DNA from: a virus
Direction: 5' to 3' (one strand)
DNA length: 64,000 bases
Virus record (IMG/VR): IMGVR_UViG_3300032304_002285
Span: 1 to 64,000 of that record
Position numbers and translations under genes: made by a program
In this document: one piece after another, positions 1 through 64,000 of the stretch
Position numbering within the stretch: the stretch's first letter is position 1
How the letters are laid out: every line of letters begins with the position of its first letter
Notes under the pieces: model-generated
Told to the model about the DNA's origin: nothing
What the model saw: only the letters and a program-made list of their open reading frames with translations
Databases searched by the model: none

Positions 1-575
1 GGACAAGTGTAAGAAGCATCCGGAGTATGCGGCGAAGAGGAAGCCCGTTGCTGATTGTCACGATTGCCGGGCTATTTGGAATCAGAAGATGATTAAGGAT
101 TTCACTGATGACATTAATGATTTGATTGCTCCGATCATGACTGTTGAATTGGTTGAGGTAACGGAGAAGGCGTTTTTCTTTTGTGTGATGCTTGACAAGG
201 CAATTGGCCAGTATGCTGTACGGGAGAATGTGGTTATTAAGGATGAGTTTGTTGACATGGTAACGAAGAAGGGGAAGAAGATTTTGGGTGTTGATATTTG
301 TTTCAACAATACCAAAACTCGGTTTTGGTATTACCCGTGAGTGATTCGGGTAAAGTAATAAATGGTTGGGCATGTCCAAAGGAGTTCTTGGACTTCCGGG
401 TTTATGATGAGTATGAAGATTGGATCTTTGTTGATTACCGCTATGTTCCTCTAATTCCCAATCCTAGAATGAGGAAGAGAAGAACAAGAGTTCCTGCTGG
501 TTGTATAGTGATTGTGTTGAAGGAAAGGGAATTGGCATAGGGTAATCCATTAAGTAAAAACTCTTAGATAGGTTA

Positions 576-610
576 TAGTATCCCGTCTTAAAAGAGGAGA
601 CGGGATACTA
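576..610 (+). promoter_or_regulatory. RBS-occluding hairpin upstream of the radical SAM gene
   Basis: TAGTATCCCGTCT (576-588) pairs perfectly with AGACGGGATACTA (598-610), covering part of the RBS and the A of the ATG. Confidence 0.7.
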
Positions 611-1437
611 TGAAAGAGTTTAAGTCTTTTTTGAAGATGGCTGGTGGGAGTGAGGGTAGCCGGTGCAAATATCCCTTGAGATTGGATACTTACGGTTGTG
701 GTTGCAGTCATGACTGCAATTATTGCTACGCTAAGAGTTTATTGGATTTTAGGAAGTTATGGAATCCAGAAGATCCTTCTGTTGCCAACTTCAAGAAGAT
801 TTTTTTAGCGATAAAGAAGATTGATCGGGTTGTAAGGCTTGGTGGAATGACGGATTGTTTTGCTCCTATTGAGAGGAAGCACGGTGTAACGAAGATTACC
901 TTACAGTTTTTGAATTCATTCAAGAAGCCCTATTTGATTGTAACGAAGTCTGATTTAGTTGCTGATGATTCTTACATTGAGGTTTTGGATAAAAAGCTTG
1001 CTCATATTCAGATTTCGGTAACGTCAACGGATGATGAGATATCATTAAAGAATGAGAAGGCTTGTGTTCCTTCTAAGAGGATAGCGGCTATTGAGAAGCT
1101 GAGTGCTCTTGGGTATGATGTTTCGATTCGGGTATCTCCTTATGTGCCTGAGTGGATTGATGTAGGCAGGATTAATGACATCAAGTGTGAAAAGTTGTTA
1201 GTTGAGTTTTTGAGGGTGAATAGTTGGATAAAGAAATGGATGGATTTAGATTTTTCTGAATACACGTTGAAAGAGGGTGGTTATTTGCATTTGCCCTTAG
1301 AGAAGAAGATTGAATTATTGAAGGGGTTTAAAAAATCACAGTTAAGTGTTTGTGAGGACGTGGATTCTCATTACGAGTATTGGAAAGAGAATGTGAATGT
1401 GAATAAAGAGGATTGTTGCAATTTAAGATTGGAATGA
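610..1437 (+). CDS. Radical SAM protein (spore-photoproduct-lyase-like family)
   Basis: CxxxCxxC motif CSHDCNYC after 'YPLRLDTYGCG', then 'RLGGMTDCF', 'LIVTKS', 'ISVTS' and 'SIRVSP' blocks typical of SplB-like radical SAM enzymes; RBS AGAGGAG. Confidence 0.8.
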   Translation: MKEFKSFLKMAGGSEGSRCKYPLRLDTYGCGCSHDCNYCYAKSLLDFRKLWNPEDPSVANFKKIFLAIKKIDRVVRLGGMTDCFAPIERKHGVTKITLQFLNSFKKPYLIVTKSDLVADDSYIEVLDKKLAHIQISVTSTDDEISLKNEKACVPSKRIAAIEKLSALGYDVSIRVSPYVPEWIDVGRINDIKCEKLLVEFLRVNSWIKKWMDLDFSEYTLKEGGYLHLPLEKKIELLKGFKKSQLSVCEDVDSHYEYWKENVNVNKEDCCNLRLE

Positions 1438-1448
1438 ATTAATGAAGG

Positions 1449-2878
1449 GTGGAAATGAATAAGATAATGAATGGGGAATTTAAGGTTTGGGTTCGTGGTC
1501 CATTAATGGATAGTGATCTTATTCTTTCCACCAATGTTGGGTTTTTACTTTTCCCGAATGCAGAGGCTAAGAATTGTCAACGGATTGAGTTTGAGATTAA
1601 GCGTGGGGAGTGCGAAGGAAGGGTTGTTTCATTCTTTCCATTGAACACTGTTTTAGTGATTGAATGGTGAAGCTTTGTGACGTTATGCCTAATATTTCCA
1701 ATGGGGGTGCTGAAATTCTTTCTTATACAGTAATAAAGAGGCATGTATGGGAAAATCCAGAGATGTATGTTTTATTCACATTGGATAATCCTCCTGGTAC
1801 ATATTCAGCCTCGTTGGTTTTCCCTGAAGATACAATTTATATTTTTGAAGTGAGGGAAGAATGAAGAAGTGGGAAGAGCTTATGCCAACAATGAGTATGA
1901 TACCTCATGGAAGGCATATTATTCGTTTATTGGGCAGTAGGAAAGACGGTTACGCATGGCACTTTCGTTATATTGTTGTACGCCGGGATGGATCTAGAGA
2001 AGTAAGAGAAGTAGAGTTCCCACAAGAAACCATTTTGGTGTTTAGAGAAAATGAAATTAAGTGATTATTTTGAATATTTTCCGAAGTGTGATGGAGAAGT
2101 AGGTTTAATTGAATGTGAGTATGATGAAGTATTCCATGTGAATTGTTTAGTGGTTTACTATGAAAGTTCTGATTGTCAGTTTAAAAGAAGATATCACATT
2201 CCATTTCCTCTTGATGTCATTTATTGTTGTAAAGGGATGATTGATGAAGCCAAGTGATATTCGTCCTTTGTGGAATGATATTGATGATCATTCTATAATA
2301 CTTTGCAATGTAGACGAGGATCAAGAATATCCGCAAAGCAGGCTTGAAGTTTGTTTTGAGAATAGGAAGAATATTTTAATTGGTGATCCTCCTAGGAGAT
2401 TTCGGTGTACAAGATTTCCTTTTGGATCATTATATACTTTGGAAGCGAACAATGAGACCAAGTGATATCCATCCTTTTTGGAGACATTTAGATTCATACA
2501 AGATTTTGGATTATGGATTGAATGATGAACAAGACTTTCCCGATACGAGATTATGGTTTTTCATTGGTAGTGAGAATGAGTGGAAGAAATATGGTTTTTA
2601 TCAGGAATATAAATGGGTAGCAATACCTTGTGGTTGTATATTCCCGGTGATGGGGAGGGAGTATGGCTTGGCCAAGGGAGAATCTAAAGAGGCTTGAGTG
2701 TTTAGAGGTTCATGGGGCTATTGTTTATGAATTGAGTATGGTTACACAGGTTATGGTAGATTTTGGTCCTGGAAGTTTTTCTTTATACGAGGGTGGGAGG
2801 ATACGGGGTATAGTTAATTTCCCTTTAGGATCTATACTTGTTTTTAAGGAAGTTGAGGTTGTTTTTTTGGAAAAGTAA
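1449..2878 (+). CDS. Block of 7 coupled mini-genes of the beta-rich 'FP-x-G/N-hydrophobic strand' family
   Basis: ORFs at 1449, 1664, 1861, ~2051, ~2244, ~2450, 2663 (66-82 aa); stop/start overlaps; C-termini FFPLNTVLVIE, FPEDTIYIFE, FPQETILVFRE, FPLDVIY, FPFGSLYTLE, IPCGCIFPV, FPLGSILVFKE. Confidence 0.75.
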
Positions 2879-2906
2879 ATAAAGCGGGTATAATAAGGAT
2901 GTTTGC

Positions 2907-2980
2907 TGGCGGTGTCGTCTAACGGCTTAAGACAGCAGGTTTTGATCCTGCTAATGAAGGTTCGACTCCTTCCACCGTTA
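2907..2980 (+). tRNA. trnQ: tRNA-Gln(TTG)
   Basis: Cloverleaf: (T)GGCGGTG/CACCGTT(A), anticodon arm GCAGG-TT TTG AT-CCTGC, T arm GAAGG-TTCGACT-CCTTC; no encoded CCA. Confidence 0.9.
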
Positions 2981-3049
2981 TTTTTTGTGTTTGGTTTTGG
3001 TAGTTTATCAATCGGGGAAACAATGAAAAGACGAAGGTGTAGGTAGGTT

Positions 3050-3718
3050 ATGGATGCTGTACTCAGACAACACGTGTTGGTTCTAAACAAGAATTGGATA
3101 CCTATTAACATTACCACTGTGTACGAAGCGATTACTTCGGTATTCAGTGATAGGGCCAAATTCGTTGATCCTGAGACGTATCAGACTTTTGACTTTGAAT
3201 CTTGGGTTGAGAATTGGAAGGATGCGGCTGATCATGCCAAGATTTCTTTCAATGGTGTGGTGAATTGTCCCAACTTCAAGATTGTTTCTCCGGAGATTGT
3301 TCTTTGTACTGAGTATAAGGGAGTTGGTCCTTCTATTAACTTCAGAGGGAAGCCTAAATTTTCTAGGAGAAATATTTTTTTAAGAGATCGCAACGTCTGT
3401 CAATTCTGTGGAAAGAAGTTCGAGACTAATCTTTTGAACATAGATCATGTGGTTCCTAAGTCTCGTGGTGGTGAGTCTTCTTGGACAAACATTGTGTTAT
3501 CTTGTTTTGCTTGTAATCACAAGAAGGCTAATCGGACTCCGGAAGAGGCAGGGATGAGGTTACTTAAGAAGCCTGTATGTCCTGAGCCTGAGGAGATTCG
3601 TCGCCCATTGTCTACGAGATTGGTATCTAGGTTCAACTCGAAGTTTCCTAAGTCTTGGGAGACATTTCTTGGGAAGGCGATGAGTGACATGTATTGGAGT
3701 GTGGAATTGAAGGATTAG
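3050..3718 (+). CDS. HNH endonuclease (McrA-like)
   Basis: 'RRNIFLRDRNVCQFCG...IDHVVPKSRGGESSWTNIVLSCFACNHKKANRTPEEAGMRL' is a classic HNH domain. Confidence 0.92.
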   Translation: MDAVLRQHVLVLNKNWIPINITTVYEAITSVFSDRAKFVDPETYQTFDFESWVENWKDAADHAKISFNGVVNCPNFKIVSPEIVLCTEYKGVGPSINFRGKPKFSRRNIFLRDRNVCQFCGKKFETNLLNIDHVVPKSRGGESSWTNIVLSCFACNHKKANRTPEEAGMRLLKKPVCPEPEEIRRPLSTRLVSRFNSKFPKSWETFLGKAMSDMYWSVELKD

Positions 3719-4126
3719 GGGAAGGGTTGAATAAGGGGGAGTAGGAGGGTAAAGCCTTCTACTCCTTATTTTTATTGGGTTTTGGATTTTTAGGTTTTCA
3801 GAGTGATTGATTGAAAGAAACAAGGAGGGAAGTGTCATGAAATCCAAAGATTTGAGACGAATTTTTGAAATGATTGTGGAATCGAAGAAATTTGGTGGGA
3901 AGCAGGTTTTGGTTAGTAATGATTTGCTAACAGATCTTGTTGCCACATTTGCCCTTGATGAGGTGAATAACGGGAATCATGCTCATGATAGTGAAGAGCA
4001 TAAAGAGTTTTCTGAGATTTTGACAAAAGCCAGTCGTTTGGATGTTGAATACCGGAAGATGAATGGAACATGGCTTCACGGTTGATGGGTAATATATAAA
4101 TCACAAAATAGAGGAAGGATTCACAG

Positions 4127-4384
4127 ATGAAGCGTCCGATTTTTTGGCACAGAGAATGTTTGAGTAATTCAAACGAGTTTTCAATTATGGGGATTGCGAA
4201 ATGCAAGGCTCGGATTGAGCAAGAGAAGAAGCAGATTGAGAAATTTGAGAAATGTCTTCTCGAAAATCAGGAATATCTCAAGACCATTGAACTTGCTGAG
4301 TCGAAGGGGTTGGGTGAGTTTGACATTGAGAGGTTCAATAAACCCAAGGGTAAGAAAACCAAGAAGTATGAGGTTGGAGAGTGA
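4127..4384 (+). CDS. Hypothetical coiled-coil protein, paralogue of 4885..5130
   Basis: Both share MK(R/K)xIxWHxxC(L/I)xN...IELAxxKGxxEFDxExF. Confidence 0.6.
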   Translation: MKRPIFWHRECLSNSNEFSIMGIAKCKARIEQEKKQIEKFEKCLLENQEYLKTIELAESKGLGEFDIERFNKPKGKKTKKYEVGE

Positions 4385-4884
4385 GTTGAGGCATGGAAAA
4401 GATTTCATTTCTAGATTTCCCTAAGAACTTTCCTTCAAGTGAGGGGTCTTATATAATTTTGCTTTGGACGGGGCGGGTTACAACGGACAGGTGGGTTTTC
4501 CAAAGATGGTCACTTCATCGTCCTGCTGCTGTTATTGGGTTTGCTGTAATTCCTGAGGTTAAGAAAGAGGATTTTGATCTTAGAGAACGGCTGTTGACAC
4601 TGCATGAGGATGAAGAGAAAGAGGAGTTGGAAAAGATTTTTAAGACAGTTTAGGATTTTGAGGATCTTTGGGTAATACATAGGTGTGACCAAGGAGAGAT
4701 TGATGAAAAGCCTTAAGAAGTTGACAAATGAATACATCAGCGCCTATGGAATGATTCGTCCTGAGGCTGAGAAGAAGGCACAGAAAGACCTGAAAGCCTT
4801 GCAGGATATGGAAAAGATGGTTGAGGATTTCAAGAAGAAATTGTCTGTCAAGAAGTAATAAAAGGCTAGAAAGAAGAGGGTATA

Positions 4885-5130
4885 ATGAAGAAGTCGATTG
4901 AATGGCACGAGGGTTGTATCAAGAACAGCATGGAATCGGCTTTGAGAGCAATTCAAGCATCGAAGAAGCAGATTGCTTTTGAGCAGAAGGCTATTGAGAG
5001 AAACAATCAATACCTTAAGGAGTGTGAGGAGTATTCTTTGCAGGTTGAGCTTGCAAAGAAAAAGGGGAAGACTGAGTTTGATAAGGAGTCTTTCGGCAAA
5101 ACCAAGCCCCGGAAGGCTGACAAGAAGTAA
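4885..5130 (+). CDS. Hypothetical coiled-coil protein, paralogue of 4127..4384
   Basis: Same motif pattern as 4127..4384. Confidence 0.6.
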   Translation: MKKSIEWHEGCIKNSMESALRAIQASKKQIAFEQKAIERNNQYLKECEEYSLQVELAKKKGKTEFDKESFGKTKPRKADKK

Positions 5131-5700
5131 AAAGGAGATTGGTAATGTTGGGTATTTTTTGGAGAGGTAGGAAGAGAACTGACAAGCCCATGTGGCAAAT
5201 ATCGAGTGAATTCCCCAAAAGGCTGTATCATTCTTTTGTAGAGGCTTGTGCTGTAGCATTTGTTTACCCGAGTAAGTTTGAGAGCAAGTATCGTGAAGTC
5301 TTGGATATAATGGAGAAGGATTTGGGTCCTGATTTTCTTCAGCACTTCACGGGTTCAGTTGAGAAGCGGGTTTCGGAGCTTCTTGTAGAAAAGATGCAGG
5401 AACCCCTAGAGAAGCCCGAGGAAGAGGAAGAAGAGGTTAAGGAGGTTGTGAATCTTAAGCGCATTGAGATTCCAGAGGATAAGGCTCAATGGGTTTTGGT
5501 TCTTTGGCGGAAGTGGTTTGAGAAGAGTGACGATTGTTGCCTTGAAGAGAAGTATGAATATCAGAAGGCTTTGTATTCTGTTTGTCCTGGTTTGACGGAA
5601 TGGGGTCCTCAACCACAAATCTACTTGGATGTTATCGGTGGGAAGTTGTTTGTTCTGAATCGAGATTGGTTTTAGTATTTGAAGAGAAGTTCGTTATATT

Positions 5701-5775
5701 GAGTCATTGGCCGATTGGTTTAGGCAGTGGTCTCTAAAACCACCTAGACGGGTTCGATTCCCGTATGACTCACCA
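5701..5775 (+). tRNA. Amber suppressor tRNA (anticodon CTA); charged amino acid unknown
   Basis: GAGTCAT/ATGACTC acceptor, A73, encoded CCA; anticodon arm GTGGT-CT CTA AA-ACCAC (CTA at 5734-5736); T arm ACGGG-TTCGATT-CCCGT. Confidence 0.9.
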
Positions 5776-5802
5776 ATTTTTCTTAGAATGTGGGATTGAA
5801 TT

Positions 5803-6045
5803 ATGAAGTGGCAAAGCAAAAGCAATCCGCCTCCGACTCCTGATGATTCAATGTTATACTGTTTAAGATCTGTTCCTGTTTTGGGTTTTTTCCGTTCAAA
5901 AAAGAAGGCTGTAGTGATTTATCAGAAGGACCCAGAGGAAGGGACGGAGAAATGGTTTACTGATGATTCTGAGGGATGGAATGTCACAGAGGACATTGTT
6001 GCTTGGCAATACCTTCCTGATGATCCTCCTGAGGGGTTTAAATGA
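5803..6045 (+). CDS. DUF551-like small phage protein
   Basis: N-terminal W..P-rich start and C-terminal 'V..DIVAWQYLPDDP' pattern. Confidence 0.45.
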   Translation: MKWQSKSNPPPTPDDSMLYCLRSVPVLGFFRSKKKAVVIYQKDPEEGTEKWFTDDSEGWNVTEDIVAWQYLPDDPPEGFK

Positions 6046-7470
6046 AGAAGTGTCATTGTTGTGCTGCCATTACTGGGGAGAAGGTTTTTGGTACTGAGTT
6101 TGTTTGTGATGATTGTAAAAAAAACAAGCTTTTGGTTAATAAGTATTGGTGGTACAAGCAAGTAACGGGAAGTTGGTTTTGGGGCAGGGTATTCTTTGTC
6201 GCCTATCCAACTTATCTTGTTCTAGCCTTGTGCTATGGGATAATGAAGCCTTATGGGATTTTTTCATGTGTGATTGTTCTTATGATGGCTGCTTATTCCT
6301 GGAAGAGGAATAATTTCCCGATCAAGATAAAGGAAGCCAAGGAAGAGCTTTGGTTAGCGAAGTTGAATGGTGGAAAGTAAAGGACTGCTGGTGTTAGAAG
6401 ATATTTTAGCCAAATTCCCTCCGGGATATCATTTAACGATTGAGGATTTTGACGAGGACACTTACTGTTTAGGGATACAGTCTAGTTTGGATAAAAAGGT
6501 TTCGAGGTATCTATGGTTATTTCCGAAAGGGACTATCATTATAGACTTAGAGACTGAAATGGGGGATTGATGATGGAGAAGGTTCATTTCGATTTTGTTT
6601 TGAATGCAGAAGATGCTCAGAATTTATTTGACTGTATCAACAGGGCGATTCAGAATGCTCAGACTGATAGGATTGAATTGATTTTGGGGAATCAGGGGCA
6701 AGAGACTCAGGAAAGCCTATGGTTCCTTGAGCATTCAAAGTATCTGCTTGGGTTGAAGTCTAAGATCCACAATAAGCCGTATGAAGAAAAAGTTATGAAA
6801 TCGGTTGGCAAGAAAAAGATGATGGGTGTATAGTTAGTTTTAGGTTGGTTGTAGGCAATGAAAGCAATAAGGAAGAAAGAGAACGACTATGATGTAGAAC
6901 CTCTCAAATTATACTATAAGATTTTTAAGCTCAATTGGACATTGCCCAAAGAGGGTATTCCAATTGGGCTTTTTTGTCTTTACTCGTGGTCCTCCGGTTA
7001 TCATTAATGCATTATGTAAATTGGTTTTAGTATTTGAAGAGAGATTAGGAGTAAGTGAAAATGGAAACCGTAATTGAGGCTCAGGTTCAGTACAATCACA
7101 AGTTGTATGAGGCGATTCATTTGATGAAGAAGGAGGTCAAGGAGTTATCTTTGACTCAGCGGACTACCAAGAAAGCCTTTCGTGAGTCTATGGCGGTTTG
7201 GAGTAAGACCCCTCTAGATCAGCATTCCTATACTGATAAGCTTCCTCAATTCAATGATAGTTCTTCTATCTTGACTTCCATGTTCATTATTTATGGAATG
7301 ATCAGGGGTAAGGCTCATTTGAGTAATGAAGCGATGGAGAAGTATTTCCAGCCGAAATCCAACAACTGGATTTACTTCAATCGTCGGAATCAATTCAATC
7401 TTGCCTTAACTGCTTTCCTTAAGGATTATCCAGAGCTTGCATATCTTCTTGATGAGAAGAAGGTGTACTC

Positions 7471-7761
7471 ATGACGAGAGTTTATATTATAGTGGATGAT
7501 AGGCTTACAAAGAGTCAGAGGATTCCTCAAGCTGCTCATGCTGCATCGGAATTGATGTTTGATTTTGGCTAGGAGTCTGCCCATTGGGTCAAGCAAGATC
7601 GAACCTTGATTTGTTTACAGGCTCATGAGAAAGAGATTGAGGGATTGAGGGGTGATTCGAGATTCTATGATGATGATCTTGGATTCACAACGGCAATTGC
7701 CTTTAAGCCGATAGAGGAGGAAGAGGGTAAGAAAAGGTTTGGACATTTGCGGTTAGCTTGA
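7471..7761 (+). CDS. Peptidyl-tRNA hydrolase II (PTH2)-like protein with an in-frame TAG at 7570-7572 (read-through candidate or pseudogene); absent from the ORF track
   Basis: Manual translation: MTRVYIIVDDRLTKSQRIPQAAHAASELMFDFG*ESAHWVKQDRTLICLQAHEKEIEGLRGDSRFYDDDLGFTTAIAFKPIEEEEGKKRFGHLRLA; QAAHAA and TAIAFxP motifs lie on opposite sides of the TAG. Confidence 0.75.
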
Positions 7762-7832
7762 TTAAAGGGGACCCAGAGATTAAAACCTCTAAGTTTTTTT
7801 TAATAAGGAGGGTATTAGATAAAGGAGTTGTT

Positions 7833-8558
7833 ATGGAAAATCAAAAATTAGCTAAAGAGTTGTTAAAGATTGCCAGAGATTTGGTATCTGATTTAGGTAG
7901 TGCTCGTCCAAGGGGTCAATTTAGGGGAAATGGTAGTCAATGGGAGTTTGGGGAAGATTACCAAAGTAAAGCTTCATGGGATTGGACTGCGGACATTGGT
8001 TTGTACGGTAAAAAGGATTTGAGTATTGAGGGAGCAACAGAACAGCATCCAGGGTTTAATAAAGCGATTCGGGAGATTGTGAAGAAATATCCAGAGATAA
8101 TGGAGTATAAGATTTCGTTTGATGGTCCCTTGGTTCCAATTGGAGAAGTTTTAGGATTAAAGACGCCAGAAAGATGGGATGATATTATCTTTTATCATGG
8201 GACTGCGACTGCTGCTCTTGATGCTATTCTCTCAGGTGGATTAAAATCTCGGATGGAGACTGGGGCGGCTGCTGCTCATGGGGCAAACCTTGGCAAACCT
8301 TCCCTTCATTCTGATGCTGTTTATCTGACAACACAAAAGAATACGGCAAATTTTGCAGCGAGGGATGCGGCAAGTAAGACGAAAAGTAAGCCTGTTGTGT
8401 TGGCTATTCGGGGTTTTTCAGGGAATGAGAGAAGTTGGGTTTCCGATGAGGATTCAAGGCAAGATGACCCTTGGGAATCCTTGAGGAAGTTGGGATCTGT
8501 TGCTTATAAGGGAACGATTCCTCCGAAATTTATTAAGGTTGATAGGATTTTAGATTAA
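7833..8558 (+). CDS. Tagged protein: shared N-terminal helix plus ADP-ribosyltransferase-fold (Tpt1/ART-like) domain
   Basis: ATG 7833 after AAGGAG; N-terminus MENQKLAKELLKIARDLVS; C-domain 'FYHGT...AILSGGLK...VYLT...A.NFA..AA...PVVLAI'. Confidence 0.6.
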   Translation: MENQKLAKELLKIARDLVSDLGSARPRGQFRGNGSQWEFGEDYQSKASWDWTADIGLYGKKDLSIEGATEQHPGFNKAIREIVKKYPEIMEYKISFDGPLVPIGEVLGLKTPERWDDIIFYHGTATAALDAILSGGLKSRMETGAAAAHGANLGKPSLHSDAVYLTTQKNTANFAARDAASKTKSKPVVLAIRGFSGNERSWVSDEDSRQDDPWESLRKLGSVAYKGTIPPKFIKVDRILD

Positions 8559-8574
8559 AGCATTAGGAGTCGTT

Positions 8575-8862
8575 ATGAATAATCTTAAATTAGCTGAAGA
8601 GTTGTTAAAGATTGCCAAGGATTTGACTGCCAAGAAGGATTTGTATTGGTTGGCAAAGCAAGTGAAGGTTGGTCATTATCCGTCTGATGATTCTGAGCAA
8701 GGCGATTGGGCAGGAGAAGTTCAATTGCAAGTAATGGAAATCTGGAATCAACTGAATAAGAAAGAGCGGGATGGAATTGAAAAAGAATTGATGGTAGAAG
8801 GAAAACCATTAAAGATTGTATTAAATGGGGTATTGAATGCTGTGATTAATACTCTGACATAA
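8575..8862 (+). CDS. Tagged hypothetical protein
   Basis: N-terminus MNNLKLAEELLKIAKDLTAK; RBS AGGAG. Confidence 0.7.
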   Translation: MNNLKLAEELLKIAKDLTAKKDLYWLAKQVKVGHYPSDDSEQGDWAGEVQLQVMEIWNQLNKKERDGIEKELMVEGKPLKIVLNGVLNAVINTLT

Positions 8863-8886
8863 AGTAGAAAAAATCTTTTTACTAAC

Positions 8887-8920
8887 GGGAGGATCAGGCA
8901 ACTGGTCCTTCTTATTTTTT
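8887..8920 (+). terminator. Rho-independent terminator
   Basis: GGGAGGATCAG-GCAA-CTGGTCCTTCT followed by a T run. Confidence 0.75.
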
Positions 8921-8958
8921 GTGTTATATTGAGGATTCAACCCAAATGGAGGGAAAAT

Positions 8959-9327
8959 ATGAAAGTGATTACTGAGCATCAATGCGGTGGCGGGATGGAT
9001 GAAGGTTTGGTAGTGAGGACGGTTGATGAGCCGGGTCCTGGTGGTGCTCATCATGAATATCATGTTGAGATTACCAATGGATCTGAGACTGAAGTTATAG
9101 GGATTAAATTTCAGAAGGGTCCTGTTAAGGAAGTTGGGTTGAATGGATTGAGTCAAGAGGTTTTACTTGCCATTGTGGTTGACAGGCTTCAGGATTTTCA
9201 GAATGGTCCTTTTGCTTGTGAATCGAATCAGAAGGCATTGGTTGCAGCAAGAGAGTCTTTGGGTTTCTTGAAGTCTCGGACATTAGATAGGATCAAGAGA
9301 CAGGTTGAGGGTAGAAACATAAAGTGA
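8959..9327 (+). CDS. tad1: Tad1/Acb2-family anti-defence nucleotide sponge (Thoeris anti-defence 1-like)
   Basis: 'EPGPGGAHHEY...IKFQKG...G...LL.IV.DRL..FQ.GPF....N..AL...R..DRI.R.V.G.N.K' matches the remembered Tad1 signature along its whole length; ATG 8959 after GGAGG. Confidence 0.85.
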   Translation: MKVITEHQCGGGMDEGLVVRTVDEPGPGGAHHEYHVEITNGSETEVIGIKFQKGPVKEVGLNGLSQEVLLAIVVDRLQDFQNGPFACESNQKALVAARESLGFLKSRTLDRIKRQVEGRNIK

Positions 9328-9347
9328 AAACTTTTTACGGTAGGGTC

Positions 9348-9376
9348 TTGACAGAGGCTAGAAGTTGTGGTAATCT
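9348..9376 (+). promoter_or_regulatory. Sigma70-type promoter for the tRNA cluster
   Basis: TTGACA (9348-9353), 17-nt spacer, extended -10 TG-G-TAATCT. Confidence 0.65.
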
Positions 9377-9481
9377 TAGTGGTTAGTGAGAGTTTGGTTG
9401 TTGAGAGGAAATAGAAAGTTAGCGATGAACAAGTTGTATTCATATTTTAGTTGTTCGAGCTTGTGGTCCCTTAGCGGGGAA

Positions 9482-9600
9482 CACCGGGAGGGCTTTATTG
9501 CTCTTTAAGGAACTTCTAAAATAAAAAATAGAAGTAAGCCCCCGGTAGCCCGAAAAGGTTTCCGGGGGTTTTTGTTTGTAGGTGTTAGATCTTTGAAAAT
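9482..9600 (+). promoter_or_regulatory. tRNA-operon leader: boxA-like sites, terminator and alternative antiterminator
   Basis: TGCTCTTTAA (9499-9508) and GATCTTTGAAAAT (9588-9600) resemble rrn boxA; terminator AGCCCCCGG...CCGGGGGTT plus Ts; its 5' arm can instead pair with ACCGGGAGGGCTT upstream. Confidence 0.55.
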
Positions 9601-9619
9601 TGAATAGATAGAGTTCGTT

Positions 9620-9710
9620 GGAGGGATGGCTGAGCGGCTTAAGGCGCACGTTTTGAAAACGTGAGGCGGCTGATACCCGTCCGAGGGTTCAAATCCCTCT
9701 CCCTCTTCCA
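9620..9710 (+). tRNA. trnS: tRNA-Ser(TGA)
   Basis: CACGT-TT TGA AA-ACGTG, long variable arm, CCA. Confidence 0.92.
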
Positions 9711-9716
9711 TTTTAT

Positions 9717-9802
9717 GCCAGGATGGCGAAATTGGTAGACGCAGCAGACTCAAAATCTGCCGCCCTGGTGGCATGTGGGTTCGACTCCCATTCCTGGTAC
9801 CA
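9717..9802 (+). tRNA. trnL: tRNA-Leu(CAA)
   Basis: GCAGA-CT CAA AA-TCTGC, GCCAGGA/TCCTGGT, CCA. Confidence 0.93.
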
Positions 9803-9820
9803 ATTGCAAAGGAGTATGTT

Positions 9821-10039
9821 ATGTCAAAAGAAAAGAAGGCTAGAAGGGCAATAGAGTTAGAAGGAACCGGAGTTACAATTGAATTGGAAAAAGTTGTCTG
9901 TGTGAGTTTGACGGCTAAGGACAAGTGTTTTATTAGTTTGGAGAAACTTCCTAGTGGAGGGTTTCGGCTGATTTACACTGACAATTTGATCCAAGACATT
10001 TCTAAGTTTACAGGGATGAGGATGATTCGAGAGGAATGA
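9821..10039 (+). CDS. Hypothetical protein inside the tRNA cluster
   Basis: RBS AAGGAG before ATG 9821; 72 aa open frame. Confidence 0.6.
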   Translation: MSKEKKARRAIELEGTGVTIELEKVVCVSLTAKDKCFISLEKLPSGGFRLIYTDNLIQDISKFTGMRMIREE

Positions 10040-10046
10040 GATTTAT

Positions 10047-10128
10047 GCTGCTGTACCCGAATTGGCATAGGGGTTCGCTTGAGGTGCGAATGCCGAAAGG
10101 CGTAAGGGTTCGAGTCCCTTCAGTAGTA
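10047..10128 (+). tRNA. trnL: tRNA-Leu(GAG)
   Basis: TTCGC-TT GAG GT-GCGAA, GCTGCTG/CAGTAGT. Confidence 0.9.
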
Positions 10129-10143
10129 CTTTTCAGATTTCAT

Positions 10144-10229
10144 ACGAGGGTGGTGAAATGGCAGACACAGCAGGTCTAGACCCTGCTACTCTTAAGAGTA
10201 TAGGGGTTCAAGTCCCCTCCCTCGTACCA
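10144..10229 (+). tRNA. trnL: tRNA-Leu(TAG), non-canonical C33
   Basis: GCAGG-TC TAG AC-CCTGC, ACGAGGG/CCCTCGT, CCA. Confidence 0.85.
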
Positions 10230-10310
10230 TGTTTCTTTTGATGGTTACTCGGATGAGCATTCGAGTATTAAAAACGAGGGCTAGACATTCGTTGCCATCA
10301 TGTTTTTGCA

Positions 10311-10330
10311 GGAGGCGTGGCCGAGTTGGT
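10311..10330 (+). pseudogene. Orphan 5' fragment of a Ser-type tRNA directly upstream of the HNH cassette
   Basis: GGAGGCGTGGCCGAGTTGGT resembles the 5' end of tRNA-Ser(GCT) at 10895 and has the same TTTTGCA leader as other Ser tRNAs here; no 3' half follows. Confidence 0.55.
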
Positions 10331-10391
10331 AGTACATGGAAATCAGCTATAGTTGTGACATATTAATGTCATACAACTCGCGGAGGTTTCC

Positions 10392-10895
10392 ATGAGAACA
10401 GAAAATGCCATTTGTCAGGTTTGTAAGAAGGCGTATTATCGTCGTCCGTATCAAAGAGAAAATTTTGCTAACAATTTTTGTTCGCTTGAATGTTATGGTA
10501 AGTCAAAGAGAAGAGCTTTTTCTTTGTGTGAGACTTGTCATAAACCTTTTCATGGGAAAAGAAGAGAACAGAGATTTTGTTGTGGGGTTTGTGCTTTGAA
10601 ACAAAGAAGCTCTCGGACTGCCCAAGGAATGTATTCTGGAAGTCTAACTAAGAATAAAAGTAAAATGATGTTTGAAGAGCTAAGGCGTAGGTTGGATTTT
10701 AAGACTTGTATGATTGAAGGCTGTTCTTATGACAAGACTTTTGATATACACCGTTTAATTCCGGGTTCTGATGGTGGTAAGTATGAAGTGGGGAATATGT
10801 TCGCAATATGCCCTAACCATCATGCCGAGATTCATAGGAATATAATTAAAGTAGAGAAGGTTAATGATGGATGTCTTAGGGAAAAGAATTTGTAG
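10392..10895 (+). CDS. Free-standing HNH homing endonuclease with N-terminal Zn-binding repeats
   Basis: CxxC...FCSxxC repeats; C-terminal 'DIHRLIPGSDGGKYEVGNMFAICPNHHAEIH'; its stop codon overlaps G1 of tRNA-Ser; RBS and ATG lie in hairpin CATGGAAA/TTTCCATG. Confidence 0.8.
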   Translation: MRTENAICQVCKKAYYRRPYQRENFANNFCSLECYGKSKRRAFSLCETCHKPFHGKRREQRFCCGVCALKQRSSRTAQGMYSGSLTKNKSKMMFEELRRRLDFKTCMIEGCSYDKTFDIHRLIPGSDGGKYEVGNMFAICPNHHAEIHRNIIKVEKVNDGCLREKNL

Positions 10896-10982
10896 GAGAT
10901 GTGGCTGAGTGGCTTAAGGCGGCTCTCTGCTAAGGAGTTGGCGGCTAATACCCGTCCGTAGGTTCAAATCCTACCATCTCCG
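10895..10982 (+). tRNA. trnS: tRNA-Ser(GCT)
   Basis: GCTCT-CT GCT AA-GGAGT, GGAGATG/CATCTCC, G73. Confidence 0.9.
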
Positions 10983-10989
10983 CAGTTTC

Positions 10990-11061
10990 AGGGATGTGAT
11001 GTAATTGGTAGCATAAAGGATTCCAAACCCTTTCGTCTCAGTTCGAGTCTGAGCGTCCCTG
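10990..11061 (+). tRNA. trnW: tRNA-Trp(CCA)
   Basis: Loop TT CCA AA, AGGGATG/CGTCCCT, G73. Confidence 0.88.
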
Positions 11062-11066
11062 GATTT

Positions 11067-11158
11067 CATGAAGTGACGGAATTGGTAGACGTAGCCTCAG
11101 TAGAGACGCCAAAACTCGAACAGGCTGGCAATTGCAGGTTCGATTCCTGCCTTCATGG
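11067..11158 (+). tRNA. Atypical tRNA-like RNA with an expanded anticodon arm (identity unclear)
   Basis: Perfect CATGAAG/CTTCATG acceptor, Leu-type D arm, T arm GCAGG-TTCGATT-CCTGC; AGCCT/AGGCT stem encloses 24 nt instead of 7. Confidence 0.6.
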
Positions 11159-11170
11159 AAATTTTCTCTT

Positions 11171-11256
11171 AGGTGTATGACTGAGCGGTTTAAGGTGGCT
11201 CCTGGACGGGGCTGAGGCTCTTCGAGCTTCCGTAGGTTCAAATCCTACTGCATCTA
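11171..11256 (+). tRNA. trnS: tRNA-Ser(GGA), copy 1
   Basis: GGCTC-CT GGA CG-GGGCT, variable arm GAGGCT/AGCTTC, T arm GTAGG-TTCAAAT-CCTAC; C37 is unusual. Confidence 0.75.
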
Positions 11257-11273
11257 AGAGGAATTATTTTGCA

Positions 11274-11366
11274 GGAGGAATGGGTGAATTGGCTAAACCA
11301 GCAGTCTCGAAAGCTGCCGAATCGGGTTAACTACTCGATGTGAGGGTTCGATCCCCTCTTCCTCCG
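11274..11366 (+). tRNA. trnS: tRNA-Ser(CGA)
   Basis: GCAGT-CT CGA AA-GCTGC, GGAGGAA/TTCCTCC, G73. Confidence 0.92.
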
Positions 11367-11626
11367 CAGATTTTTATTCAGAAGGTTTGGATTTTGAGAA
11401 GAATGAAGTAATTGAGTAAGTGGAGGTAACAATGAAAAAGTGTCAATGTTGCAAGGGTGCTGGAATGAGTCATTCGGTTCTTAAGGACCATGGGAGCAAA
11501 AAGATGGAGTCCCACATTACTCCATGTGATAGCCCAACCTGTAAGAATGGATATGTGAGTGAGTCTTTGGTTGAGGAGTATTACAAGAATTTTGCTGAGT
11601 ATGGGAAAGTAGTTTAAGTTTAGTTT

Positions 11627-11703
11627 GGATGGTGAGCAAGTCTGGTTGATTGCGCTCGGTTGAAGCCCGAGAGAACTCGGTTCGATTCCGAGACCATCCA
11701 CCA
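11627..11703 (+). tRNA. trnF: tRNA-Phe(GAA)
   Basis: CTCGG-TT GAA GC-CCGAG, GGATGGT/ACCATCC, CCA. Confidence 0.92.
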
Positions 11704-11711
11704 ATTTTAGT

Positions 11712-11787
11712 GACGGGATGGCTGAGAGGCTTAGGCACTTGTCTGCAAAACAAGACCACAGGGGTTCGACTCCCCTTCCCGTCTCCA
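11712..11787 (+). tRNA. trnC: tRNA-Cys(GCA)
   Basis: CTTGT-CT GCA AA-ACAAG, T73, CCA. Confidence 0.93.
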
Positions 11788-11792
11788 TTGTT

Positions 11793-11896
11793 AGTCTTGA
11801 GAGATGGTGGTTCAAGCCCACCCACGCCGCTTTACCTGGGAGGGTTCTGACGGTGTAGTAAGTCGTTTAAACGGTAAAGACGCTCAAGGCTTTCAG
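11793..11896 (+). ncRNA. Candidate circularly permuted tRNA-Glu(TTC): 3' half (11793-11830) precedes 5' half (11851-11896)
   Basis: TCTTGAG (11795-11801) pairs with CTCAAGG (11883-11889); ACGCCG (11824-11829) pairs with CGGTGT (11851-11856); T arm GGTGG-TTCAAGC-CCACC in the upstream half; D arm GTT/GAC and loop CT TTC AG in the downstream half. Confidence 0.5.
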
Positions 11897-11983
11897 GATG
11901 TATTATTGAAGGTGGCAAGGCGACTATCAGATGTGTCGCGCAGGACTGAGTTCGATTCTCGGCAGAACTACTAAAGAGTTTTT

Positions 11984-12078
11984 GGGAGAGCGGCAACGAT
12001 TGGCTGGTGTTGCGCTAGACTGTAAATCTAGTCCCTTTGTGGTAAACATAGGGGGTTCGATTCCCTCCTCTCCCACCA
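11984..12078 (+). tRNA. trnY: tRNA-Tyr(GTA), intact
   Basis: CTAGA-CT GTA AA-TCTAG, GGGAGAG/CTCTCCC, CCA; extended 5-bp D stem. Confidence 0.9.
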
Positions 12079-12141
12079 ATTTATATGGCAATGATTAATA
12101 ACAGAGGTATATTACACCAGTGTAAAAAGGAGAGGTGTAAT

Positions 12142-12549
12142 ATGCTTAATGGTCACAAGAATACAAAGAAACAGGGTGATGTGGGTCTTGGGTTGGCAAT
12201 TGGTTGGTTTTCTTCTCTAGGGCATACGGTTTGTGTTCCATTAACAGATAGTCAGGATTATGATTTGATTGTGGATATAGATGGAAAAATCCACCGGGTT
12301 CAGGTTAAGACAACAACTTATAAATCTGAATATGGGATTTTTACCACTAACCTTAGTGTGAAGGGTGGGAATAGGACATCGGTTGGAAAAGTGAAGAAAT
12401 TTGACTCCAATAAGGTAGACAATGTTTTTATCGTAACGAGTGATGATGAGTATTATTTTATACCTGCATCACAGATAGAAGCAAAACATAACATTTCTCT
12501 TGGTACGAAATGGATTCAGTACAAAGTAAAACCTGTCCCTTTGAGGTGA
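12142..12549 (+). CDS. PD-(D/E)XK homing endonuclease (I-Ssp6803I/PDDEXK_5-like), free-standing
   Basis: 'KQGDVG..LAI...LG..V.VPL.D...YDLIVD.DG.I.RVQVKT'; ATG 12142 behind hairpin ATATTACACC/GGTGTAATAT; last codons run into the displaced tRNA-Tyr 3' half. Confidence 0.85.
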   Translation: MLNGHKNTKKQGDVGLGLAIGWFSSLGHTVCVPLTDSQDYDLIVDIDGKIHRVQVKTTTYKSEYGIFTTNLSVKGGNRTSVGKVKKFDSNKVDNVFIVTSDDEYYFIPASQIEAKHNISLGTKWIQYKVKPVPLR

Positions 12550-12594
12550 ACAATGAAGGTGCAACTCCTTCTGCCACCACCAATTGTTTTGCAT

Positions 12595-12688
12595 GGAGAG
12601 GTGGCTGAATTGGTCTAAGGCGCTACACTGGAAATGTAGTGGTTCCGGTTCAAACCGGGGCCTAGGGGTTCGAGTCCCCTCCTCTCCG
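12595..12688 (+). tRNA. trnS: tRNA-Ser(GGA), copy 2
   Basis: CTACA-CT GGA AA-TGTAG, GGAGAGG/CCTCTCC, G73, no CCA. Confidence 0.92.
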
Positions 12689-12759
12689 GGTCAGAGTGTC
12701 AAGGAGCCTCCACGGGGCTCTGACTGGGCAACGGTATTAATACCGGCTAATCCTTGACA
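12689..12759 (+). ncRNA. HDV-like (theta-type) self-cleaving ribozyme at the tRNA-Ser 3' end
   Basis: P1 GGTCAGA/TCTGACT with first G.U pair; P2 TGTCAAGGA/TCCTTGACA; P3 GCC/GGC; L3 TCCACGG; P1.1 CC/GG; P4 hairpin CGGTA-TTAA-TACCG; J4/2 GCTAA with catalytic C at 12747; scissile bond falls right after discriminator G12688. Confidence 0.9.
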
Positions 12760-12770
12760 GAAGATTTTTT

Positions 12771-12863
12771 GGGAGTCGATCCTCACGGCTGTCTGTAAAA
12801 CAGTTGCCCTCAAAAGCATGTGAGGTGGTTGGGCGAGAGGTTCAATTCCTCCGGCTCTCACCA
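12771..12863 (+). tRNA. D-armless tRNA-Tyr(GTA)-like RNA with an enlarged variable region
   Basis: GGGAGTC/GGCTCTC, A73 plus CCA, GCTGT-CT GTA AA-ACAGT, T loop TTCAATT; only 10 nt (GATCCTCACG) where the D arm should be. Confidence 0.65.
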
Positions 12864-12873
12864 ATTGAAAACA

Positions 12874-12910
12874 GAAGCCCAAAGGGAATAAAATCTCTTT
12901 GGGCTTTTTT
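12874..12910 (+). terminator. Terminator ending the tRNA cluster
   Basis: AGCCCAAAGGGA...TCTCTTTGGGCT followed by Ts. Confidence 0.8.
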
Positions 12911-12955
12911 ATGTTCAAGATTTTGGGGTATAATAGGTAGAAACAGGTAGGAAGT

Positions 12956-14762
12956 ATGTATATTGCTGGTCCTTCAATTCCTCTTAAGATGGAGCAGAAT
13001 TTATCTAGTGTGGAAGTTCCGTGTCGTTACTCGAATTGTAAGGGTACGGCTTTAATGATTCAAGGTTCTAATAAACAGTGGCGGATTTATTGTCCGTATT
13101 GTTTTTTAGGAGACGTTTATAGAAACGGGAAGATTGGGTATAGGAACTTAGATTTGGGAAAGGTACTGGGTCAATGGTATGAACCTTCTACTCATCTTTC
13201 TTTGGTAATAGCATATGATGAAAAAGGAATTGATCATGAGGGTTGCCAATGAGCTTCAAGAGAATGAAGATACCATGTAGGACCAAGAATTGCAGTGGTG
13301 CTTATTTGAAGAGAGTTGGCAAAAGGAAGAGGCTTTTTGATAAGGGATTCAATCGTCCATTTTGGCATTTAAGTTGTCAAAATTGTGGTTATGACTGGTC
13401 AACGGCAAGATCTCTAAGGAAGGTATTGGGTGAATGGTATGATGGTTTGTACTGTAGGACATTGGATTTTGTAATTATATTGAGTGAGTATGAGATATGA
13501 AGATTCCTTGTACTTATCTTGGGTGTTCGGGGGTTGTTCAGGTTTGGAAGGATAGTTGTTGGAGAGTTTATTGTCCTAAGTGTAAGTATCATGAGTTGCC
13601 GATAAAGTCTCGTAGTGAAGTTTTAAAAAGATGGTATAAATTTACTAAGGTATTACCGATAATAGTTTTATCAGAGACAGAAGCGGAGATTAAATCATGA
13701 CGGTTAAGAGATCGAAGAAGCAGTATGGTGTTGCTCCTGGTTGTGTTCCTGTTCCTAGGGTTAAGGTTCATAAGTTTAAGACTTCATCCAAGCCAAGATT
13801 TTGTCCTGTTTGCCAGGGTAGTCGTAAGCTTGGAGTAGAGCTTGTTGGGATCTTTGACTGTACGACTCCTTGTTTTGCTTGTTTGTCTTGGGATTAAAAT
13901 GAGTGAGAATATCAAGTATGAGTTTTTGGGAATAGTTCTTTGCCAGATGGATGGGTGTAAGGGGAAGGCGTATGTTTCGTTAGAATTAGAAACAAGGTAT
14001 CTTACTATTTACTGTCCATCTTGTGGTTGGTGTGGTCTTCCATGGCCAGAGAGGGCGGGGTTTGCGATTGTGTTCAAGGAGAGAGTAGTTGAGTGATTCC
14101 AGACAGAGGTTTATTGATTCATTGGAGACGGTTACTTTCTTTCCTTGCTGGAGGGATAATTGTGGTCCTGCAAGGCTTCTGAGGTTTAAGGATGGGGCTT
14201 GGACCATTGCGTGTCCTTATTGTGGTTTACAGCCCTTCTTTAAGTCTCCGACAAGAAAGGAAGCCTATTCTTCTTGGTTTCAGGATATCAAGGAAATTGT
14301 TGTTTACGATGAAGTCGAAATCTGACACATATTTTTCATGGGAAATTCCTTGTGGGGATAAGGAGTGTGGGTCAACTGCTTTCTTGGTCTATTGGTTTCA
14401 CAATGGCATTCACAAATGGAAATGTTATTGCATGGAGTGTAGGAGGGCAACTTTGGAGTATAATGAGTCTAAGGATGCATTGGACATATTTTTTAATGGC
14501 TATTGGGGTGATCTAAGGAACAGAGTGGTGGTTTATGACCTCCGGGGCGAAGCTCCTATCGTTTTATGAGGTTCCTTGCCCCAAGTGTGATAAAGAAGCG
14601 AGATTAGAGGCATGGGATTGTTCTGCTGGGATTGTATGGAGAGTTCATTGTTGGCATTGCTATTTTATTGGTAATAATAGTTCTAGTGCTAAATCTGCCT
14701 TGTGGTTTGCTTGTAAGCTTCCTGAGGATTGCATAATGATTTATGGGCAAGAAGAGATATGA
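12956..14762 (+). CDS. Block of ~7 Lar-like Cys4 zinc-ribbon mini-genes (plus one other Cys-rich ORF at 13697)
   Basis: (K/E)(I/V)PC-x2-4-C ... (Y/R)C-x2-C ... W(Y/F) ... hydrophobic strand then D/E-E; coupled stops and starts. Confidence 0.75.
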
Positions 14763-15206
14763 TTTTTACTCACAACGAGACACGGGACTTTAATCTGAGT
14801 AATAGTGGATTAATAGTGGACGATTTCATTAAGAATCGTTCTTATGGGAGGAAGTTAGTTTTAAGGATAAAGATTGGTCGATATATAGATGAAATAGATA
14901 AGATTCCTTTGGCTTGGGTTATGGTTTTCATTGGGAAGGGGAAATATTCAGATAAATATTTATCTGTTTTCCCTATGTATTCCATATTGTTTATTAAGGA
15001 GAGATTGATTGAAAGTTGAACAAATAGATCCAAGTAGCCGTTATGCTTCAAATGATCTTTTGTATTTGAAGTGTGTGGACAAGGGCAATGGGTTTATGAA
15101 TTTGTTTGTTCAGTTTATGGTTCCAGGGGGAAGGGTTAAAAAGCATAAAAGGATTTGTGTTCCTAGTCAGGTTATTATCACTTCGAGTGAGGAAATTATT
15201 CAATGA
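14758..15206 (+). CDS. Two FP-family mini-genes
   Basis: C-termini VFPMYSILFIKE and VPSQVIITSSEE. Confidence 0.6.
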
Positions 15207-15409
15207 AGGTTGGTGATTTTTATACACTTCATGATGATGCTGATTGTTTGATTATGCAGGTTGATATTCAGGGTCAAGAGTCTTATCCGGAGTGGGGATT
15301 TTTTAGGATTTATTTTATCTATTAAAAGCCTGATTTAACGACAAGTTTTGATGATATTGTTGTTCCTAAAAATAAGGTATTTGTAATCAATGAAAGCCCC
15401 TTGTCTTAA
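15203..15409 (+). pseudogene. FP-family mini-gene interrupted by an in-frame TAA at 15323-15325
   Basis: MKVGDFYTLHDDADCLIMQVDIQGQESYPEWGFFRIYFIY*KPDLTTSFDDIVVPKNKVFVINESPLS; the family C-terminal motif lies after the stop. Confidence 0.65.
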
Positions 15410-18400
15410 ATGCGGAATAATGGTGGATTTAATTCGCCAAAGTAAATGGTATGTTGATATTGATTGTCCTAAGTGTAAAAAAATACAGCGCAATTTTTCA
15501 TTAAAGAGCGCGCTTGAGTTGATTCATATGTTTCAAGATTTTAAGGGAAATGGGAATCTTATTGTTGTATATGATGAGATTGGGTTATGAAAGCTCCTTG
15601 CTTTAAGTGTGGAATGATGGTGGATTTAATTCGCCAAGGTAAATTGTATGTTGATGTTGGTTGTCCTAAGTGTAAAATCATCTATCGTGGTTATTCGTTA
15701 AAATATTTGATTCGGTTGATTCATAAATATCAAGAGAGTCAGGGGAGTGGAAATCTTATTGTAGTGTATGATGAGGTTTGTTTATGAAGATTCCTTGTGG
15801 ATTTTGTGATGGGTTAGTTGATGTTGTTGATGTTGATTGTGGGGTATATGTCCAGATTCGTTGTTTTAATTGTGGTGTGACGGTTAACGGGGATAATGTG
15901 GATGAGGCTTTCAATTTCTTTTATTATCATAAGCCTGATGGCTGGAACTCGACAGTAATTGTGTATAATGAGGTAGGCTTGTGAAGGTTCATAAGGTTTC
16001 AAGAACTTTTAATCCTCCTATGTCAATGAGGTATCCTTGTTGCTATAATGGTTGTAGTGGGGTAGCAACACTACATTTCCGATGGGATGAAGTTTATATT
16101 TATTGTGATGATTGTCTTCTTAATAGTCCGTGGTTTGATTTAGATAAAATAGAGAAAGCATTTGGATGGTATTACGATGAAGATAGCAGTTTTAGGGACA
16201 TTATAATCCTATATGAAAATCCCTTGTAGTTTATCAAGATGTTCTGATCTTGCGGAATTGGATAAAGGGCATCTTATTGATTCATGTTGTTATTATTGTT
16301 GTTGTTCTGGATGCCATCAATTAGGGTATCCTTGTGATGATTGGGAATCGGCTTTAAAGAGTTGGTATAGGAATTCGGACATTTCTCTTATTATTTTTTA
16401 TGGGGAAAGTCCCATATGAAAATAGAGTTAGATAAGAGCAAGCCTTATTCTTCAATGTATAGAATTCCTTGTAATAAGGATTCATGTGTTGGTTCTGCTT
16501 TTTTTCGTTGGCATGGGGAGAAGGTTTTTATTTGGTGTGTTTCTTGTCTGGAACTCGGCTTTTCTTTTAATACGATAGAAGAGGCTCTTGCCGGTTGGTA
16601 TATACATGGTTTGTCTATGGTGATTGTTTTAGAAGATAAAGAGATATGACTGAAAGGATTGAGGATGAAAGTTCCTTGTTGGAACCAATTTTGTAAAGAG
16701 TTGATTGAGATAGAGATGGACAATGGTTGGGCGTCTTGTGCTTGTGATAAGTGTGGGGTTCGGTGTTTGGGCAGAGATTCGGTCAAGAAGATATTGGGGG
16801 ATTGGTATGCGAATACTCACTTCGATTTGGTTGTTGTTTGGGAAGATGTTCAAGAAAAAGGATTACAGGGTTAAGATTCCTTGTTGGAATGCTAATTGTA
16901 CAACGGGAGCTAATCTGACATTCAAGGGAGGATGGTATACTTGTAGTTGTTTGAATTGCAAAAGTGGGTGTGGGAGTTCAGAGGGTGTTAAGGTTTTCGA
17001 GAGATGGTATTTATATTCAGAAGTGAATCTGGTGATAGTTCTGGAAGAAAAGACGATCTATAGATTTTGGAAGTAATTGATGATTGAAAGATTGATAATA
17101 CCATGCAGGGACCATGGCTGTAATAGAATTGCTTATTTGAATAGGATAAATGAGCGTTGGTATCATATTGGTTGTACTTGTGGTCAATCTGGTTGGACGG
17201 AAACTAACAATACAAACAAGGCGATAGAAGAAGCTCTTATTGCATGGTATTTGGAGGATGGTCTAGGTTTGGTGATAGTGACTGAAGAGTGTCCTCTGTG
17301 AAAGATTTTGAGATTAGAATTCCATGTAGGAGTACGAATTGTAGCAAGTTAGCTGTTGCAAGAAAATCTAATAGTAATTGGGGCAGGGTGGCTTGTGGTT
17401 GTGGGCAGAATTGTTGGATGGAGACTCCTAAAAAAGACACGCAATTTTTGGATTCTATTATTTCTCAATGGTATTTCGAGGACGATCCTAATCTGGTTAT
17501 CATCATTGAAGAAAATCCATTATGAAAAAAGGTTACTTAAAAATTCCTTGTTGGGATAGGGATTGTAAAGAGTTGGCAATTTTATCAGAAGGGGGTAGGT
17601 GGTTTAGGGTAAGATGTAGTGCATGTAATTCAGCAAGTCTTATGAGTGAAAAACGGAATGAGTCATTGGCAGATTGGTACTTGGATTATGCTTCCCACAG
17701 TCATGTGATTATTTTAGATTGTGTTGTCATCACTGAAGAAAATCCATTATGATAAAATATCTAAAAATACCTTGTATGAATAATAGTTGTCGAGGATTGG
17801 CTATTTTATCAATTGGGGATGAGTGGCGCAGGGTACATTGTCCCACATGTTATTCTGAAAGTGTTTTAAGTAGAAGTTTTAAAGACACATTAGAATATTG
17901 GTACCAAGATCGCAATTTTTATATTAAAAAGTCAACGATAACCAACATTATCATCATTGAAGAAAAGCCGTTATGAAAATCCCGGAAATGAAAGTTCCTT
18001 GTTGGAATTTATATTGTAGTGAGCTAGCAGTCCTAGAGACAAAGGGTAATTATTACCAAATATATTGCCCTGGTTGTGAAACCGTGAGTCTTGCAAGTAG
18101 AAATGTATATGAGTCATTGGATAATTGGTATGAGGTTTTTAACGACAAGAGTAGAAATAAAACCCATGTCATAATCCTTGAAGAAAAGCCTTTATGAGGG
18201 AATCGGAATGAAAATTCCTTGTTGGAATAAAAATTGTAATGGGTTGGGTGTTTTAATGTATGAAGATGGTTGGTTTAGGGTAAATTGTTCTACTTGTAAT
18301 TCGGGAAGTAATGTTTGTCGAAATTGGGACAAATCATTAGAAGATTGGTATTGTGATTATGATTTCCAAAAGGCATCCTTGGAGAAGATTATCATCATTC

Positions 18401-18913
18401 AAGAAAAGCCATTATGAATCTTTATAAAATACCATGTGTACATGAGAGGTGTCCTGGTCCTGCTTACTTCAAGCGGGAATTGAAGAATTGGTATTATTGT
18501 AAGTGCTATGTATGTGGACACGAATCCATACACTATCAGAATAAGCTTAGGGCTATGACTAATTGGTATAATGAATCAGTTTTTTGGGATTCTAATAGAG
18601 AGAAGAAGACATATCTGGTGATTATCATAGAAGAAACAGAGTTATGAAACCATTACAGGATTCGAGGATTCCTTGTTTTCAGAAAGAGTGTCATGGATTG
18701 GCGAGGATAACTCCTGTAGGAGGTGGGAATGAATGTGGGATTATTTGTAGTGGTTGCTATATTTGTGGGCATCAAACATCAAAAGACTTGATTTATTTAT
18801 TAGATTCTTGGTACAGGGGAGAGACATACAGCAATCTCAATAAAGCTCCGGAATACTTCAGTATTTTTCCAGAGATGACCATGATCCTTATTCTTGAAGA
18901 GGCTGAGAATTAA
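15390..18913 (+). CDS. Uninterrupted array of 16 Lar-like zinc-ribbon mini-genes
   Basis: Starts near 15390, 15587, 15784, 15981, 16213, 16416, 16659, 16846, 17077, 17289, 17522, 17749, 17973, 18194, 18414, 18644; all carry PC..C / C..C and a hydrophobic-EE tail, most also W-Y; ATGA overlaps. Confidence 0.85.
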
Positions 18914-18919
18914 AAGAGG

Positions 18920-19648
18920 ATGTTTCCTGTGAATCTTGGAATATGTGCCATCGTAAAGGACGAAAGAATTTCTTATGCATCGGAATGGGTTCAATGGTAT
19001 AGAGAGTTAGGGGTAAAGAGGTTTTTCATTTACAACAACGGTGTAGAGCCTTTTGTGACTGGTCCTGACATTGTAGAGACAGCTTGGCCGGGGAAGGCTG
19101 TACAATTGGCGGCTTATGATCATTGTCTTGCCTATAATCAAGGAATGGATTTCATAGCTTTCATTGATCTTGATGAGTTCATTGTTGGTCCATTGATTTC
19201 CAAGCTGGAGCATGTGGAGAATGGGTTGGCTTTGAATTGGAGGATGTATGGAAGTTCGGGATTGAATTATAACCATCAGGGAAGGCAATTAGGGGTATTC
19301 CGTAAGTATGCTCCACCTACAGCCTGTGAGACGGTAAAAACCATTGTAAGGGTAAACAATGCCATTCAGGCTTTGAGTCCTCATCATTTCTTGTTTAGGA
19401 ATGGGAAGGGGGTTCAGAGTTTGAATGGTGCTATTGTTTCTAGTCCTATTAATCCGATAAGTTCTTGGCCAGAGGTTTGGATAAATCATTATATATTGAG
19501 ATCAAAGGCTGATTGGTTTTACAAGGCTTACAGGGGAAGAGTATCTGTTAAGGATACCTGTTATGATGTGTCTACAATTGAGGGGATAGATAAGGTTTGT
19601 ACGGAAACCGATGAAGTAGTGTATTGGCGGGGTATAATGGGGGAATGA
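18920..19648 (+). CDS. Glycosyltransferase (GT2/GT92-like)
   Basis: 'LGICAIVKDE...EWVQWY..LGV..FFIYNN...Q..AY..C...FIAFIDLDEF...LNWRMYGSSG...VKTIV...INHY'. Confidence 0.82.
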   Translation: MFPVNLGICAIVKDERISYASEWVQWYRELGVKRFFIYNNGVEPFVTGPDIVETAWPGKAVQLAAYDHCLAYNQGMDFIAFIDLDEFIVGPLISKLEHVENGLALNWRMYGSSGLNYNHQGRQLGVFRKYAPPTACETVKTIVRVNNAIQALSPHHFLFRNGKGVQSLNGAIVSSPINPISSWPEVWINHYILRSKADWFYKAYRGRVSVKDTCYDVSTIEGIDKVCTETDEVVYWRGIMGE

Positions 19649-19714
19649 TATTTTTTCAATAAAAGGATCTATTTATAGGAAATAAGAGAGTTTAATCGGG
19701 CGGGAGGGTGTAGG

Positions 19715-20539
19715 ATGAAGACGGTTGCTTCTGAGTTGTTGAAGATTGCCAAGAGCTTGGTTGCAGCCCGTCCTATTCCCATTGATAAGAAAGCGGTTAA
19801 GGAATTCGTTGATGATATTCTTCTTTCTTCTGTTTTTAGATGGGCATCACAGCAAAATCCAAACAAGAAGCTTGGTAGACAACCAATTTGCAAGTCTGTT
19901 TTCTCCTTAAAGAATCCAAGAGGAGAACATGTAAGTTTGGATGTAATAGTACAGACAAGTCCACACAGCAATGATTCAATATTTACCGGAGGATATTTTT
20001 CTAGAGTCAAATCCCCTGGAAGGTGGAAGATTGTTTTGGGAATCAATGAAAACCTATATCCATCTTCGATTCTTGAAAATCCGAATAAGCTTGGGGCTAT
20101 ACTTTATTCTGCTATGATTCATGAGTTGACTCATGCTTTGGATGTAATTCCAGATGGTGTTTCCCGAATGGATTATCTCAAGAAACAAAATTCCCCTGGA
20201 GTCATTCCAACAGGTGATGACATTGATTTTAAAAAATATGTCAACAATCCGGTTGAGGTTCGGGCTCATATGCAACAAGTGGTTGACGAGGTTCTAACAA
20301 GGGTTAGCAATCCCTATTATTTGGCTTTCTTAAAGCGGACCTACCCGAATGACATGAAAGACAAAATGATTGGGAAAAATGCTATGACAAATCTTTCTCC
20401 TAAATGGTGTTTCCTAATCGAAAATGGAATCAGTAAGGAAAATCGGAAGAAGATTTTGCAAGCTGTTTATAGAGCATTGGAAGATAGTGGTTTGTTTGAC
20501 AGGACAAAAGAAGTGAATGATGGTGCTGTTTTAGAATAA
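19715..20539 (+). CDS. Tagged HExxH (zincin-like) protein, paralogous to the N-domain of 38202
   Basis: N-terminus MKTVASELLKIAKSLVAARPIPIDK; MIHELTHALD; YVNNPVEVRAHMQ. Confidence 0.7.
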   Translation: MKTVASELLKIAKSLVAARPIPIDKKAVKEFVDDILLSSVFRWASQQNPNKKLGRQPICKSVFSLKNPRGEHVSLDVIVQTSPHSNDSIFTGGYFSRVKSPGRWKIVLGINENLYPSSILENPNKLGAILYSAMIHELTHALDVIPDGVSRMDYLKKQNSPGVIPTGDDIDFKKYVNNPVEVRAHMQQVVDEVLTRVSNPYYLAFLKRTYPNDMKDKMIGKNAMTNLSPKWCFLIENGISKENRKKILQAVYRALEDSGLFDRTKEVNDGAVLE

Positions 20540-20552
20540 TGATAGATATGGA

Positions 20553-23500
20553 TTGAGAATGTTTAAGCACAAACACAAGCCGTGTTCTGTTCCTTGTTAT
20601 TGTGGTTCTAGGTTATCTGATCTTCGGCAATTGAAGAATGGCGTTATCAAGATAAAATGCAGGAATTGCAAGCATGCTCTTTATTTTGGAAAGAATGCTT
20701 ATCAATTGGCTGATTGGCTAGTTAAAGAGAATGATAATTCGGGGATATTTATTGCAAGTGAGAAAGAGATTTGAGGTTGATAATGGGATTGTATACTGAG
20801 TTTAGGCAAGGCGATGAAGATCCTGTTTATCTAGCGGTGAAGATTCTTCATCATTTAATGGGATATCCGGAGTTCATTGTTATCTATGGAGAAGAAGTTC
20901 AATTGGAATATTGATTATGTTTGTTAGAGATGTAAAGCCAGATCGTAAAGAAGCCGATTCAGAATTGAAGAATATTCACATTGATGAGTTTACTCATGAG
21001 GATGGAAGAATATCTCAATTTCTGACGGCTTATTATGTTGATAGGGATGGTGTATTTGCTTATTCATTTCCTGAAAATTCTATTTTGGTATATGGTGGCG
21101 TAGAGTGGTAAAGTCTCTTTTTAAATTTGATGAAGTATATGTGAAGTTAATGGTAGACCTGATTCATAAAGAAGAGATGGATAAGATTCATTCTCACATA
21201 AAGGAATATTTGGATAGAGATTACAATCAAGGTGAGGCTATAAAATGGATGGGGATTTGGGTATATAAAGAGAGAGAATTGAATGAAAAGTAAGGGTTAC
21301 AAATTTCCTTGTAGTTGTGGGAGATTGTGTAGGGTTTTTAAGAATCATACGAATTGGTATTTTGTTTGTGGTTGTGGTGTTGGATTTCATCTTTTTAGGG
21401 ACTTGAAGCGATTGTTGGGATTTTGTCATTTCATTGATGTTATTCTTATCTTAGATGAAATTGAGGATATATGAAGTTCTATAATTTACCTTGTCGTTGT
21501 GGGGGAATTATAAGGATTCATGGGGATCACATGTATTGGATTACGGATTGCAGAGGTTGTCAGAAGACTGTTTCTTTGTATTGGACATTGGAAAATGTTT
21601 TGAAGTATTGTGATTTCAAAGACGTGATAGTTATCATTGATTGAGTATGAAAAAGAAAAAATATCCGGATAGATTGCCTTGTGTGAATCCAGATTGCCAC
21701 GGGAATAATCTTTTGCTTAGGCGTGGTCAATCTTTTAGTAGAAGATATTGGTTAATACGTTGTGAATCTTGTAATAAGAACATTGCTTGGGATAGAGGGT
21801 TAATATCATTTTTGAATTATTATTATCAGAAGTCTCCCGAATTGATTATTATTCTTGGAGAGAAGAATGAAGAATAACTATCCAAAAAGCATTCCATGTG
21901 TTGGGGTTGGTTGTAATCGGAGTGCCACTTTGGATAGGCGTGGTTACAAGTCCCAGAATAGAAGGTATTGGTTATTACGGTGTGAGCCATGTCACGCGAT
22001 TATTGTTTGGCATAGGGGTTTGAAATTGTTATTGGCTGATTATTACAAGAAGTCTCCCGAATTGATTATTATTCTTGGAGAGAAAAATGTTTAAGCATCC
22101 GAAGATGATTCCTTGTTTGATCTGTGATTGTGGTCTTAATGTGAAGAGGGAAGGCAGGAGTTGGAAATTTAGTTGTGATAAGTGTTGTAGTGTTAGTTTT
22201 TCTAAACAAAATTTGTTTAAGGCTATTAGGGGTTTGTACATTAATCCCTGGAACGAGTCAGATTATCCGAATCATGGTTTAAAAGGGAAGATTTTGATAA
22301 TAAGTGATAAGTTAATTAGGGGTAGGACTATATGAACAATAAAATAAACATTGGGAAGGTTCCATGTAATTGTTGTGATGGGATTATGAATTTAAACAGG
22401 ACAAGGGCTATCGGTAGGTTTAGACTCTGGTATTTCAAGTGTAGCAAGTGTGAAGCGTATTATTTTAAAAAAGGAAAGATATCAGAGGCATTGTCTAGTT
22501 GGTCTCAATTGACTTCTTTTTGCAATAATCAGATTATTTTTGTATTGAAAGAAATGGCGATAAAGGAATAGGAAATGAATTTTCCTAAGAGTATTCCTTG
22601 TTGTCAAGGAAGATGCAGCGGGGTAGCATTTGTTGAGTATGATCGTAATTTCTCTATGAATGTGTGGATTTTTACTTGTAGAAGTTGTCATAGTAAACAC
22701 ATAGATACTAGAAGTTTTAAGAGTGGTGTTGAGACTTGGTATAAATGGGCTGATCTTAGAGGCTTGGTTATTGTATTGAAGGAAAAGAAATTGAAATGAA
22801 ATTAATTGGTATTCCTTGTTCGAGGTGTGGCAGGATTGCTGAGGTTTCTTCTTATTATTCTGTTGTTGATGAATATGATCATTTTGATGCACATTGTAAG
22901 GCTTGTGGGAAGCGTGGGAATGTTTTTGGAGAAAGAAGCATTGAGAGTTCACTGAAGAATTTTTACATAATAGATGAATTAGGTTTTATTATTTTTTATT
23001 GGGAGATTGAAGAATGAAAATAAGCTCCATGGCTCTTCCTTCTCATTGTAAGGGTCATAGTGCAATACTTTCAAGGCATCTTCTTACTGAAGTTTCCTAT
23101 TTTAGGTTTGTATGTTCTCATTGTGGGAGACGAGAATCTATAGCTTCTCTAGAATTATCGTTAGATTATTTTTATTTTGAGGCTGAATTAGAGGTTATCA
23201 TTATTTTAAAAGAGTATCCGAGGGAATTACCTGTTGATGGATGGTGTAATAAAAGAGCTTAAGCGGATAAGCATTCCTTGTACGATCAAGGACTGTATGG
23301 GTCCTGCTTGGCTTGTAGAGACCTATTATAAGGACGGGGAGCATTCTCCAAATAAAGACAGATTGTATTGGCGTTGTGAGTGTAGCATGTGTGGAGTAAT
23401 GGAATTCAATCAGAAGGACATTAATACTGCCTTGAAGCGGTGGTTTAGGAAGAGATTGGATTTTATCATAGTGATTGGAGAAAAGAAATGGGAGACGGGT

Positions 23501-23709
23501 GGATAAAAAGGAAGCTGAGCCGGGTATCATGTTGGTGTGGTGGCGATGCTTTTCTTTACGAGGTTGCTGAAAAACCTCAATGGATGATCAAATGTGTTAA
23601 GTGTTCACAGACTTCCTATGCAAGATATAGGAAGGTTGTTTTTAGACGTTGGTTCAGGAATTCAGATTGTTCAATAGTTTATGTTATTGAAGAGAGAATA
23701 TTGAAATGA
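20553..23709 (+). CDS. Block of ~12 Lar-like zinc-ribbon mini-genes with a few unrelated small ORFs
   Basis: Starts near 20553, 21283, 21471, 21641, 21867, 22087, 22332, 22575, 22796, 23014, 23234, 23488; 21641 and 21867 are recent duplicates (both end YxKSPELIIILGEKN). Confidence 0.78.
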
Positions 23710-23775
23710 GTACTCAAGAGTGTTTTCGGGTTCGGATTTTTATGGGGTTATATATTGTTTGAGTGAAGGTAGCAT

Positions 23776-26700
23776 ATGAGAAATAAGATTAATTACCCTT
23801 TGAAGATGAAAGATGTAACGAGTAAGCATATTCCAAAACAATCGGACATATTGAGTTGGATAATCATTGAGAGGGTTGGTCATTCCATTATTGTTTTGGA
23901 ATACAGGACGAAGCTTGGGTATAAAAAGTTTTTGCAATTAAGATTTAACTATGGGCAGATAATGGTTGTGAAAGAAGTAGCAGATGAAAGACATTAGGCA
24001 TTTAGGGCTGAAAATAAGTGATTTTGATAAAAGAGAAAAGAAGACTTATCAAGTGCTTCGGTATAGCTGGGACTTAGTTCATCCTATTTTTAAAAAACAA
24101 ACAGAAAAATCATTGGTTGTTTTTTATCATTGGCCAGAAGTAGGAATGATGGAGAGATACTTATTCCCTCCTGAGGATTGCGTTGTTGTCGTTGGAGAAG
24201 TTTTCTTTAATGAAAAGTAAAAATTATTTTGATCTTAGGGGTTGTGGATTGACAATAAAGAGCTTTGATTTTGCTTATGATGTTGGGACGGTGTTAGGGG
24301 GTTTAGAGGTGGTTGGGGTTAATCTTAAGCTTTATCCAACCCAAGTTGTCTGTTTTTATTGTTGTAATGAACGTGGCGATGTTGCACCTTGGTCTATTGG
24401 GGCTCCTGGTGGATTGATTTTTGTTCATTCAGGTATTGAGATTTCTGAATGAAAAATGATGGTGATTTTATTGGATTGTGGGCTGAAGGGTCAAGCTATT
24501 GTGATCTTACTGGTTTAGGGTTTACTACAAAGAATTTTGATTTTTACAAAAGCATGTTGATAATGGAGGCAGAAGTTGTAGGAATGAAATTCAAGGCTTC
24601 TTCTCCGAATAGGCATTCTGTTTCTCTTTATTATAGGAATAGATACGGTTGCATAGTATCGACTCCTATTTCTATTCCTAAGGGTTTGGTGTTTATCTCA
24701 AAGACAGAAGTGGGGATTTAAGAGAATGAAGAAATTAACATTGGGTGACTTCAAGGGTGTTGATTGTTACTTTGGTCCTTATTATGAGGAGGACAGGGTA
24801 ACAAGAGTACGGGTTGAGGAGAGTGGGGCTGTTTCTTTTTATAAGGTTTTTTGTTATGATCCGAATAAAGCAGCATTTGAGCTTATTGTTCCTTCTGGTC
24901 TTGTTTATTTTATTGGGGAAGAGGAGATAAATGAAGGCGAGAAGTCAAAGAAAGAGAAGACGCTAGATCGGTGTATGAAGCAGGCTAGAAGTGAATTGGA
25001 TTGTTATGGTTATAGGGAGCATGATGATCCAGCCAGGATGAATTTACTTGAGATAGTGGAGAGATTAACTCCTTTGGGAAGGTGTGTGCTCTGTGCCATT
25101 CCTGGGGAGAAGATTCAGATTGAGGTAAGGAAGGGATGGGCAAAGATTTTGAGTGCAGAGGTTCTTATGGCCAAGATAAAGAGGACTGACGTTAAGGAAG
25201 CTTTCATTAAGTTGGCAGAGTCGATGGTATAATAGGGCTGGAACGGCAATGGCGATGAAAAAATCCAGAGGTGATTTACACATATGGGATTTTCTGATTA
25301 AGAAAAGTGACACTCCGAATTGGAAGGTTGATCTTACTCGTTGTTGGGTAACGGAGTGTAAGGGAGAGAAGTTTCATGTATTGCAATTGGCAGACAAGAT
25401 AGGGAAGCAGAACAAGTCTTGGGTTGGTGATTACTGGGAAGAAGTGTTTTTTCCATTTGGTTACATTTTAGTGATAGAGGTTGAAGTCATTGAGTAAGCA
25501 CTTGCATTTATCTGATTTTTTAATGCCAGTATCGAAAGTGTGGCTTACTCCTTCCAAAGATTGGGAAATAAGAAGAGTAAGAATTCATGAGAGGAAAAAG
25601 TTGGATGGTGAGAGTGTCAATGTTTTTTATCTTGTGGGAGATCATGGGAAATGTTGGCAAAGGGATTTTCCGTTGCATTCAATTCTCATAGTGGATGTAG
25701 TTTTTTATGAGTGAGTATTGTGAATTATCTATTGAAGAGATTGAGTTTAATCCTCCTTTGGACATTATGAAGTTGATTTGTGGTTATCCATGGTCTATTC
25801 CGATTGACATAATTCGTCTAGAGGAAAGAACGTATGCAGGTAAAGTTAGTTTGGTGATTTGTAGTCTTGGTAAGGGTGGTGATTATTTGGTTCTAAAAGT
25901 AGCATCTTATGGATCGGTATTTGTCTATGACGAACATGATGAAAAGTGAAGTTTTTATTGATCTTGGTTGTTTAATTCCCATAAGTTATTTCAATCAAAT
26001 AGAAAGAGATACAGCCAGGATTAATAAGATCAGGTTAAATGAGACCAAGGATGGCGATCTTCTTATGATTTTTGGTATTATGAAGGGTGATAATTATGAG
26101 AGTACTATGTGTTTAGGTTCAAGTCCTCAGGGTGTTTTGTACACTTACGGGGAGCAGGGGTTTGAATAAGAAGGGATTAAATAAAGACCATGATTTTTTG
26201 ATTAGTCAGGATCGGTCTATGGTCATGGCTGGTTTAGTGATGATTTGTGAAAACAAAGATGATACTATTGAAAATTGTATTCGTTGTTCTCACTCTAAAG
26301 AACATAAGATCACTAAAGATTCTGGTTGTAATTTTTGTGTTATTTGTATGAATGCGATTGGTCCTGCTTTTTGTCTTCCTGTTAATTTGATTGTTATTAA
26401 GGAAGAGTTTACAGACTATTAGGAGTGATGGAATTTCTACGGTTTTTGCTTCATTTTCCAGAAAACACTGTTTGTGTGACCAGGGGTAGTTTGTTTTGAA
26501 AATTCTTACCAAAAAGTCTGAAATTTTTCGAGAATTTATAGTAGACATAGATAGGGCTGATTTTACTGATCGTAAACATATCAGCCTTGTTACGTTTGGT
26601 ATTAAGAAAATTACTTCGGTAACAGTTAAAGACTATGAAGATGGCAAGTTATTGTTGATTGCATTTGGGAAGAGGAAGCAGCGCAAGACTAATTACTATG

Positions 26701-27003
26701 TACTTTCTGATGAATTTCCCAAAGACACTGTTTATGTGATAAAGGGTAGATTGTTTTGAAATTTCGTGATTTAAATTTGAAGAGACACACAAATTGAAGA
26801 GTTTTAATTTAAGAGAAGTTTATCCGGGTGCAAAGAACGAAAAGGTATTTCCTGTTGTCGTTGTTCATTCTAGTTATTCTCATAATCAAATGCATCAATT
26901 TGTTTATTGGTTTAGGGTTGGGGATAACCAACGGATGATGATGGAAGAGTTTCCTCTTGGGGAAATCCTAGTAAAGAATGAAAGGCTTTTAGATGAACTA
27001 TAG
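23776..27003 (+). CDS. Block of ~11 FP-family mini-genes
   Basis: C-termini e.g. FPPEDCVVVVGE, APGGLIFVHS, IPKGLVFISK, FFPFGYILVIE, FPLHSILIVD, FPKDTVYVIKG, FPLGEILVKNE. Confidence 0.7.
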
Positions 27004-27268
27004 AGATTTGTTGGTTAAGTATATGGCGCATGTTGGAGAGGTTGAGGGTGTTGATTTTTTAGGTTCTTCTTATTTTACGCAATCTAAATGTTTGAATAAG
27101 GAAGAGCAGCAGGCTCTTTTGTCGCTAGAGAAAGAGGCTGGTGAGTATTTGGATAGATTGCACAATAAGAGTGTGTTAATAGACTCTGCTACGTTGACTG
27201 GCGTATGGAATAACACTAGGCGTGGTCCCGATGTTTATTCTGTTTCGGTTAATGTCAGGAGGTAGAAA

Positions 27269-28222
27269 TTGGTCAAAAATCGGAATGATATGTTGATAGT
27301 CAAGGTACCTTGTGGATTTTGTGGGAACACGGCTGTTTTGACTAAACATGTGGAAGCTTTAGTAGACACTGAGGGTTATTCTTTTCTTGTTGAGTGTGGG
27401 TCTTGTAGATCGAAGTTATTTGGGTTTAATATCAAAAGATTGCTAACTCGTTTTTATAATTTTGGTAAGTACGGCAAGAGTGGCAAGATTAATTTCATAA
27501 TTGTTTGGAATGAGAATTGAGGGAGAGATGGCAGGATTCATGGTTTTACCTTGTACCATTCCGGGTTGTGGCGGGATGAGCCACGTTTATTCTGTTGATA
27601 AGACATATGAGAAGGCCAATCTTGGTAAGTATTTTTGTCGTTGTTCTCGTTGTCTTTTTGTTTCATCTTTGGCTTTTGATATTCCTGGGTTGGTGAAAAA
27701 GTTATTGAAGGATGGAGAGTCTGATCTAGTTTTTGTTTTTGAGGGTGAAATATTTAACACGGGATTTCAGGAATGAGAATCCCTTGTTGTACTCCGGGAT
27801 GTTTGGGGGCTGCTTATGTCTATAATTCTTTGTACATAGGATTCGGTTGTGGTTGTCCTGTTTGTCATAAAGAGACGGGATGGCATGGATTAAAAGAAGA
27901 TATGCTTAATGCTTGGTATAAAGAGGTGGAACTAGGGCTGATCATTTGTTTTGAAGAGCAGGGTTGGTGGAAGACAGGGAGAAGGTGGGATGGGGCGGTA
28001 TAATGGATCTAGGAGGGTCATGAGGGTATGAAATCGGTATGGACACTACCTTGCTGCGATTCGGGTTGTAAGGGTCCTGCTTTTATGCTTAGGAATGACA
28101 ATGGTTTCATGTGTAGGTGTTCTCGCTGTAGCTTGATGACTTATGGGCATGAGAGTTGGAGAGAAGCGGCTAATAGCTGGGTAAGTGCTTTGGGTTGGGG
28201 TTGTATTTTCATTTTGGAGTAG
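27269..28222 (+). CDS. Four Lar-like zinc-ribbon mini-genes
   Basis: VPCGFC, LPCTIPGC, IPCCTPGC, LPCCDSGC plus a second CxxC and hydrophobic-E tail. Confidence 0.75.
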
Positions 28223-28271
28223 GGAGACTGGGATAGACGAGATTTCTTAGTAATGAAAGAGAATGATGTAA

Positions 28272-30086
28272 ATGGAAATGCCTTGTGTTGATTGTGAGGG
28301 TCTTTTTGTTCAAGATTTTTTAGAATCGAGTACTTTACCTTTTGTAGGTAAGAGTGAGAGAGAATATTCGGTTACGGGTGTTGGTGTTGATGAAGAGTCC
28401 CTTATAGAAAAGGGTTGTCATGTTTTGATGGTTCTATACTTTGATCCAAAAGTTGGCCGGGTTAGTTGGCTTAGGTTGCCTTTCCCTGAGGGCTCCTTGT
28501 TTGTGATCAAGGGAATTGCCTGTCTTTAGGTGATATTTAAAGTTAAGGCTTTGTGTATGGATGATAAGGCGATATTTAAGCCTGAGGGTTTGAAGATTGG
28601 GGATTTTGTTAATCAGGGGTTCTTACCTGCTGATCAATATTTATGGTTAGAACATTCAGATGATATCTTCGGTGTTTACGTTTGTGAGAGATGGTATTTA
28701 AGCGGTAAAGGTGTTAATCAAACAGAACTTTACTTTTTTAGAAAATACACAAATAGAATTGAGAGTTTGAGAATTCATTTTCCAGTGGGAATGATTTTAG
28801 TGGTAGGGGAGACTTGATTATGTTATTTAAACCTAATGGTGTTCGGCTTAAGGATGTATTTTTAAACAGGGCAAGCGAAGACGAAAGTAATGAATATGAT
28901 AATCTTATTACGAATATTACTATTGATGGTGATTGGGTAGTAACAGGGAAGAAGTGTCAATATTTGACTGCTTTTTATTTTGACAAGAAACACAGGAGGT
29001 TTGAGCATATCTCTAGATTCTTTCCAAGTGATACCATTTTGACTGTAATGGAGCATTGAGAGTGTCAGTCGCAGAATTTGAACTTGGCAGAGAAGAAATG
29101 AAGGTAAGGGATTTTACTGATCCTGCTAATTTTTCCTGTTTTTGTGCATCTGAGAGAGAATATGCTGTTTTTTGTGTTTCGGTTGACGATAAGGTTCTTG
29201 CCGATAAAGGATCAAATGCAATAACAATACGTTTTTTTGATAAGAGACTTGGGCGTGTTAGTTTTGTGAGGATGTCATTCCCGGCTGGTTTGATATATTT
29301 CATAAAAGAGAGTAGGGAGTTAGAGGGAATACCAAATTGAAATCTGAAGATCTTAGAGTTAAAGATTTCACAGAGCCATATGGATTGTATGAGCTATTTC
29401 CGTATGAAGGGGAATATTTCATAGAAAATATTACCTTGGATGATGAGCCATTTAGGAAAGAAATGTGGAATCTTTTGGTTGTTAATTTTTATGATATAAG
29501 AGAGAAGAAACCCGGATCATTTGGCATAACATTCCCTGATGGTTTGATATTTTATATCCAGGAGGTTTATGATCTTTAGACCATTAGGTTTGATTTTTGG
29601 TGATATCGTTAATGATCCTGATTGTGTATTTTATGGGATTCACCCATGGTTGACTGTTACAGATGTGTCTTATTCGGATTTGGGATGGGAACGAGACGGG
29701 TACGCCTTCACAGAGGTTGCTGTTGTTTGTTACAATGAAGTTCAAGAGCGTTTTATAACAGTGGTGGTTGACCAGCCTGAAGGCAGTGTTTATGTTGTGA
29801 AGTGCAGGGAGTTGGTTCAGGAATGAAGACGATGATTCTTGATGGTAATTATTTTGCCAATCGCCTTGATAGTGGAGATCATATTGTCAGTGTTCTTTTC
29901 CGTTGTCATGAGAAGATTGAAGGGGAGTGGGTTTCATCATTCTTTGTGAGGATTGTCACGAAATGGCAAACTCAATCAACCATTATTCATTATGTTCCGC
30001 AGGGTCTAATTGAGTTAGTGGAAGAGAGGCGGGTAAAGAAGACTTGTTATGGGTTTATTGTTGAGGATGAAGGAGTGGGGGTATAA
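28272..30086 (+). CDS. Seven FP-family mini-genes
   Basis: C-termini FPEGSLFVIK, FPVGMILVVGE, FPSDTILTVME, FPAGLIYFIKE, FPDGLIFYIQE, QPEGSVYVVK, VPQGLIELVEE. Confidence 0.75.
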
Positions 30087-32694
30087 TGAATCGCATATTG
30101 CTTAGAATGCCTTGTTATTCGCATTGTTGTTCAGGTGAGGCGGTAATGAGGGAATTCCCAAAGGATCTGGGATATTCTATAACTTGTCGGATTAAGACTT
30201 GTCAAATTGGGAAATTAATTTTACCAAATAAGACATTTAAGGAAGCGGCTAGGATGTTTTTGAGGAAGAGAGAGATAATTTTGATCAGGGAAGAGCATCC
30301 GATTAAGAAGAGGAGGTTGAAATGATGCCATGGTGGTTAGCTCATCTTATAGGGGACTATTTGATTCAGAATGATTGGATGGCAACAAGGAAGAACAAGC
30401 AGACGATTCCTTGTTTGATTCATGGGATTACCTATTGTTTGCCTTTTCTGTTGTGTAATATGATTTGGTGGCAAATTGTTTTGATTGGGGTAGAGCATTT
30501 CTTACAGGATAGACTTGGGTTTGCCAGATGGTTTATGAGACATACGGATCATGAGTTATTTGCTACTGGGGCATTATCGCCTTGGTCTATAGTTGTGACT
30601 GACAATGTGATTCACTTGGTTTTCATTTGGCTTGTGACTCTTTTGTGAAGACGAGAGAGATAAAACTACCTTGTCCTAAATGCTCAAGTGTTTTGACGTT
30701 GTATTTGTTTCCTGATTACGTTGGCTATTTTGCTGAATGTCTTTCGTGTAGGTGTAAAAAACTAGGTGATGGGTATTTCCCTCTTCATACCAAGAGGAAT
30801 ATGGTAAAGAATTCGATTGTTTCATGGTTTTCTTACAATCCGTCTCCTAATTGTTTTATTGTCTTGAGTGAAAAGAGGCTCAAGTGAAGAAAAGGATTCC
30901 TTGTAAGACGCCGGATTGCCGTGGTCCTGCCTATTTGGTTAGCACCGAGAGATTGTTTAATCAAATGTGTGATTATGATTGTTATTGTAGTCTTTGTGGG
31001 GCAGGGTCAACTGAATTTGGTGCTGCTTGCTGGAGTATGAATACTGCTTTTGATTCTTTCTATAAATGGAGTGATGGTCCATCCAGTATTATCATCATGA
31101 AGGAGACTCCTCTTTGAATGAAAGAAGGAAGATAGGGATTCCTTGTCCGAGGTGTTCTGGTATTCTTCATTTGGTTTTATTAGAGCATTCGGATGGATAT
31201 TTCCCTGATTGTAAGGGGTGTGAGTTTAATGATGGAAATTTTTATTCTATTGTTTCATATGGGAAAAAGATAAAACACGCTTTGGCGCATTGGAATAAGC
31301 ATTATCCAATTGGAGATATGGTTGTTGTTATTGAAGAGAGGACGGTGGATCAATGAAAAAGATTTACTCAGCAGTTGCTACTGTTCACGTTCTTCTTGGA
31401 GAGGAAGAGCTACGGGAAGCCATTCAGCAGGCTAACTTGGCAATTATTGGGTCAGAGCATTGTAATTGCTATAATGCTGATGGGAAGATTGTTCCTAGGG
31501 AGATAGATAAGGAGACTGAGGAGAAATTGCTTAATACTCAGTGTAGGATGCGGTGTGGGTGGAATGTGTCTGTTGAGTATGACGTGGATGAAAACGGTAA
31601 TATTGTGAATATTAGATTGAAGAAGCCATGAAGGCTGAGATAGGGAATTTGGTGGTTCCTTGTCCTCATTGTGGTAAGAAAGCGACTTTGAGTATCGGTA
31701 TTTATACTCATTGGATTTGTGTTTGTTTATCTTGTCGTAAGTTTTTGCCATCTGTTTTGTGTAAGGAGCAGTGTGCATATGATAGGGATAGCTTAGAATT
31801 CATTTTACATCATTGGTTTTTGGATAGAGCTATGCCCATTTATGTATTGGAGGAGATTGCAGAATGAATATTGAAAAGGTAAAGGAATTAATCCCTCTTG
31901 CTTGTGATACCCCTTGGTATGATGAATCTCCTGATTTCAAGGCTGGTTCAACTGGAGTTGTAGACAAAACAAGGAAGGGTTATGTACTTGGTCCTTCCTT
32001 GCCTCATCTTCCGAGGAAAAATGACATTAGGTTGATTTTGCAGTTGGTTAATTCGGTGAGTGAGATTGTAGCCGTGGTTGAGGCGGCTAAGAAGGTTGTG
32101 GATAAGGTAGATGATTTAGATGCTTTAGCTGAATTAGAGAAAGCACTTTATGATTTGGAGGTGAAACAATGAAGAAGACGTGTAAATGGCCAGAGAAGCC
32201 AGGATTCTACGGGTATATTAATTATCGGGAATGGTTTTATGGTCCGTATGATACGGCTAAGGGGTTAGAGGATTGCTTGCTGGAAGAGCAGGAGAAGGAT
32301 TATTGGTTTGATTATGATGGATTGACAGTTCGGTATGTTCCAAAAAAACCAGCAGATCTTGCTGAGTTCATGAAGACTCCGAATATTAAATATGGGCATA
32401 GGTTTATTCTTGTTTTGGAAGAGGTGGCTTATAATGAAGCTACTGGACGATAAGTTTAAGATTAGTAGGACTTATGTTTTCCCTTGTTTTTGTGAAAAGG
32501 GATTGTGTGAGCTTGCCAGAATGAATGATAAAATGTGGTATATGGAGTGTGATCATTGTCATGTGTTTTCTAATTATGGCAGACCAAAGAAGAAGGAAGC
32601 CATAGTTTCGTGGTATAATATGGGTTACAATTCCAAGAGGAAGTTGATTGATTTCATAATTGTATTGGAAGAGGAGATGATTCTTTTGTATTAA
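30086..32694 (+). CDS. Six Lar-like zinc-ribbon mini-genes interspersed with other small ORFs
   Basis: Starts near 30086, 30627, 30884, 31114, 31628, 32434 carry the same signature. Confidence 0.7.
30322..30648 (+). CDS. DUF3307-like membrane protein
   Basis: 'LAHLIGDYLIQNDWMA..K...HGITY...EHFLQD...DNVIHL'. Confidence 0.75.
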   Translation: MMPWWLAHLIGDYLIQNDWMATRKNKQTIPCLIHGITYCLPFLLCNMIWWQIVLIGVEHFLQDRLGFARWFMRHTDHELFATGALSPWSIVVTDNVIHLVFIWLVTLL

Positions 32695-32741
32695 ATTTGA
32701 ATAAAAGGTCTTATCATAAATGAAATTTGGAGATTTTTGTT

Positions 32742-33461
32742 ATGAAAAAGACCTTTCAGGAAGTTACGGATTATTTAGGCAAGGCGAAGTTCTTTGAAAT
32801 CTCAAGGAAGAGCGAGAAGCTTTACATTGAGATTGTCCGATTGGAGTATAGGAATCGGGAAACAGATAGCGATCAATTAAAGAGATTGAAGAAAGAGCAT
32901 GGGGAATTAGAAGAGAAGATTGAGAGATTAGAGAAGGGATTGAGGTTTGCAACGGGATGGGAGATGGATGAATGGCAGAAGGAAAGGGATAGCAACTTCA
33001 AGAGGACTCTCTTTGATATTAGTCTGAAGAGAGTAGCTAAGTCTTTATTGAGGGTTGCTAGGAGGTTGTTGTCTAGTAGCTATGGCCATAGTCTTTGGAT
33101 TGATCCTAAGGGTAAGGTTATAGATATGGGTAATGATTGGATGCATTACTCTTGGATTACTAGGAATTTTCATACTCTGTTTCCTGGTGAAGAGTTCTCT
33201 AAGGAGAAGGTGTTTGATCTTCCTTTTGAAAATGGTTGGATTCATTTTAGGAATCATCCTGGGGACGTTTCGATGACAGGGAAGAGAGAGGCGATCAGAA
33301 GGAATAAGGATTTGATTGGTAAGATTATCATGGATAATTTTGAGGATAGGGGTAAGTATTTAGGGAAGTTTTTCGTTGTAGTTTATTTCAGTAAGACTCA
33401 GCGTGAGATTTATGAGTTGCCCAAGGATTTTGATGAATTAAGGTCTATAGTTGCGGTTTAA
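32742..33461 (+). CDS. Protein with an internal tag helix and a C-domain shared with 34027 and 63080
   Basis: Internal KRVAKSLLRVARRLLSS followed by 'LWIDPKGKVI...H..W...NGWIHFR'. Confidence 0.6.
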   Translation: MKKTFQEVTDYLGKAKFFEISRKSEKLYIEIVRLEYRNRETDSDQLKRLKKEHGELEEKIERLEKGLRFATGWEMDEWQKERDSNFKRTLFDISLKRVAKSLLRVARRLLSSSYGHSLWIDPKGKVIDMGNDWMHYSWITRNFHTLFPGEEFSKEKVFDLPFENGWIHFRNHPGDVSMTGKREAIRRNKDLIGKIIMDNFEDRGKYLGKFFVVVYFSKTQREIYELPKDFDELRSIVAV

Positions 33462-33491
33462 GAGGATTTGGGGGTTCCGATCTTCAGAGAG

Positions 33492-33530
33492 AAGCCAGGG
33501 GTTTGTAAAGACTTCATGGCTTTTTTGTTT
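33492..33530 (+). terminator. Terminator followed by a repeated TTTTGATATTTGG..CTAATTGAAAGAG element
   Basis: AAGCCA...TGGCTTTTTT; the same terminator-plus-element unit recurs at 33941-34005. Confidence 0.7.
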
Positions 33531-33592
33531 TTTGATATTTGGCTCTAATTGAAAGAGTCTGAGTATATGTATTTAAACATAAGGGGGTTATC

Positions 33593-33856
33593 ATGGACAA
33601 GGCAAAAGTATCTAAAGAGTTGGTTAAATTAGCCAAGGATTTATTAAGTGGCACTGAGACGAAGAGGACTGCTGGCTATGATTCCGATGACGGGATTGGT
33701 ATGTATTTGAATGCGATAGAGGAATTGGAGAGAGACATAGTGAAGGCTAGGCATGAGTTAGAGCGTGGGAAGCTGGGTCTTTGGGCGCAGAATTTAGCTG
33801 CTAAGTTGGATGGTGGTTCTTATACCAGGGATTTTTATAGACAGCTTTATGGATAA
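33593..33856 (+). CDS. Tagged hypothetical protein
   Basis: N-terminus MDKAKVSKELVKLAKDLLSGTETKRTAG. Confidence 0.7.
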   Translation: MDKAKVSKELVKLAKDLLSGTETKRTAGYDSDDGIGMYLNAIEELERDIVKARHELERGKLGLWAQNLAAKLDGGSYTRDFYRQLYG

Positions 33857-34026
33857 AGCTGATTGTAGTTGATTAGAGGAGTGACAAGCGATGTAGGAGA
33901 CTCCTTGGAATGAGGGTCAGTAAGGCTTAAGTTTTTTGGGAAAGCCAGATGGTTTTAAAAGACTATCTGGCTTTTTGTTTTTTGATATTTGGTCCTAATT
34001 GAAAGAGGTTTGGGGGAATAATATTC

Positions 34027-34434
34027 ATGAAAGAAGCGGGTGATTTATTAAGGATAGCGAAGGAATTACTTACTGAGGCTATTAGATGGCGTGATTATGG
34101 TGCTTGGGTATTGCCGAAGGGGAAGATTCTTCCGGTTCAGTCTGAGTATAGCCATAGTGATGTGGCGAAGTCATTTTTTTTAGAAGAGGATGGGTCTTTT
34201 AACAATTCTCCTTATTTAGAGGCTAGCATTCGTGGTTGGGTTAGGGTTGCTTATCGTCCTGATTTGAACATTCATCTTCCGACTCATATAACTTCGGCAC
34301 AGCGTTCTATTTTAGAAGATATGATAAGTGAATATCACAAAGAGTCTTTTGTGATAGATAAGGATGTAAAGTCTTTATCATTTGACGATAGGGAGAGGGC
34401 TATTCGTTTTATGAGGAGTGCTAGTCATGGGTAA
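34027..34434 (+). CDS. Tagged hypothetical protein
   Basis: N-terminus MKEAGDLLRIAKELLTE; 'AWVLPKGKILPV...HSDVA...RGWVRV'. Confidence 0.7.
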   Translation: MKEAGDLLRIAKELLTEAIRWRDYGAWVLPKGKILPVQSEYSHSDVAKSFFLEEDGSFNNSPYLEASIRGWVRVAYRPDLNIHLPTHITSAQRSILEDMISEYHKESFVIDKDVKSLSFDDRERAIRFMRSASHG

Positions 34435-34771
34435 GAAACCGATACCAGCAAAGAATAAGGGTGGAGATTGCTTTGAAGCTGCTGGCAATTTTATTGTTAA
34501 CAATCGTCATGAAAAAGATGATTTAATTTTAGTACATGGGTTAGTAACGGGTCAGGGTGCTATTGCGGGGATTAAGTTTGCTCATGCTTGGATTGAGGAT
34601 GGGGATTTGGTGATAGACAAGTCAAATGGTAGGGATATTAAGATTCCGAAGATGCTTTATTACGCATTAGGGAATGTTAAGAAGACTTTCAGGTATACAG
34701 CGGAAGAGGCTGTAGAGAAGATGTTGGATGTTGGTCATTATGGACCTTGGGATTTGAAATCGGAGTATTAA
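34427..34771 (+). CDS. Transglutaminase/papain-like Cys-His protein
   Basis: 'GGDCFEAA...LVHGLV.GQG...HAWIE.GD.VID'. Confidence 0.5.
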   Translation: MGKKPIPAKNKGGDCFEAAGNFIVNNRHEKDDLILVHGLVTGQGAIAGIKFAHAWIEDGDLVIDKSNGRDIKIPKMLYYALGNVKKTFRYTAEEAVEKMLDVGHYGPWDLKSEY

Positions 34772-34772
34772 C

Positions 34773-35936
34773 ATGAAACAGATAGCTCAAGAGTTGATTC
34801 GGTTGGCGAAGGAATTGGTAGGTGAGTCTTATCCTTTTGGTGCTACTGAGAAGACTAAGGCAATTATAGATGATTGTCGTTTGTGTTTAGAGGCAAAGCA
34901 GATTTACAATGCAAAGTTCAATGATTATAAGCATTCATTGACTGGGAATTTGGAATCATATGGTGGTTATCTGAATAAGACAGGCAATATGAGTAGAGCC
35001 GTATTCCTTTACGGATATAAATATGAATTTTTAGTTAATAGTTTTACTGAATTACCTAAAGGGATTCGGAATTTAGAGAAGGTATTGAGCAAGAAAGCGT
35101 TTCCAGAAGAGATATTAGAGAATGCTCATGAGAGTGATATAGAGGCAATCAAGGCAGCATGGCCAAAGGCATTAGAAGATCAGTTGAGCATATTGAAGTC
35201 ATGGCTTCCGGTTAAGCAGTTGTTGGATGAATTGAAACCTTTGATTGTAAAGGGTAGGGCTCCTGCTGCTCCTGACCCAAATAAATTTGTAGCTCCTCGT
35301 TCTAGTACGTCTGTAATTTCCTTTGTTACTGATGAATTAAAGAAGTTGGTTGATCCTTTGGTTAGTGGTTTAGAGAAAAGTCTCATTGAGGATTCGATAA
35401 AGGTAGTTGAGGAGGTTGATCAGAAGATTGTGAAGTATTTAGAAGATCATCCAGAGAAGGGCGGTAGAGCAGATATAGCGGCTAGAGCGGTTATTGGAGA
35501 GGATGGTCAATTAAGGCAATTGTGTTACAAGACTATAGGTGGAATTGGTGGAGGAAGTTCTTATAAGGGCTTGAATAAAGACTATAAGGAAGAGATTGGG
35601 AAGATAGTGAGGACAGAGATTAAAGACATGGTAGAAGCATTCATTGCTAAGAATTCGGGGAAGATTTCTCCAATTATTTCATTAAAGGGGAAATTGAAGG
35701 GTGCTAAGATCTTGAAGGGACATCTTGCAGGCTTTGGATTCTGGGGAGAGATCCTTTTTGATTTTACTGATGGTACGGAATTCACGGTTAGAAACAAGAT
35801 GGTTCGGAAATGGAACTACAGTGGAGTTTTCTATCAGTTCCCAACAACCTTTCATGATGTAAAATTCCCAGATGGTAAGGTTAGAGCCATGCTTTCTGAG
35901 CAAGAAATGAATCAGGATTGGGCTTCATTAAAATAA
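34773..35936 (+). CDS. Tagged hypothetical protein (387 aa)
   Basis: N-terminus MKQIAQELIRLAKELVGE. Confidence 0.72.
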   Translation: MKQIAQELIRLAKELVGESYPFGATEKTKAIIDDCRLCLEAKQIYNAKFNDYKHSLTGNLESYGGYLNKTGNMSRAVFLYGYKYEFLVNSFTELPKGIRNLEKVLSKKAFPEEILENAHESDIEAIKAAWPKALEDQLSILKSWLPVKQLLDELKPLIVKGRAPAAPDPNKFVAPRSSTSVISFVTDELKKLVDPLVSGLEKSLIEDSIKVVEEVDQKIVKYLEDHPEKGGRADIAARAVIGEDGQLRQLCYKTIGGIGGGSSYKGLNKDYKEEIGKIVRTEIKDMVEAFIAKNSGKISPIISLKGKLKGAKILKGHLAGFGFWGEILFDFTDGTEFTVRNKMVRKWNYSGVFYQFPTTFHDVKFPDGKVRAMLSEQEMNQDWASLK

Positions 35937-36047
35937 ATCTGGGAGAAATTATTAGTTATGCAAACTTTAATTTTTGATTCTATTGGAAAGGGAGGAACAA
36001 AAATCCCTGGAAGTTTACATCGTAAGTTGGTTTCAACGGAGGGTGTC

Positions 36048-36728
36048 ATGAATAGGTCTACCATAGCTAAAGAACTCTTGAAGATTGCTAGCTCTCTAAT
36101 TGCAGAGATAGAGTTGCCAGAAGATCCCTGGAAATACTTCAAGAAGGTTCCTGATGCAATAATGATTGAGGTAAAGGATTTGGAAACGATTAGGGCAAGA
36201 CCTACGGGAATAGAGCATGCAGAAAAGCATATGGAAAATGCTTATAAGGGAATAGGTGAGAAAAGAAAGCCTATCTCTGTTGTACGCAAGGGAAATAAAT
36301 GGATGGTCTTTGATGGCAATTCAACAACAGCAATCGCTAAGAAACATGGATGGAAACAAATTCCAGTCTTAGAAGTAGATGAACAGGGGAATTATGTAAA
36401 AGATGGAGGGAAAAGGGTTGCCTCCAAGTTAGAGATAGTAAAAGAAGAAGTGGATGAGAGAAATACAAAGGTATTACAGTCTGCCAAAAAACTTAAGGCA
36501 AGATCTCAGGGACATATCGTTGATTCAATACAGGCGGCTGGATATTATGCCAAAAAGCATAATCGTGATTATTATGTGTATTATGGAAATTCTTATGGAC
36601 ATGCTATTTGGAATATAGGATTGAAGAGTGATGCCTTGAGTCCGGTTAATAATACCTCTGATAATTTCGTCTATAAAGTCAGTCCTGATTTAGTAATCAC
36701 AAAGATTACTACAAAAAGAGGGTATTAA
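36048..36728 (+). CDS. Tagged ParB/Srx-like domain protein
   Basis: Probable start 36048, MNRSTIAKELLKIASSLIAE; 'RKPISVVRKGNKWMVFDGNSTTAIAKKHGWKQIPV'. Confidence 0.62.
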   Translation: MNRSTIAKELLKIASSLIAEIELPEDPWKYFKKVPDAIMIEVKDLETIRARPTGIEHAEKHMENAYKGIGEKRKPISVVRKGNKWMVFDGNSTTAIAKKHGWKQIPVLEVDEQGNYVKDGGKRVASKLEIVKEEVDERNTKVLQSAKKLKARSQGHIVDSIQAAGYYAKKHNRDYYVYYGNSYGHAIWNIGLKSDALSPVNNTSDNFVYKVSPDLVITKITTKRGY

Positions 36729-36733
36729 ATCCC

Positions 36734-37318
36734 ATGAAAAAATTAAAAGCATGGTTTGTTCAAGCAATTGTCAGGGTTTTTGGAAATATTCAGATATTTT
36801 GGCAACCCATGTTTTTGATCCTTTGGGGGGAAACTCATTACAATCTCAAAGGACCTGAAATGCGTCAAGTCATGAACAAATTAGAAGTTGGGGATATTCT
36901 ACTGAGAAAGCATGATAGATATATTTCATCATGGTTTATTCCTGGCTTTTATAAGCATGCTGCAATCTTTGTTGGAAAGAATAAAATCATTCATGCAACG
37001 ACTCATGATATCTTTGAAGAAGATATTCTTACATTCCTTCGCTGTGACTCTGTTGCTATTCTCAGAATCAAAAACTTGACTGAAGAAGAAAAAAACAAAG
37101 CTATTGATCTGGCTAGGGATATGATTGGTAAAGGATATGATTTCGATTTTGGGAAATCAAAGGACGGTAAATATTATTGCACAAGTTTAGTAAGATGGTG
37201 TTACCCTAATCGCTTTAAAAGTCTGAAGGATGAAGAAACAATCAAACCTCAAGACTTCTTCTATCAAGGATTGGATGTAATTCATGATAGTAGAATCTAT
37301 AGAGAAGATCATACCTGA
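36734..37318 (+). CDS. YiiX/YebB-like permuted NlpC/P60 cysteine hydrolase
   Basis: 'GDILLR...FIPG.YKHAAIFVG...IHAT...GKGYDFDF...YYCTSLV.WCY'. Confidence 0.82.
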   Translation: MKKLKAWFVQAIVRVFGNIQIFWQPMFLILWGETHYNLKGPEMRQVMNKLEVGDILLRKHDRYISSWFIPGFYKHAAIFVGKNKIIHATTHDIFEEDILTFLRCDSVAILRIKNLTEEEKNKAIDLARDMIGKGYDFDFGKSKDGKYYCTSLVRWCYPNRFKSLKDEETIKPQDFFYQGLDVIHDSRIYREDHT

Positions 37319-37374
37319 TACGGTATAGATCATAGACTATCACAAGTTAACTATACCCGATAAGGTTTAACAAA

Positions 37375-38202
37375 ATGAAGACTAATGCTGTTGAATTACT
37401 AAGGATAGCAAGAGAACTAATCTCTTCAGATAAATCTGCTGAATTAAAACAAAAATTGGAAACGATTGTCTATGGGGATTATAAAATCGGACAATTGACA
37501 GCAACTCTTCAGTGGATCAAGTCTAATTTCAATTATGACGTGTCTAGGGGCAAGCAAGGCTTCAAACCCGTAAGAGACGCCTTTACCCGCTTCTTTGACA
37601 TCCTGAAGGACGCAGAAGGCTCTAAGGACTCTAAAAGCTTTGTTACTTCAGTCTATGAGTCAAGAATAAAAGATAAGGTAGATGAGTTTGCTGAATTGTT
37701 TGCAACTACTGACAATAGTACGATCAAAATTGGAAATTATGAATTTGTAAATGGAGTTGGCTTCTCTCAAGATAATTTCCTGAAACAAGCAACAAATATT
37801 GCCAGAGTCTTTGATGAGGTAAAGGGATGGAGAAGAAAAGCCTTTGATGGTGGGTTGAAGGTTATCTTCTCAGGAGCACATAATTTCAATGGAACAGCTA
37901 GTGGTAAATATAGTGTAAAAGATGATACGCTTTATATCAGAGCTACATCTAATGTCCTGAAAAGAGGAAAGGGTTATGGTAGCCCCGAATACGTCCTTAT
38001 TCATGAATTAGGACATAGATACGAATACAAGAACCCAAAAGCTGATCAATTCAATAAATTCGGATGGCAAACAACTTCTTATAGTTTCAGTGAAGATGAA
38101 GCCTTCGCTGAATTGTTCGCCCTTGGACACTTCAATATAATTTCCTTGAGAGACAAAAACTTCTCAGAGAAATTAGAAGCCTTTGAAAAGGAGATGAACT
38201 AA
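37375..38202 (+). CDS. Tagged HExxH protein
   Basis: N-terminus MKTNAVELLRIARELISS; 'LIHELGHRY...EAFAELF'. Confidence 0.7.
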   Translation: MKTNAVELLRIARELISSDKSAELKQKLETIVYGDYKIGQLTATLQWIKSNFNYDVSRGKQGFKPVRDAFTRFFDILKDAEGSKDSKSFVTSVYESRIKDKVDEFAELFATTDNSTIKIGNYEFVNGVGFSQDNFLKQATNIARVFDEVKGWRRKAFDGGLKVIFSGAHNFNGTASGKYSVKDDTLYIRATSNVLKRGKGYGSPEYVLIHELGHRYEYKNPKADQFNKFGWQTTSYSFSEDEAFAELFALGHFNIISLRDKNFSEKLEAFEKEMN

Positions 38203-39584
38203 TGAAAATTACAGCAGCTAATCCTATTCCTCTTGATAAAGCTAAAATCAAAACACTTAATGAGAAAATTGTATCTTCATTGTTTGAAGTCTTACAAACA
38301 CTTCCAGTCGATAAGCCAATCAGAACCCAATTCCTGGTGAGGGAAACCTTTAAGCTCAATAATTTAAAAAATGAACCAATGAATATTGAAATAGCAATCG
38401 TAGGAAAAATTGGCAACAATTCTAAATTTGAAAAGATTCTAGGTGGAACTTGTGCAATATTGAGGACAGTGGATAGAAAATTATATGGAGCAGATATCGA
38501 AGTGTTCCTTAATGGAAACCTCTTCCCTACTGATTTCTCTAAGAGTATCACTACGGATGTCTATAACACACTCATCCATGAAATTACCCATGCAATTGAT
38601 CCAGCTAAAGATCAAAGAATCCCAGAAAATCTCAACGATTACTACAATACTCCAGTGGAAATTAATGCCTATATCCAAAATATCTTGGAAGAATTAGAAA
38701 CAAAAGTCGAAGCAATCGTTGATAAAAATACCAGTTATTCTAATCAAATCCCAAAAACAGATAAAAGAGAAGTTCTCAAGGATTTACTCATGGATTCTAA
38801 ATTCTGGAATAAAGGGAAGAATTATTGGAATCAACAAGCTAAACAAAAAATCTTCCAGGCGGTTTATAAACTCATTGATCAGTATACAGATACCAGTACA
38901 TCTAATAAAACAGCAGCATTAAAGCTGGAACATAGATATCATGGATATCACGATCAACAATCTGATGAATCTATCATTGCCTTCATTGATGGAGAAATGG
39001 CAGGGTTCTTGGATTACTCAGAATTTCAAAAACAACCAGCGGTAAAAATGATCGAAGTAAAAAAAGAATTTCAAAGAAAAGGAATTGCTACAGAATTACT
39101 CAAAGAACTTGATAAACTCTACCCAAATACAGAAATAGATTATGGATATTCAACAACAGAGGGATCAGAGCTTATTAAGAGCTATATAAAGAGATTCCCG
39201 AAAAAATTAGATTTTGAAAAAGGATTCTCAAATAAGGATTTCGTTATGAGCTTCTTACCCGGAGGCAAAAACGGGAAAAACATAGATTGGTGGGAAATGT
39301 GCTCCATATTCTCTAATACCTCTATGGATATTGACAATTATGATCTAACATACCCACCATCATTCAAGCAATTTACCAAAGATCTTAATAAAATTACAAC
39401 AGAAGAATGGAAAAAAGCAGCTAAAGAACTTAGGGAAAGGGTGGGTATTACAGTAAACTCTGAAATGAAGGCTTCATCAAATAAGGAGGTAAGAGGTAAA
39501 CAACACGTCTCTTCCTCTCCTGATGCTATCTTCACTGGCACAGCTAAAGAACTAATCTATATTGCTAAATCATTAATCTCCTAA
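38202..39584 (+). CDS. HExxH domain plus GNAT-like domain, with the tag helix at the C-terminus
   Basis: AANPIPLDK, LIHEITHAID, YYNTPVEINA; GNAT motif 'IEVKKEFQRKGIATELL...EG.EL'; ends TAKELIYIAKSLIS. Confidence 0.7.
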   Translation: MKITAANPIPLDKAKIKTLNEKIVSSLFEVLQTLPVDKPIRTQFLVRETFKLNNLKNEPMNIEIAIVGKIGNNSKFEKILGGTCAILRTVDRKLYGADIEVFLNGNLFPTDFSKSITTDVYNTLIHEITHAIDPAKDQRIPENLNDYYNTPVEINAYIQNILEELETKVEAIVDKNTSYSNQIPKTDKREVLKDLLMDSKFWNKGKNYWNQQAKQKIFQAVYKLIDQYTDTSTSNKTAALKLEHRYHGYHDQQSDESIIAFIDGEMAGFLDYSEFQKQPAVKMIEVKKEFQRKGIATELLKELDKLYPNTEIDYGYSTTEGSELIKSYIKRFPKKLDFEKGFSNKDFVMSFLPGGKNGKNIDWWEMCSIFSNTSMDIDNYDLTYPPSFKQFTKDLNKITTEEWKKAAKELRERVGITVNSEMKASSNKEVRGKQHVSSSPDAIFTGTAKELIYIAKSLIS

Positions 39585-39939
39585 ATCCTCACAAAAAAAA
39601 AGAAAGAAAACCAAATGACAGAAAATCTCGCTATCCTCTTGGTCGAAGAAAACCCAGGACAATTCGCTATCCAATTGTATTCTAGTCCGGATAAAGCTCT
39701 CGAACTCTTTAATCAATTGAAGGGAAAACCAGCAGATAAAAAAACTAAGGCTACTATCATTACCCTGGATTGGATCAAAAATATAGTAGAAGCTTACTCG
39801 AAAGAACTACCAGAGTTGAAACCTAATCCCGATAGTTCATGGAAATTAGGGACAGCTAAAATACAATAACGTTAAATGAACCTAATTTAAAAACGTTTCA
39901 AATCTAAAACGAAAATCCTCTACTGTAAAAAATAAAAAG

Positions 39940-40150
39940 TAAAAGCCGGGAAAGGGATAGGAGAAGAGGGAATACAGGAGAGAGGGGAGAGGAAGAGAAG
40001 GTGTATAGTAGAGGAGAGGATAGTACGGGGAGAGGGGATAGACAGATAGGGTAAGGTAAGCTAGGTAAGGTATAGAGAGTATAACACTGATGACTACGGT
40101 AGAGAGTAAGGGATAGGGTAAGGTAAGTATAGAGTGAATAGAGTAGAAGC
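39940..40150 (+). other. Strongly purine-rich non-coding tract
   Basis: Long A/G runs; GATAGGGTAAGGTAAG occurs twice (~40046 and ~40112). Confidence 0.7.
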
Positions 40151-40210
40151 CATATAGTAGATTATTACTACATCTTCAGACTGATTCAGGCATTTTCATT
40201 GAAATAGGCT

Positions 40211-40328
40211 GATTTCATCAAATTTCATCAAATTTCATCAAATTTCAGGCAATTTCAGGCAATTTCAGGCAATTTCAGGCAATTTCAGGCAATTTCAGGC
40301 AATTTCAGGCAATTTCAGGCAATTTCAT
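40211..40328. repeat. Tandem 10-bp repeats: 3x (G/A)ATTTCATCA, 8x AATTTCAGGC, then AATTTCAT
   Basis: Read directly from the sequence; the period equals one helical turn. Confidence 0.95.
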
Positions 40329-40505
40329 TTGACGCTTCTCGCAGATTTTTTCTGACGATTGGATTTTTGGAATTTTGATTTGACAAATTTATGGACAGTG
40401 TTTGGAAAGAAGTCAAATAGAAGTTGGAAAGAATGAGGGAAAGTCCCAGGTATAGAAGCAGGGTAGTGGAAAGACTTGTTGGAACTCTAGTGGAATTTAC
40501 TACCT

Positions 40506-40594
40506 GGAATTAAAAATATTTTCTTTGACGATTACTCAAGGGAACAGCGGTGGAAATTGAATTAAGGGAATTAAAAATATTTTCTTTGACGATT
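40506..40594. repeat. 28-bp direct repeat GGAATTAAAAATATTTTCTTTGACGATT, two copies
   Basis: 40506-40533 and 40567-40594; contains the palindrome AAAATATTTT; a partial third copy lies at ~40608-40620. Confidence 0.9.
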
Positions 40595-40628
40595 GCTCAG
40601 GGTAGATGGAAAATATTTTTGGGGAACA

Positions 40629-40664
40629 TTGGATTTTGTGGGGTGTCCTGGTAATAGATAGATG
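40629..40664 (+). promoter_or_regulatory. Conserved phage promoter TTGGATTTT-N12-GGTAATAGATAGATG
   Basis: Same motif precedes many transcription units. Confidence 0.8.
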
Positions 40665-40702
40665 AAAGAAGATGAGATTGTCGAGATTGAAGGGAGAGAT
40701 TG

Positions 40703-42865
40703 ATGAGCAGCTTTTACGGTAACTATGCCCAGTCTGATGTTCAAGATGCCTTGGCTGTTGTAGGGCAGGGGATGGCCAAAGACTACGGGATCAAAGTTGT
40801 GTGGGGCAAAGAGGGCAAGGTTCGGATTGACCTGGAAAACAAGATTGCCTATATCCCGAAGCTGGCTTGTGCTAGCGGGGATAATTTTGGTGCTGGTAAG
40901 GGGGACTTTGAGGAAGCCCTGATGTTGACCCGTGCGAATGTTGGTCATGAGTTTGGTCATGGTGCTCATACCAAGCTGGCGAAGAAGGATTATCCCAAGG
41001 GTGCTCTTTTCTCGATTTTGAATGCTCTGGAAGATGTCCGGATGGAACGTGCTGTTGCTGAAGATTACCTTGGGTTTGGTAAGGTGTTCAGCGAGGCGAA
41101 AGAGTGGCACAATAAGAAGATTGCTCAGGACGTGCTTGATGGGAAGGTTCAGGGGATTCCGTTGTGGGAAGCGAATTGTGCTTGCATCTTCCAGGTTGGT
41201 GGTGTTGCTCCTGCTTGGAATCTGAGTGAGCAGGCGAAGATGTATTTTGATGCCATGTATGAGGAATTTTCTGAGGTTCGGAATGCCAAGAATACCGGCG
41301 ATTGCTTGAAGATTGCCAAGAAGATTTATGAGATTCTGAAGAATCTGCTGAATGATCAGGAAGAGAAGAATCAGCCGAATGAGAGTGGGGAAGGTGATGG
41401 GGCTGATGGTGAGGAAGGGGAGGAAGAGAAAGAGGATAAGCAGCAGAAGCAGCAGCAAGAGGGGAATGGGAAGCAGAAGCAGCAGAAGAAACAACAGAAG
41501 AAGGAAAAGGGTGAGAAGGGTAAGGAGAAGGGGCAAGAGAAATCTTCCGGTGGGGAAATGGAAGATGAGAAGGAAGAGAAGGGGAATGGTAAGGGAGAGG
41601 AAGGCGAGGAAGAGAAAGAGGGTAAGGATAGCGGCAAGGGTGAAGAAGGTGAGGAGGGAGAGGGAGAAGAGAAGGGGAAAGGTCAAGGTGAGGAAGGTGA
41701 AGAGGAAGGGGAGGATGAGGGTGAGGGGAGTGGTAATGGTGAGGGGATGAGTGATGAAGAGGTTGAGGGTGATGATAGCGGGAAAGAGGAAAGCAATTCC
41801 TGCAAAGAGAAGCATGGTTTTGAGAATTATGACCCGAAGAATAGCGGGAATTGCCCTGATGGTGATGGGAGCAATGGGCTGGAGAAAGAGGATGAGGAGG
41901 AATTGGAAGCTCGGCTGAATAAGGAGAGTGAGGGACAGGATTTGACTGAACGGGCTAATGAGGTGATTGAGAAGGCAATGGACCTTGCAGATAAGCGTGG
42001 GGTTTATACTTCTCGTCGGGATTTGGATGAGCATCGGGTTCCGGAGCCTGGGGATGCTGGTAAGGTTCGGTTCAACGCCAATTTTGAGCGAATGCAGGCT
42101 GAGGTTGCTGCGATGACCATGGCCTTGGAGCAGGCATTGCGAGCGATTACCCGGAGTCGGAAGGATCAGTTTTTGCGGTATGGTCGGATTGATGGGAGTC
42201 GGATGGTTGAGATTGCCAAGGGATTGAGCAAGGAAATTTTCTATCAGAAGCGTCCGGGGAAGGAATTGAGTACGGTTGTTTCGATGGTTATTGATCAAAG
42301 TGGGAGCATGAGTTGCTGTAGTCAGGTTCGGGATTTGGTTATCTTGCTGGGTGAGTGTCTGAGTCGGCTTGGGATTCGGTTTGAGGTTGTCGGAACCACT
42401 ACCAAATTTGAGGGTGGGAGTTGCCCCAGCTTGGACACTTTCACCCGGACCAATCCGATTGTTTATGATCACTATAAGGATTTGGGTGAGCAATGGGGTG
42501 TTGTTCGCCATCGGATGATGAGCGTTGGGGCTTTCAAGCATAACATTGACGGGGAAGCTGTTGAGTACTGTGCTAAGCGGTTGAGTCAGCAACCTGAGGC
42601 TCGGAAGATCATTTTCAGCTTGTGTGATGGTGAACCGTGCGGTGGGCAGGGGAATGATGAGGATTTGGGTGAGAACATCAAGAGTGTTAGTGATCGGGCT
42701 TGGAAGGCTGGGATTGAGGTTTATGGGGTTGGTCTCGGAACCAAGCGTCCTGCCCAGTACTACGGGAATAATCACTTCATTTACCTTGACGGGAATGAAG
42801 GGATGGGGCAGAAGTTTGTTCGGGCTTTTGCTGAGATTCTGACTCAGGGTAAGGTTCAACTCTAA
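40703..42865 (+). CDS. vWA-domain protein (CobT-like) with an N-terminal HExxH-like motif and a Glu/Gly/Lys/Gln-rich linker
   Basis: GHEFGH and NALEDVRME; MIDAS 'VIDQSGSM'; 'LCDGEPCG'; 'VYGVGLG'. Confidence 0.85.
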   Translation: MSSFYGNYAQSDVQDALAVVGQGMAKDYGIKVVWGKEGKVRIDLENKIAYIPKLACASGDNFGAGKGDFEEALMLTRANVGHEFGHGAHTKLAKKDYPKGALFSILNALEDVRMERAVAEDYLGFGKVFSEAKEWHNKKIAQDVLDGKVQGIPLWEANCACIFQVGGVAPAWNLSEQAKMYFDAMYEEFSEVRNAKNTGDCLKIAKKIYEILKNLLNDQEEKNQPNESGEGDGADGEEGEEEKEDKQQKQQQEGNGKQKQQKKQQKKEKGEKGKEKGQEKSSGGEMEDEKEEKGNGKGEEGEEEKEGKDSGKGEEGEEGEGEEKGKGQGEEGEEEGEDEGEGSGNGEGMSDEEVEGDDSGKEESNSCKEKHGFENYDPKNSGNCPDGDGSNGLEKEDEEELEARLNKESEGQDLTERANEVIEKAMDLADKRGVYTSRRDLDEHRVPEPGDAGKVRFNANFERMQAEVAAMTMALEQALRAITRSRKDQFLRYGRIDGSRMVEIAKGLSKEIFYQKRPGKELSTVVSMVIDQSGSMSCCSQVRDLVILLGECLSRLGIRFEVVGTTTKFEGGSCPSLDTFTRTNPIVYDHYKDLGEQWGVVRHRMMSVGAFKHNIDGEAVEYCAKRLSQQPEARKIIFSLCDGEPCGGQGNDEDLGENIKSVSDRAWKAGIEVYGVGLGTKRPAQYYGNNHFIYLDGNEGMGQKFVRAFAEILTQGKVQL

Positions 42866-42896
42866 GGCATAGGATAAGGGTTGAGAGAGGGAGTGG

Positions 42897-42974
42897 GTTA
42901 AGCTGCAAGGTTTTGGAATTTAAGATTGATTTGATTGATTTTCCTACTTATGTGGATGGGCTGAAAAGCCGTTA
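42897..42974 (+). repeat. 78-bp intergenic element, copy 1 of 3
   Basis: GTTAAGCTGCAAG...TTTGATTGATTTTCCTAC(T/C)TATGTGGAT...AAAA(G/A)CCGTTA. Confidence 0.9.
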
Positions 42975-43018
42975 TGAAATTGAAGACTGTCTAAGGTATA
43001 CGAATAGGAGAGTGATGA

Positions 43019-43594
43019 ATGCCAACAAAGATGAATAAGGTTTGCCATTTTCATGCTGGGGTTCATGACAAGGTTTACATTTTAAGTTTAAAGTATACTG
43101 AACGGCATATGGGTGGTGGGTTCTGGAGTGTGAATGCTTCCTGGGGGAGGCGTGGGGGTGTGTTACAGAGTGCGGTTAAATCTACTTCTCACACATATGA
43201 GCATGCATGGCATGATTTGTTCGAGATCTTCAAGCAGAAATTAGAGAAGGGATATTTGGATATTGAGTCTGTTGATTATCATGGTCCATTGAGCATTGAT
43301 AAATTAAAGGCTCATTTAAGTTCTGAGGATTTTGAGTTAGAGGATTTGGAATCGGCTTCTTCCCATATTGGGCTTCCTGATGATTATGAGCCTATGGATT
43401 ATGAGGAACCTGAGAAGCCTGCTATTGGGGTGAGGAAGGTGGTTTGTATTAACAACCTGGGATTGGAAGATAAGTTTGATGAGGGTGTGGAGTATGAGTT
43501 CCTTGTTATCCTAAAGGAAGCTGATATGCTTTTGGTTACTGGGAAAGACGGGAAGGCAACTGAGTGCTTCAAGGAACGGTTTAAGGGGTATTGA
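43019..43594 (+). CDS. WGR-domain protein with a C-terminal DUF6501-like domain
   Basis: 'HDKVY...SVNASWGRRG'; C-terminus 'VCINNLGLEDKFDEGVEYE...GKDGKATECFKERF'. Confidence 0.7.
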   Translation: MPTKMNKVCHFHAGVHDKVYILSLKYTERHMGGGFWSVNASWGRRGGVLQSAVKSTSHTYEHAWHDLFEIFKQKLEKGYLDIESVDYHGPLSIDKLKAHLSSEDFELEDLESASSHIGLPDDYEPMDYEEPEKPAIGVRKVVCINNLGLEDKFDEGVEYEFLVILKEADMLLVTGKDGKATECFKERFKGY

Positions 43595-43672
43595 GTTAAG
43601 CTGCAAGTTTTTTAGAATTGATCTTAATTTGATTGATTTTCCTACTTATGTGGATGGACTGAAAAGCCGTTA
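43595..43672 (+). repeat. 78-bp intergenic element, copy 2
   Basis: Near-identical to copies 1 and 3. Confidence 0.9.
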
Positions 43673-43693
43673 GGTTTTAGGGAGGGTATATTA

Positions 43694-45490
43694 ATGGAAG
43701 AAGATCAATATGAATGGTCTGGGAATACGAAGATGATGATAGATGAGTTAATGAAAGCGGTGAAGGTATGCACACAGAACTATGAGTCTGGTTCTGCTGA
43801 TGCATTGAGTTATGCGGTAGAGGCGGCGAAGATTATAAATAAATGGGAGAAGGAATCTCATCCTGAGGAGGGTGAGGTTGATGGTATTGATTGGAAAGAT
43901 GGAATTAATTGGCGTGGTTTCAATCCTGCTTTTGAAGAGGATGATAGAGATTTTGTGAGGTGTGTAAATAATTTAGGGATGGAAGATCAGTTTGAGGATC
44001 ATGGGGTATATGAGTTGAAAGAGAGTAGTGTTGGGGATATGAAGGATAGTGGTTATACGGATATGATAACGGTTAAGAACAAGCGAGGCCAATGGGTAGA
44101 GTGTTTCAAGGAACGCTTTGAGTTTAAAGATGGGGATTTGTAAGAATGGATAATCCTGAGAGCATAGTTGAGAGAGAGAATAGAATTAAGGCTATGCTTG
44201 AACATGCTAATTATAATTCTGTATTGGCTAAATTAGATAATGGTTGGGATAGAGAGGATTTATTTCGTGATAAGGTTTATCCTGTACAGCCTAAGCGTGA
44301 TAATGATAAGGTAGTTCCTTGGAGTTCTGGTGATATTGAGAAGGCGGCTGAGGAGATAGAGAGGGAGATAGAGCGTCAGAAGAATAGGCCAAAAGAAGAG
44401 ACATCTGCTTTTGAGAGATTCCGGATAGAGATAGAGAAGCAGGCTATTCTGAAGAAGCAAAGACAGGCCAGGGAAGAGGCGGCTAAAGAGGCGGCTAAAG
44501 AGAAAACACCAGAGGATAAAGAGATTACAGAACAATATGAGAGGATGAAGCAGAGATATAAAGAGATTCAGCAGAAGAAGATGATTGAGAACCTGAAGGC
44601 TGTAAAGAAGCCGATCATGAAACCTGTAGAGAAAGTACAGGTTAAAAATACAATGTTCCTAAAATGCATTAACAATTTAGGAATAGAAGACAGGTTTGAT
44701 CTTGATAGTGCCTATGAGGGCTTTGTTCACGGTGATAAGGAAATGATATGGGTAATAGGGAATGATGGGAATAAGGATGAATATTTGAAGGAAAGGTTCG
44801 AGGAATTACCTGAGTAGTCATAAGCCTGGGGAGGCAATTATGATTTTCGCTAGATACATTGGCCCGAAGTTTGGAAGCAATTTTACTCCTGGGAAGATTT
44901 ATCAGGGGTTATATGGGTTTAGCGGGGCTGGAGCAGTAGACAGTGATCAGATATACATTGAGGATGATAATAGGGTAAGTGTATTAGTTCAGACTGTTTC
45001 TCATTGGTTTGAATTTCCAGCAGAGGTTTATGGTGTTGTATTGCATGATGTTGGTTTATTTAAGAAGGGTGAGGTAGTAGCCATTGTTGATGCATCGGAT
45101 GAGTTTTATGACATTAAGGGTAAAGGGTACTTCAAGGCTGATTGTTTTGAGGTATTGGATAAGACGAATGTAGTTCCTGGTGGGTTTGTGTTGAACATAT
45201 GGACAAAGAGATGGGAGAAGATAACTGCTGTAGATGAGGAATTGAATGTATGGGTAGAGGACGGTTCAGTGTCTCCTGTTTTAGGGTTTAGGTTTTTGGT
45301 AGGGCATGGTGGGGTATTGAGTGAGCCATTGGTGAAGTGTATTGATTCTAATGGTGTAGGGGATGAGTTGACAGAGGGGAAGGTATACCGGATGGTAGGG
45401 ATGTCAGTTGGTGAGGATTGGGTATTGTTGGCGAATGATCGGGGTGAGATACAGTCTTATATGTCTTCTCGATTTTCTTCAGAATTCTAA
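43694..45490 (+). CDS. Three genes (43694, 44146, 44840) with C-terminal DUF6501-like SH3-type domains
   Basis: RCVNNLGMEDQF..HGVYE..ECFKERF; KCINNLGIEDRF...EYLKERF; KCIDSNG...LTEGKVY...SYMSSRF. Confidence 0.65.
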
Positions 45491-45508
45491 AAGATTTTTC
45501 AAAGAGCT

Positions 45509-45544
45509 TTGGATTTTCCTGGGGTATTGGGTAATAGATAGAAG
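45509..45544 (+). promoter_or_regulatory. Conserved phage promoter
   Basis: TTGGATTTT-N12-GGTAATAGATAG. Confidence 0.8.
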
Positions 45545-45585
45545 GAAAGAGATTGATTGAACCTGGGAAAAAGGAGTGTTTGGTT

Positions 45586-46866
45586 ATGGGTCCCAATGAG
45601 ATTGATGACATTGTGCTGAAGGTGAAGTCCCTGATGGGTGGGGCTGATCGGTTGGATATTTCGGTTTCTGATCCTCGGATTGCCGGGTATGCTCAGGAGA
45701 TTTATAAGGCCAAGGTCCGGGTTGCTCTGAGTACGAAAGCTCAGATTGCGACTTCCTTCCAGCCGAATAGCCAGTTGATTACCCTGTCCAAGATCGGGGC
45801 TCAGCCGGTTCAAGCTCAGCCGGTTCAGGTTCAGCAGGCTTCGGTTCAGGCTCAGCCGGTTCAATCTGCTCAGCCAGTCCAGGCCCAGCCGGTTCAGCAG
45901 GTGATTCAAGAGAATCCGGTTGCCAAAGAGAAGAGCAAACCGGTTGTGAAGCGTAGTCAGCACTCCTACCGTGCTCCCAAGATGATTGATGACGTGATTG
46001 ATGTTTTGGCTGATGATGCCAGTCATGTTGTCTGGTTCAAGGGTCCCACGGGATGCGGGAAAACGGTTGCTGCTCATTACATTTGTGAACGGATGGGCAA
46101 GAAGCTGTTCCAATTGAATTGCCATTACGGGATGGGTCCTGAGAGTTTGGTTGGGGAACGGACGATTGCGATTGATGAGAAGAGTGGGCAGAACCACATT
46201 AAGTATCAAGAGGGGATTGTTGTCAAGGCCATGCAGGCAGGGCTTGATGAGAACGGGAATGAGGTTGGGGTTCCGGGGTTGCTGTTCATTGATGAGGCTG
46301 GGGCAATGAGTCCTCAGATTGCCATCATGTTGAATCGGTTGCTTGAGAGTGATGATCCTCGGCGCACGATTACTCTGGAGCATGATGGTGGGCGGATTGT
46401 CCGGAGTCATAGTGGGTTCCGGATTATCCTGGCGGCTAATACGTGTGGACGTGGGGCTAACACCATGGCTGAGAGCATGTACACTGCTCAGACTGATGCT
46501 CTGGACATTAGCTTGCTGAATCGAATTGCTGCGGTGTTCCGGTTTGGTTATGATCGGGACGTTGAGAAGGCAATTCTGATGGAGAAGACTGGGGATGATA
46601 AAGTTGTCCGGAATCTGATCCTGTTCCGGGATGAGGTTCGGCAGGCGATTAAGGCGGGGCGGTTGAGTACTCCCTTCTCGACTCGTCACATTGTCAAGAT
46701 TGCGGATATGTTCCGGATTTTCCATGACATTCCGAAGGCGATTTACTTGGCGGTGATGGAGCAGCTTCTTCCTCAAGAGGTTGTGACTTACAATGAGATT
46801 ATTCACTCCAAGTTTGGGAAAGATCCGGTTAAGGAAAACACTCAGTCGAATGTGGATTACATGTAA
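45586..46866 (+). CDS. MoxR/CbbQ/CobS-type AAA+ ATPase
   Basis: Walker A GPTGCGKT, Walker B LLFIDE, 'ILAANT', 'LLNR', C-terminal 'FSTR'; QPVQ repeats in the N-terminal linker. Confidence 0.9.
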   Translation: MGPNEIDDIVLKVKSLMGGADRLDISVSDPRIAGYAQEIYKAKVRVALSTKAQIATSFQPNSQLITLSKIGAQPVQAQPVQVQQASVQAQPVQSAQPVQAQPVQQVIQENPVAKEKSKPVVKRSQHSYRAPKMIDDVIDVLADDASHVVWFKGPTGCGKTVAAHYICERMGKKLFQLNCHYGMGPESLVGERTIAIDEKSGQNHIKYQEGIVVKAMQAGLDENGNEVGVPGLLFIDEAGAMSPQIAIMLNRLLESDDPRRTITLEHDGGRIVRSHSGFRIILAANTCGRGANTMAESMYTAQTDALDISLLNRIAAVFRFGYDRDVEKAILMEKTGDDKVVRNLILFRDEVRQAIKAGRLSTPFSTRHIVKIADMFRIFHDIPKAIYLAVMEQLLPQEVVTYNEIIHSKFGKDPVKENTQSNVDYM

Positions 46867-47343
46867 GAGGGAAGGGAGAGGGCAAGATGGAAAATCGGGA
46901 ATTGATTGAGAAGTTGTTGAAGATGATCCAGGGGACGAAGCAGGATGGTGAGGTTACGGTTGGGGATTTTTGGGGGAGTGTGGTGAAGATTGGGGTTTAT
47001 TGGAATTTTGTGATTGTGAACAAGAAGACTGATGAGAAGTCTCATTGGCGAGAGAGTCTGGCGGTTGATCGGGGTTTTTGATCTGGGTCAATGCCCCAGA
47101 TGAGAGTAGGGGGTTCACATGACACTTGATGAGAGATTCCAGGCATTGAGGAAGACAAGTAAGAGGTGGAAGAAGGAAAGGCGGGAGTTGGAGAAGAAGC
47201 TGGGGATAGTGAAGGATGAGCGGGACAGTCTGAAGAAAGAAGTTGCTCACCTTGAAGAGAGAGTTTCTGAGGAGTATTGGCGAGGGATGGATATTGGCAG
47301 GGGTATTGACAGTGACGATTGGTAAATAAAGGAAAAGGGCAAA

Positions 47344-47652
47344 ATGGAAGCAAAGCATTCAAAAGGACCTTGGGGAGCATCGGCTACCCCAGTGATTGAC
47401 AGAGAGAACATTCGGAATATTACAGATGAAGATGGGAACTTGGTTGCCCAAATTCGTTGTCGGGGAATGGGAAAAGACCAAGAGGCTTTGGCGAATGCTC
47501 GGTTGATTGTTGCTGCTCCTGATATGCTGGAAGCATTGGACAAAGCGTTTACTTTGCTTTCGGAGCATCCAGAATCGAAACAGGGGAACAGCAAGATTCA
47601 CTATGTAATGCACCTTGTTGAGTCTATCAGGGATAAAGCCATCAAGGAATAA
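47344..47652 (+). CDS. Conserved phage hypothetical protein (H-x-x-GPW ... ANARLIxAAP family)
   Basis: 'HSKGPW...ANARLIVAAPDMLEAL'. Confidence 0.75.
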   Translation: MEAKHSKGPWGASATPVIDRENIRNITDEDGNLVAQIRCRGMGKDQEALANARLIVAAPDMLEALDKAFTLLSEHPESKQGNSKIHYVMHLVESIRDKAIKE

Positions 47653-47677
47653 GAAATTAAGGGCAGATTGAGGTATT

Positions 47678-47713
47678 AAGGCTGGTGGGGATAATCCTAC
47701 CAGTCTTTTTTTT
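47678..47713 (+). terminator. Rho-independent terminator
   Basis: AAGGCTGGTGGG-GATAA-TCCTACCAGTCTT followed by Ts. Confidence 0.75.
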
Positions 47714-48259
47714 ATTTCTCAGGCTATAGTATTAAATAAGGTAGTAAAAGCTTGGAGGAGAGGATTTATGAGGAATGATGGTCCCAGTCGGTATTTAATT
47801 TATGAGATGTTGAATCGTCATGTAGATATTCAGATTCACAATGGGAAGCGATATTCAGGCTTTGTTAGTAGGGTTTATAGGAATGTTTTAGACAATCAGG
47901 TTGAGTTAACGATAGGCGGGAAGGTTCGGTGTTTTGAGGAACCCAATTTGATTGTACAGGATGGTGAGGAATTGGTTTTCATTTATGGACACATTACTCT
48001 CTCAGATGAATCAGATGATGCTTTATTTGCTGAGGCAAGGATGTCCAGTCATTCAGGGGAGAGCATGGATGATATCATCAAGAGAACCAATCAGGCTCTA
48101 AAGAAAGAGTCTAGATTTAAGCTTGGAGAAAAATTGGAGACAAAGAAGGAACTTACGTAAGTAGTTGGTTTCTAATACATTAGGCTGTCTAAACCCGACA
48201 CATTAGGAGTCGGGTTTTCCTTTTCTCTGGAGAAAGATCAAAAGATTTTTTAGAGAGCT

Positions 48260-48296
48260 TTGGATTTTAGGAGAGTGAAGGTAATACATAGATGTA
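48260..48296 (+). promoter_or_regulatory. Conserved phage promoter, followed by a GAGTCAACTGAG leader
   Basis: TTGGATTTT-N11-GGTAATACATAGATGTA. Confidence 0.8.
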
Positions 48297-48338
48297 AGAG
48301 AGAGAGAGAGTCAACTGAGCGAAAAGGAGAATGTGACC

Positions 48339-48737
48339 ATGGCGAAGCAACTCGAAGGTTTGGGCGTGATTGAGTTGAAGGCTCTGGCGGCGATGGTTGG
48401 GGATGCGGTTGCCAAGGAAGCCAGCAGCAAGATTCCGGTTGGTCCTCACGTGGTTGATTTCATGGTTCAGATCAAGGGGTTGCTGGTGAAGGGTGCTGAC
48501 TATGAGGGTGAGATTGTGGCGAAGGCTGATCCTTGGCTGTTGCTGGCGGTTGCTCTGAGCCACCTCAACGGGAAGACGGTGGACTCGATTGTGAAGGAAG
48601 CTCTGAGTGCTGATCCCGCTTTGGCTGACAGTCTGAAGGTTCAGGCTCAGAAGGCTCTGGAAGCGGTGAAGGGTCCGACGAAGACGAATTGCAACGGGAA
48701 GGTGACGTGCAAGTTGAGTGCGGCGAAGGTGGTTTAA
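48339..48737 (+). CDS. Hypothetical protein
   Basis: Follows the conserved promoter; strong RBS and biased codon usage. Confidence 0.7.
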   Translation: MAKQLEGLGVIELKALAAMVGDAVAKEASSKIPVGPHVVDFMVQIKGLLVKGADYEGEIVAKADPWLLLAVALSHLNGKTVDSIVKEALSADPALADSLKVQAQKALEAVKGPTKTNCNGKVTCKLSAAKVV

Positions 48738-49611
48738 GGGGGTCCTGGGGGAGGGGTGAAAGCCTCTCCCTTTTTGATTCAAGAGGAGATTGAGATGAAG
48801 AGACGTGATGCTGAGCAGTTGGCCTTGCTTGCGGCGAAGGGTGGCGGGGAAACCTTGTATGTGGTTTCCTTTGACATGGGTGCTGGGAAGGAGTACGGGA
48901 TATCGACTAAGGTAGGGATTGAGGCTGAGGAGTTTGTGAAGTGTGCGGGGAAGGTTGAGGCTGAGGTTCCGGCTTCAGGGGACATTGTTTGGTTTTAAGA
49001 TGGAGGGAAGTGGAGATGGAGGCGATTCATGTTTTGAAGGCTATGCTGCTGTGTCTTGGGATTACCATGATGATCATTGATGGGATTCGGTTGTATTCGG
49101 AACAGAAGATCATGCCATGTATTCATGGGTTGATTTGGGGTTTGTTTTATCTTCTTTAAGATGGAGGGAAGTGGAGATGAGCAGGGATCAAGCTTTTGCT
49201 GAGTTTTGCCGGAAAGCTACTGACAAGCAGTTATTGAACATTATCCAGAAGGAACATGTGTTGGGGCATCATATTGATCGGGATCTTGCTGAGGCTGAGG
49301 CAGATAAGCGGGGGTTCAGCGGGGTTGATATCAAGAAGGCTCGGAAGCAAGGGAGTGGAAAATAAGGAGGATTAAGGGGAAATGATTATGGCTGATTATT
49401 ATCCAAAGTATTATGTGAAGGACACTCCTTGTTATCCTTGTCGTTGGAAGGTTACGGATCAGTGGGATTCGAGTAATGCGACTCACTTGTATCATCGGAC
49501 TGAGTTAGAGGCTCAGATTGAAGCTGACAGGAAGAATGCTGAGGTTGAGAAGGAGAAGGAACTCCTAGCCAAGGAAAATCTAAAGAACCAGAAAAGTATT
49601 TTATAAGATCT

Positions 49612-49648
49612 TTGGATTTTCCTCTCCTCCTGGTAATAGATAGATGTA
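49612..49648 (+). promoter_or_regulatory. Conserved phage promoter
   Basis: TTGGATTTT-N11-GGTAATAGATAGATGTA. Confidence 0.8.
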
Positions 49649-50459
49649 AGATGAATCAACCAAGGAGTGAGAGATGAGTGATCTTCTTAAAAAGATTTTG
49701 GCTGAAACCCCCTGGATTGCCAGTGAGGGGGAGATGGTTCAGAAGGCGATGGATGGGTTGAAGGAGTTGTCCGAGAGTCAAGAGCGGAAAGAAGATGACA
49801 TTGATTTCGCTGAGATTCTGGTGAAGGATATGGAGGCTGCACTGGAGCAAGCCCGGAAATATCGGGACATTGTTGCTGGTAAGCTGGTCAAATGATGTTG
49901 GGGATTTAATTGTCAGGAGGGGTGAGAGATGAAGGTTCAAAAGAGTCTGCAAGAGAAGCTGGCTGCGGCGAAGGCTCGGGTTGAGAAGTTGGAGAAGGAG
50001 TATGGTGAGTCGTTTGCCGGGAGTCATGAGGCGGCGATGCTTCGGGATAGCCTGAAGCAAGCCAAGTGTGATGTTGGGTCCTGGGAGTGGGAGATTGAGG
50101 AACAGGAACTTCTGAAGCAGGGTTGAGCAGGAGAGAGTGAGTCAACTGAGAGTAAGGAGATTGAGATCATGGCGAATTTCCAAGAGGCTTATGAGAAAGC
50201 CAAGATGCTGTTGGCTGAGGGGAAGCCGGTGTTTGCCGTGGCGTATGATCCTTGGAATCGTGAGGAGAGGAAGAAGCCGTTGGTGGAACGGTTTCGGTAT
50301 CAGATTAAGACCTTGGCGAAGGGGTGCAATGGTCCGGTGAAGTTTCGTGAGATGGGGAACAACATTGGTCCTCTTTGGCGATTGGTTGACGTTTTCGTTG
50401 ATGCAGAGGGGAATGAGCTTTGATTCTCTAGGGGAGTCAAAAAACATTTTGTAAAAGCT

Positions 50460-50496
50460 TTGGATTTTGGAGGGTTCCAGGTAATAGATAGATGTA
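50460..50496 (+). promoter_or_regulatory. Conserved phage promoter
   Basis: TTGGATTTT-N11-GGTAATAGATAGATGTA. Confidence 0.8.
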
Positions 50497-51028
50497 GGTG
50501 AGAGAGTGAACCAATCAAGGAGTAAGCGATGAAGGTCAAGAAGAGTCTCCCCGCCCCGATGGTCCAGGCCATTCAGGATTACATTAGCTGGGGCAACGTC
50601 AAGGATGCCAAGGGTGCCTTTGAGCGGGAGAAGCTTCTTGCCAGTATGAAGGGCATGGGGATGAGCTTCGGGGCTATGGAGTTGGTGAAGTGTTCCTCCA
50701 ATGCCAAGAATGCGATTGCTTCCCTGATGGCTTTCCCCCGGAACAACGTCATTGTTCCTGATTGAGTTGAACTGATCAAGAGGAGATTGACTGATGGAAC
50801 CCAAGGCTTACCGGTTTGATGAGATGAAAGACAGTGAGCATTTCCGGTTTCCGAGTCTGGCATGTAAGCCTGGGGAATTCATGAAAGTGTGGCAGGGGGA
50901 GGCTGAGCAGGTTTTCCGGGATGAGAAGGGATTTGTGAGCAAGCTGAAGGTGGGAGTGAAGGTGGCTGATGATGAGATGGTGATTCCCTTGGATTTCTGG
51001 GGAAAATGAAAAGAATTAACTGAGAGCT

Positions 51029-51065
51029 TTGGATTTTCCAGGCTTTCGGGTAATAGATAGATGTA
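51029..51065 (+). promoter_or_regulatory. Conserved phage promoter
   Basis: TTGGATTTT-N11-GGTAATAGATAGATGTA. Confidence 0.8.
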
Positions 51066-51102
51066 GGAATTGAGTCAACTGAGAACAAAGGAGACTGGCA
51101 AA

Positions 51103-52170
51103 ATGGAAGAAGTTAAATTCGGTGTGAATCTGTGGTGGATGGTCCCCGGCTTCAATGCTCCTGCTGAGAAGGTGCAGGCGTTGCTGGAGAAGTACGGGTT
51201 TGACAAGGAAGACATCAAGGAACCCAGTGATCGGGTTGAAGTGAGCCGTGCGGTTCGGAGCTTTCAGAATCGTCGGACCAAGGATGAGCGGCGTTTGGCT
51301 GAGATTGCCAAGACCCATGTGGATAAAGTCGTTTACGGGATTCTTGATCGTGAGCAAGGGGAGGATGAGGTCAACTTTACGCAATCAACGACGATTGTGT
51401 ATGACAAGAACCATAATACGGTTCAGGTGAGTGGTTCACTGGCGAATGAGGTTTCGGCTCGTCTGGAGTTGATGAAGGATCAGATCAATGATGCTGATAT
51501 CCGTTACTTCCTCCGGAAAGTGGTGAAGATGTGCCATGGGGTGAGTAAGCGTCCCACGGGTGGGATTTACTTTGTCCCGGCTATGTTCGTCGGGATCATT
51601 GATCAGGCTCAGGGTTTCCTGGCTGAGCTTGGTGTTGGTGCCAAGCTGTATGTGGAACGGGTGATGGATGGGAAACAGGAACGTGAGATTGTGAAGGAAG
51701 CGGTTGAGGATGATCTGGATAAGCAATTGGAAGCGGTGATGAGTGGTGTTGATCGGATTGAGCGGCGGATTGGTGCTCTTCATAACTCCACTGCCAAGGT
51801 TGAAGAGCTTCGGGGGCTGATGCTGGTTTATCAGGATCTTCTCGGCAAAGAGGCGAAGTATGAGGAGATGACTGAGAAGCTTGACAAGGCTGTTCAAGTG
51901 ATCAGTGCCAAGATGGTTTCGCTTCAGGGGACTGCGATGATTCAGGGGACTGTGACTGAGGATTTCGGGACTGCTGTGGTTGAGGTTCTGAAGGGTTTTG
52001 TGGGTTCCCTGAGTATGCCTGAGATTGTGGATCAAGTGAAGGCTTTGGGGTTCACTGGTGAGGTTCCGGCGAATCTTGGTGGTTACTTCAACTATCGGGT
52101 TTCGACGGGGAGCTTGGTTCGGGTGAGCCGTGGGCAGTATGCTCTTCCGGTTGCTGCTCAACAAGTCTAA
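51103..52170 (+). CDS. Conserved phage protein (DUF6744-like)
   Basis: 'G.NLWW.V...P...EVSRAVR...R..GGIYFVP'; probable start 51103 after AAAGGAG; family name is from memory only. Confidence 0.5.
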   Translation: MEEVKFGVNLWWMVPGFNAPAEKVQALLEKYGFDKEDIKEPSDRVEVSRAVRSFQNRRTKDERRLAEIAKTHVDKVVYGILDREQGEDEVNFTQSTTIVYDKNHNTVQVSGSLANEVSARLELMKDQINDADIRYFLRKVVKMCHGVSKRPTGGIYFVPAMFVGIIDQAQGFLAELGVGAKLYVERVMDGKQEREIVKEAVEDDLDKQLEAVMSGVDRIERRIGALHNSTAKVEELRGLMLVYQDLLGKEAKYEEMTEKLDKAVQVISAKMVSLQGTAMIQGTVTEDFGTAVVEVLKGFVGSLSMPEIVDQVKALGFTGEVPANLGGYFNYRVSTGSLVRVSRGQYALPVAAQQV

Positions 52171-52659
52171 GGGTTGATGGGGGGTGAGGGGGTTGGGTAA
52201 AACCAACTCCCTCTTTTAATTAGAAAGGGATTGGGAAAATGCAGTATCGAATTAAGCAGAATCCGAAGCATGGGTTGTTTGAGTATATGGGTAGTGCATC
52301 TGATTGGAGTAACGCCATCATAAAGCGTGTTGTGGTTGTGTTACGTGATCCTGATGGTGATTTGGTGTGTATGGATAAGGAATTGTTTAAGGATAAGTTT
52401 GAGGGAGTGGAAGTCATGGCTGATTTGCCTCCTGGTTTTGTGAATCACAATTAAGGAGGGATAGGGTTTATGGTTAAGATTGAGGTGATCACAAGGAAGA
52501 CTGTTGAGGAGGCTCAGAAGGCTTCACATGAATTCATGAAAGAGAATTGGAATAAATTCATTTGGATGGATTATCCTCAGGCGTGTATGGACGATAAAGG
52601 GGATATGGCTCATCGGGTTACGGTTTACCTGAAGGACTAAGAGAGACAAGTCATGGGGG

Positions 52660-52710
52660 AAATCTGGCTAAGGGAAATACCTAAAAAGTATTCCTTAGCC
52701 AGATTTTTTG
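52660..52710 (+). terminator. Rho-independent terminator
   Basis: AAATCTGGCTAAGGGAATAC-like arm pairs with GTATTCCTTAGCCAGATTT, followed by Ts. Confidence 0.75.
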
Positions 52711-52796
52711 TTTTCCGGGGGTATAATTAAATGGATTTCTGTTTGTGTTGGGTGATATAGAAGAAGCGGGTATATAAAAAGAGAGGCAATAAGATC

Positions 52797-54692
52797 ATGG
52801 AACGTATTCAAGAGTTGGTTGAACAGATTACCTATCACACCGAAAAGTATTCTCAGGGAATCCCAGAGATTTCCGATGCTGAGTTTGATGTCCTAATTGA
52901 AGAGCTTAAAAATCTAGATCCTGAAAATGATGCTTTGAAATTACTTGGGAAGAATTTGGGATATGGGAAGAAGGTGAAGCATCCTCAGATGATGGGGAGT
53001 TTGAACAAGGCGAAGACTTGGGAAGAGCTATTGGAATGGGCTAAGGCGTGTGGACATAGGGGTGGAAGCTTTGTCTTGATGCCCAAGATTGATGGTTGTG
53101 CCATTCGTCTTGAGTATAAGGAAGGCGAATTGGTTCTTGCTGCTACTCGTGGGGATGGGAGTGAGGGACAGGATGTTACTGACAATGCAAAGATGATTAA
53201 TGGGATTCCTTGGATCATTAGTAATTTTACTGGTGAGATTCGTGGTGAAGTGTACATGAGGAAATCTGTGTGGGAGAAGATGGGCAGTGGTTCTAATCCC
53301 CGGAATTGTGCTGTTGGGTCTTTGTTGCAGAAGGACCCGAAGATTACTGGTGAGCGCAATCTAGACTTTTTGGTTTATGATATTAGACCTGAAGAGCAGA
53401 ATTTGTTTACGACTGAGTTTGGGAAATTGAATTTCTTTTCCAACATTGATTTGGATGTAGTTTCTCGGTATATCATTCCTGCTATGGATCAGGATTTCCA
53501 TGCAACCTTGATGGATTGGGAAAACAATTTGCGTCAGAAGTTGGATTATGAGATTGATGGGATGGTATTGGCGATTGATGATTTGGATGCACAAGAGTCC
53601 ATGGGTTGGGTTGGTAAATGTCCGAAGGGTAAGATTGCCTACAAGTTTAAGCCAGAGCAGAAGATTGCTGAGTTAATGTGTATTGATTGGCAGGTTGGTC
53701 GGACTGGTCGGGTTACTCCTGTTGCTGTAGTGAGTGCAACTCGTCTTGCTGGTACTACGGTAACGAGTGTGAGTTTACACAATGCTGCTGTTGTAGAGGA
53801 TTTGGATTTACGGATTGGTGATCGTCTTTTGATTGAGAAGGCTGGGGATATTATTCCTCAGTTGTCTCGTGTAGTTGAGAAGGCGAATCCTCCTGGTGAG
53901 AGTTTGCTGATTGAAATTTGTCCGGTTTGTGGTTACGAATTGAATTGGGATGGGAATGGTGTGAGTTTGTGGTGTAGCAATAGTAATTGTCCTGCCAAGT
54001 TGGAGAGGACGGTATTGCATTACCTGAGTACGATTGGGGTGATGGGTGTTGGTCCTGGGATTATTTCCAAGTTGTGTAAATCGAAGATGGTTCAATCAAT
54101 TACTGATTTGTATTTCTTGGAGCAGCAAGAATTGGTTGAGTTGTTGGGTGGGGAACGGAATGGTGAGAAAATTTACTTGGCGATTATGGAGAAGAATGAA
54201 ATTAATCTAGCTGTGTTTTTGGATGCATTGGGTATTGATGGCTTGGGAACAACTACATCCAAGGATATTGCCAAGAAGTTTAAGACTCTGGATGCTGTAA
54301 GGAAGGCTTCTACGTTGGAGTTTTTGGGGATTAATGGGATTGGTTCATTGAGTGCTCGAAAGATTTTTGATGGTTTGGTTGCTCAGAGTTTGATTATTGA
54401 TGGTTTGTTGAAGTGTATCGAGGTTAAGGATGTTGAGGAGATTGATGGTCCATTGAAGGGTAAGAGTTTTTGCATTACAGGGTCTTTGAGTAAGCAACGT
54501 AGTTTGGTAGAGTCTGACATTGCTGATGCTGGTGGGGAATGTAAATCGAGTGTTGGAAAGGGATTGTCTTACCTCGTGACGAATGACAAAACAGGTGGAT
54601 CAGCCAAGAACGTTAAGGCACAGAAATTGGGTACGGCTGTAATTGATGAAACGGATCTGTATGCAATGATTAATGGATTCAAGAAGGCATAA
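52797..54692 (+). CDS. ligA: NAD-dependent DNA ligase
   Basis: KIDG motif I, ATRGDG..G.DVT, EIRGEVY, NPRNCAVGSL, EIDGMV, IAYKF, QVGRTGRVTPVA, Zn finger, HhH, C-terminal BRCT. Confidence 0.97.
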   Translation: MERIQELVEQITYHTEKYSQGIPEISDAEFDVLIEELKNLDPENDALKLLGKNLGYGKKVKHPQMMGSLNKAKTWEELLEWAKACGHRGGSFVLMPKIDGCAIRLEYKEGELVLAATRGDGSEGQDVTDNAKMINGIPWIISNFTGEIRGEVYMRKSVWEKMGSGSNPRNCAVGSLLQKDPKITGERNLDFLVYDIRPEEQNLFTTEFGKLNFFSNIDLDVVSRYIIPAMDQDFHATLMDWENNLRQKLDYEIDGMVLAIDDLDAQESMGWVGKCPKGKIAYKFKPEQKIAELMCIDWQVGRTGRVTPVAVVSATRLAGTTVTSVSLHNAAVVEDLDLRIGDRLLIEKAGDIIPQLSRVVEKANPPGESLLIEICPVCGYELNWDGNGVSLWCSNSNCPAKLERTVLHYLSTIGVMGVGPGIISKLCKSKMVQSITDLYFLEQQELVELLGGERNGEKIYLAIMEKNEINLAVFLDALGIDGLGTTTSKDIAKKFKTLDAVRKASTLEFLGINGIGSLSARKIFDGLVAQSLIIDGLLKCIEVKDVEEIDGPLKGKSFCITGSLSKQRSLVESDIADAGGECKSSVGKGLSYLVTNDKTGGSAKNVKAQKLGTAVIDETDLYAMINGFKKA

Positions 54693-54695
54693 GAG

Positions 54696-54773
54696 GTTAA
54701 GCTGCAAGTTTTGGAAAGTTGATCTTAATTTGATTGATTTTCCTACCTATGTGGATAAACCAAAAAACCGTTA
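54696..54773 (+). repeat. 78-bp intergenic element, copy 3
   Basis: Same element; this copy contains TGTGGATAA (54750-54758), a perfect DnaA-box match. Confidence 0.9.
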
Positions 54774-54799
54774 GGTTTTAGGAAGGGATTGGGGGTGAG

Positions 54800-55303
54800 A
54801 TGTATATAAGGAAACTAGCTCCAGGCGTTGAGATTGATGGATTTTCGGTAGTTAAAAGTAATATGATATTGTATCGGGAGGTGATCAATGACGCTAATGT
54901 AGGTCCTTGGTGTATTTATCATCCTGATTCAATGGATATGACTCCTGCACAGACGAAGGAGGAGCTTGAGAGACATTTAACAGATAATTCAAATGGGATT
55001 GTTGAATTAACCCCTGGTGGTTGGGATGATCATTTATGGGATTGGGGACCAAGGGATCAGTTTTGGATTCCGAATGAGAAGGATTTGAAGGGGATTGAAG
55101 AGATTGAGGGACCAGTCTGGAAGCCAAAGATTAAACAGAGATATTACAGGTGTATCAATGCTCTTGGGATATCTGAATTGACGAAGGGGAAGATTTATCA
55201 GCCCAAGAATTGGAAAGATGATATGTTGCTGATTCTGAATGATGATGGTGATCTTGTGGAATATTTGACTGAGAGATTTGAAGCAGTGAATGATTACGAA
55301 TGA
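54800..55303 (+). CDS. Protein with a C-terminal DUF6501-like domain
   Basis: 'RCINALGISELTKGKIY...LNDDGDLVEYLTERF'. Confidence 0.65.
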   Translation: MYIRKLAPGVEIDGFSVVKSNMILYREVINDANVGPWCIYHPDSMDMTPAQTKEELERHLTDNSNGIVELTPGGWDDHLWDWGPRDQFWIPNEKDLKGIEEIEGPVWKPKIKQRYYRCINALGISELTKGKIYQPKNWKDDMLLILNDDGDLVEYLTERFEAVNDYE

Positions 55304-55372
55304 CAATGGGGAGTTGGAGGAGTATTTTTGGGAACGGTTTGATTTGGTATAAAGCAAGAAGGGAATTTGTTT

Positions 55373-56008
55373 ATGACTCCTCAAGAAATCAGGCAAGAAT
55401 TTGCTGCTCGGTTTATGGTACTTCAGAAGAAGCAACATGAGAACGATTATCTGAAATCAGAATTACAGAAAAGAATAGACAAAATCAGTGAATGTACAGA
55501 ATCTATTTTAACAGTTAGAGATGGATTAAGTTTTTTGTATTCCTTGGCGAATACAAGAAGAGGAGCAATGAAGGGTAAGATTGAGGATGTAGTGTCAGAA
55601 GCATTGCGGTTGATTTATGGTCCTGAGTATAAGGTAGAGCTTACCTATTCTGTAAAGAACAATAGATCTAGTTTATCAATTGAGATGGTACGGGATACTG
55701 CCAAGGGAGCAGTGAGGCGAGAGATAGGCGGGTTTGGAGGTGGAGTAGCGGATACGATTTCTGTTCCTATGCGGTTGATGGTTCTTTTAGGTGCTAAGCA
55801 GAATTCCAAGATCTGTGTATTGGATGAGTGTTATAAGCATGTTGATGGTGAGAGGATTGAATTGGTTGCTGAGTTTTTGAAAGCCTTATCGAGTAAACTA
55901 GGGATGCAGATATTGATGTGTACTCATCATGAGGTGATTAAGAGTAGGGCAGATAAGACATATTCGGTTGTAGAGGACAATGGGAAATCTACGGTAAGGG
56001 AGAGGTAA
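55373..56008 (+). CDS. C-terminal half of an SbcC/Rad50-type ABC ATPase
   Basis: Coiled coil, signature-like GGFGGG, Walker B ICVLDE, D-loop HVD, H-loop CTHH; no Walker A. Confidence 0.75.
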   Translation: MTPQEIRQEFAARFMVLQKKQHENDYLKSELQKRIDKISECTESILTVRDGLSFLYSLANTRRGAMKGKIEDVVSEALRLIYGPEYKVELTYSVKNNRSSLSIEMVRDTAKGAVRREIGGFGGGVADTISVPMRLMVLLGAKQNSKICVLDECYKHVDGERIELVAEFLKALSSKLGMQILMCTHHEVIKSRADKTYSVVEDNGKSTVRER

Positions 56009-56635
56009 GAGAAAAGAAGGCGGTATAATAGGTTGGATTTGAGAGAAGTATTTAAGGGAGACAATGAAAATGGCGAAGAAGAAGATTGCTCGTGTTATTG
56101 TTGCTGAGGAGAAGGTTGCTGGGATTGTAGATCGGGGTTTTGAGATTGATGTCAATCTTAAGAACTTCAAGGTTGAGGATGCAGGGATTAAGAAAGTGAT
56201 TACAGATGTTGCTGAGAGTCTTCTAGAGGAAGGGGAGACTAGTCTTTCTCTTAAGGGGGAAATGAGTACAGCGAATGTAGTTGCTGTTGAGAAATATGAG
56301 CTTGATTGTTTTGGTGAGTCATTTAAGGAAGTGAAGAATTCCCTGAATAAGGGATTGTATGATGGTGTAGTGAAAGAGCAATTGAGCCTTCTTGTCCCTC
56401 CTAATCGGATTTCGGATGCTTTTGCTTTGTTGGTAAAGGCTGGGATGTTGGATGTTTCGGTTGAGACTATGTATACTGTGAATCCTGAGGAGTATCGGGT
56501 TTACAGTCAATCGTCTCAGAATTCTAAGGAACGCCAAGAAGCTCAGAAGGCATTGAAGGGTTGTGTTTCTTGCAAGAAGAGTTTTCGTGTGAGTTTTGAG
56601 AAGAATTGAGAAATAAGGTAGAAAGAAAAAATATC

Positions 56636-57934
56636 ATGGCAAAGAAGAATGCGAATGAACAGGAATTGAGCTATAGCGGTTGTTATGGTTCACGTGTGGT
56701 TTACCATGAGATGCAACAATTTCTTGAAGATTGTTTCAAGATGAATCGTGTAGCTGAGAAGCATGGTACTGAGCGGTTTGCTGCTTGTATCTATGGGCAT
56801 GCTGGGATTGGTAAGACTCAATTGGTAAAGCAATTCAGGAAACGTCCTGTTGAGTTTGGTGGTGTTACTTATAGTGGGTATTCTGTGTATGACGTGCCAA
56901 TTGCTCAATTTGAGGAGATGGGTGATTTGCATGGATTGCCTGAGAAGCATGTATTGATGAAGAAGCAGGAAACGGTTGTTGGTGGATCTGCTGATGGCAC
57001 GGTTAAGGGAGTGAATGAGCAATGGGTTCCGATTGATATTGTGGAATCTTATAGAAAGCAGGGGTGGGAGCTTGATCATACTTTTGGGATTCGTACTATG
57101 TATGCTCCCCCTGATTGGGTTCCTTCAACTCCGGGTCCTTCGATTCTTCTACTTGATGATTGGAATCGTGCTAGCATTCGGATCATTAAGGGTATTATGC
57201 AATTGCTTCAGAATTACGGAATGGTGAGTTGGAAATTGCCTTCGGGTTGTAACATTGTTCTTACGGGTAATCCTGATGAACAAGATTACATGGTGACTTC
57301 CATTGACTCGGCAATTTTGACTCGTATTCGTTCTACTACATTGGTTCATGATGCCAGGGAATGGAGTATTTGGGCTACTGGTGCGGGTCTTGATCCTCGT
57401 GGTATCAATTGGGTTTTGGCTTATCCTGAGATGATGATTGGTAAAGAGCGGACTAATCCTCGGACTCTTTCTGAGTTTTTCCGGTTTTTGCCTGAGGTTC
57501 CGAATTTCCAGGATAAAAATTCTTTTCGGAGAATTGAGGTTCAAGCAAATTCTCTTCTTGATGAGGATACTGTTTCTAGCATGTTGGTATTTTTTGATCG
57601 TGATGTTGAATTGATTGTGGAACCTGAAGCTGTGCTTGCTGGTGATAGGAAAGCCTTTGAGCATATCAAGAAGGTTTTGACGAGAAAGGAAAAACGGATT
57701 GACATTGTGAGCATTACGATGGATCGGTTGTTTGCTCATATTGTTCAGCCGAATTGTAAGCCTGATAAAACAGCTATCAAGAATTTCCAAGATTTCGTAT
57801 GTATGTCTGAAATGGAAGAAGACATTCGGCATAACATTTGTATGCGGATTGGTCGGGTGAAGGATGGCGGTAAGACTCAACAGTGGATTCTTGGGAATGA
57901 TACTCTCAAGAAACTAATTCTTGAAGTGTTGTAA
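56636..57934 (+). CDS. Second MoxR-like AAA+ ATPase
   Basis: Walker A GHAGIGKT, Walker B LLLDDWNRA, 'VLTGNP', 'D.AILTR', 'TNPRT'. Confidence 0.85.
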   Translation: MAKKNANEQELSYSGCYGSRVVYHEMQQFLEDCFKMNRVAEKHGTERFAACIYGHAGIGKTQLVKQFRKRPVEFGGVTYSGYSVYDVPIAQFEEMGDLHGLPEKHVLMKKQETVVGGSADGTVKGVNEQWVPIDIVESYRKQGWELDHTFGIRTMYAPPDWVPSTPGPSILLLDDWNRASIRIIKGIMQLLQNYGMVSWKLPSGCNIVLTGNPDEQDYMVTSIDSAILTRIRSTTLVHDAREWSIWATGAGLDPRGINWVLAYPEMMIGKERTNPRTLSEFFRFLPEVPNFQDKNSFRRIEVQANSLLDEDTVSSMLVFFDRDVELIVEPEAVLAGDRKAFEHIKKVLTRKEKRIDIVSITMDRLFAHIVQPNCKPDKTAIKNFQDFVCMSEMEEDIRHNICMRIGRVKDGGKTQQWILGNDTLKKLILEVL

Positions 57935-59647
57935 GAAAAAGTTGATTTTCAATTACTTCCTTATTAGGGAGATAGGGAGGTAGGGGGGAAATATGACAAC
58001 TTATGACACAGACCAAGATTTAGTAATCGGCTATAGGGTTCAAGTAGGGTATCTTCTTCTTCCGAAGGCATTACCTGATAGAAGAGGAAAGACCCGAATC
58101 CGTAGATGGCTAGAGTTTGCAAAATGGGAAGAGATGAAGGAGTATAATATTTCCACAGAACAATATCATTGGGTTCCGAAGAAATGGTTGGATAGGTAAA
58201 GTCAGAGTAGTAAAATCTAAAAAATCCCAAGCTATAAAACATAGTCTTGGGATTTTCATTAAAGGGAGATAGAGATCATGGCAAAGTTTAAGGTTCCGGA
58301 ATTTGTGGTAAACGGTAAAGATGGCAATAAGGGTAAATGGCATTTGTTGGCGTCTAATGGGCTTTATGCCAATCAGGGAGTAACGGTTTGTAATCGCTAT
58401 GCTCCGGAATGGGAAAAGCTTCCTATTAGTGAAATAAAGGCTGAGTGTATTTGCCAGAAGTGTCTTGGTCCATTGAAGGTTGAGGATTGAGCTAATGGTA
58501 AAGAAAACAATCAGTGACTCTATAGCCGTAAGACCCATTCACCAAACTAAGGGTAAATGGCATTTGGTTTTTAAGGAAAATCAAAATGTTGTTTGTGGAG
58601 CTTGCTTCTCTAATAAAGAAACTAAGCCTCTTAAGGAACTAGATGTTACTGATTGTTGTCCCAAGTGTATGAGTGTGTTTAAATTTTAGGAGTAAATAAT
58701 TTTTATGGCTAGGGTGATTGTTCTTGGACAAGTGAAAGAAGGAAATCAGAAGGTTCAGCTTAGAGGAGTCTTTACCCAAAAGAAAAAACTATGGCAAGCA
58801 ATTGAAACGATTGCTGGACCCATTCAAGGCAAATTCATTTTAGATGATGTATCAGGGAAAGAGTATGATGCAACATATGCTAATCTCTGTAATCGGTTGA
58901 GATTGATTGGAAGGGCTACGCTCTTAGGACCTGATAAACAAAGAGAGTGTTTGATCATTGAAAGCATGCTGAATGAAATAAGGGATTGGGATACGGATGA
59001 GAACAACAATCCCAAGTTGAATCCAGTCAAGGGAAATGAAGATGACAAAGAAGGCGAGTGATTTAGAAATTGGGGATATGGTTATCAAGCATGATGGTAA
59101 TCATAGTGCAGGAACCATTATCTCAAAAATGGATGATCCTGAGAGAATCACAAAAACCTATTTCCTGGTAAGAAGTCCAGAAGGAGCTTGGACAATTTAT
59201 GGCGCATTAAAAAATACGCATTGTGAATTGTACCTGACAAGAAATATCCCTGAAGCAGTAATGAGGAAATTCTTGTTTGATGCTTTTGTCGGAGTAGATC
59301 TTGTTTACAATCCTGAATTACAGGAAAGAATTCCTCTATTAAATGTCCCTACCTATGAAACCAAAGCAAAACAAAAACGAGCAATAATTCCTAAGCCTGA
59401 AGAAACCAAAACTAAAAAGGCTTTATGGAGACAAGAGAAGGATGAGGATCAAGAGTTCACTGAGGATGAGGAACCAGAGAAGCCTATAGAGGCACTAGGA
59501 GAGACGAAGAAGACAGAGGGGGCTGAAGACCCACTACTAGAGGAACCGATTGAGGAACCTACCCCTGTAGAGAAGCCTATGGGGGAACCACTAGAGGAAA
59601 CCCAAGAAAAACTTTTACCTGAATTTTCTTTTATTTTTTAGCAATCG

Positions 59648-59677
59648 TTGGATTTTAATACCTGAAAAGTAATACAT
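59648..59677 (+). promoter_or_regulatory. Conserved phage promoter (variant)
   Basis: TTGGATTTT-N11-AGTAATACAT; similar variants at 3782, 4651 and 11387. Confidence 0.65.
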
Positions 59678-59704
59678 GCGAGAAGAAAAGGAGAAACTTC
59701 TCGT

Positions 59705-60073
59705 ATGACTATTTTTCAGGTTATTGCTATCTTGGCCATGATTGAATCCTCTAATCAACCAAATGCTATTGGAGACAATGGGAAGGCAATTGGAATTCTG
59801 CAAATTCATAGATCAGTGGTTAAAGACGTAAACCGGATCTATGGGACAAACTACAAATGGCCAGAGGATTGCAAGGACAAAGAAAAGGCTAAAGATATTT
59901 GTTTTAAATATTTGTCCTATTATGGGAAAGACAAAACACCGGAGCAATTGGCTAGGATCTGGAATGGTGGACCTAATGGACATAATTCAAAAGCTACAAT
60001 TCCATACTTGAAGAAATTCAGAAAAGAAGCAGTAAAGAGAAATTCACAAGAAGAGGCAATAGCTCAAAGATGA
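59705..60073 (+). CDS. Lysozyme-fold enzyme (lytic transglycosylase or i-type lysozyme-like)
   Basis: 'IESSN.PNAIGDNGKAIGILQI...DVNRI...LARIWNGGPNG'. Confidence 0.8.
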   Translation: MTIFQVIAILAMIESSNQPNAIGDNGKAIGILQIHRSVVKDVNRIYGTNYKWPEDCKDKEKAKDICFKYLSYYGKDKTPEQLARIWNGGPNGHNSKATIPYLKKFRKEAVKRNSQEEAIAQR

Positions 60074-60910
60074 CAGATAAGGAATATCAACAAAAGCTAA
60101 TAGGGAACTGTCATACAGCAGCAGATTGCTTTGTAACTATCAATGATGAGAAGATGGTAACGAAATGGCTTATATGGGGAGAGCAGATACAGAGAGGATG
60201 TATCACTTCCCAGGATCTAAAGAGATGGCTACATAAACAAGCAGAGCTATATAAAGAGACAGATAAGGGATTGGCTACTTATATCAGAAACCTCATAACT
60301 GTGAAATGCTGCTAAAATCTAAGGAACTCGAAAAATGATCTTGAATGAAAATGCTGAAATTACAATCAATGGTGAAAAAGCCATTAGGCGATTGCTTCAG
60401 TGTAATTCAATGAAAATTGCAAGGGAGGACCTAATCAAGTATAGGACTACCCCAGGAGTGTATGTAGAAGAGAAGACCCTCATTGAGGTAATCAAAAACC
60501 CTAATGAGAAAGATGATGTTACCTATGGTTTCTATTTTTGGGAAATTATAGGGCAATCAGTAAAACCGCTGTTTAAGCATTATTGCAATGAATGCGTTTT
60601 CTTGGGTAATTTGAATTCTAGTGAGCAACTCTATGATTTGTATTTTTGTCGGGACGGTGGGAGCAATCCTACTGTGATTGCCAGATATGGAAATGAGGAC
60701 CATGAGTTCCTAAGCGGAATTTATGGAAATCAACTGGAATTGGTAGAAGCCAAAAAAAGAGCACTTTTCCAAAAATTGATCACTTCTGACGAATTGGCAA
60801 AATATCACAAGGAATTGGTGGAATTCCTGAAAACTCATCTTTCTGACAGATGAACTCCCTGACTGATTTTTGAGGGATACCCTGACTAAAATTTAGCAAT
60901 CCCCTTTCGA

Positions 60911-61213
60911 GAAATAGGACAGCTATTTTTCAAAAGGGGAATTTTTTTGAAGTCGGGGGTCAGTTTGGTGTCACAGGTTTTTTCTAAAAATTGAAATTAG
61001 GAAAAGTATATTTTGGGAAATAATTAATCTTGGGTGGGGGCAAAGGTGGGAATCAAGGTGGGGGATTAAGGTGGTGGCACGTGTGGGGTATAATGTGGGG
61101 ATGAGGTGAGGATAGCGTGTGGGGAAATAGGACAGTTAAAATTTGGATTTGGGTTGTGGGAAGGGTAGGGGATCAGTTTGGTGTTGGTGATTTTTTCAGA
61201 AAATTGGAATTGG
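60911..61213. repeat. Diverged ~90-bp direct repeat with conserved blocks (offset 213 nt)
   Basis: GAAATAGGACAG (60911, 61124); G(G/A)TCAGTTTGGTGT exactly 47 nt later in both (60958, 61171); then TTTTTTC.(A/G)AAAATTG(A/G)AATT. Confidence 0.75.
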
Positions 61214-61289
61214 GTTTGGATTTGGGGTATGTGTTTGGTGATAGATGGGTGTAGGGATTGAGTCAAGTGAGATTAAAGGAAGGTGTGAG

Positions 61290-61790
61290 ATGGCAAAGGA
61301 ATTGAGCAAAGAGGTTTTGGTGTTGTTGGCTGGGAGTAAGGTTAATGAGCGAGCGATGTTGATAGCGATGGTAGCTCATGCTGGTCAATATCGGAGGGAT
61401 GGTGTTACTCCTTATATTGTGCATCCGATGTCTGTTGCGTCGAAGGTTCTTGATGCACAGAAGGCGGTTGCATGGTTGCATGACGTGTTGGAGGATTGTG
61501 AGGGCTGGGAGGCTGTTGATTTGATAGCGTTGGGGATTCCGGCGAATGTTGTTGAGAGTGTGGTTGCCTTGACGAAGGTGAATGGGATAGCGATTGAGGA
61601 TTACATGGAAGGTGTGATGCGGAATTGGGATGCATTGATTGTGAAGATAGCGGACATGAAGAGTAACATGGCTGGGAATCCGAGTGAGAAGGCACGGCTT
61701 TCGTATGGGAAGTGGCTACCGATTTTGCAGGCGAAGTATAAGGAGGTTGAGAAGGCGACTCGGAAGATTCGGAATCGGATAATTAGTTGA
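61290..61790 (+). CDS. HD-domain hydrolase (small alarmone hydrolase / Mesh1-like)
   Basis: 'AHAGQYRRDG.TPYIVHP..VA...AVAWLHDVLEDC...ALTK...VKIAD...N'. Confidence 0.85.
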   Translation: MAKELSKEVLVLLAGSKVNERAMLIAMVAHAGQYRRDGVTPYIVHPMSVASKVLDAQKAVAWLHDVLEDCEGWEAVDLIALGIPANVVESVVALTKVNGIAIEDYMEGVMRNWDALIVKIADMKSNMAGNPSEKARLSYGKWLPILQAKYKEVEKATRKIRNRIIS

Positions 61791-62399
61791 GGTGTTTTTG
61801 GGCTGGAACGGGATGGTAATTGAGTTTCCGGATGGATGGATATTTTTTATGAGTGAGAAGCGTAGAATTGAATTTGAGAGTAAGGCGAATGAAAAGCATT
61901 ATTGGCGGAAGAGGATGGGGCGAAAGGAAGCGAGTCATGGTTGGTTGGATGTTTATGAGGATTTGATCAAGCGGGTTGATGAGTTGATGAAGGAGTATCG
62001 TCATGCGATTTATTTAGAGGGTAGGGGGTATGTGTATCGGGAGCAGTATTTAGGGTATTCGTGGGAACGGGTGTTAGTAAAGAGTTGGGTTGAGTATCGG
62101 AAGATTATAGCTGATGATGCGAGGTATTTTTTAAAGAGATCTCATGAGTCATTGGTTTTGTCACGTAAGGGGAAAGAATGAAGGGCAAGGTAATTAAGAT
62201 AAAGGTAGTTGGGGAGAGTTATAGAAATGGTTTCAGGGAGAATGGTTATTGTGTAGCGTGGTTATCTGATGGTGGGAGTTGTTTTGTTCCTGGGAGTGAG
62301 TTTGCTGGATTGGGTGAGGCATTGGATTATATAGTGAAAGAGGGTTATGATGTAGAAGAGGTTCGAGCGGGGTTAGACAGATGGGTAAAGGAGGGTTAG

Positions 62400-62849
62400 A
62401 TGAGGAAGTTCAGGGGATGGCACAAAGATCATGGTGAGGCGAAGAAGGTGATTGCTTTTGGGGATGGGAGTGTTGAGGTAATTTGGATTGACAGGGGATA
62501 TTGCAGTGAGGTATGGCCAGAGGGTGAGCCTCATGAGATAGTTGATGCTGAGAGTAAGGGCTGGGTGATTGAGGAGAGTAGTGAGTTGTTTGACAGGGAT
62601 GGGGTTGAGATTTTTGAAGGTGATTTGGTTAGATTAGATGACATTAATGAATTGCCTTATACGATGATTATTAAATTAAAGGATAATGGTGTTATTAAGG
62701 GTGAGAAGGATTCTGTGATTGGGCAGGTTCTTTTTCACAGTGGGAATTTTTGTTTTGGGGTTTTGTTGAATGGTGTGATTGAGTCAAGGGCATTGGGATT
62801 TATTGACAAGAAGAATTTGGTTGTTGTTGGCAGGGCAAAGGGGGAATGA
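62400..62849 (+). CDS. YopX-family protein
   Basis: 'MRKFRGW...LFDRDGVEIFEGDLV...F...VVG'. Confidence 0.78.
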   Translation: MRKFRGWHKDHGEAKKVIAFGDGSVEVIWIDRGYCSEVWPEGEPHEIVDAESKGWVIEESSELFDRDGVEIFEGDLVRLDDINELPYTMIIKLKDNGVIKGEKDSVIGQVLFHSGNFCFGVLLNGVIESRALGFIDKKNLVVVGRAKGE

Positions 62850-63079
62850 ATTGAAAGAGTTTATTACAGGGTATCGAGTGATTGACGGGAAGCGGACGAG
62901 AATGGTAGGGAGTGTTGTATACACATTGGGGGACAAGACGAGGATGCCAGTGAGTGAGATATGTTTGATGGTAGAGGGTAGTGTGAGGAAGAAATGGAAA
63001 TTGAATAAAAAGGATAAGGTTATAGTGGTTGGTGTTTTGGAACGGGAATTAAAAGTCAGTTAAATAGAGAGGTGATAAG

Positions 63080-63574
63080 ATGCAAGAGGGATGGTGGGTT
63101 AATTACCGGACTGGTAAAGATTTTTACGTTAAGGAACATGAGACATGGATTCGTCAGCCGGGGAATGCTGATAAGGCTGGTGTTCCCGCTGAGATTCAGA
63201 AGAAGTTTAGCAAGTTCAAGGCTGTTCAGGACAGGGATAAGTTTTTGATGTTTTTGATGGAGAGTTGTCCCTTGATGAGGATGCGTGGTCATGGGAGTGA
63301 TATTACATTTGAGTACTACAACAGTAATAGTCGGGATGCTATTGAGGCTGTTCATAAGGCTGCACATGATTACGGTGGTAGGTTGTCTACGTTGAACATT
63401 TACAATTTGATGTCTCACGAGATGACTTCGATTCAGCGTGACGAGTTGGACAGGGTGATGGATGAGAGTGGGGTTGAGGGTGTGATGAGGGCTGCGAGTG
63501 AGAAGTTTAGTTTAGATGGGAGTAAGATGATTAAGGAGTTATTGGCAGTGGCGAAGGAATTGGCTATGGATTGA
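63080..63574 (+). CDS. Protein with a C-terminal tag helix; domain related to 32742 and 34027
   Basis: Starts GWWVNYRTGK...HETWI; ends SKMIKELLAVAKELAMD. Confidence 0.62.
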   Translation: MQEGWWVNYRTGKDFYVKEHETWIRQPGNADKAGVPAEIQKKFSKFKAVQDRDKFLMFLMESCPLMRMRGHGSDITFEYYNSNSRDAIEAVHKAAHDYGGRLSTLNIYNLMSHEMTSIQRDELDRVMDESGVEGVMRAASEKFSLDGSKMIKELLAVAKELAMD

Positions 63575-63623
63575 AGTTGGGGATATACTATCAGGGATTT
63601 CTTTTTTAGAGGAGAGATTTCTG

Positions 63624-64000
63624 ATGGGTTCGGTTGTTGGGATATCTATATTAACGAATGGGAACCGATGTAGTTTTTTACGGAACTGCATCGGTTCTTT
63701 TATTTACAATTGTTATTATCGTCCATTGCGGATAGGGATATTTGACAATGGATCTGTAGATAACACGAAAGATTTTGTTAGGTCTTTGGATAAGGTATAT
63801 GGGATAGAGATTGAGTATGAGCGGAGTGAGATTGATTTAGGTTGTGCTGTTGGGACGAATAGGGCATTAGGGATGGTAAGGGATTGTGAGTATGGTTTGC
63901 ATTTAGAGAGTGATTTCATTCACATGAATGAGATTGAGACTGGGATTGATAGGATGTGGTTGCATAGGGCGATTGAGTTTATGGATGATGGGGATTGTGA
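63624..64000 (+). CDS. GT2-family glycosyltransferase, runs off the window end; absent from the ORF track
   Basis: MGSVVGISILTNGNR..FLRNCI...IFDNGSVDNT...DLGCAVGTNRAL...YGLHLESD. Confidence 0.78.
   Translation, partial: MGSVVGISILTNGNRCSFLRNCIGSFIYNCYYRPLRIGIFDNGSVDNTKDFVRSLDKVYGIEIEYERSEIDLGCAVGTNRALGMVRDCEYGLHLESDFIHMNEIETGIDRMWLHRAIEFMDDGDC

What the first reader, a model, noticed from the sequence alone, without database searches (positions are those of the whole stretch)
5701..7761. Amber-suppressor tRNA next to a peptidyl-tRNA hydrolase gene that needs TAG read-through
Seen: a well-formed tRNA(CUA) with CCA, and 1.7 kb downstream a PTH2-like ORF with one in-frame TAG (7570) between its conserved halves. 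None of the long genes (721-aa vWA, 631-aa ligase, both AAA ATPases) contains an internal TAG, and TAG ends several genes (540, 3718, 10895, 59641). So this is not wholesale code-15 recoding. Known: recoded phages carry such tRNAs, and suppression causes ribosome stalling and peptidyl-tRNA drop-off that Pth relieves. Inference: a conditional switch in which Pth is made only once the suppressor is active, or an incipient or decaying recoding state. TAG followed in frame by another gene at 27265, 28529 and 62399 could give optional fusions.
Basis: partly seen in the sequence, partly recalled or inferred. Interest (0 to 1): 0.75.

Follow-up and report, generated by a model that had tools for sequence, protein, structure and literature searches.

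The report
Suppressor-tRNA-gated phage Pth2-like gene
A giant uncultured phage that otherwise uses the normal genetic code keeps one UAG stop codon inside a small peptidyl-tRNA-hydrolase-like gene and carries its own UAG-reading tRNA beside it; dozens of distant relatives keep the same stop at the same place, so the enzyme is probably made only when that tRNA overrides the stop.

Summary
tRNA(CUA) lies at 5701-5775, and a PTH2-fold gene at 7471-7761 has a single in-frame TAG at 7570-7572. The TAG is not an error, a private mutation or part of genome-wide recoding.

- **Conservation:** of 50 related loci checked at DNA level, 37 have TAG and 3 have TAA in exactly this column, while the flanking codons are saturated with synonymous changes.
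- **Downstream frame:** it is under purifying selection (median dN/dS 0.23).
- **Linked tRNA:** all 17 TAG-state loci with at least about 2 kb of upstream sequence carry a same-strand tRNA(CUA).
- **Conserved partner:** an unknown helical gene (F0, 7055-7474) precedes the hydrolase gene in 44 loci and is fused to it in one database protein.
- **Standard code:** this contig (181 kb, about 51% complete) and a 97%-complete relative (255 kb) both use the standard code, and TAG ends 12-18% of their genes.
- **Shared element:** a 22-nt repeat unique in the contig precedes both the tRNA and the F0 operon.

Best reading: a natural amber gate ties hydrolase production to suppressor activity. The purpose of the gate is inferred, not shown.

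This scan has already found the same kind of module on many other genomes. I found no published description.

The parts
5666..5687 (+). Copy 1 of a 22-nt exact direct repeat (TTGGTTTTAGTATTTGAAGAGA), 14 nt before the tRNA; a candidate shared regulatory or promoter element
   Evidence: Only two copies in the window and in the whole 181-kb contig, even allowing 4 mismatches; 0.01 expected by chance. It does not match the sigma-70 consensus.
5701..5775 (+). Amber-suppressor-type tRNA, anticodon CUA, discriminator A73, encoded CCA
   Evidence: ARAGORN; Rfam RF00005, 59.6 bits. Short variable loop and 3-bp D stem. No close paralogue among the contig's other 30 tRNAs; the best match is tRNA-Cys at 53 of 75 bases.
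5803..7007 (+). Five small same-strand ORFs between the tRNA and F0, not conserved in relatives. The last pair (6567-6833 and 6858-7007) is joined in frame through two TAGs (6831, 6852).
   Evidence: ORF lists; no shared families in the neighbourhood clustering.
7021..7042 (+). Copy 2 of the 22-nt repeat, 13 nt before the F0 start
7055..7474 (+). F0: conserved helical partner gene of unknown family (139 aa). Its TGA overlaps the ATG of the hydrolase gene (ATGA).
   Evidence: One family across 44 loci, as a rule directly upstream of the hydrolase gene. AF2 model pLDDT 84.8, all-helical. No Pfam, PDB, Foldseek or Atlas match. A natural fusion to the hydrolase exists in P0013.
7471..7761 (+). PTH2-like (peptidyl-tRNA hydrolase 2 fold) gene, 96 codons, ending in TGA
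   Evidence: Pfam PTH2 is matched by all 32 family members (best E 3.1e-9). The family profile matches archaeal Pth2 2zv3 at E 3.8e-6 over the full length. AF2 pLDDT 95.4. Foldseek top hits are Pth2 and Bit1 structures, TM about 0.7.
7570..7572 (+). Conserved in-frame UAG (codon 34), the gate
   Evidence: Same alignment column in 37 TAG and 3 TAA loci of 50. In 37 distinct contexts the -1 Gly uses all four synonymous codons and the +4 base is G in 29, A in 5, C in 3 and never U.

Best explanation
The tRNA(CUA), the unknown helical protein F0 and the PTH2-like gene form one conserved phage module. The UAG inside the hydrolase gene is kept by selection as a stop codon. Release factor 1 therefore ends translation after 33 residues, which cannot fold alone. 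The full 96-residue enzyme is made only when the phage's own tRNA(CUA) wins the competition at that codon. Hydrolase output thus follows suppressor activity relative to termination capacity, which is formally like the in-frame UGA that tunes prfB.

The most likely purpose is to match the dose of a peptidyl-tRNA ester hydrolase to the amount of stop-codon read-through going on in the infected cell, or to delay the enzyme until phage tRNAs are working. Which residue is inserted probably does not matter.

Shown: the conserved stop, the selected downstream frame, the linked tRNA, standard code elsewhere, and the PTH2 fold. Inferred: that the tRNA is expressed, charged and reads this codon; the enzyme's activity and substrate; the purpose of the coupling; and the role of F0.
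For: - **Conserved stop:** the stop sits at one column in 40 of 50 DNA-checked loci, 37 TAG and 3 TAA. TAG lies on both sides of the family tree across branches of 0.3-0.6 changes per site; TAA arose 2-3 times next to TAG sisters.
- **Selection on the stop:** flanking codons are saturated with synonymous change (Gly GGC 11, GGA 9, GGT 8, GGG 6) while the stop persists.
- **Downstream frame is translated:** median dN/dS after the stop is 0.23 and before it 0.125. Invariant residues lie on both sides.
- **One domain:** the AF2 model is a single domain that needs both halves.
- **Not reinitiation:** 23 of 37 contexts have no in-frame start codon within 8 codons after the stop, and most of the others have one only after the invariant Trp.
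- **Linked tRNA:** 17 of 17 TAG-state loci with at least 1955 bp upstream have a same-strand tRNA(CUA) 0.5-4.7 kb upstream.
- **tRNA bodies differ:** many are Lys-like, and discriminators are A, G or U. What is kept is the anticodon, not the tRNA.
- **Variable column:** the stop's position varies widely across the broader family.
- **Terminators:** TAG-state genes never end in TAG (0 of 32), and all three TAA-state genes end in TGA.
- **Standard code:** in this contig TAG ends 31 of 262 genes, and ORFs of up to 2216 aa are open. In the 97%-complete relative G001, TAG ends 39 of 218 genes and there is a single tRNA(CUA).
- **Shared cis element:** a 22-nt repeat unique in the contig precedes both the tRNA and the F0 operon.
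- **F0 partnership:** F0 co-occurs in 44 loci and is fused to the hydrolase in P0013.
Against: - Nothing here is experimental. Expression, charging and decoding by the tRNA are not shown, and no RNA data were available.
- TAG ends 12-18% of the phage's own genes, with no extra back-up stops behind them. A strong suppressor should therefore be costly, which argues for weak or brief suppression and leaves its wider role open.
- The window's copy scores just under Pfam's cut-off (22.7 against 23), and the Thr of the archaeal Pth2 catalytic motif is not kept, so the substrate may differ from that of classical Pth2.
- The window's closest relatives (L019, L020, L022) have a sense codon at the column, yet L019 and L022 keep the tRNA. 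The gate is therefore dispensable, and the tRNA may have other clients.
- Only about half of this genome is in hand.
Confidence: 0.62

Rival explanations
1. The stop is only an attenuator. The enzyme is harmful in excess, and a leaky UAG read by a weak dedicated suppressor keeps it at a few percent of normal output. Nothing is being sensed.
For: The stop is kept and the inserted residue seems irrelevant. Some lineages replaced the stop by a sense codon without losing the gene. TAG-ended phage genes show no adaptation to strong suppression.
Against: A weak ribosome-binding site would do the same without a dedicated tRNA gene. The tight linkage (17 of 17) and the shared 22-nt element suggest coordinated control, not a constant leak.
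Confidence: 0.2
2. The suppressor tRNA has a different main job, such as read-through of host or phage TAG-ended genes during takeover, or a role against tRNA-targeting defences. The gated hydrolase is merely one client or an antidote.
For: L019 and L022 keep tRNA(CUA) although their hydrolase gene has a sense codon. Cultured jumbo phage XacN1 carries amber suppressors for which its authors found no target (PMC5852040). Many module tRNAs are Lys-like.
Against: No other credible TAG client is seen in 181 kb here or in 255 kb of G001. The tRNA is nearly always next to the F0-hydrolase operon.
Confidence: 0.1
3. Split gene: the stop truly terminates, and the C-terminal part is made separately by reinitiation and joins the 33-residue peptide.
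For: 14 of 37 contexts have some in-frame ATG, GTG or TTG within 8 codons after the stop. 13 of the 150 best database hits are C-terminal fragments as called by gene finders.
Against: 23 of 37 contexts have no such start. In this window the first one (TTG at 7606) would remove the invariant Trp39 and Thr45. The codons between stop and candidate starts are conserved as protein. This reading does not explain the linked tRNA(CUA).
Confidence: 0.04
4. Genome-wide or late-gene TAG recoding (code 15), or a private nonsense mutation, pseudogene or sequencing error.
For: Only 51% of the genome is in hand. Relatives of the family occur in TAG-recoded Lak phages.
Against: Head-to-tail genes of up to 2216 aa are open under code 11, and TAG is a normal terminator here and in the 97%-complete G001. 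The same stop is present in 40 of 50 loci. A second assembly gives the same sequence.
Confidence: 0.03

Closest known systems
Stop-codon-recoded phages with their own suppressor tRNAs (TAG read as Gln, 'code 15': Lak and crAss-like phages; Borges et al., bioRxiv 10.1101/2021.08.26.457843)
   Same: A phage-encoded tRNA(CUA) lets in-frame TAG codons be read, and suppression is proposed there as a timing device for gene expression. That work also notes standard-code relatives that have already acquired a suppressor tRNA.
   Different: Here the genome uses the standard code. A single small gene carries the stop, at a fixed position kept across distant lineages, and the gene lies next to the tRNA. 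The gated gene is a translation-quality-control enzyme, not a lysis or structural gene. Peptidyl-tRNA hydrolase is not mentioned in that paper (0 occurrences of 'hydrolase').
prfB (release factor 2) autoregulation through an in-frame UGA and a +1 frameshift (established knowledge, recalled from memory)
   Same: An in-frame stop inside a gene of the termination and peptidyl-tRNA hydrolysis field makes its output depend on the competition at that stop.
   Different: Read-through by a dedicated tRNA instead of a frameshift. The product is not known to act on the stop that gates it, so a feedback loop is not shown.
Programmed stop-codon read-through in viruses (Qbeta A1 protein, MuLV gag-pol; established knowledge, recalled from memory)
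   Same: A conserved in-frame stop with a selected downstream frame.
   Different: Those cases use host near-cognate tRNAs and make two useful products in a fixed ratio. Here the short product is very probably useless, and the virus brings the matching suppressor tRNA itself.
Archaeal and eukaryotic Pth2 (PF01981; PDB 2zv3, 1wn2, 1xty, 3erj; human Bit1, 1q7s)
   Same: Same fold and an end-to-end profile match. The Lys of the GKGK region and the Asp of the D-A-G motif have counterparts (K14, D67).
   Different: Shorter (96 aa). Its own invariant motif is SQRIPQxxHA, and the Thr of the motif is not kept. It is phage-only: no copy was found in 185,579 species genomes. It is paired with F0.
Jumbo phage XacN1 amber suppressor tRNAs without a known target (PMC5852040)
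   Same: A standard-code jumbo phage with many tRNAs, tRNA(CUA) genes and a peptidyl-tRNA hydrolase gene.
   Different: The authors read through the 18 amber stops that end genes and found no target. I did not examine whether XacN1's hydrolase gene is gated.

Membership tests
Pth2 (Pfam PF01981) | Profile match at or above the curated cut-off | tested here: inconclusive
   The window's protein scores 22.7 bits against a cut-off of 23, over positions 7-114 of 115. All 32 aligned family members match at E <= 0.01, best 3.1e-9. The family profile matches Pth2 2zv3 at E 3.8e-6.
Pth2 (Pfam PF01981) | Pth2 alpha/beta fold | tested here: met
   AF2 pLDDT 95.4, pTM 0.86. The Foldseek top 10 are all Pth2 or Bit1 chains, probability 1.00, TM 0.64-0.76.
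Pth2 (Pfam PF01981) | Catalytic residues (Lys, Asp and Thr of the archaeal enzymes; the residue list is from memory) | tested here: inconclusive
   In the profile alignment to 2zv3, K14 and R17 fall in the GKGK segment and D67 falls on the Asp of RDAG. The Thr position is not conserved.
Pth2 (Pfam PF01981) | Hydrolysis of peptidyl-tRNA | not testable with these tools
   Needs an enzyme assay.
Amber suppressor tRNA | Canonical cloverleaf with a 7-nt anticodon loop, U33, anticodon CUA and a purine at 37 | tested here: met
Amber suppressor tRNA | Expressed, aminoacylated and decoding UAG | not testable with these tools
   No RNA run was listed. The amino-acid identity is unresolved.
Code-15 (TAG-recoded) phage | Many genes with in-frame TAG and poor coding density under code 11 | tested here: not met
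   Coverage by simple gene calls under code 11 is 0.89. TAG ends 31 of 262 genes. TAG joints are not enriched. The same holds for G001.
Code-15 (TAG-recoded) phage | Code-change helpers (release factor, synthetase) | tested here: not met
   No RF-1 domain in this contig or in G001. No class Ic or class II Lys/Asp-type synthetase in this contig. The contig is only 51% complete.
Programmed stop-codon read-through | Stop conserved in position, with the downstream frame under purifying selection | tested here: met
Pyrrolysine system | tRNA-Pyl features (short D loop, 3-nt variable loop, no T-loop consensus) and pyl genes | tested here: not met
   The tRNA has GG in the D loop and a TTCGA T loop. 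ARAGORN's 'Pyl' label only reflects the anticodon. TAA replaces TAG in three relatives.

The most novel reading that the evidence does not exclude
The module is a self-contained translational sensor. The suppressor tRNA exists mainly to gate this operon. Read-through at the fixed UAG measures the balance between release factor 1 and charged phage tRNA in the infected cell. F0 then directs the hydrolase to a particular class of peptidyl- or acyl-tRNA, possibly the suppressor itself, which would close a feedback loop of the prfB kind.
Probability: 0.2. Interest if true: 0.88.

Novelty: new variant of a known kind. Interest (0 to 1): 0.78.

Why it matters
Many standard-code jumbo phages carry amber suppressor tRNAs for which no target is known; the authors of the XacN1 paper say so explicitly (PMC5852040). 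This module gives such tRNAs a concrete, conserved client. It is a natural counterpart of the amber-gated circuits built in synthetic biology, and it links stop-codon suppression to peptidyl-tRNA quality control. It could also mark a stable intermediate on the path to stop-codon recoding. The parts are small (a 75-nt tRNA and genes of 139 and 96 codons), so the idea can be tested directly in a laboratory host.

Tried and rejected
- **GenBank phages:** blastn of 5000-9000 and tblastn of the read-through protein found nothing. A more distant family member (P0015) hits Lak phages and Aeromonas phage 65 at 32-35% identity; I did not follow this up.
- **IMG/VR:** a single-protein scan found nothing. 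The alignment scan gave two loci. Scans with P0009 and P0010 found nothing.
- **Species genomes:** no relative.
- **F0 function:** Pfam, PHROGs, PDB sequence search, Foldseek and the Atlas gave nothing usable.
- **The look-up of encoding contigs:** I therefore could not check whether the 'G-Q' forms among the closest database proteins are real CAR codons or TAG read by code-15-aware gene callers. None of the 50 DNA-checked loci has CAA or CAG at the column.
- **RNA evidence:** no RNA holder was listed among sequencing runs.
- **The 22-nt repeat:** no sigma-70 consensus match and no intrinsic terminator in 5400-8700. The repeat is absent from relatives' loci, and no comparable shared word lies upstream of the tRNA and F0 in other loci.
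- **Back-up stops:** no enrichment behind TAG-ended genes.
- **Crude ORF coverage under codes with one stop removed:** not discriminating for short loci.
- **tRNA identity:** a Gln-like D arm was considered, resting on recalled E. coli tRNA-Gln. The nearest-neighbour comparison gave no clear isotype for this window's tRNA.
- **Ochre suppressor in the three TAA-state contigs:** not testable, because the contigs are too short upstream.
Full report
**What is there**

The window is the first 64 kb of a 180,758-bp linear IMG/VR virus record that CheckV rates 51% complete. All long genes lie on the + strand and GC skew is about 0.35. The contig holds 31 tRNA genes and a tmRNA.

ARAGORN and Rfam both find a well-formed tRNA with anticodon CUA at 5701-5775. 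At 59.6 bits it is the highest-scoring tRNA in the window. It has a perfect 5-bp anticodon stem, the loop CUCUAAA, canonical D- and T-loop signatures, discriminator A73 and an encoded CCA.

An ORF starts 1.7 kb downstream at 7471 and meets TAG at 7570-7572. Read through, it continues to TGA at 7761 and gives 96 residues. That product matches Pfam PTH2 almost end to end.

TAG ends the genes at 540, 3718, 10895 and 59641, and the long genes contain no internal stop.

**The gene is a real Pth2 relative and needs both halves**

- All 32 aligned family members match Pfam PTH2, best E 3.1e-9.
- The family profile matches archaeal Pth2 structures over the full length: 2zv3 at E 3.8e-6, and also 1wn2.
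- The AlphaFold model has mean pLDDT 95.4 and is a single alpha/beta domain.
- Its Foldseek top hits are Pth2 and Bit1 chains with TM about 0.7.
- Codon 34 lies in the long helical segment 14-42, so the first 33 residues (one strand and part of a helix) cannot form the domain.
- K14 and R17 fall in the segment that aligns with the GKGK motif, and D67 aligns with the Asp of the archaeal D-A-G motif. The Thr of that motif is not kept. Activity is therefore plausible but not shown.

**The stop is conserved and selected**

A search of protein databases found uninterrupted homologues at 49-57% identity. Scans of IMG/VR and of JGI metagenomes with the family alignment returned 50 loci.

Read at DNA level, 37 loci have TAG and 3 have TAA in exactly the column of the window's TAG, 21 codons after the start of the invariant [STN][KR]SQRIPQ motif. 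Ten loci have a sense codon there: CCT twice, then GAA, AAT, TCC, TCT, ACA, TTG, and TGG in one divergent member.

In 37 distinct sequence contexts:
- the preceding Gly uses all four synonymous codons about equally, and the residue before it is aromatic;
- the base after the stop is G in 29, A in 5, C in 3 and never U.

On a maximum-likelihood tree, TAG lies on both sides of the midpoint, across terminal branches of 0.3-0.6 changes per site. Sense codons form three clusters, and TAA appears two or three times, each time beside a TAG sister.

Between stop-bearing genes, synonymous divergence is mostly above 1. Median dN/dS is 0.125 before the stop and 0.23 after it. The frame behind the stop is therefore translated and under selection.

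Reinitiation is not a conserved alternative. 23 of 37 contexts have no in-frame ATG, GTG or TTG within eight codons after the stop, and most of the rest have one only after the invariant Trp. In the window the first such codon is TTG at 7606.

TAG-state genes never end in TAG (0 of 32), and the three TAA-state genes all end in TGA. Given TAG's 12-15% share of terminators, 0 of 32 has a probability of about 0.006-0.017.

A second assembly of the probable source run agrees with the window over 5600-7900, but it is not independent data.

**The tRNA is linked to the gene**

ARAGORN on all loci shows a same-strand tRNA(CUA) 0.5-4.7 kb upstream in every TAG-state locus that has at least 1955 bp of upstream sequence, 17 of 17. 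In L046 it lies just downstream instead.

Two sense-state loci, L019 and L022, which are among the window's closest relatives, also keep a clear tRNA(CUA).

The tRNA bodies are not orthologous. Many resemble tRNA-Lys, discriminators are A, G or U, and the window's tRNA has no close match; its best is tRNA-Cys-like.

The conserved feature is therefore a CUA anticodon next to this operon. This fits the fact that the column of the stop is variable in the wider family. I could not determine which residue this window's tRNA inserts.

**A third conserved part**

The gene directly upstream (7055-7474, here called F0) belongs to one family present in 44 of the loci. It is nearly always immediately before the hydrolase gene, and here it overlaps it by ATGA.

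F0 is predicted to be all-helical (pLDDT 84.8) and has a motif close to HIIYNRLRHxRPH. It matches nothing in Pfam, the PDB, Foldseek or the Atlas.

One database protein, P0013 (234 aa), is a natural fusion of F0 (E 4.6e-16 to the F0 profile) and the hydrolase domain. This argues that the two act together.

In this genome only, an exact 22-nt word occurs twice in 181 kb: 14 nt before the tRNA and 13 nt before F0. It is a candidate shared control element, but it does not match the sigma-70 consensus.

**Not genome-wide recoding**

- Under code 11 the contig's head, tail and replication genes are open, up to 2216 aa.
- TAG ends 10 of 84 long ORFs and 31 of 262 simple gene calls.
- Places where coding-like sequence runs on both sides of a stop number 5 for TAG, 12 for TAA and 4 for TGA.
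- The relative behind L003 (G001, 255 kb, 97% complete) has the same TAG. It is likewise standard-code: TAG ends 39 of 218 genes, there are 6 TAG joints against 16 TAA and 22 TGA, and it has one tRNA(CUA) among 46 tRNAs.
- Neither genome encodes an RF-1-domain protein.
- This contig has no Pth1, no Glu/Gln-type synthetase and no class II Lys/Asp-type synthetase.

**How it most likely works**

The shown facts amount to a lock and key: a stop codon held in place by selection inside a one-domain enzyme gene, and next to it a gene for the tRNA that reads that stop. Full-length enzyme should therefore appear only in proportion to suppression at UAG, that is, to the balance between charged tRNA(CUA) and release factor 1.

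Why a peptidyl-tRNA hydrolase should be tied to that balance is inference. The phage, which also carries a tmRNA, would then scale the clean-up enzyme to the load.

A delay timer, a plain attenuator, and a feedback loop in which the enzyme acts on the suppressor itself are all compatible with the data.

Against a strong suppressor: the phage's own TAG-ended genes show no extra back-up stops.

**Comparison and novelty**

The closest published system is stop-codon recoding in Lak and crAss-like phages, where suppressor tRNAs are thought to time late genes. This case differs in that the genome uses the standard code, one gene carries the stop at a fixed position, that gene lies beside the tRNA, and it encodes a translation-quality-control enzyme.

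The logic resembles prfB's in-frame UGA (from memory). The XacN1 paper reports amber suppressors without a target in a standard-code jumbo phage. Full-text searches found no description of a gated Pth2 gene. That is not proof of absence.

Within this scan, the same kind of module has been reported on many other genomes, with the stop at other positions in other subfamilies. My result is an independent confirmation for the SQRIPQ subfamily. It adds the F0 partner, the fusion protein, the selection tests, the TAA variants and the shared repeat.

**Limits**

- Everything rests on sequence.
- Half of this genome is missing.
- The tRNA's identity, its expression and the enzyme's substrate are unknown.

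Noticed in passing
L002:9219-9305, L059:5369-5441, L064:5378-5463: In the clade whose hydrolase gene has a sense codon at the gate column, the tRNA at the same position before F0 has an 8-nt anticodon loop, AUUCUAAC, on a 5-bp stem kept by compensating changes. ARAGORN calls it CUA in two loci and UCU (Arg) in the third. It could be a quadruplet-reading or otherwise unusual tRNA.
   Followed up: partly
protein P0013 (234 aa, from the representative search): A natural fusion of the unknown partner F0 (residues 5-122) with the Pth2-like domain (133-234).
   Followed up: partly
window 6567-7007: The gene 6567-6833 ends in TAG (6831). A second in-frame TAG follows six codons later (6852), and ORF 6858-7007 continues in the same frame, all inside the stretch between the tRNA and F0. 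This may be chance or a second read-through product; no homologues were found.
   Followed up: no
window 7758-8558 (probable start ATG 7834): The gene after the hydrolase shows weak similarity to RNA 2'-phosphotransferase Tpt1/KptA and to the PARP catalytic domain (E 0.07-0.14), and matches two PHROGs of unknown function. It begins with the helix tag that other notes of this scan describe. It is not conserved in relatives' modules.
   Followed up: no
G000:C1:72868-73271 (beyond the window): A phage-encoded tmRNA with tag peptide AETLEFPAMPIAA, at the end of a second tRNA cluster.
   Followed up: no
L003:7312-8517 and genome G001: A 401-aa TnpB/IS605-OrfB-like ORF lies directly before the tRNA(CUA). 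The whole tRNA-F0-hydrolase module is on the strand opposite to 127 of 137 long ORFs of that phage, which hints that the module can move.
   Followed up: no
L027, L040, L043: Three relatives have TAA instead of TAG at the gate, and all three genes end in TGA. This predicts ochre suppressor tRNAs in those phages, but the contigs are too short to check.
   Followed up: partly
L008:10551-10649, L010:12126-12224, L015:334-432, L017:5085-5183: Unrelated IMG/VR phages found through the anticodon-arm word carry 99-nt tRNA-like genes that ARAGORN labels with a four-base anticodon (taaa).
   Followed up: no

Follow-up and report, generated by a model that had tools for sequence, protein, structure and literature searches.

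A shared amphipathic peptide on unrelated proteins of uncultured jumbo phages is a candidate virion-loading address

Analysis of a 64,000-nucleotide window (positions 1 to 64,000 of viral record IMGVR_UViG_3300032304_002285), together with the full 180,758-bp record, shows that a short peptide of consensus M-[ND]-[KNR]-x-K-[VI]-A-x-E-L-[LV]-K-[ILV]-A-K-[ESD]-L-x-[ASG], 15-19 residues long and hereafter referred to as the tag, is a docking-type module that is portable between non-homologous cargoes and works at either end of them. Based on gene context and cargo composition, we estimate at roughly 55% the probability that this tag constitutes a virion-loading address, through which the cargo would be delivered into the next host along with the DNA.

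A preliminary description of the window had listed the tag on 11 proteins and had proposed a genome-wide motif scan and a comparison with shuffled and unrelated proteomes. All 11 tags were found at the listed places, and a position matrix built from them was used to scan the six frames of the record. The scan returned 17 clear copies (13.5-42 bits) and one further weak site at 129918, all on the + strand, which is the coding strand; nothing else scored above 12 bits, and leave-one-out scores ranged from 12 to 40. Matches of at least 13 bits numbered 19 in the observed proteome versus 0-1 per residue-shuffled proteome (30 shuffles), the 17 tags compare with approximately 0.1 expected from shuffled proteomes, and unrelated jumbo-phage records yielded 0-1 weak matches to the same profile. 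In this genome, 14 of the 17 tags begin 2-9 residues past the initial methionine, two lie at a C-terminus and one lies within the protein. Five positions (Ala3, Glu5, Leu6, Ala10 and Leu13) are 92-97% conserved among 239 tags, a set comprising all retrieved tagged proteins, including those of this genome. Codons differ among tag copies at synonymous sites, indicating that selection acts on the peptide and not on the DNA.

The tagged genes of the window all lie on the + strand. The first (7833..8558) encodes a 241-aa protein in which the tag (nt 7845-7889) is followed by a flexible linker and a Tpt1/DarT-like ADP-ribosyltransferase (ART)-fold cargo, whose model matches Tpt1/KptA, DarT1 and pertussis/cholera toxin in Foldseek, with E-values from 5e-4. 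It is followed by a small protein of 95 aa (8575..8862; tag nt 8587-8631) with no match in a Pfam search, and by a 274-aa HExxH protein (19715..20539) with an N-terminal tag (nt 19721-19765). Further downstream, the product of 32727..33461 carries its tag internally (nt 33030-33074), after an extension of roughly 100 aa that is a coiled coil. BLASTP aligns its tag and a W-[VI]-x-P-K-G-K segment with those of the 135-aa protein at 34027..34434 (tag nt 34030-34074; E 1e-5), and the cargo of both proteins starts alike. Between these two genes lies one for a small 87-aa protein (33593..33856; tag nt 33605-33649), and both 33593 and 34027 are preceded by a hairpin, a T-run and TTGATATTTGG. The cluster continues with a 387-aa protein (34773..35936; tag nt 34779-34823), for which a search of viral contigs found no relative, a 226-aa protein (36048..36728; tag nt 36060-36104), an untagged permuted papain-like amidase (36734..37318; Peptidase_C92, Pfam E 6e-20) with a homolog in the related contig G002, and a 275-aa HExxH protein (37375..38202; tag nt 37381-37425) with a weak Peptidase_M91 match. 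The adjoining 460-aa protein (38202..39584) combines HExxH and GNAT domains and bears a C-terminal tag (nt 39537-39581) directly followed by the stop codon. The last, a 164-aa protein (63080..63574), is also C-terminally tagged (nt 63524-63568) and has the lowest leave-one-out score of the set, 12. Of the cargo domains named in the preliminary description, the three HExxH motifs are seen directly, and GNAT is confirmed by Pfam (E 2e-7) and the ART fold by model and Foldseek; the ParB-like assignment of the 36048 cargo is weak, a PDB sequence search matching it to a ParB-domain nuclease at E 0.53.

The portability of the tag is confirmed by comparison of related proteins that carry it at different ends or lack it. 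The 38202 protein has, as its N-terminal domain, a paralog of the 19715 protein (E 6e-16), but the 19715 protein bears the tag at its N-terminus and the 38202 protein at its C-terminus. The ART-fold cargo of the 7833 protein has 12 homologs without tag, and the CCA-adding enzyme of G000, G014 and P0016 carries the tag, while its G001 ortholog lacks it. Cargo families include ADPrib_exo_Tox, ART-PolyVal and ART among tagged proteins elsewhere, as well as zincins, GNAT and a weak RelA/SpoT match. Tagged cargo is hypervariable and turns over fast: one of 18 tagged cargoes is conserved in relatives, versus 63 of 169 untagged genes (p = 0.007). The reading of short basic-x-Ala-small motifs as domain separators and cleavage sites was not supported. 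The pattern was counted 12 times in a set of 164 independent tagged proteins, versus 6.6 expected (largest shuffle, 13); several matches are the start of the tag itself, K-[KR]-V-A-[AS], and the KITAA of the 38202 protein is a remnant at the position where its paralog has the tag. T4-type [LI]-x-E sites within 12 residues past the tag are not enriched (20 of 147 N-terminal tags, 17.3 expected from shuffles).

Modeling indicates that the tag is a self-standing amphipathic helix of about two heptads joined to the cargo by a flexible linker. In the AlphaFold model of the 7833 protein, a helix spans residues 2-21, the linker has pLDDT below 50 and the cargo pLDDT of about 90. Ala3, Leu6, Leu/Val7, Ala10, Leu13 and position 14 form the hydrophobic face, and i/i+4 Lys-Glu pairs on the opposite face stabilize the helix. 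A hydrophobic moment of 0.4-0.9 and a net charge of 0 to +2 in most copies would suit a membrane-targeting helix that brings proteins to the host inner membrane, but this explanation appears very improbable given a mean hydrophobicity near zero, conservation at five positions far tighter than lipid binding requires, and the near-invariant Glu5, the acidic or Ser residue at position 12 and the Lys-Glu pairs, which are typical of soluble helix-helix interfaces.

When 1.84 billion proteins were searched with a profile, 280 clusters were identified at E ≤ 1e-3, and 111 of 201 tags among the top matches start within 12 residues of the methionine. Where traced, the largest contigs with tagged proteins span 180-315 kb, and synteny with this genome is seen in the relatives G001, G002, G007 and G011-G014. 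The motif was absent from Pfam families, was not found in 50,697 GenBank phage records at the sensitivity of one tblastn query, which revealed no cultured relative, and was not found described in the literature. These comparisons show that the tag is spread through a clade of uncultured jumbo phages, within which it is conserved across genomes of 37-64% GC, although their DNA polymerases share no more than about 50% identity. The clustering and fast turnover of tagged genes, and the deviant base composition at 37.4-39.6 kb, which encompasses the tagged genes 37375 and 38202 and suggests transfer, could also be accounted for if the peptide had no common function and were a relic of gene duplication or a handle for recombinational swaps of cargo genes between phages. 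We regard this as highly doubtful, since unconserved synonymous sites leave no DNA homology to recombine on, the key positions persist across this range of polymerase identity and GC content, and the tag is also found at C-termini.

In six related contigs, tagged genes lie inside head and tail gene blocks. The G011 gene order is terminase, tagged topoisomerase IB (TopIB), two further tagged genes, protease, scaffold, capsid protein and nine tagged genes, with the tagged TopIB adjoining the terminase. In G014, tagged genes flank the protease on both sides and the tagged CCA-adding enzyme lies within the tail block, and in G007, G012 and G013 tagged genes are interleaved with tail-tube and other tail genes. 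The relative G001 encodes a TopIB-SprT fusion without tag. A promoter-like element (T-run followed by [GTA]ATATT) lies upstream of the scaffold, tail-tube and one tagged gene in G001, and of four tagged genes in this genome under the strict pattern, with a near-variant before a fifth; the element is short and AT-rich, and these counts are small. Gene neighborhood denotes co-expression at best, not packaging. In this genome, moreover, most of the tagged genes have small, early-looking genes as neighbors and are distant from the tail block, which counts against virion loading, as does the CCA-adding enzyme, which is not an obvious injected protein; the head genes of this genome fall outside the 180-kb fragment. 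We nonetheless favor virion loading because tagged genes are embedded in the morphogenesis blocks of relatives, because the cargo set (ART, zincins, GNAT, RelA/SpoT-like, TopIB) overlaps packaged or injected phage proteins, because the cargo is hypervariable, and because tagged, scaffold and tail-tube genes have a promoter-like element in common. The preliminary proposal of capsid loading or effector delivery is hence upheld as regards a portable docking-type module, and these four lines of evidence lend its virion-loading component indirect support.

The encapsulation peptides of bacterial microcompartments, like the cargo-loading peptides of encapsulins, form amphipathic helices some 15-20 residues long that, through a flexible linker, act as portable shell-docking signals; encapsulins have the HK97 capsid fold. 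Like the tag, they occur at either terminus of unrelated enzymes or between their domains, although their consensus is different and the presumed shell would here be the phage capsid itself. This likeness of form also suits a different explanation, in which the helix docks cargo onto another phage-encoded hub, such as a cytoplasmic assembly or compartment, or tag helices bundle enzymes, without packaging. The Ala/Leu-rich heptad pattern is suited to helix-helix packing, conservation across phages of such different GC content argues for a phage-encoded partner, and some database proteins carry two or three tags. Many of the latter, however, are probably fused gene calls, because M-[ND]-[KR] stands directly before the majority of "internal" tags. 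Searches for microcompartment (BMC, PF00936) and encapsulin (PF04454) shell proteins gave no match in the fragment records G000, G001, G007, G011 and G014, with control genomes positive, and association with the virion accounts better for the embedding of tagged genes in head and tail blocks; a hub without packaging thus seems fairly unlikely.

A conserved host component, such as a chaperone, an AAA+ protease adaptor or the ribosome, might also recognize the tag, which would then serve to recruit phage effectors or to time their degradation. Degrons at protein termini and peptides that bind adaptors likewise function at both ends, a Leu-rich core with Lys flanks recalls chaperone-binding segments, several cargoes target RNA or tRNA (the Tpt1-like ART fold, the CCA-adding enzyme), and bL12-like proteins are encoded in this genome and a GroEL in the relative G001. 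The motif is nevertheless confined to one jumbo-phage clade, with one tblastn query finding it in none of 50,697 GenBank phage records, where a host-read signal would be expected to have a wider spread; C-terminal tags finish in varied residues (IS, MD, ED, G, VA), unlike ssrA-type degrons, and the morphogenetic gene context does not favor such a role, so that we deem it distinctly unlikely.

Several known systems resemble the proposed virion loading. The capsid-targeting sequence (CTS) of T4 brings IPI-III and Alt, which are internal proteins, into the prohead, so that they are injected together with the DNA (PMC3012670, PMC9026906). Like most copies of the tag in this genome, it is a short amphipathic peptide at the start of unrelated proteins, including an ADP-ribosyltransferase, and cargo genes are hypervariable in both cases. 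In contrast, the tag has no similarity to MKTYQEFIAE, is longer, is also placed C-terminally and internally, and is used by no fewer than 17 proteins in what is half a genome, versus about six in T4; the phage bearing it, with a DnaE-type polymerase and another head gene set, is not T4-like. The domains of tagged cargo are also those described for T4 Alt and packaged polyvalent phage proteins (Iyer et al. 2017, PMC5512222), namely ART including ART-PolyVal, zincin-like HExxH peptidase, GNAT, ParB-like and RelA/SpoT, the latter two only weakly represented in the tagged set. Genes for polyvalent proteins, like tagged genes in relatives, adjoin terminase, portal and head genes, and delivery with the DNA is predicted for both. 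Polyvalent proteins, however, string 2 to 15 conflict-related domains in one giant polypeptide with a MuF or portal-type anchor, whereas the tagged proteins are separate and small, mostly with one cargo domain; only the 38202 protein has two. Finally, the ejection or inner-body proteins of phiKZ-like phages and SPN3US and the Dar proteins of P1 are large head-internal sets, loaded at assembly and injected, part of which counter host defenses (PMC5694885, PMC7411985, PMC12810830). These rely on paralog families, on propeptides with a cleavage site at (S/A/G)-x-E or on a chain of ordered protein-protein interactions, and none has one short consensus helix common to unrelated cargo.

Under virion loading, we infer that the exposed tag helix would dock during head assembly, inside the prohead, onto a conserved partner that the phage itself encodes; this may be the acidic scaffold, the capsid protein on its inner face or further tag helices. 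One tag at a free end would suffice for co-packaging and later delivery to the next host with the DNA; any trimming would be part of the same inferred scheme, and the invariant Leu13-x-small15 at the tag end could, speculatively, be an assemblin-type head protease cut site. The cargo would form a fast-turnover kit of host-modifying, nucleic-acid and probable counter-defense proteins, encompassing the ART-fold enzyme, zincins, GNAT, the CCA-adding enzyme, TopIB in relatives and many small proteins of unknown function. With the odds clearly against it, we tentatively entertain a stronger version, in which the tag would be a clade-wide, position-independent packaging code, with tag helices bundling with one another and with a very acidic scaffold into a cargo core, and without T4-type removal. 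One copy would then load any protein, and the injected proteome, about a tenth of the genes, tRNA-repair and DNA-topology enzymes included, could be read from sequence alone.

If the tag does load particles, it would provide a sequence-only read-out of the proteins that these uncultured giant phages send into the host along with their DNA. The delivered set would amount to dozens of enzymes and small proteins per genome, mostly of unknown function and with the fast turnover expected of host-takeover and counter-defense factors. Repair functions loaded in advance would be suggested by the tagged enzymes of tRNA repair (CCA-adding, Tpt1-like) and DNA topology (TopIB). The tag would also offer a short natural signal for testing protein packaging in phage heads, and would widen the capsid-targeting principle, which in T4 serves a few proteins, into a modular code that functions at either end and is used by hundreds of cargo families.

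Translation of the window recovered every tag named in the preliminary description, and a loose pattern placed 12 sites there, all on the + strand. A position matrix applied to all six frames of the whole record picked out 17 sites clearly and one weakly. An empty gap in score sets these off from the background, and no site falls on the minus strand; among them are six more N-terminal tags outside the window at 66456, 67027, 70065, 76032, 79355 and 159650 (+ strand). Leave-one-out matrix scores ranged from 12 to 40 bits, and the motif was observed 19 times versus 0-1 times in each of thirty shuffled proteomes. Fourteen tags start 2-9 residues after the initiating Met, and those of the 38202 and 63080 proteins run right up to the stop codon. 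In the 32727 protein the tag is internal: a coiled-coil extension of ~100 residues is followed by a tag-cargo unit resembling the 34027 protein. The conserved Leu, Glu, Ala and Lys are encoded by different codons in different copies, indicating that conservation acts on the peptide; that the tag has no common function is very improbable.

The first 42 residues of 14 tagged proteins were made into a profile, which retrieved 280 clusters at E <= 1e-3 from 1.84 billion representative proteins. The best 137 foreign matches carry 201 tags, 111 of them within 12 residues of the Met and five C-terminal. M-[ND]-[KR]-x directly precedes most of the apparently internal database tags, and the sequence context suggests that most of these are fused or over-extended gene calls; some that follow Lys/Ser-rich linkers seem to be truly internal. 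All retrieved tagged proteins, our own genome included, provided 239 tags, with the consensus M-[ND]-[KNR]-x-K-[VI]-A(95%)-x-E(92%)-L(94%)-[LV]-[KR]-[ILV]-A(97%)-[KR]-[ESD]-L(92%)-x-[ASG](96%). In one relative of 64% GC (G002), the tags read A-[RS]-E-L-x-x-[LM]-A-R-E-[VI], an Arg-rich version of this motif. Contigs encoding tagged proteins measure 180, 202, 271, 297 and 315 kb. No Pfam family covers the tag, matches to the Pfam families Phage_blade and MHB being weak and not general to it, and tblastn against GenBank phages returned no match to a protein combining the tag with the HPDADKS module that follows some copies. The literature search found no paper with the tag peptide strings or this module, and the motif appears to be undescribed in the literature searched. 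Related-locus searches with a tagged protein and with the tag alignment returned no match; in IMG/VR, exact back-translated patterns gave few matches, mostly due to chance, and a looser pattern yielded useful relatives. A likeness of the tag to the helix LKEAKDLVE of ribosomal bL12 and to the hairpin of the phage bL12-like proteins was also considered and dropped; the tag matrix gives these proteins scores below 0.

Roughly one tag in four runs on into a second module, [MIF]-[ED]-F-P-T-x-[DE]-A-x-x-K-Y-L-K-x-H-P-x-A-D-[KR]-S-x-H-x-V, found at 79337-80572 of this genome (L005:15337-16572) and in ~55 metagenomic proteins. In the form [MI]EFPTQ[DE]A[LM]DKYLKxHPDAD[KR]SNHKV, which directly follows the tag, the Phe, Tyr, His-Pro, His and Val are invariant. 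AlphaFold models tag and module together as a compact helix-strand-helix-strand unit (pLDDT >90) with no significant fold match in PDB or BFVD, and the second module has no Pfam family.

HExxH motifs were seen in three proteins, one of which (38202) also contains the expected GNAT domain. The ART-like body of the 7833 protein matches Tpt1/KptA, DarT1 and the catalytic domains of pertussis and cholera toxins, which identifies it as a predicted ADP-ribosyltransferase fold. An AlphaFold model of this protein from 13 sequences (pLDDT 86.7) places the tag helix at residues 2-21 (pLDDT 60-76), followed by a linker (pLDDT <50) and a confident cargo domain. A role for the helix in membrane targeting is judged very unlikely. 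For the 36048 protein, the ParB-like label corresponds to a match at E = 0.53 and nothing further, and the short basic-x-Ala-small motifs put forward as domain separators failed an independent test. Outside the window, tags are carried by a CCA-adding enzyme that includes an HD domain and by a protein with a weak RelA/SpoT match. In the window, a permuted papain-like amidase within the tagged cluster is untagged.

Paralogs and untagged homologs agree with the proposal that the tag is a portable module, placed at either end or internally, and it is separable from its cargo. The 19715 protein is tagged at its N-terminus and is paralogous (E 6e-16) to residues 1-226 of the 38202 protein, which is tagged at its far C-terminus; the latter has lost the N-terminal tag, and MKITAA remains in its place. 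Twelve homologs of the ART-fold cargo on other contigs lack the tag. The CCA-adding enzyme has a tag in this genome, in a relative (G014) and in one metagenomic protein; an ortholog in another relative (G001; 44% identical) has none at its start. At 36000-40000 of the window, base composition shifts over two tagged HExxH genes (37375-39584): GC skew drops from ~0.4 to 0.10, and AT skew climbs to +0.18. The tags of these genes also differ in their Leu and Ile codons, and the stretch looks recently acquired, its tags having come along intact.

The IMG/VR record, whose first 64 kb form the window, spans 180,758 bp at a CheckV completeness of 51%, implying a full genome of about 350 kb; GenBank phages include no close relative of it. 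Nearly all of its genes lie on the + strand, and GC skew is strong. Among its products are CobS/CobT-like proteins, an NAD-dependent ligase, a DnaE-type DNA polymerase, ribonucleotide reductase and helicases. The window holds 14 tRNAs, 12 of them packed densely between tagged genes at 9620-12689 (including five tRNA-Ser and three tRNA-Leu). Another, at 5701-5775, has a CTA anticodon of amber-suppressor type (labeled Pyl by ARAGORN), and TAG read-through would enter the next gene in frame in four pairs (26993/27269, 28272/28530, 62178/62400 and 83149/83464); TAG recoding as a late-gene marker was rejected because 14% of genes end in TAG.

Gene neighborhoods were compared with eight related IMG/VR records (G001, G002, G007 and G011-G014 read whole, G015 in part), and gene order is common to this genome and six relatives. 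The region at 80.6-108 kb of this genome is a tail module, encoding a baseplate-wedge-like repeat protein, a tail-tube-like protein (language-model similarity 0.97) and a weak minor-tail match. It adjoins the tagged genes at 66-80 kb and contains two degenerate tag copies (83149 and 83956). In G001, a head module directly upstream of the tail block encodes the terminase large subunit, a TopIB-SprT fusion, a 2,129-residue protein, a head protease, an acidic scaffold and a capsid protein. The collinear module of G011, absent from the fragment of this genome, runs from terminase through an N-terminally tagged topoisomerase IB (Pfam E 4e-30), two tagged genes, protease, scaffold and capsid protein to nine tagged genes in a row. 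G014 has three tagged genes ahead of the protease, one between protease and scaffold, and a tagged CCA-adding enzyme inserted in its tail block, and in G007, G012 and G013 tagged genes are interspersed with tail genes. The topoisomerase IB, of poxvirus/bacterial type, adjoins the terminase in G001 (L124:16057-17625), G011 (L184:6647-7399) and G012 (L177:4406-6148), fused to an SprT-like zincin in the first and tagged in the other two. The scaffold-like head protein of G014 (L187:9061-10068) contains ~45 consecutive Asp and long (L)EDDLEDD repeats.

The best reading, at a probability of roughly 0.55, is that the tag is a docking helix for loading into the virion. Against it, small, early-looking genes surround most of the tagged genes in the window, and the 180-kb fragment does not include the head genes of this genome. 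No tag receptor was found, and the conserved C-terminal helices of the scaffold are unlike the tag, its conserved terminus ASxRLDxVASYLE having another register; one scaffold (G011) carries a weak tag-like insert, and an acidic G007 protein that ends in a tag has no profile similarity to scaffold and is not demonstrably one. Docking to another phage-encoded hub, or bundling of tags with one another, is a doubtful alternative, and for a shell-type hub no microcompartment or encapsulin shell gene was detected in this genome, G001, G007, G011 or G014, all of them fragments. That a host machine reads the tag is less probable again, and only a small share of probability falls to explanations other than those considered here.

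Upstream of four tagged genes of this genome (33593, 34027, 66444 and 67012) lies an element made up of a hairpin, then a T-run and [GTA]ATATT, with a near-variant upstream of tagged gene 76017. Four of the six gene-upstream T-run/[GTA]ATATT sites here precede a tagged gene, and in G001 the element stands ahead of the scaffold gene, the tail-tube gene and one tagged gene. Being short and AT-rich, it is counted as weak evidence that tagged genes may share late expression. Near-identical intergenic units at 33462-33592 and 33857-34026, either side of the 33593 gene, each comprise a hairpin, a T-run and TTGATATTTGGnnCTAATTGAAAGAG, and look like a duplicated terminator-promoter cassette. A sigma-70-like promoter class (TTGGAT, ~17 nt, TAATA), differing from the element upstream of tagged genes, precedes the CobS-like gene, bL12-like genes and other untagged genes (45491-45552, 51010-51069 and 59642-59704 in the window; 73779-73880, 129999-130139 and 155812-155889 in the genome).

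With respect to virion loading, the tag would work like the T4 capsid-targeting sequence. No T4-type Leu/Ile-x-Glu site is enriched after the compiled tags, and the type of head protease in the relatives could not be established. Since the tag differs in having its own sequence, use at either end, no gp21-type site and a far larger scale, it is not a member of the T4 family. Between these relatives the tag is conserved and its cargo almost never is (1 of 18 tagged cargoes conserved versus 63 of 169 untagged genes; Fisher P = 0.007), the same pattern as in the hypervariable T4 internal-protein genes. Tagged cargo, here and among foreign tagged proteins, shares families (ADPrib_exo_Tox, ART-PolyVal, zincins and GNAT) with the packaged polyvalent phage proteins and T4 Alt, as catalogued in PMC5512222. 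The turnover of cargo and these shared families both lend virion loading indirect support. The tagged system has a cargo repertoire in common with polyvalent proteins, but distributes the domains over individual proteins, each with its own tag.

Follow-up and report, generated by a model that had tools for sequence, protein, structure and literature searches.

The window, a stretch of 64,000 nucleotides from the start of IMG/VR record IMGVR_UViG_3300032304_002285, contains a dense array of small genes (positions 12956-32694) in which 45 distant relatives of the restriction-alleviation protein Lar/RalR are interleaved with about 24 genes of a second, cysteine-free family. The proteins of both families end in the same short hydrophobic-glutamate tail. 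A preliminary description of this DNA had recognized the Lar-like genes, and overlooked the interleaved Cys-free genes and about nine more upstream, all with this tail. In addition to the second family and its tail, the position of the tail outside the predicted folds, the occurrence of such arrays on four other contigs and the age of the paralogs are new.

Organization of the array

The source is an uncultivated jumbo phage, represented by a 181-kb fragment (51% complete according to CheckV). The array lies in its non-structural half, beside tRNA, replication and nucleotide-metabolism genes and with no structural genes close by. It comprises 78 genes on the plus strand in a run of about 20 kb, with a coding density of 97.7%. 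The genes overlap at 58 of the 77 junctions, in 30 cases by four nucleotides, which bears out the ATGA overlaps described earlier. Because most of the mini-genes overlap, they are probably translationally coupled. The features are as follows:

298-2878 (+): beginning of the contig, Cys-free mini-genes with the tail (298, 1449, 1664, 1861, 2051, 2241, 2663)
6367-6570 (+): further tailed Cys-free mini-gene
12873-12908 (+): strong intrinsic-terminator hairpin (15-bp stem and T run), directly upstream of the first array gene
12929-12934 (+): perfect -10 hexamer TATAAT, 3' of the hairpin, with a poor -35 element
12956-14762 (+): Lar-like block 1, seven members (12956, 13243, 13497, 13899, 14089, 14312, 14535)
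13697-13897 (+): unrelated Cys-rich gene in block 1, 66 aa, without tail
14729-15206 (+): two tailed, Cys-free mini-genes of family 2
15390-18913 (+): Lar-like block 2, 16 consecutive members, including the closest pair 15390/15587
17289-18647 (+): sub-block of Lar-like block 2 with tails ...IIIEE(K/N)PL
18920-19648 (+): larger gene embedded in the array, GT92/GT2-like glycosyltransferase
19715-20539 (+): embedded gene for a 274-aa protein with this genome's N-terminal amphipathic tag
20559-23709 (+): Lar-like block 3, one member at 20559 and then 11 members at 21283-23709, including the pair 21647/21867
20771, 20911 and 21105 (+): inside block 3, two Cys-free tailed genes and one helical mini-gene, respectively
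23776-27003 (+): family-2 block of 12 mini-genes, all Cys-free, pattern L.v.DF ... FP.G.(I/L)(I/V/F)(V/I)..E
24726-25232 (+): family-2 gene with an additional C-terminal domain
27269-28222 (+): Lar-like block 4, four members, with 27269 closest to the Pfam Lar model
28272-30086 (+): family-2 block, seven Cys-free tailed mini-genes
30086-32694 (+): mixed end of the array, with Lar-like genes at 30086, 30627, 30884, 31114, 31628 and 32392
30322-30648 (+): DUF3307-like membrane protein in the array end
31353, 31864 and 32169 (+): other genes of the array end, the first two unassigned and the third of family 2

The longest unbroken run of Lar-like genes thus has the 16 members reported before. The C-x2-C members at the array end are the most Lar-like. 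The mini-genes at 298-2878 and 6367-6570 were not recovered by the family-2 HMM, and hence have only the tail in common with the others. Since tailed mini-genes are present at the very start of the contig, the array system probably extends past the contig end.

The hairpin and the -10 hexamer (12873-12934) likely mark the start of a transcription unit with a putative promoter. A terminator scan of the array revealed no terminator of comparable strength inside it, and the numbers of sigma-70-like promoters and terminators within the array were at chance level. Because of these chance-level counts, the case for a putative early operon comes only from the terminator next to the array, the -10 box and the close packing of the genes.

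Conservation and age of the Lar-like family

The Lar-like proteins are 57-100 aa long and follow the pattern (K/R)(I/V)PC-x(0-4)-C ... C-x(1-3)-C ... W(Y/F) ... hydrophobic run-E. An HMM built from their alignment (A1) matched exactly 45 ORFs in the whole 181-kb record, all in the array (E 1e-8 to 1e-23) and none elsewhere, in agreement with the earlier count of about 45. In A1, whose columns were counted over 45 or 43 members, the proline is found in 43 of 45 proteins and each of the four cysteines in 44-45 of 45; the Pro-Cys pair occurs in 43-44 and the other three cysteines in all 45. Trp is present in 31 of 43 (with Phe in another seven) and Tyr in 26 of 43 (likewise seven Phe). Three tail positions are nearly always I/V, and the tail Glu is present in 37 of 43. 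According to a rough regex count, the first knuckle is spaced as C-x4-C in about half and as C-x2-C in about a quarter of the members.

Apart from these positions, the paralogs have diverged strongly, with a median pairwise protein identity of 24%. The closest pair, 15390/15587, shares 67% protein identity (dS 0.54, dN/dS 0.39), and the pair 21647/21867 shares 55% (dS 0.88). These pairs, the second listed as 21641/21867, had been described as recent duplicates; they are indeed the closest, but at these values they are not recent. Adjacent genes were more similar to each other than random pairs (permutation test: 0 of 5000). The family expanded by local tandem duplication long ago. Hyperplastic regions of T4-like phages and gene accordions of poxviruses grow by tandem duplication. 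Accordions consist of near-identical recent copies, however, whereas the duplicates in the array are old (dS at least 0.5) and neighbours are alike without being near-identical. The term 'accordion-like', used earlier, is therefore not supported.

A phylogeny and selection tests had been proposed in the preliminary description. A tree of 64 domains was largely unresolved and showed only that the window paralogs do not form one exclusive clade. M_P0052 grouped with 21647/21867 (support 97/92), so at least one paralog lineage is common to another phage. The dN/dS ratios of the six closest pairs were 0.34-0.71. Gene-wide dN/dS, at below 1, gave no sign of positive selection, and saturation precludes site tests. 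The isoelectric points range from 4.1 to 10.1, with 20 of the 45 proteins basic (pI >8) and 16 acidic (pI <6), and charge varies widely even within close sub-blocks. Overall, the family is subject to purifying selection, and its surfaces and charge differ greatly between members.

These patterns bear on the notion that the mini-genes arose as ORFs by chance or are duplicates in decay that have no function. Annotated homologues are lacking, and at 90% clustering every paralog stands alone and is known from one genotype only, as such a notion would have it. Yet the Cys and Pro columns are almost invariant over 45 copies whose median identity is 24%, dN/dS is below 1, nearly all of the sequence is coding, and homologues with the same architecture occur on other phage contigs. 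The conservation pattern effectively refutes this explanation.

Relationship to Lar and predicted fold

Profile-profile comparison with hhalign aligned A1 with 10 canonical Lar proteins over 61 columns (probability 96.9%, E 1.5e-10) and with E. coli RalR/Lar over 49 columns (probability 95.1%, E 3.3e-8). When the A1 profile was run against 1.84 billion representative sequences, it retrieved true PF14354 proteins, which themselves score 63-104 bits against Pfam. In the reverse direction, the HMM search with PF14354 (Lar_restr_allev) suggested earlier gave matches to five of the 45 members at E<=1, the best being the 27269 gene (20.2 bits, E 1.1e-4), but none of the 45 reached the Pfam gathering cut-off of 28.6 bits. 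As no member reaches Pfam's own cut-off, the results support a divergent sister group of Lar/RalR. A further weak PF14354 match, at 153956-154078 of the record, proved to be an HNH-type protein and not Lar.

The family shares with Lar (E. coli Rac prophage) the Pro-Cys first knuckle and the C-x2-C second knuckle ((L/K)PCPFCG ... C..CG in Lar), followed by a helix with conserved Ala/Leu and Trp. Both are phage-encoded and similar in size (~60 aa), and tandem multi-domain forms exist in the Lar family. In contrast to Lar, the first knuckle is mostly C-x4-C instead of C-x2-C, and a hydrophobic-Glu tail is added at the C-terminus. Canonical Lar proteins have an invariant W and N and an R conserved in at least 90% of them, in the helix motif A..(A)WNxR. 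This motif is not kept in the array, where Asn is replaced by Tyr/Phe in 33 of 43 members to give W(Y/F), and there is no conserved Arg. Moreover, Lar is typically present in one or a few copies per genome, whereas the array has 45 separate genes in one putative operon.

An AF2 model of a Lar-like mini-protein (pLDDT 85) has strands at residues 6-9, 18-24 and 27-32 and a helix at 45-54; the predicted fold is one of three strands, two Cys knuckles and one helix. Its structure neighbour in the ESM-Atlas was a RalR cluster (TM 0.56/0.60). The earlier assignment to Lar-like proteins, with a predicted zinc-ribbon fold, holds on the hhalign probabilities, the PF14354 proteins retrieved and this neighbour.

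Among solved folds, VIA ranked Elf1/ELOF1-type zinc ribbons best (PDB 9er2_O, 8rap_M, 6ir9_M), with 56-59 residues aligned in a three-stranded ribbon plus helix at Z 4.5-5.2. Such a Z-score is weak and of the size that widespread arrangements give. Canonical Lar proteins also have Pfam Zn_ribbon_Elf1 as a secondary match, but the sequences are unrelated, and the resemblance does not imply a eukaryotic-type function. Foldseek against the PDB gave nothing at E<=0.001 for the Lar-like and family-2 models, and a PDB sequence search with A1 returned generic zinc ribbons only (E>=0.016).

An alternative is a role directed at nucleic acid, in which the mini-proteins would be specific transcription factors, structuring proteins of the nucleoid or phage DNA, or nucleases, and not inhibitors of defence proteins. 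Exactly this was proposed for a lineage-specific expansion of a zinc ribbon to about 35 copies in Bacillus phage G (Iyer et al. 2021, PMC7824862). It would agree with the non-specific DNase activity reported for E. coli RalR, described as a DNase toxin (PMC4041452), with the nearest solved folds, in which Elf1-type ribbons and dsRBD-like beta-beta-beta-alpha domains make contact with nucleic acid, and with the 20 basic members. The 16 acidic members and the variation in charge within close sub-blocks speak against it, as does the Cys-free family, which shares the tail and the operon but in which we found no nucleic-acid-binding signature. Nor could the phage G family be recognized as homologous to that of the array: the A3 profile gave only four weak matches in the whole 497-kb genome (E 0.009-0.1, best 0.0089). 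We consider such a role unlikely, though it is the strongest of the alternatives to be discussed here.

The phage G expansion nevertheless resembles the array, in that a small zinc ribbon occurs in dozens of copies in a jumbo phage and has a conserved C-terminal motif ('YWKENDRYL...') after a variable middle. Its proteins are larger (107-127 aa), however, their C-terminal motif is different and helical, and there is no interleaved second family with a shared tail and, in the stretch examined, no packing by four-nucleotide overlaps. The earlier statement that no report of this copy number was known needs to be qualified by the expansion of this unrelated ribbon. Our literature search found no paper describing the present family or its arrays.

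The second family and the shared tail

Apart from the tail, family 2 is unrelated to the Lar-like family: A1 and the family-2 alignment (A2) could be aligned over the tail only. Its modelled fold has N-terminal helices and a three-stranded sheet. A wide VIA search with this model gave a best Z of 3.6, so that no fold was assigned.

The tail has a run of four hydrophobic residues, separated by one or two variable positions from a Glu, after which 3-5 residues follow. It is common to the Lar-like family, family 2 and about nine further upstream mini-proteins. Within the first 33 kb of the record, 62 small genes carry the motif, against three in the remaining 148 kb. In the AF2 models (mean pLDDT 85-86), it forms a coil outside both predicted folds.

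The tail could be mainly a by-product of translational coupling, with a U-rich codon run and a purine-rich Shine-Dalgarno (SD) sequence serving the downstream gene, in which case the mini-genes would be otherwise unrelated accessory genes without a common partner. Anti-SD pairing at array starts was indeed above that at random positions, both in the window (-5.0 vs -3.0 kcal/mol) and on a related metagenomic contig, L010 (-5.35 vs -3.18). Furthermore, the Glu usually lies 3-5 codons before the stop, and it is encoded by GAG in 18 of 22 tails of L010. Because of this codon use and the SD pairing, part of the acidic signal of the tail may serve translation initiation. As a general explanation, however, coupling meets several difficulties. 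The tail Glu codon in the window is more often GAA (27) than GAG (20), opposite to the preference in large genes (GAG 266 vs GAA 178), and of 69 such codons only 23 are placed 6-16 nt ahead of the following start. The block at 17289-18647 has kept EE with essentially no SD pairing (energies near -1). The last genes of runs, which have no coupled successor and are followed by gaps of 32-73 nt, are still tailed. Codons of the hydrophobic residues differ in their first and third positions but keep the residue class, and natural fused forms have kept their tails internally. Small genes elsewhere in the genome also overlap, yet lack the motif. We therefore regard this explanation as improbable, and the evidence supports the tail as a protein-level motif common to unrelated folds.

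An even less probable reading is that the mini-proteins are virion cargo, co-injected with the DNA like the internal proteins of T4, with the tail as a packaging or prohead-protease signal (hydrophobic-x-Glu). We take the (I/L/V)-x-E pattern of the tail to resemble the T4 gp21 cleavage consensus, and a set of N-tagged genes follows the array in a distant relative, L096, too. The array, however, lies away from structural genes, cleavage would remove only 3-5 residues, and the natural fused forms P0001, P0066 and P0072 have kept their tails internally.

Possible function of the array

In our judgement, which falls just short of even confidence, the observed array, its two families and the tail are best explained by an early-operon library of small host-directed binders with a common docking or assembly strand. 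The array would be transcribed as one long early operon, and its products would be aimed at different host molecules; we take the pI spread of the Lar-like family as support for diverse targets. With Lar as the model, these would most likely be proteins of restriction or other defence systems. The constant tail would be a shared beta-strand that docks every member onto one common partner or, alternatively, zips the members into multivalent assemblies, as the non-covalent equivalent of the tandem Lar polyproteins of 2-6 domains found elsewhere. Early regions of T4-like and other large phages, including hyperplastic ones, are likewise dense in small accessory genes with overlapping stops and starts that are thought to be host-directed; unlike there, most array genes fall into two or three families whose hallmark is the tail that they share.

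The anti-restriction or defence arsenal of the preliminary description is a candidate role, extrapolated from the name of one family member. Restriction alleviation by Lar goes back to King & Murray 1995, as cited in PMC4041452. Only one relative has been characterized, its own mechanism is unsettled, and the canonical WNxR is not kept in the array.

We are doubtful about a broader proposal, in which an uncultivated jumbo-phage clade would follow a peptide-tag logic. At least two unrelated folds, the Lar-type ribbon and the Cys-free sheet, would be brought by one C-terminal hydrophobic-Glu strand to a common hub or into mixed multivalent assemblies, and would thus form a library of binders, combinatorial and exchangeable, against the host or its defences. 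We know of no tag-addressed effector libraries described in phages.

Lar-type proteins are common in phages, and little is understood of how they act; a single genome with 45 diversified copies offers contrasts of sequence and function on a constant scaffold. If the members inhibit different restriction or defence systems, many new anti-defence proteins could be drawn from the block, which would also be an example of giant phages spending genome space on the breadth of counter-defence. The binding partner of the tail could point to a hub for assembly, sorting, degradation or packaging through which many small phage effectors are organized at once. If the tail were mostly a signal for translational coupling, it would still show that operon architecture constrains protein C-termini.

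Related genomes and arrays

The phage appears to belong to a lineage without a sequenced cultured relative. Searches of 50,697 deposited phages by megablast with 20 kb, tblastn with one mini-protein and tblastn with the DnaB-like helicase gave no match. The sole IMG/VR relative by helicase (47% identity) is a 140-kb fragment without any family member, an absence that is uninformative at 43% completeness. A search of IMG/VR with sub-block A4 gave 24 pattern matches and no relatives among them, the 274-aa array protein as query found no related loci, and when A2 and A3 were used in word-seeded searches for homologues, essentially nothing but proteins of the window itself was recovered. With the GT92-like gene as synteny anchor in metagenomes, 80 loci were obtained (29-38% identity), which were rejected as array relatives because none contained a Lar-like or family-2 ORF. 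At the DNA level, L013 and L014 match the window with 100% identity, and a 35.5-kb JGI contig, with its single comparable protein identical and its gene list colinear, looks like the window's genotype. No further strain was on record.

Arrays of the same kind were found on the metagenomic contigs L001, L010, L011 and L096, where Lar-like and Cys-free mini-genes, both with the tail, are mixed as in the window, with 32 consecutive mini-genes in L010. As in the window, where larger proteins adjacent to the tail-tagged mini-proteins carry a different, N-terminal amphipathic tag, L096 has kept a set of N-tagged proteins downstream of its array.

Composition of the mini-gene array

The array at 12956-32694 is a run of 78 tiny genes (hereafter minis), all on the + strand, with a coding density of 97.7%. 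Genes overlap at 58 of the 77 junctions, and 30 of these overlaps are of the 4-nt ATGA type. A single alignable family of Lar-like proteins (family 1) comprises 45 genes of 57-100 aa. Its four Cys are found in 44, 45, 45 and 45 of the 45 members and a Pro is kept in 43, together with a Gly-x-Ala-x-Leu strand, a Leu-x2-Trp-Tyr helix (W in 31 of 43, plus 7 with F; Y in 26 of 43, plus 7 with F) and a C-terminal tail with nearly invariant Ile/Val at three positions and Glu in 37 of 43. An HMM of this family, run against the 181-kb record, returned exactly the same 45 ORFs (E 1e-8 to 1e-23) and no further matches beyond them. The longest unbroken Lar-like run contains 16 genes (15390-18913). Hence, the preliminary description, which reported about 45 genes with a Cys motif in coupled arrays, up to 16 in a row with ATGA overlaps, was accurate.

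Two small Cys-rich proteins, at 13697-13897 (6 Cys) and 11420-11617 (5 Cys), lie outside the Lar-like family and carry no tail. The sole obvious membrane protein in the array, encoded at 30322-30648, is hydrophobic, 108 aa long and weakly matches DUF3307. A GT92/GT2-like glycosyltransferase is encoded mid-array (18920-19648); its homologues, at 29-38% identity, occur on many metagenome contigs, many from human gut, and no mini-gene arrays were found on these contigs.

Relation to Lar

In a Pfam search of the family 1 members, Lar_restr_allev (PF14354) was the only recurrent family. It was matched by five of the 45 members, all below the cut-off of 28.6 bits (best 20.2 bits). In the reciprocal direction, a search of 1.84 billion representatives with the family 1 profile yielded 260 matches at E<=0.001. 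The best 150 of these 260 include 37 proteins of the window itself and ~22 tailed metagenomic minis. Most of the others among these 150 show the canonical Lar signature PCPFCG ... C..CG ... WN.R, and the seven canonical-signature proteins that were scanned against PF14354 scored 63-104 bits, so that the reciprocal search does recover PF14354 proteins. Using hhalign, family 1 was aligned with ten canonical Lar proteins at a probability of 96.9% (E 1.5e-10), and with E. coli RalR/Lar (b1348) at 95.1% (E 3.3e-8).

The AF2 model of the Lar-like gene at 17973 consists of three strands and a helix (pLDDT 85). Structure neighbours of the Lar-like model in ESM-Atlas include a RalR cluster (TM 0.56/0.60), and its best solved-fold matches are Elf1-type ribbons (Z 4.5-5.2); Foldseek with this model gave no significant match.

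Judged from sequence, the kinship of family 1 to Lar is clear at the profile level. The resemblance to Lar that had been noted earlier is thus upheld by profiles but not at the Pfam level, and we conclude that family 1 is a divergent sister group of PF14354 and a non-member by Pfam's criteria. In contrast to Lar/RalR, the first knuckle of family 1 is mostly C-x4-C, and the canonical WNxR is replaced by W(Y/F) without the Arg.

A Cys-free family and a common tail

About 24 Cys-free genes, absent from the preliminary description, are interleaved with the Lar-like genes. This second family has the pattern 'L.v.DF ... FP.G.(I/L)(I/V/F)(V/I)..E' and no Pfam match. Its AF2 model shows N-terminal helices and a three-stranded sheet (pLDDT 86), for which no fold match was found in the PDB. 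When the two families were compared with hhalign, the alignment was confined to the last 15 columns, which correspond to the tail (four hydrophobic residues, one or two variable residues and Glu). A simple tail pattern was found in small genes 62 times in the first 33 kb versus three times in the other 148 kb. Further tailed minis lie at the very start of the contig:

298-2878: tailed minis
6367-6570: tailed minis

Because the two families align only at the tail, and other minis carry it as well, the tail rather than the zinc ribbon is the common denominator of the block. In both AF2 models, it is predicted as coil outside the fold. Three metagenomic fusion proteins (P0001, P0066, P0072) combine two or three mini-domains in one ORF, Lar-like with Lar-like or Cys-free with Lar-like, with the tails as internal linkers. 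These read-through fusions imply that a free C-terminus is not required.

As the majority of genes overlap, the ribosome-binding region of the next gene falls within the tail codons. The tail might therefore be explained purely at the RNA level, as a by-product of coupling, and anti-SD pairing before array starts moderately exceeds that at random positions (-5.0 versus -3.0 kcal/mol). On L010, a related metagenomic contig, the tail Glu is GAG in 18 of 22 cases and SD pairing is above random, which makes a dual role of the acidic residue plausible there. However, GAA outnumbers GAG among the tail Glu codons (27 versus 20), opposite to the large genes (GAG 266 versus GAA 178), and no more than 23 of the 69 tail Glu codons are located 6-16 nt upstream of the next start. 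Moreover, the block at 17289-18647 retains 'EE' despite SD energies near -1, run-final genes are still tailed although a gap of 32-73 nt comes after them, and the hydrophobic run is conserved in residue class, not in nucleotides. These results make a purely RNA-level origin of the tail quite improbable.

Related arrays and an N-terminal tag

Arrays of minis were also found on other metagenomic contigs:

L001: 1.7 kb, same array architecture
L010: 6.4 kb, GC 48%, 32 consecutive minis
L011: 1.9 kb, same array architecture
L096: 8.2 kb, GC 43%, same array architecture

These four contigs carry mainly Cys-free minis with 'G.(I/V)G(V/I/L)..E...' ends; tailed Lar-like members occur now and then, and overlaps of 4 nt are present. 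Several contigs from run SRR12594517 have tailed family members amid small-gene runs. On L096, the array is succeeded by proteins beginning 'MNRIAVAQELVKLAREL...', which is the N-terminal amphipathic tag of several window genes. This tag of ~15 aa, …(I/V)A.EL(I/L/V)K(L/I)A(K/R).L…, heads otherwise unrelated proteins:

Window: 19715, 33593, 34027, 34773, 8575 and 7758 (internal)
L096: 4098, 5557, 6116 and 6455

Hence, the synteny of array and tagged genes is conserved in a distant relative.

Evolution of the array

The accordion-like expansion proposed in the preliminary description was not borne out: the median pairwise identity of the paralogs is 24%, and the closest pair (67% identity) has a dS of 0.54, with a dN/dS of 0.39. 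For the second-closest pair (55% identity), dS is 0.88 and dN/dS 0.34, while dN/dS of the next four closest pairs ranges from 0.41 to 0.71. We consider the chance that the minis are junk ORFs to be next to nil. Adjacent genes resemble each other more than random pairs (mean score 75.5 versus 50.4; 0 of 5000 permutations), which indicates growth via local tandem duplication. Most of a tree of 64 domains was unresolved. Within it, one metagenomic mini falls inside the 21647/21867 lineage (support 97/92), so some of the diversification, at the least, is older than the separation from other phages. By their sequence divergence the paralogs are old, and the array represents a multigene family that is ancient and stable, as opposed to a recent accordion. 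The DNA of two contigs (L013 and L014) is 100% identical to the window, and a third contig (JGI) has a gene list colinear with the window and one identical protein.

Possible function of the minis

Lar alleviates EcoKI restriction (King & Murray 1995, as cited in PMC4041452), and Lar/RalR has been reported as a DNase toxin (PMC4041452). The pI of the minis ranges from 4.1 to 10.1, a spread more easily reconciled with a variety of targets than with a uniform DNA mimic or DNA binder. A role as nucleic-acid-directed factors is rather unlikely, and one as virion cargo very doubtful. Canonical Lar domains often occur in 2-6 tandem copies per polypeptide, making multivalency a recurring theme, and a shared tail strand could give the same multivalency non-covalently. 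We tentatively suggest that the minis may well form a putative early library: binders directed against the host or its defences that share one tail for docking or assembly.

Bacillus phage G has a lineage-specific expansion of ~35 zinc-ribbon genes (PMC7824862). No relationship of this family to the Lar-like minis is detectable. Behind a variable middle, its proteins carry a conserved C-terminal motif distinct from the tail of the minis, '…YWKENDRYL..(I/K)L(S/A)K' (L099/L102, phage G 23.9-28.8 kb). Although the families are unrelated, this layout parallels the 'variable body plus constant tail' of the minis. Our literature search found no paper on a Lar-family expansion at such scale, nor on a single tail common to unrelated mini-folds. 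The earlier remark that no report of this copy number was known has to be qualified in view of the phage G zinc ribbons.

Predicted transcription signals

The array is flanked by the following signals:

12873-12908: strong terminator, upstream of the first array gene
12929-12934: perfect TATAAT, upstream of the first array gene
33532-33555 and 33982-34005: exact 24-nt repeat TTGATATTTGGNNCTAATTGAAAG, directly after terminator hairpins, just downstream of the array

A terminator scan found none comparably strong inside the array, which is predicted to be, and likely is, one long polycistronic unit. Past the array, two terminators each precede a copy of the repeat (at 33532 and 33982), which did not appear in any of 100 shuffles. 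The repeat is a candidate phage-specific promoter, which may mark a transcription class other than that of the array.

Genome setting

The window corresponds to the initial 64 kb of the source record of 180,758 bp. The CheckV completeness of the record, 51%, points to a jumbo phage with a genome near 350 kb, and no deposited phages similar to the window were found at the DNA or protein level. Elsewhere, the record carries genes for replication, nucleotide metabolism and glycosyltransferases (NAD ligase, DnaB-like helicase, CobT-like, CCA-adding enzyme, exonuclease). None of the large ORFs scanned had a structural-protein match to Pfam or PHROGs, so the record is probably the non-structural half.

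Nearly all window genes are on the + strand, with a G+C of ~38%. Across the whole window, the GC skew is very pronounced and even (~+0.35 to +0.45 per 2 kb) and nearly all coding lies on one strand, with a dip near 38-40 kb. A cluster of 14 tRNAs precedes the array region, including one with a CUA anticodon:

5701-5775: tRNA of the amber-suppressor type (ARAGORN label Pyl)

TAG is the stop codon of three of the 45 Lar-like genes.
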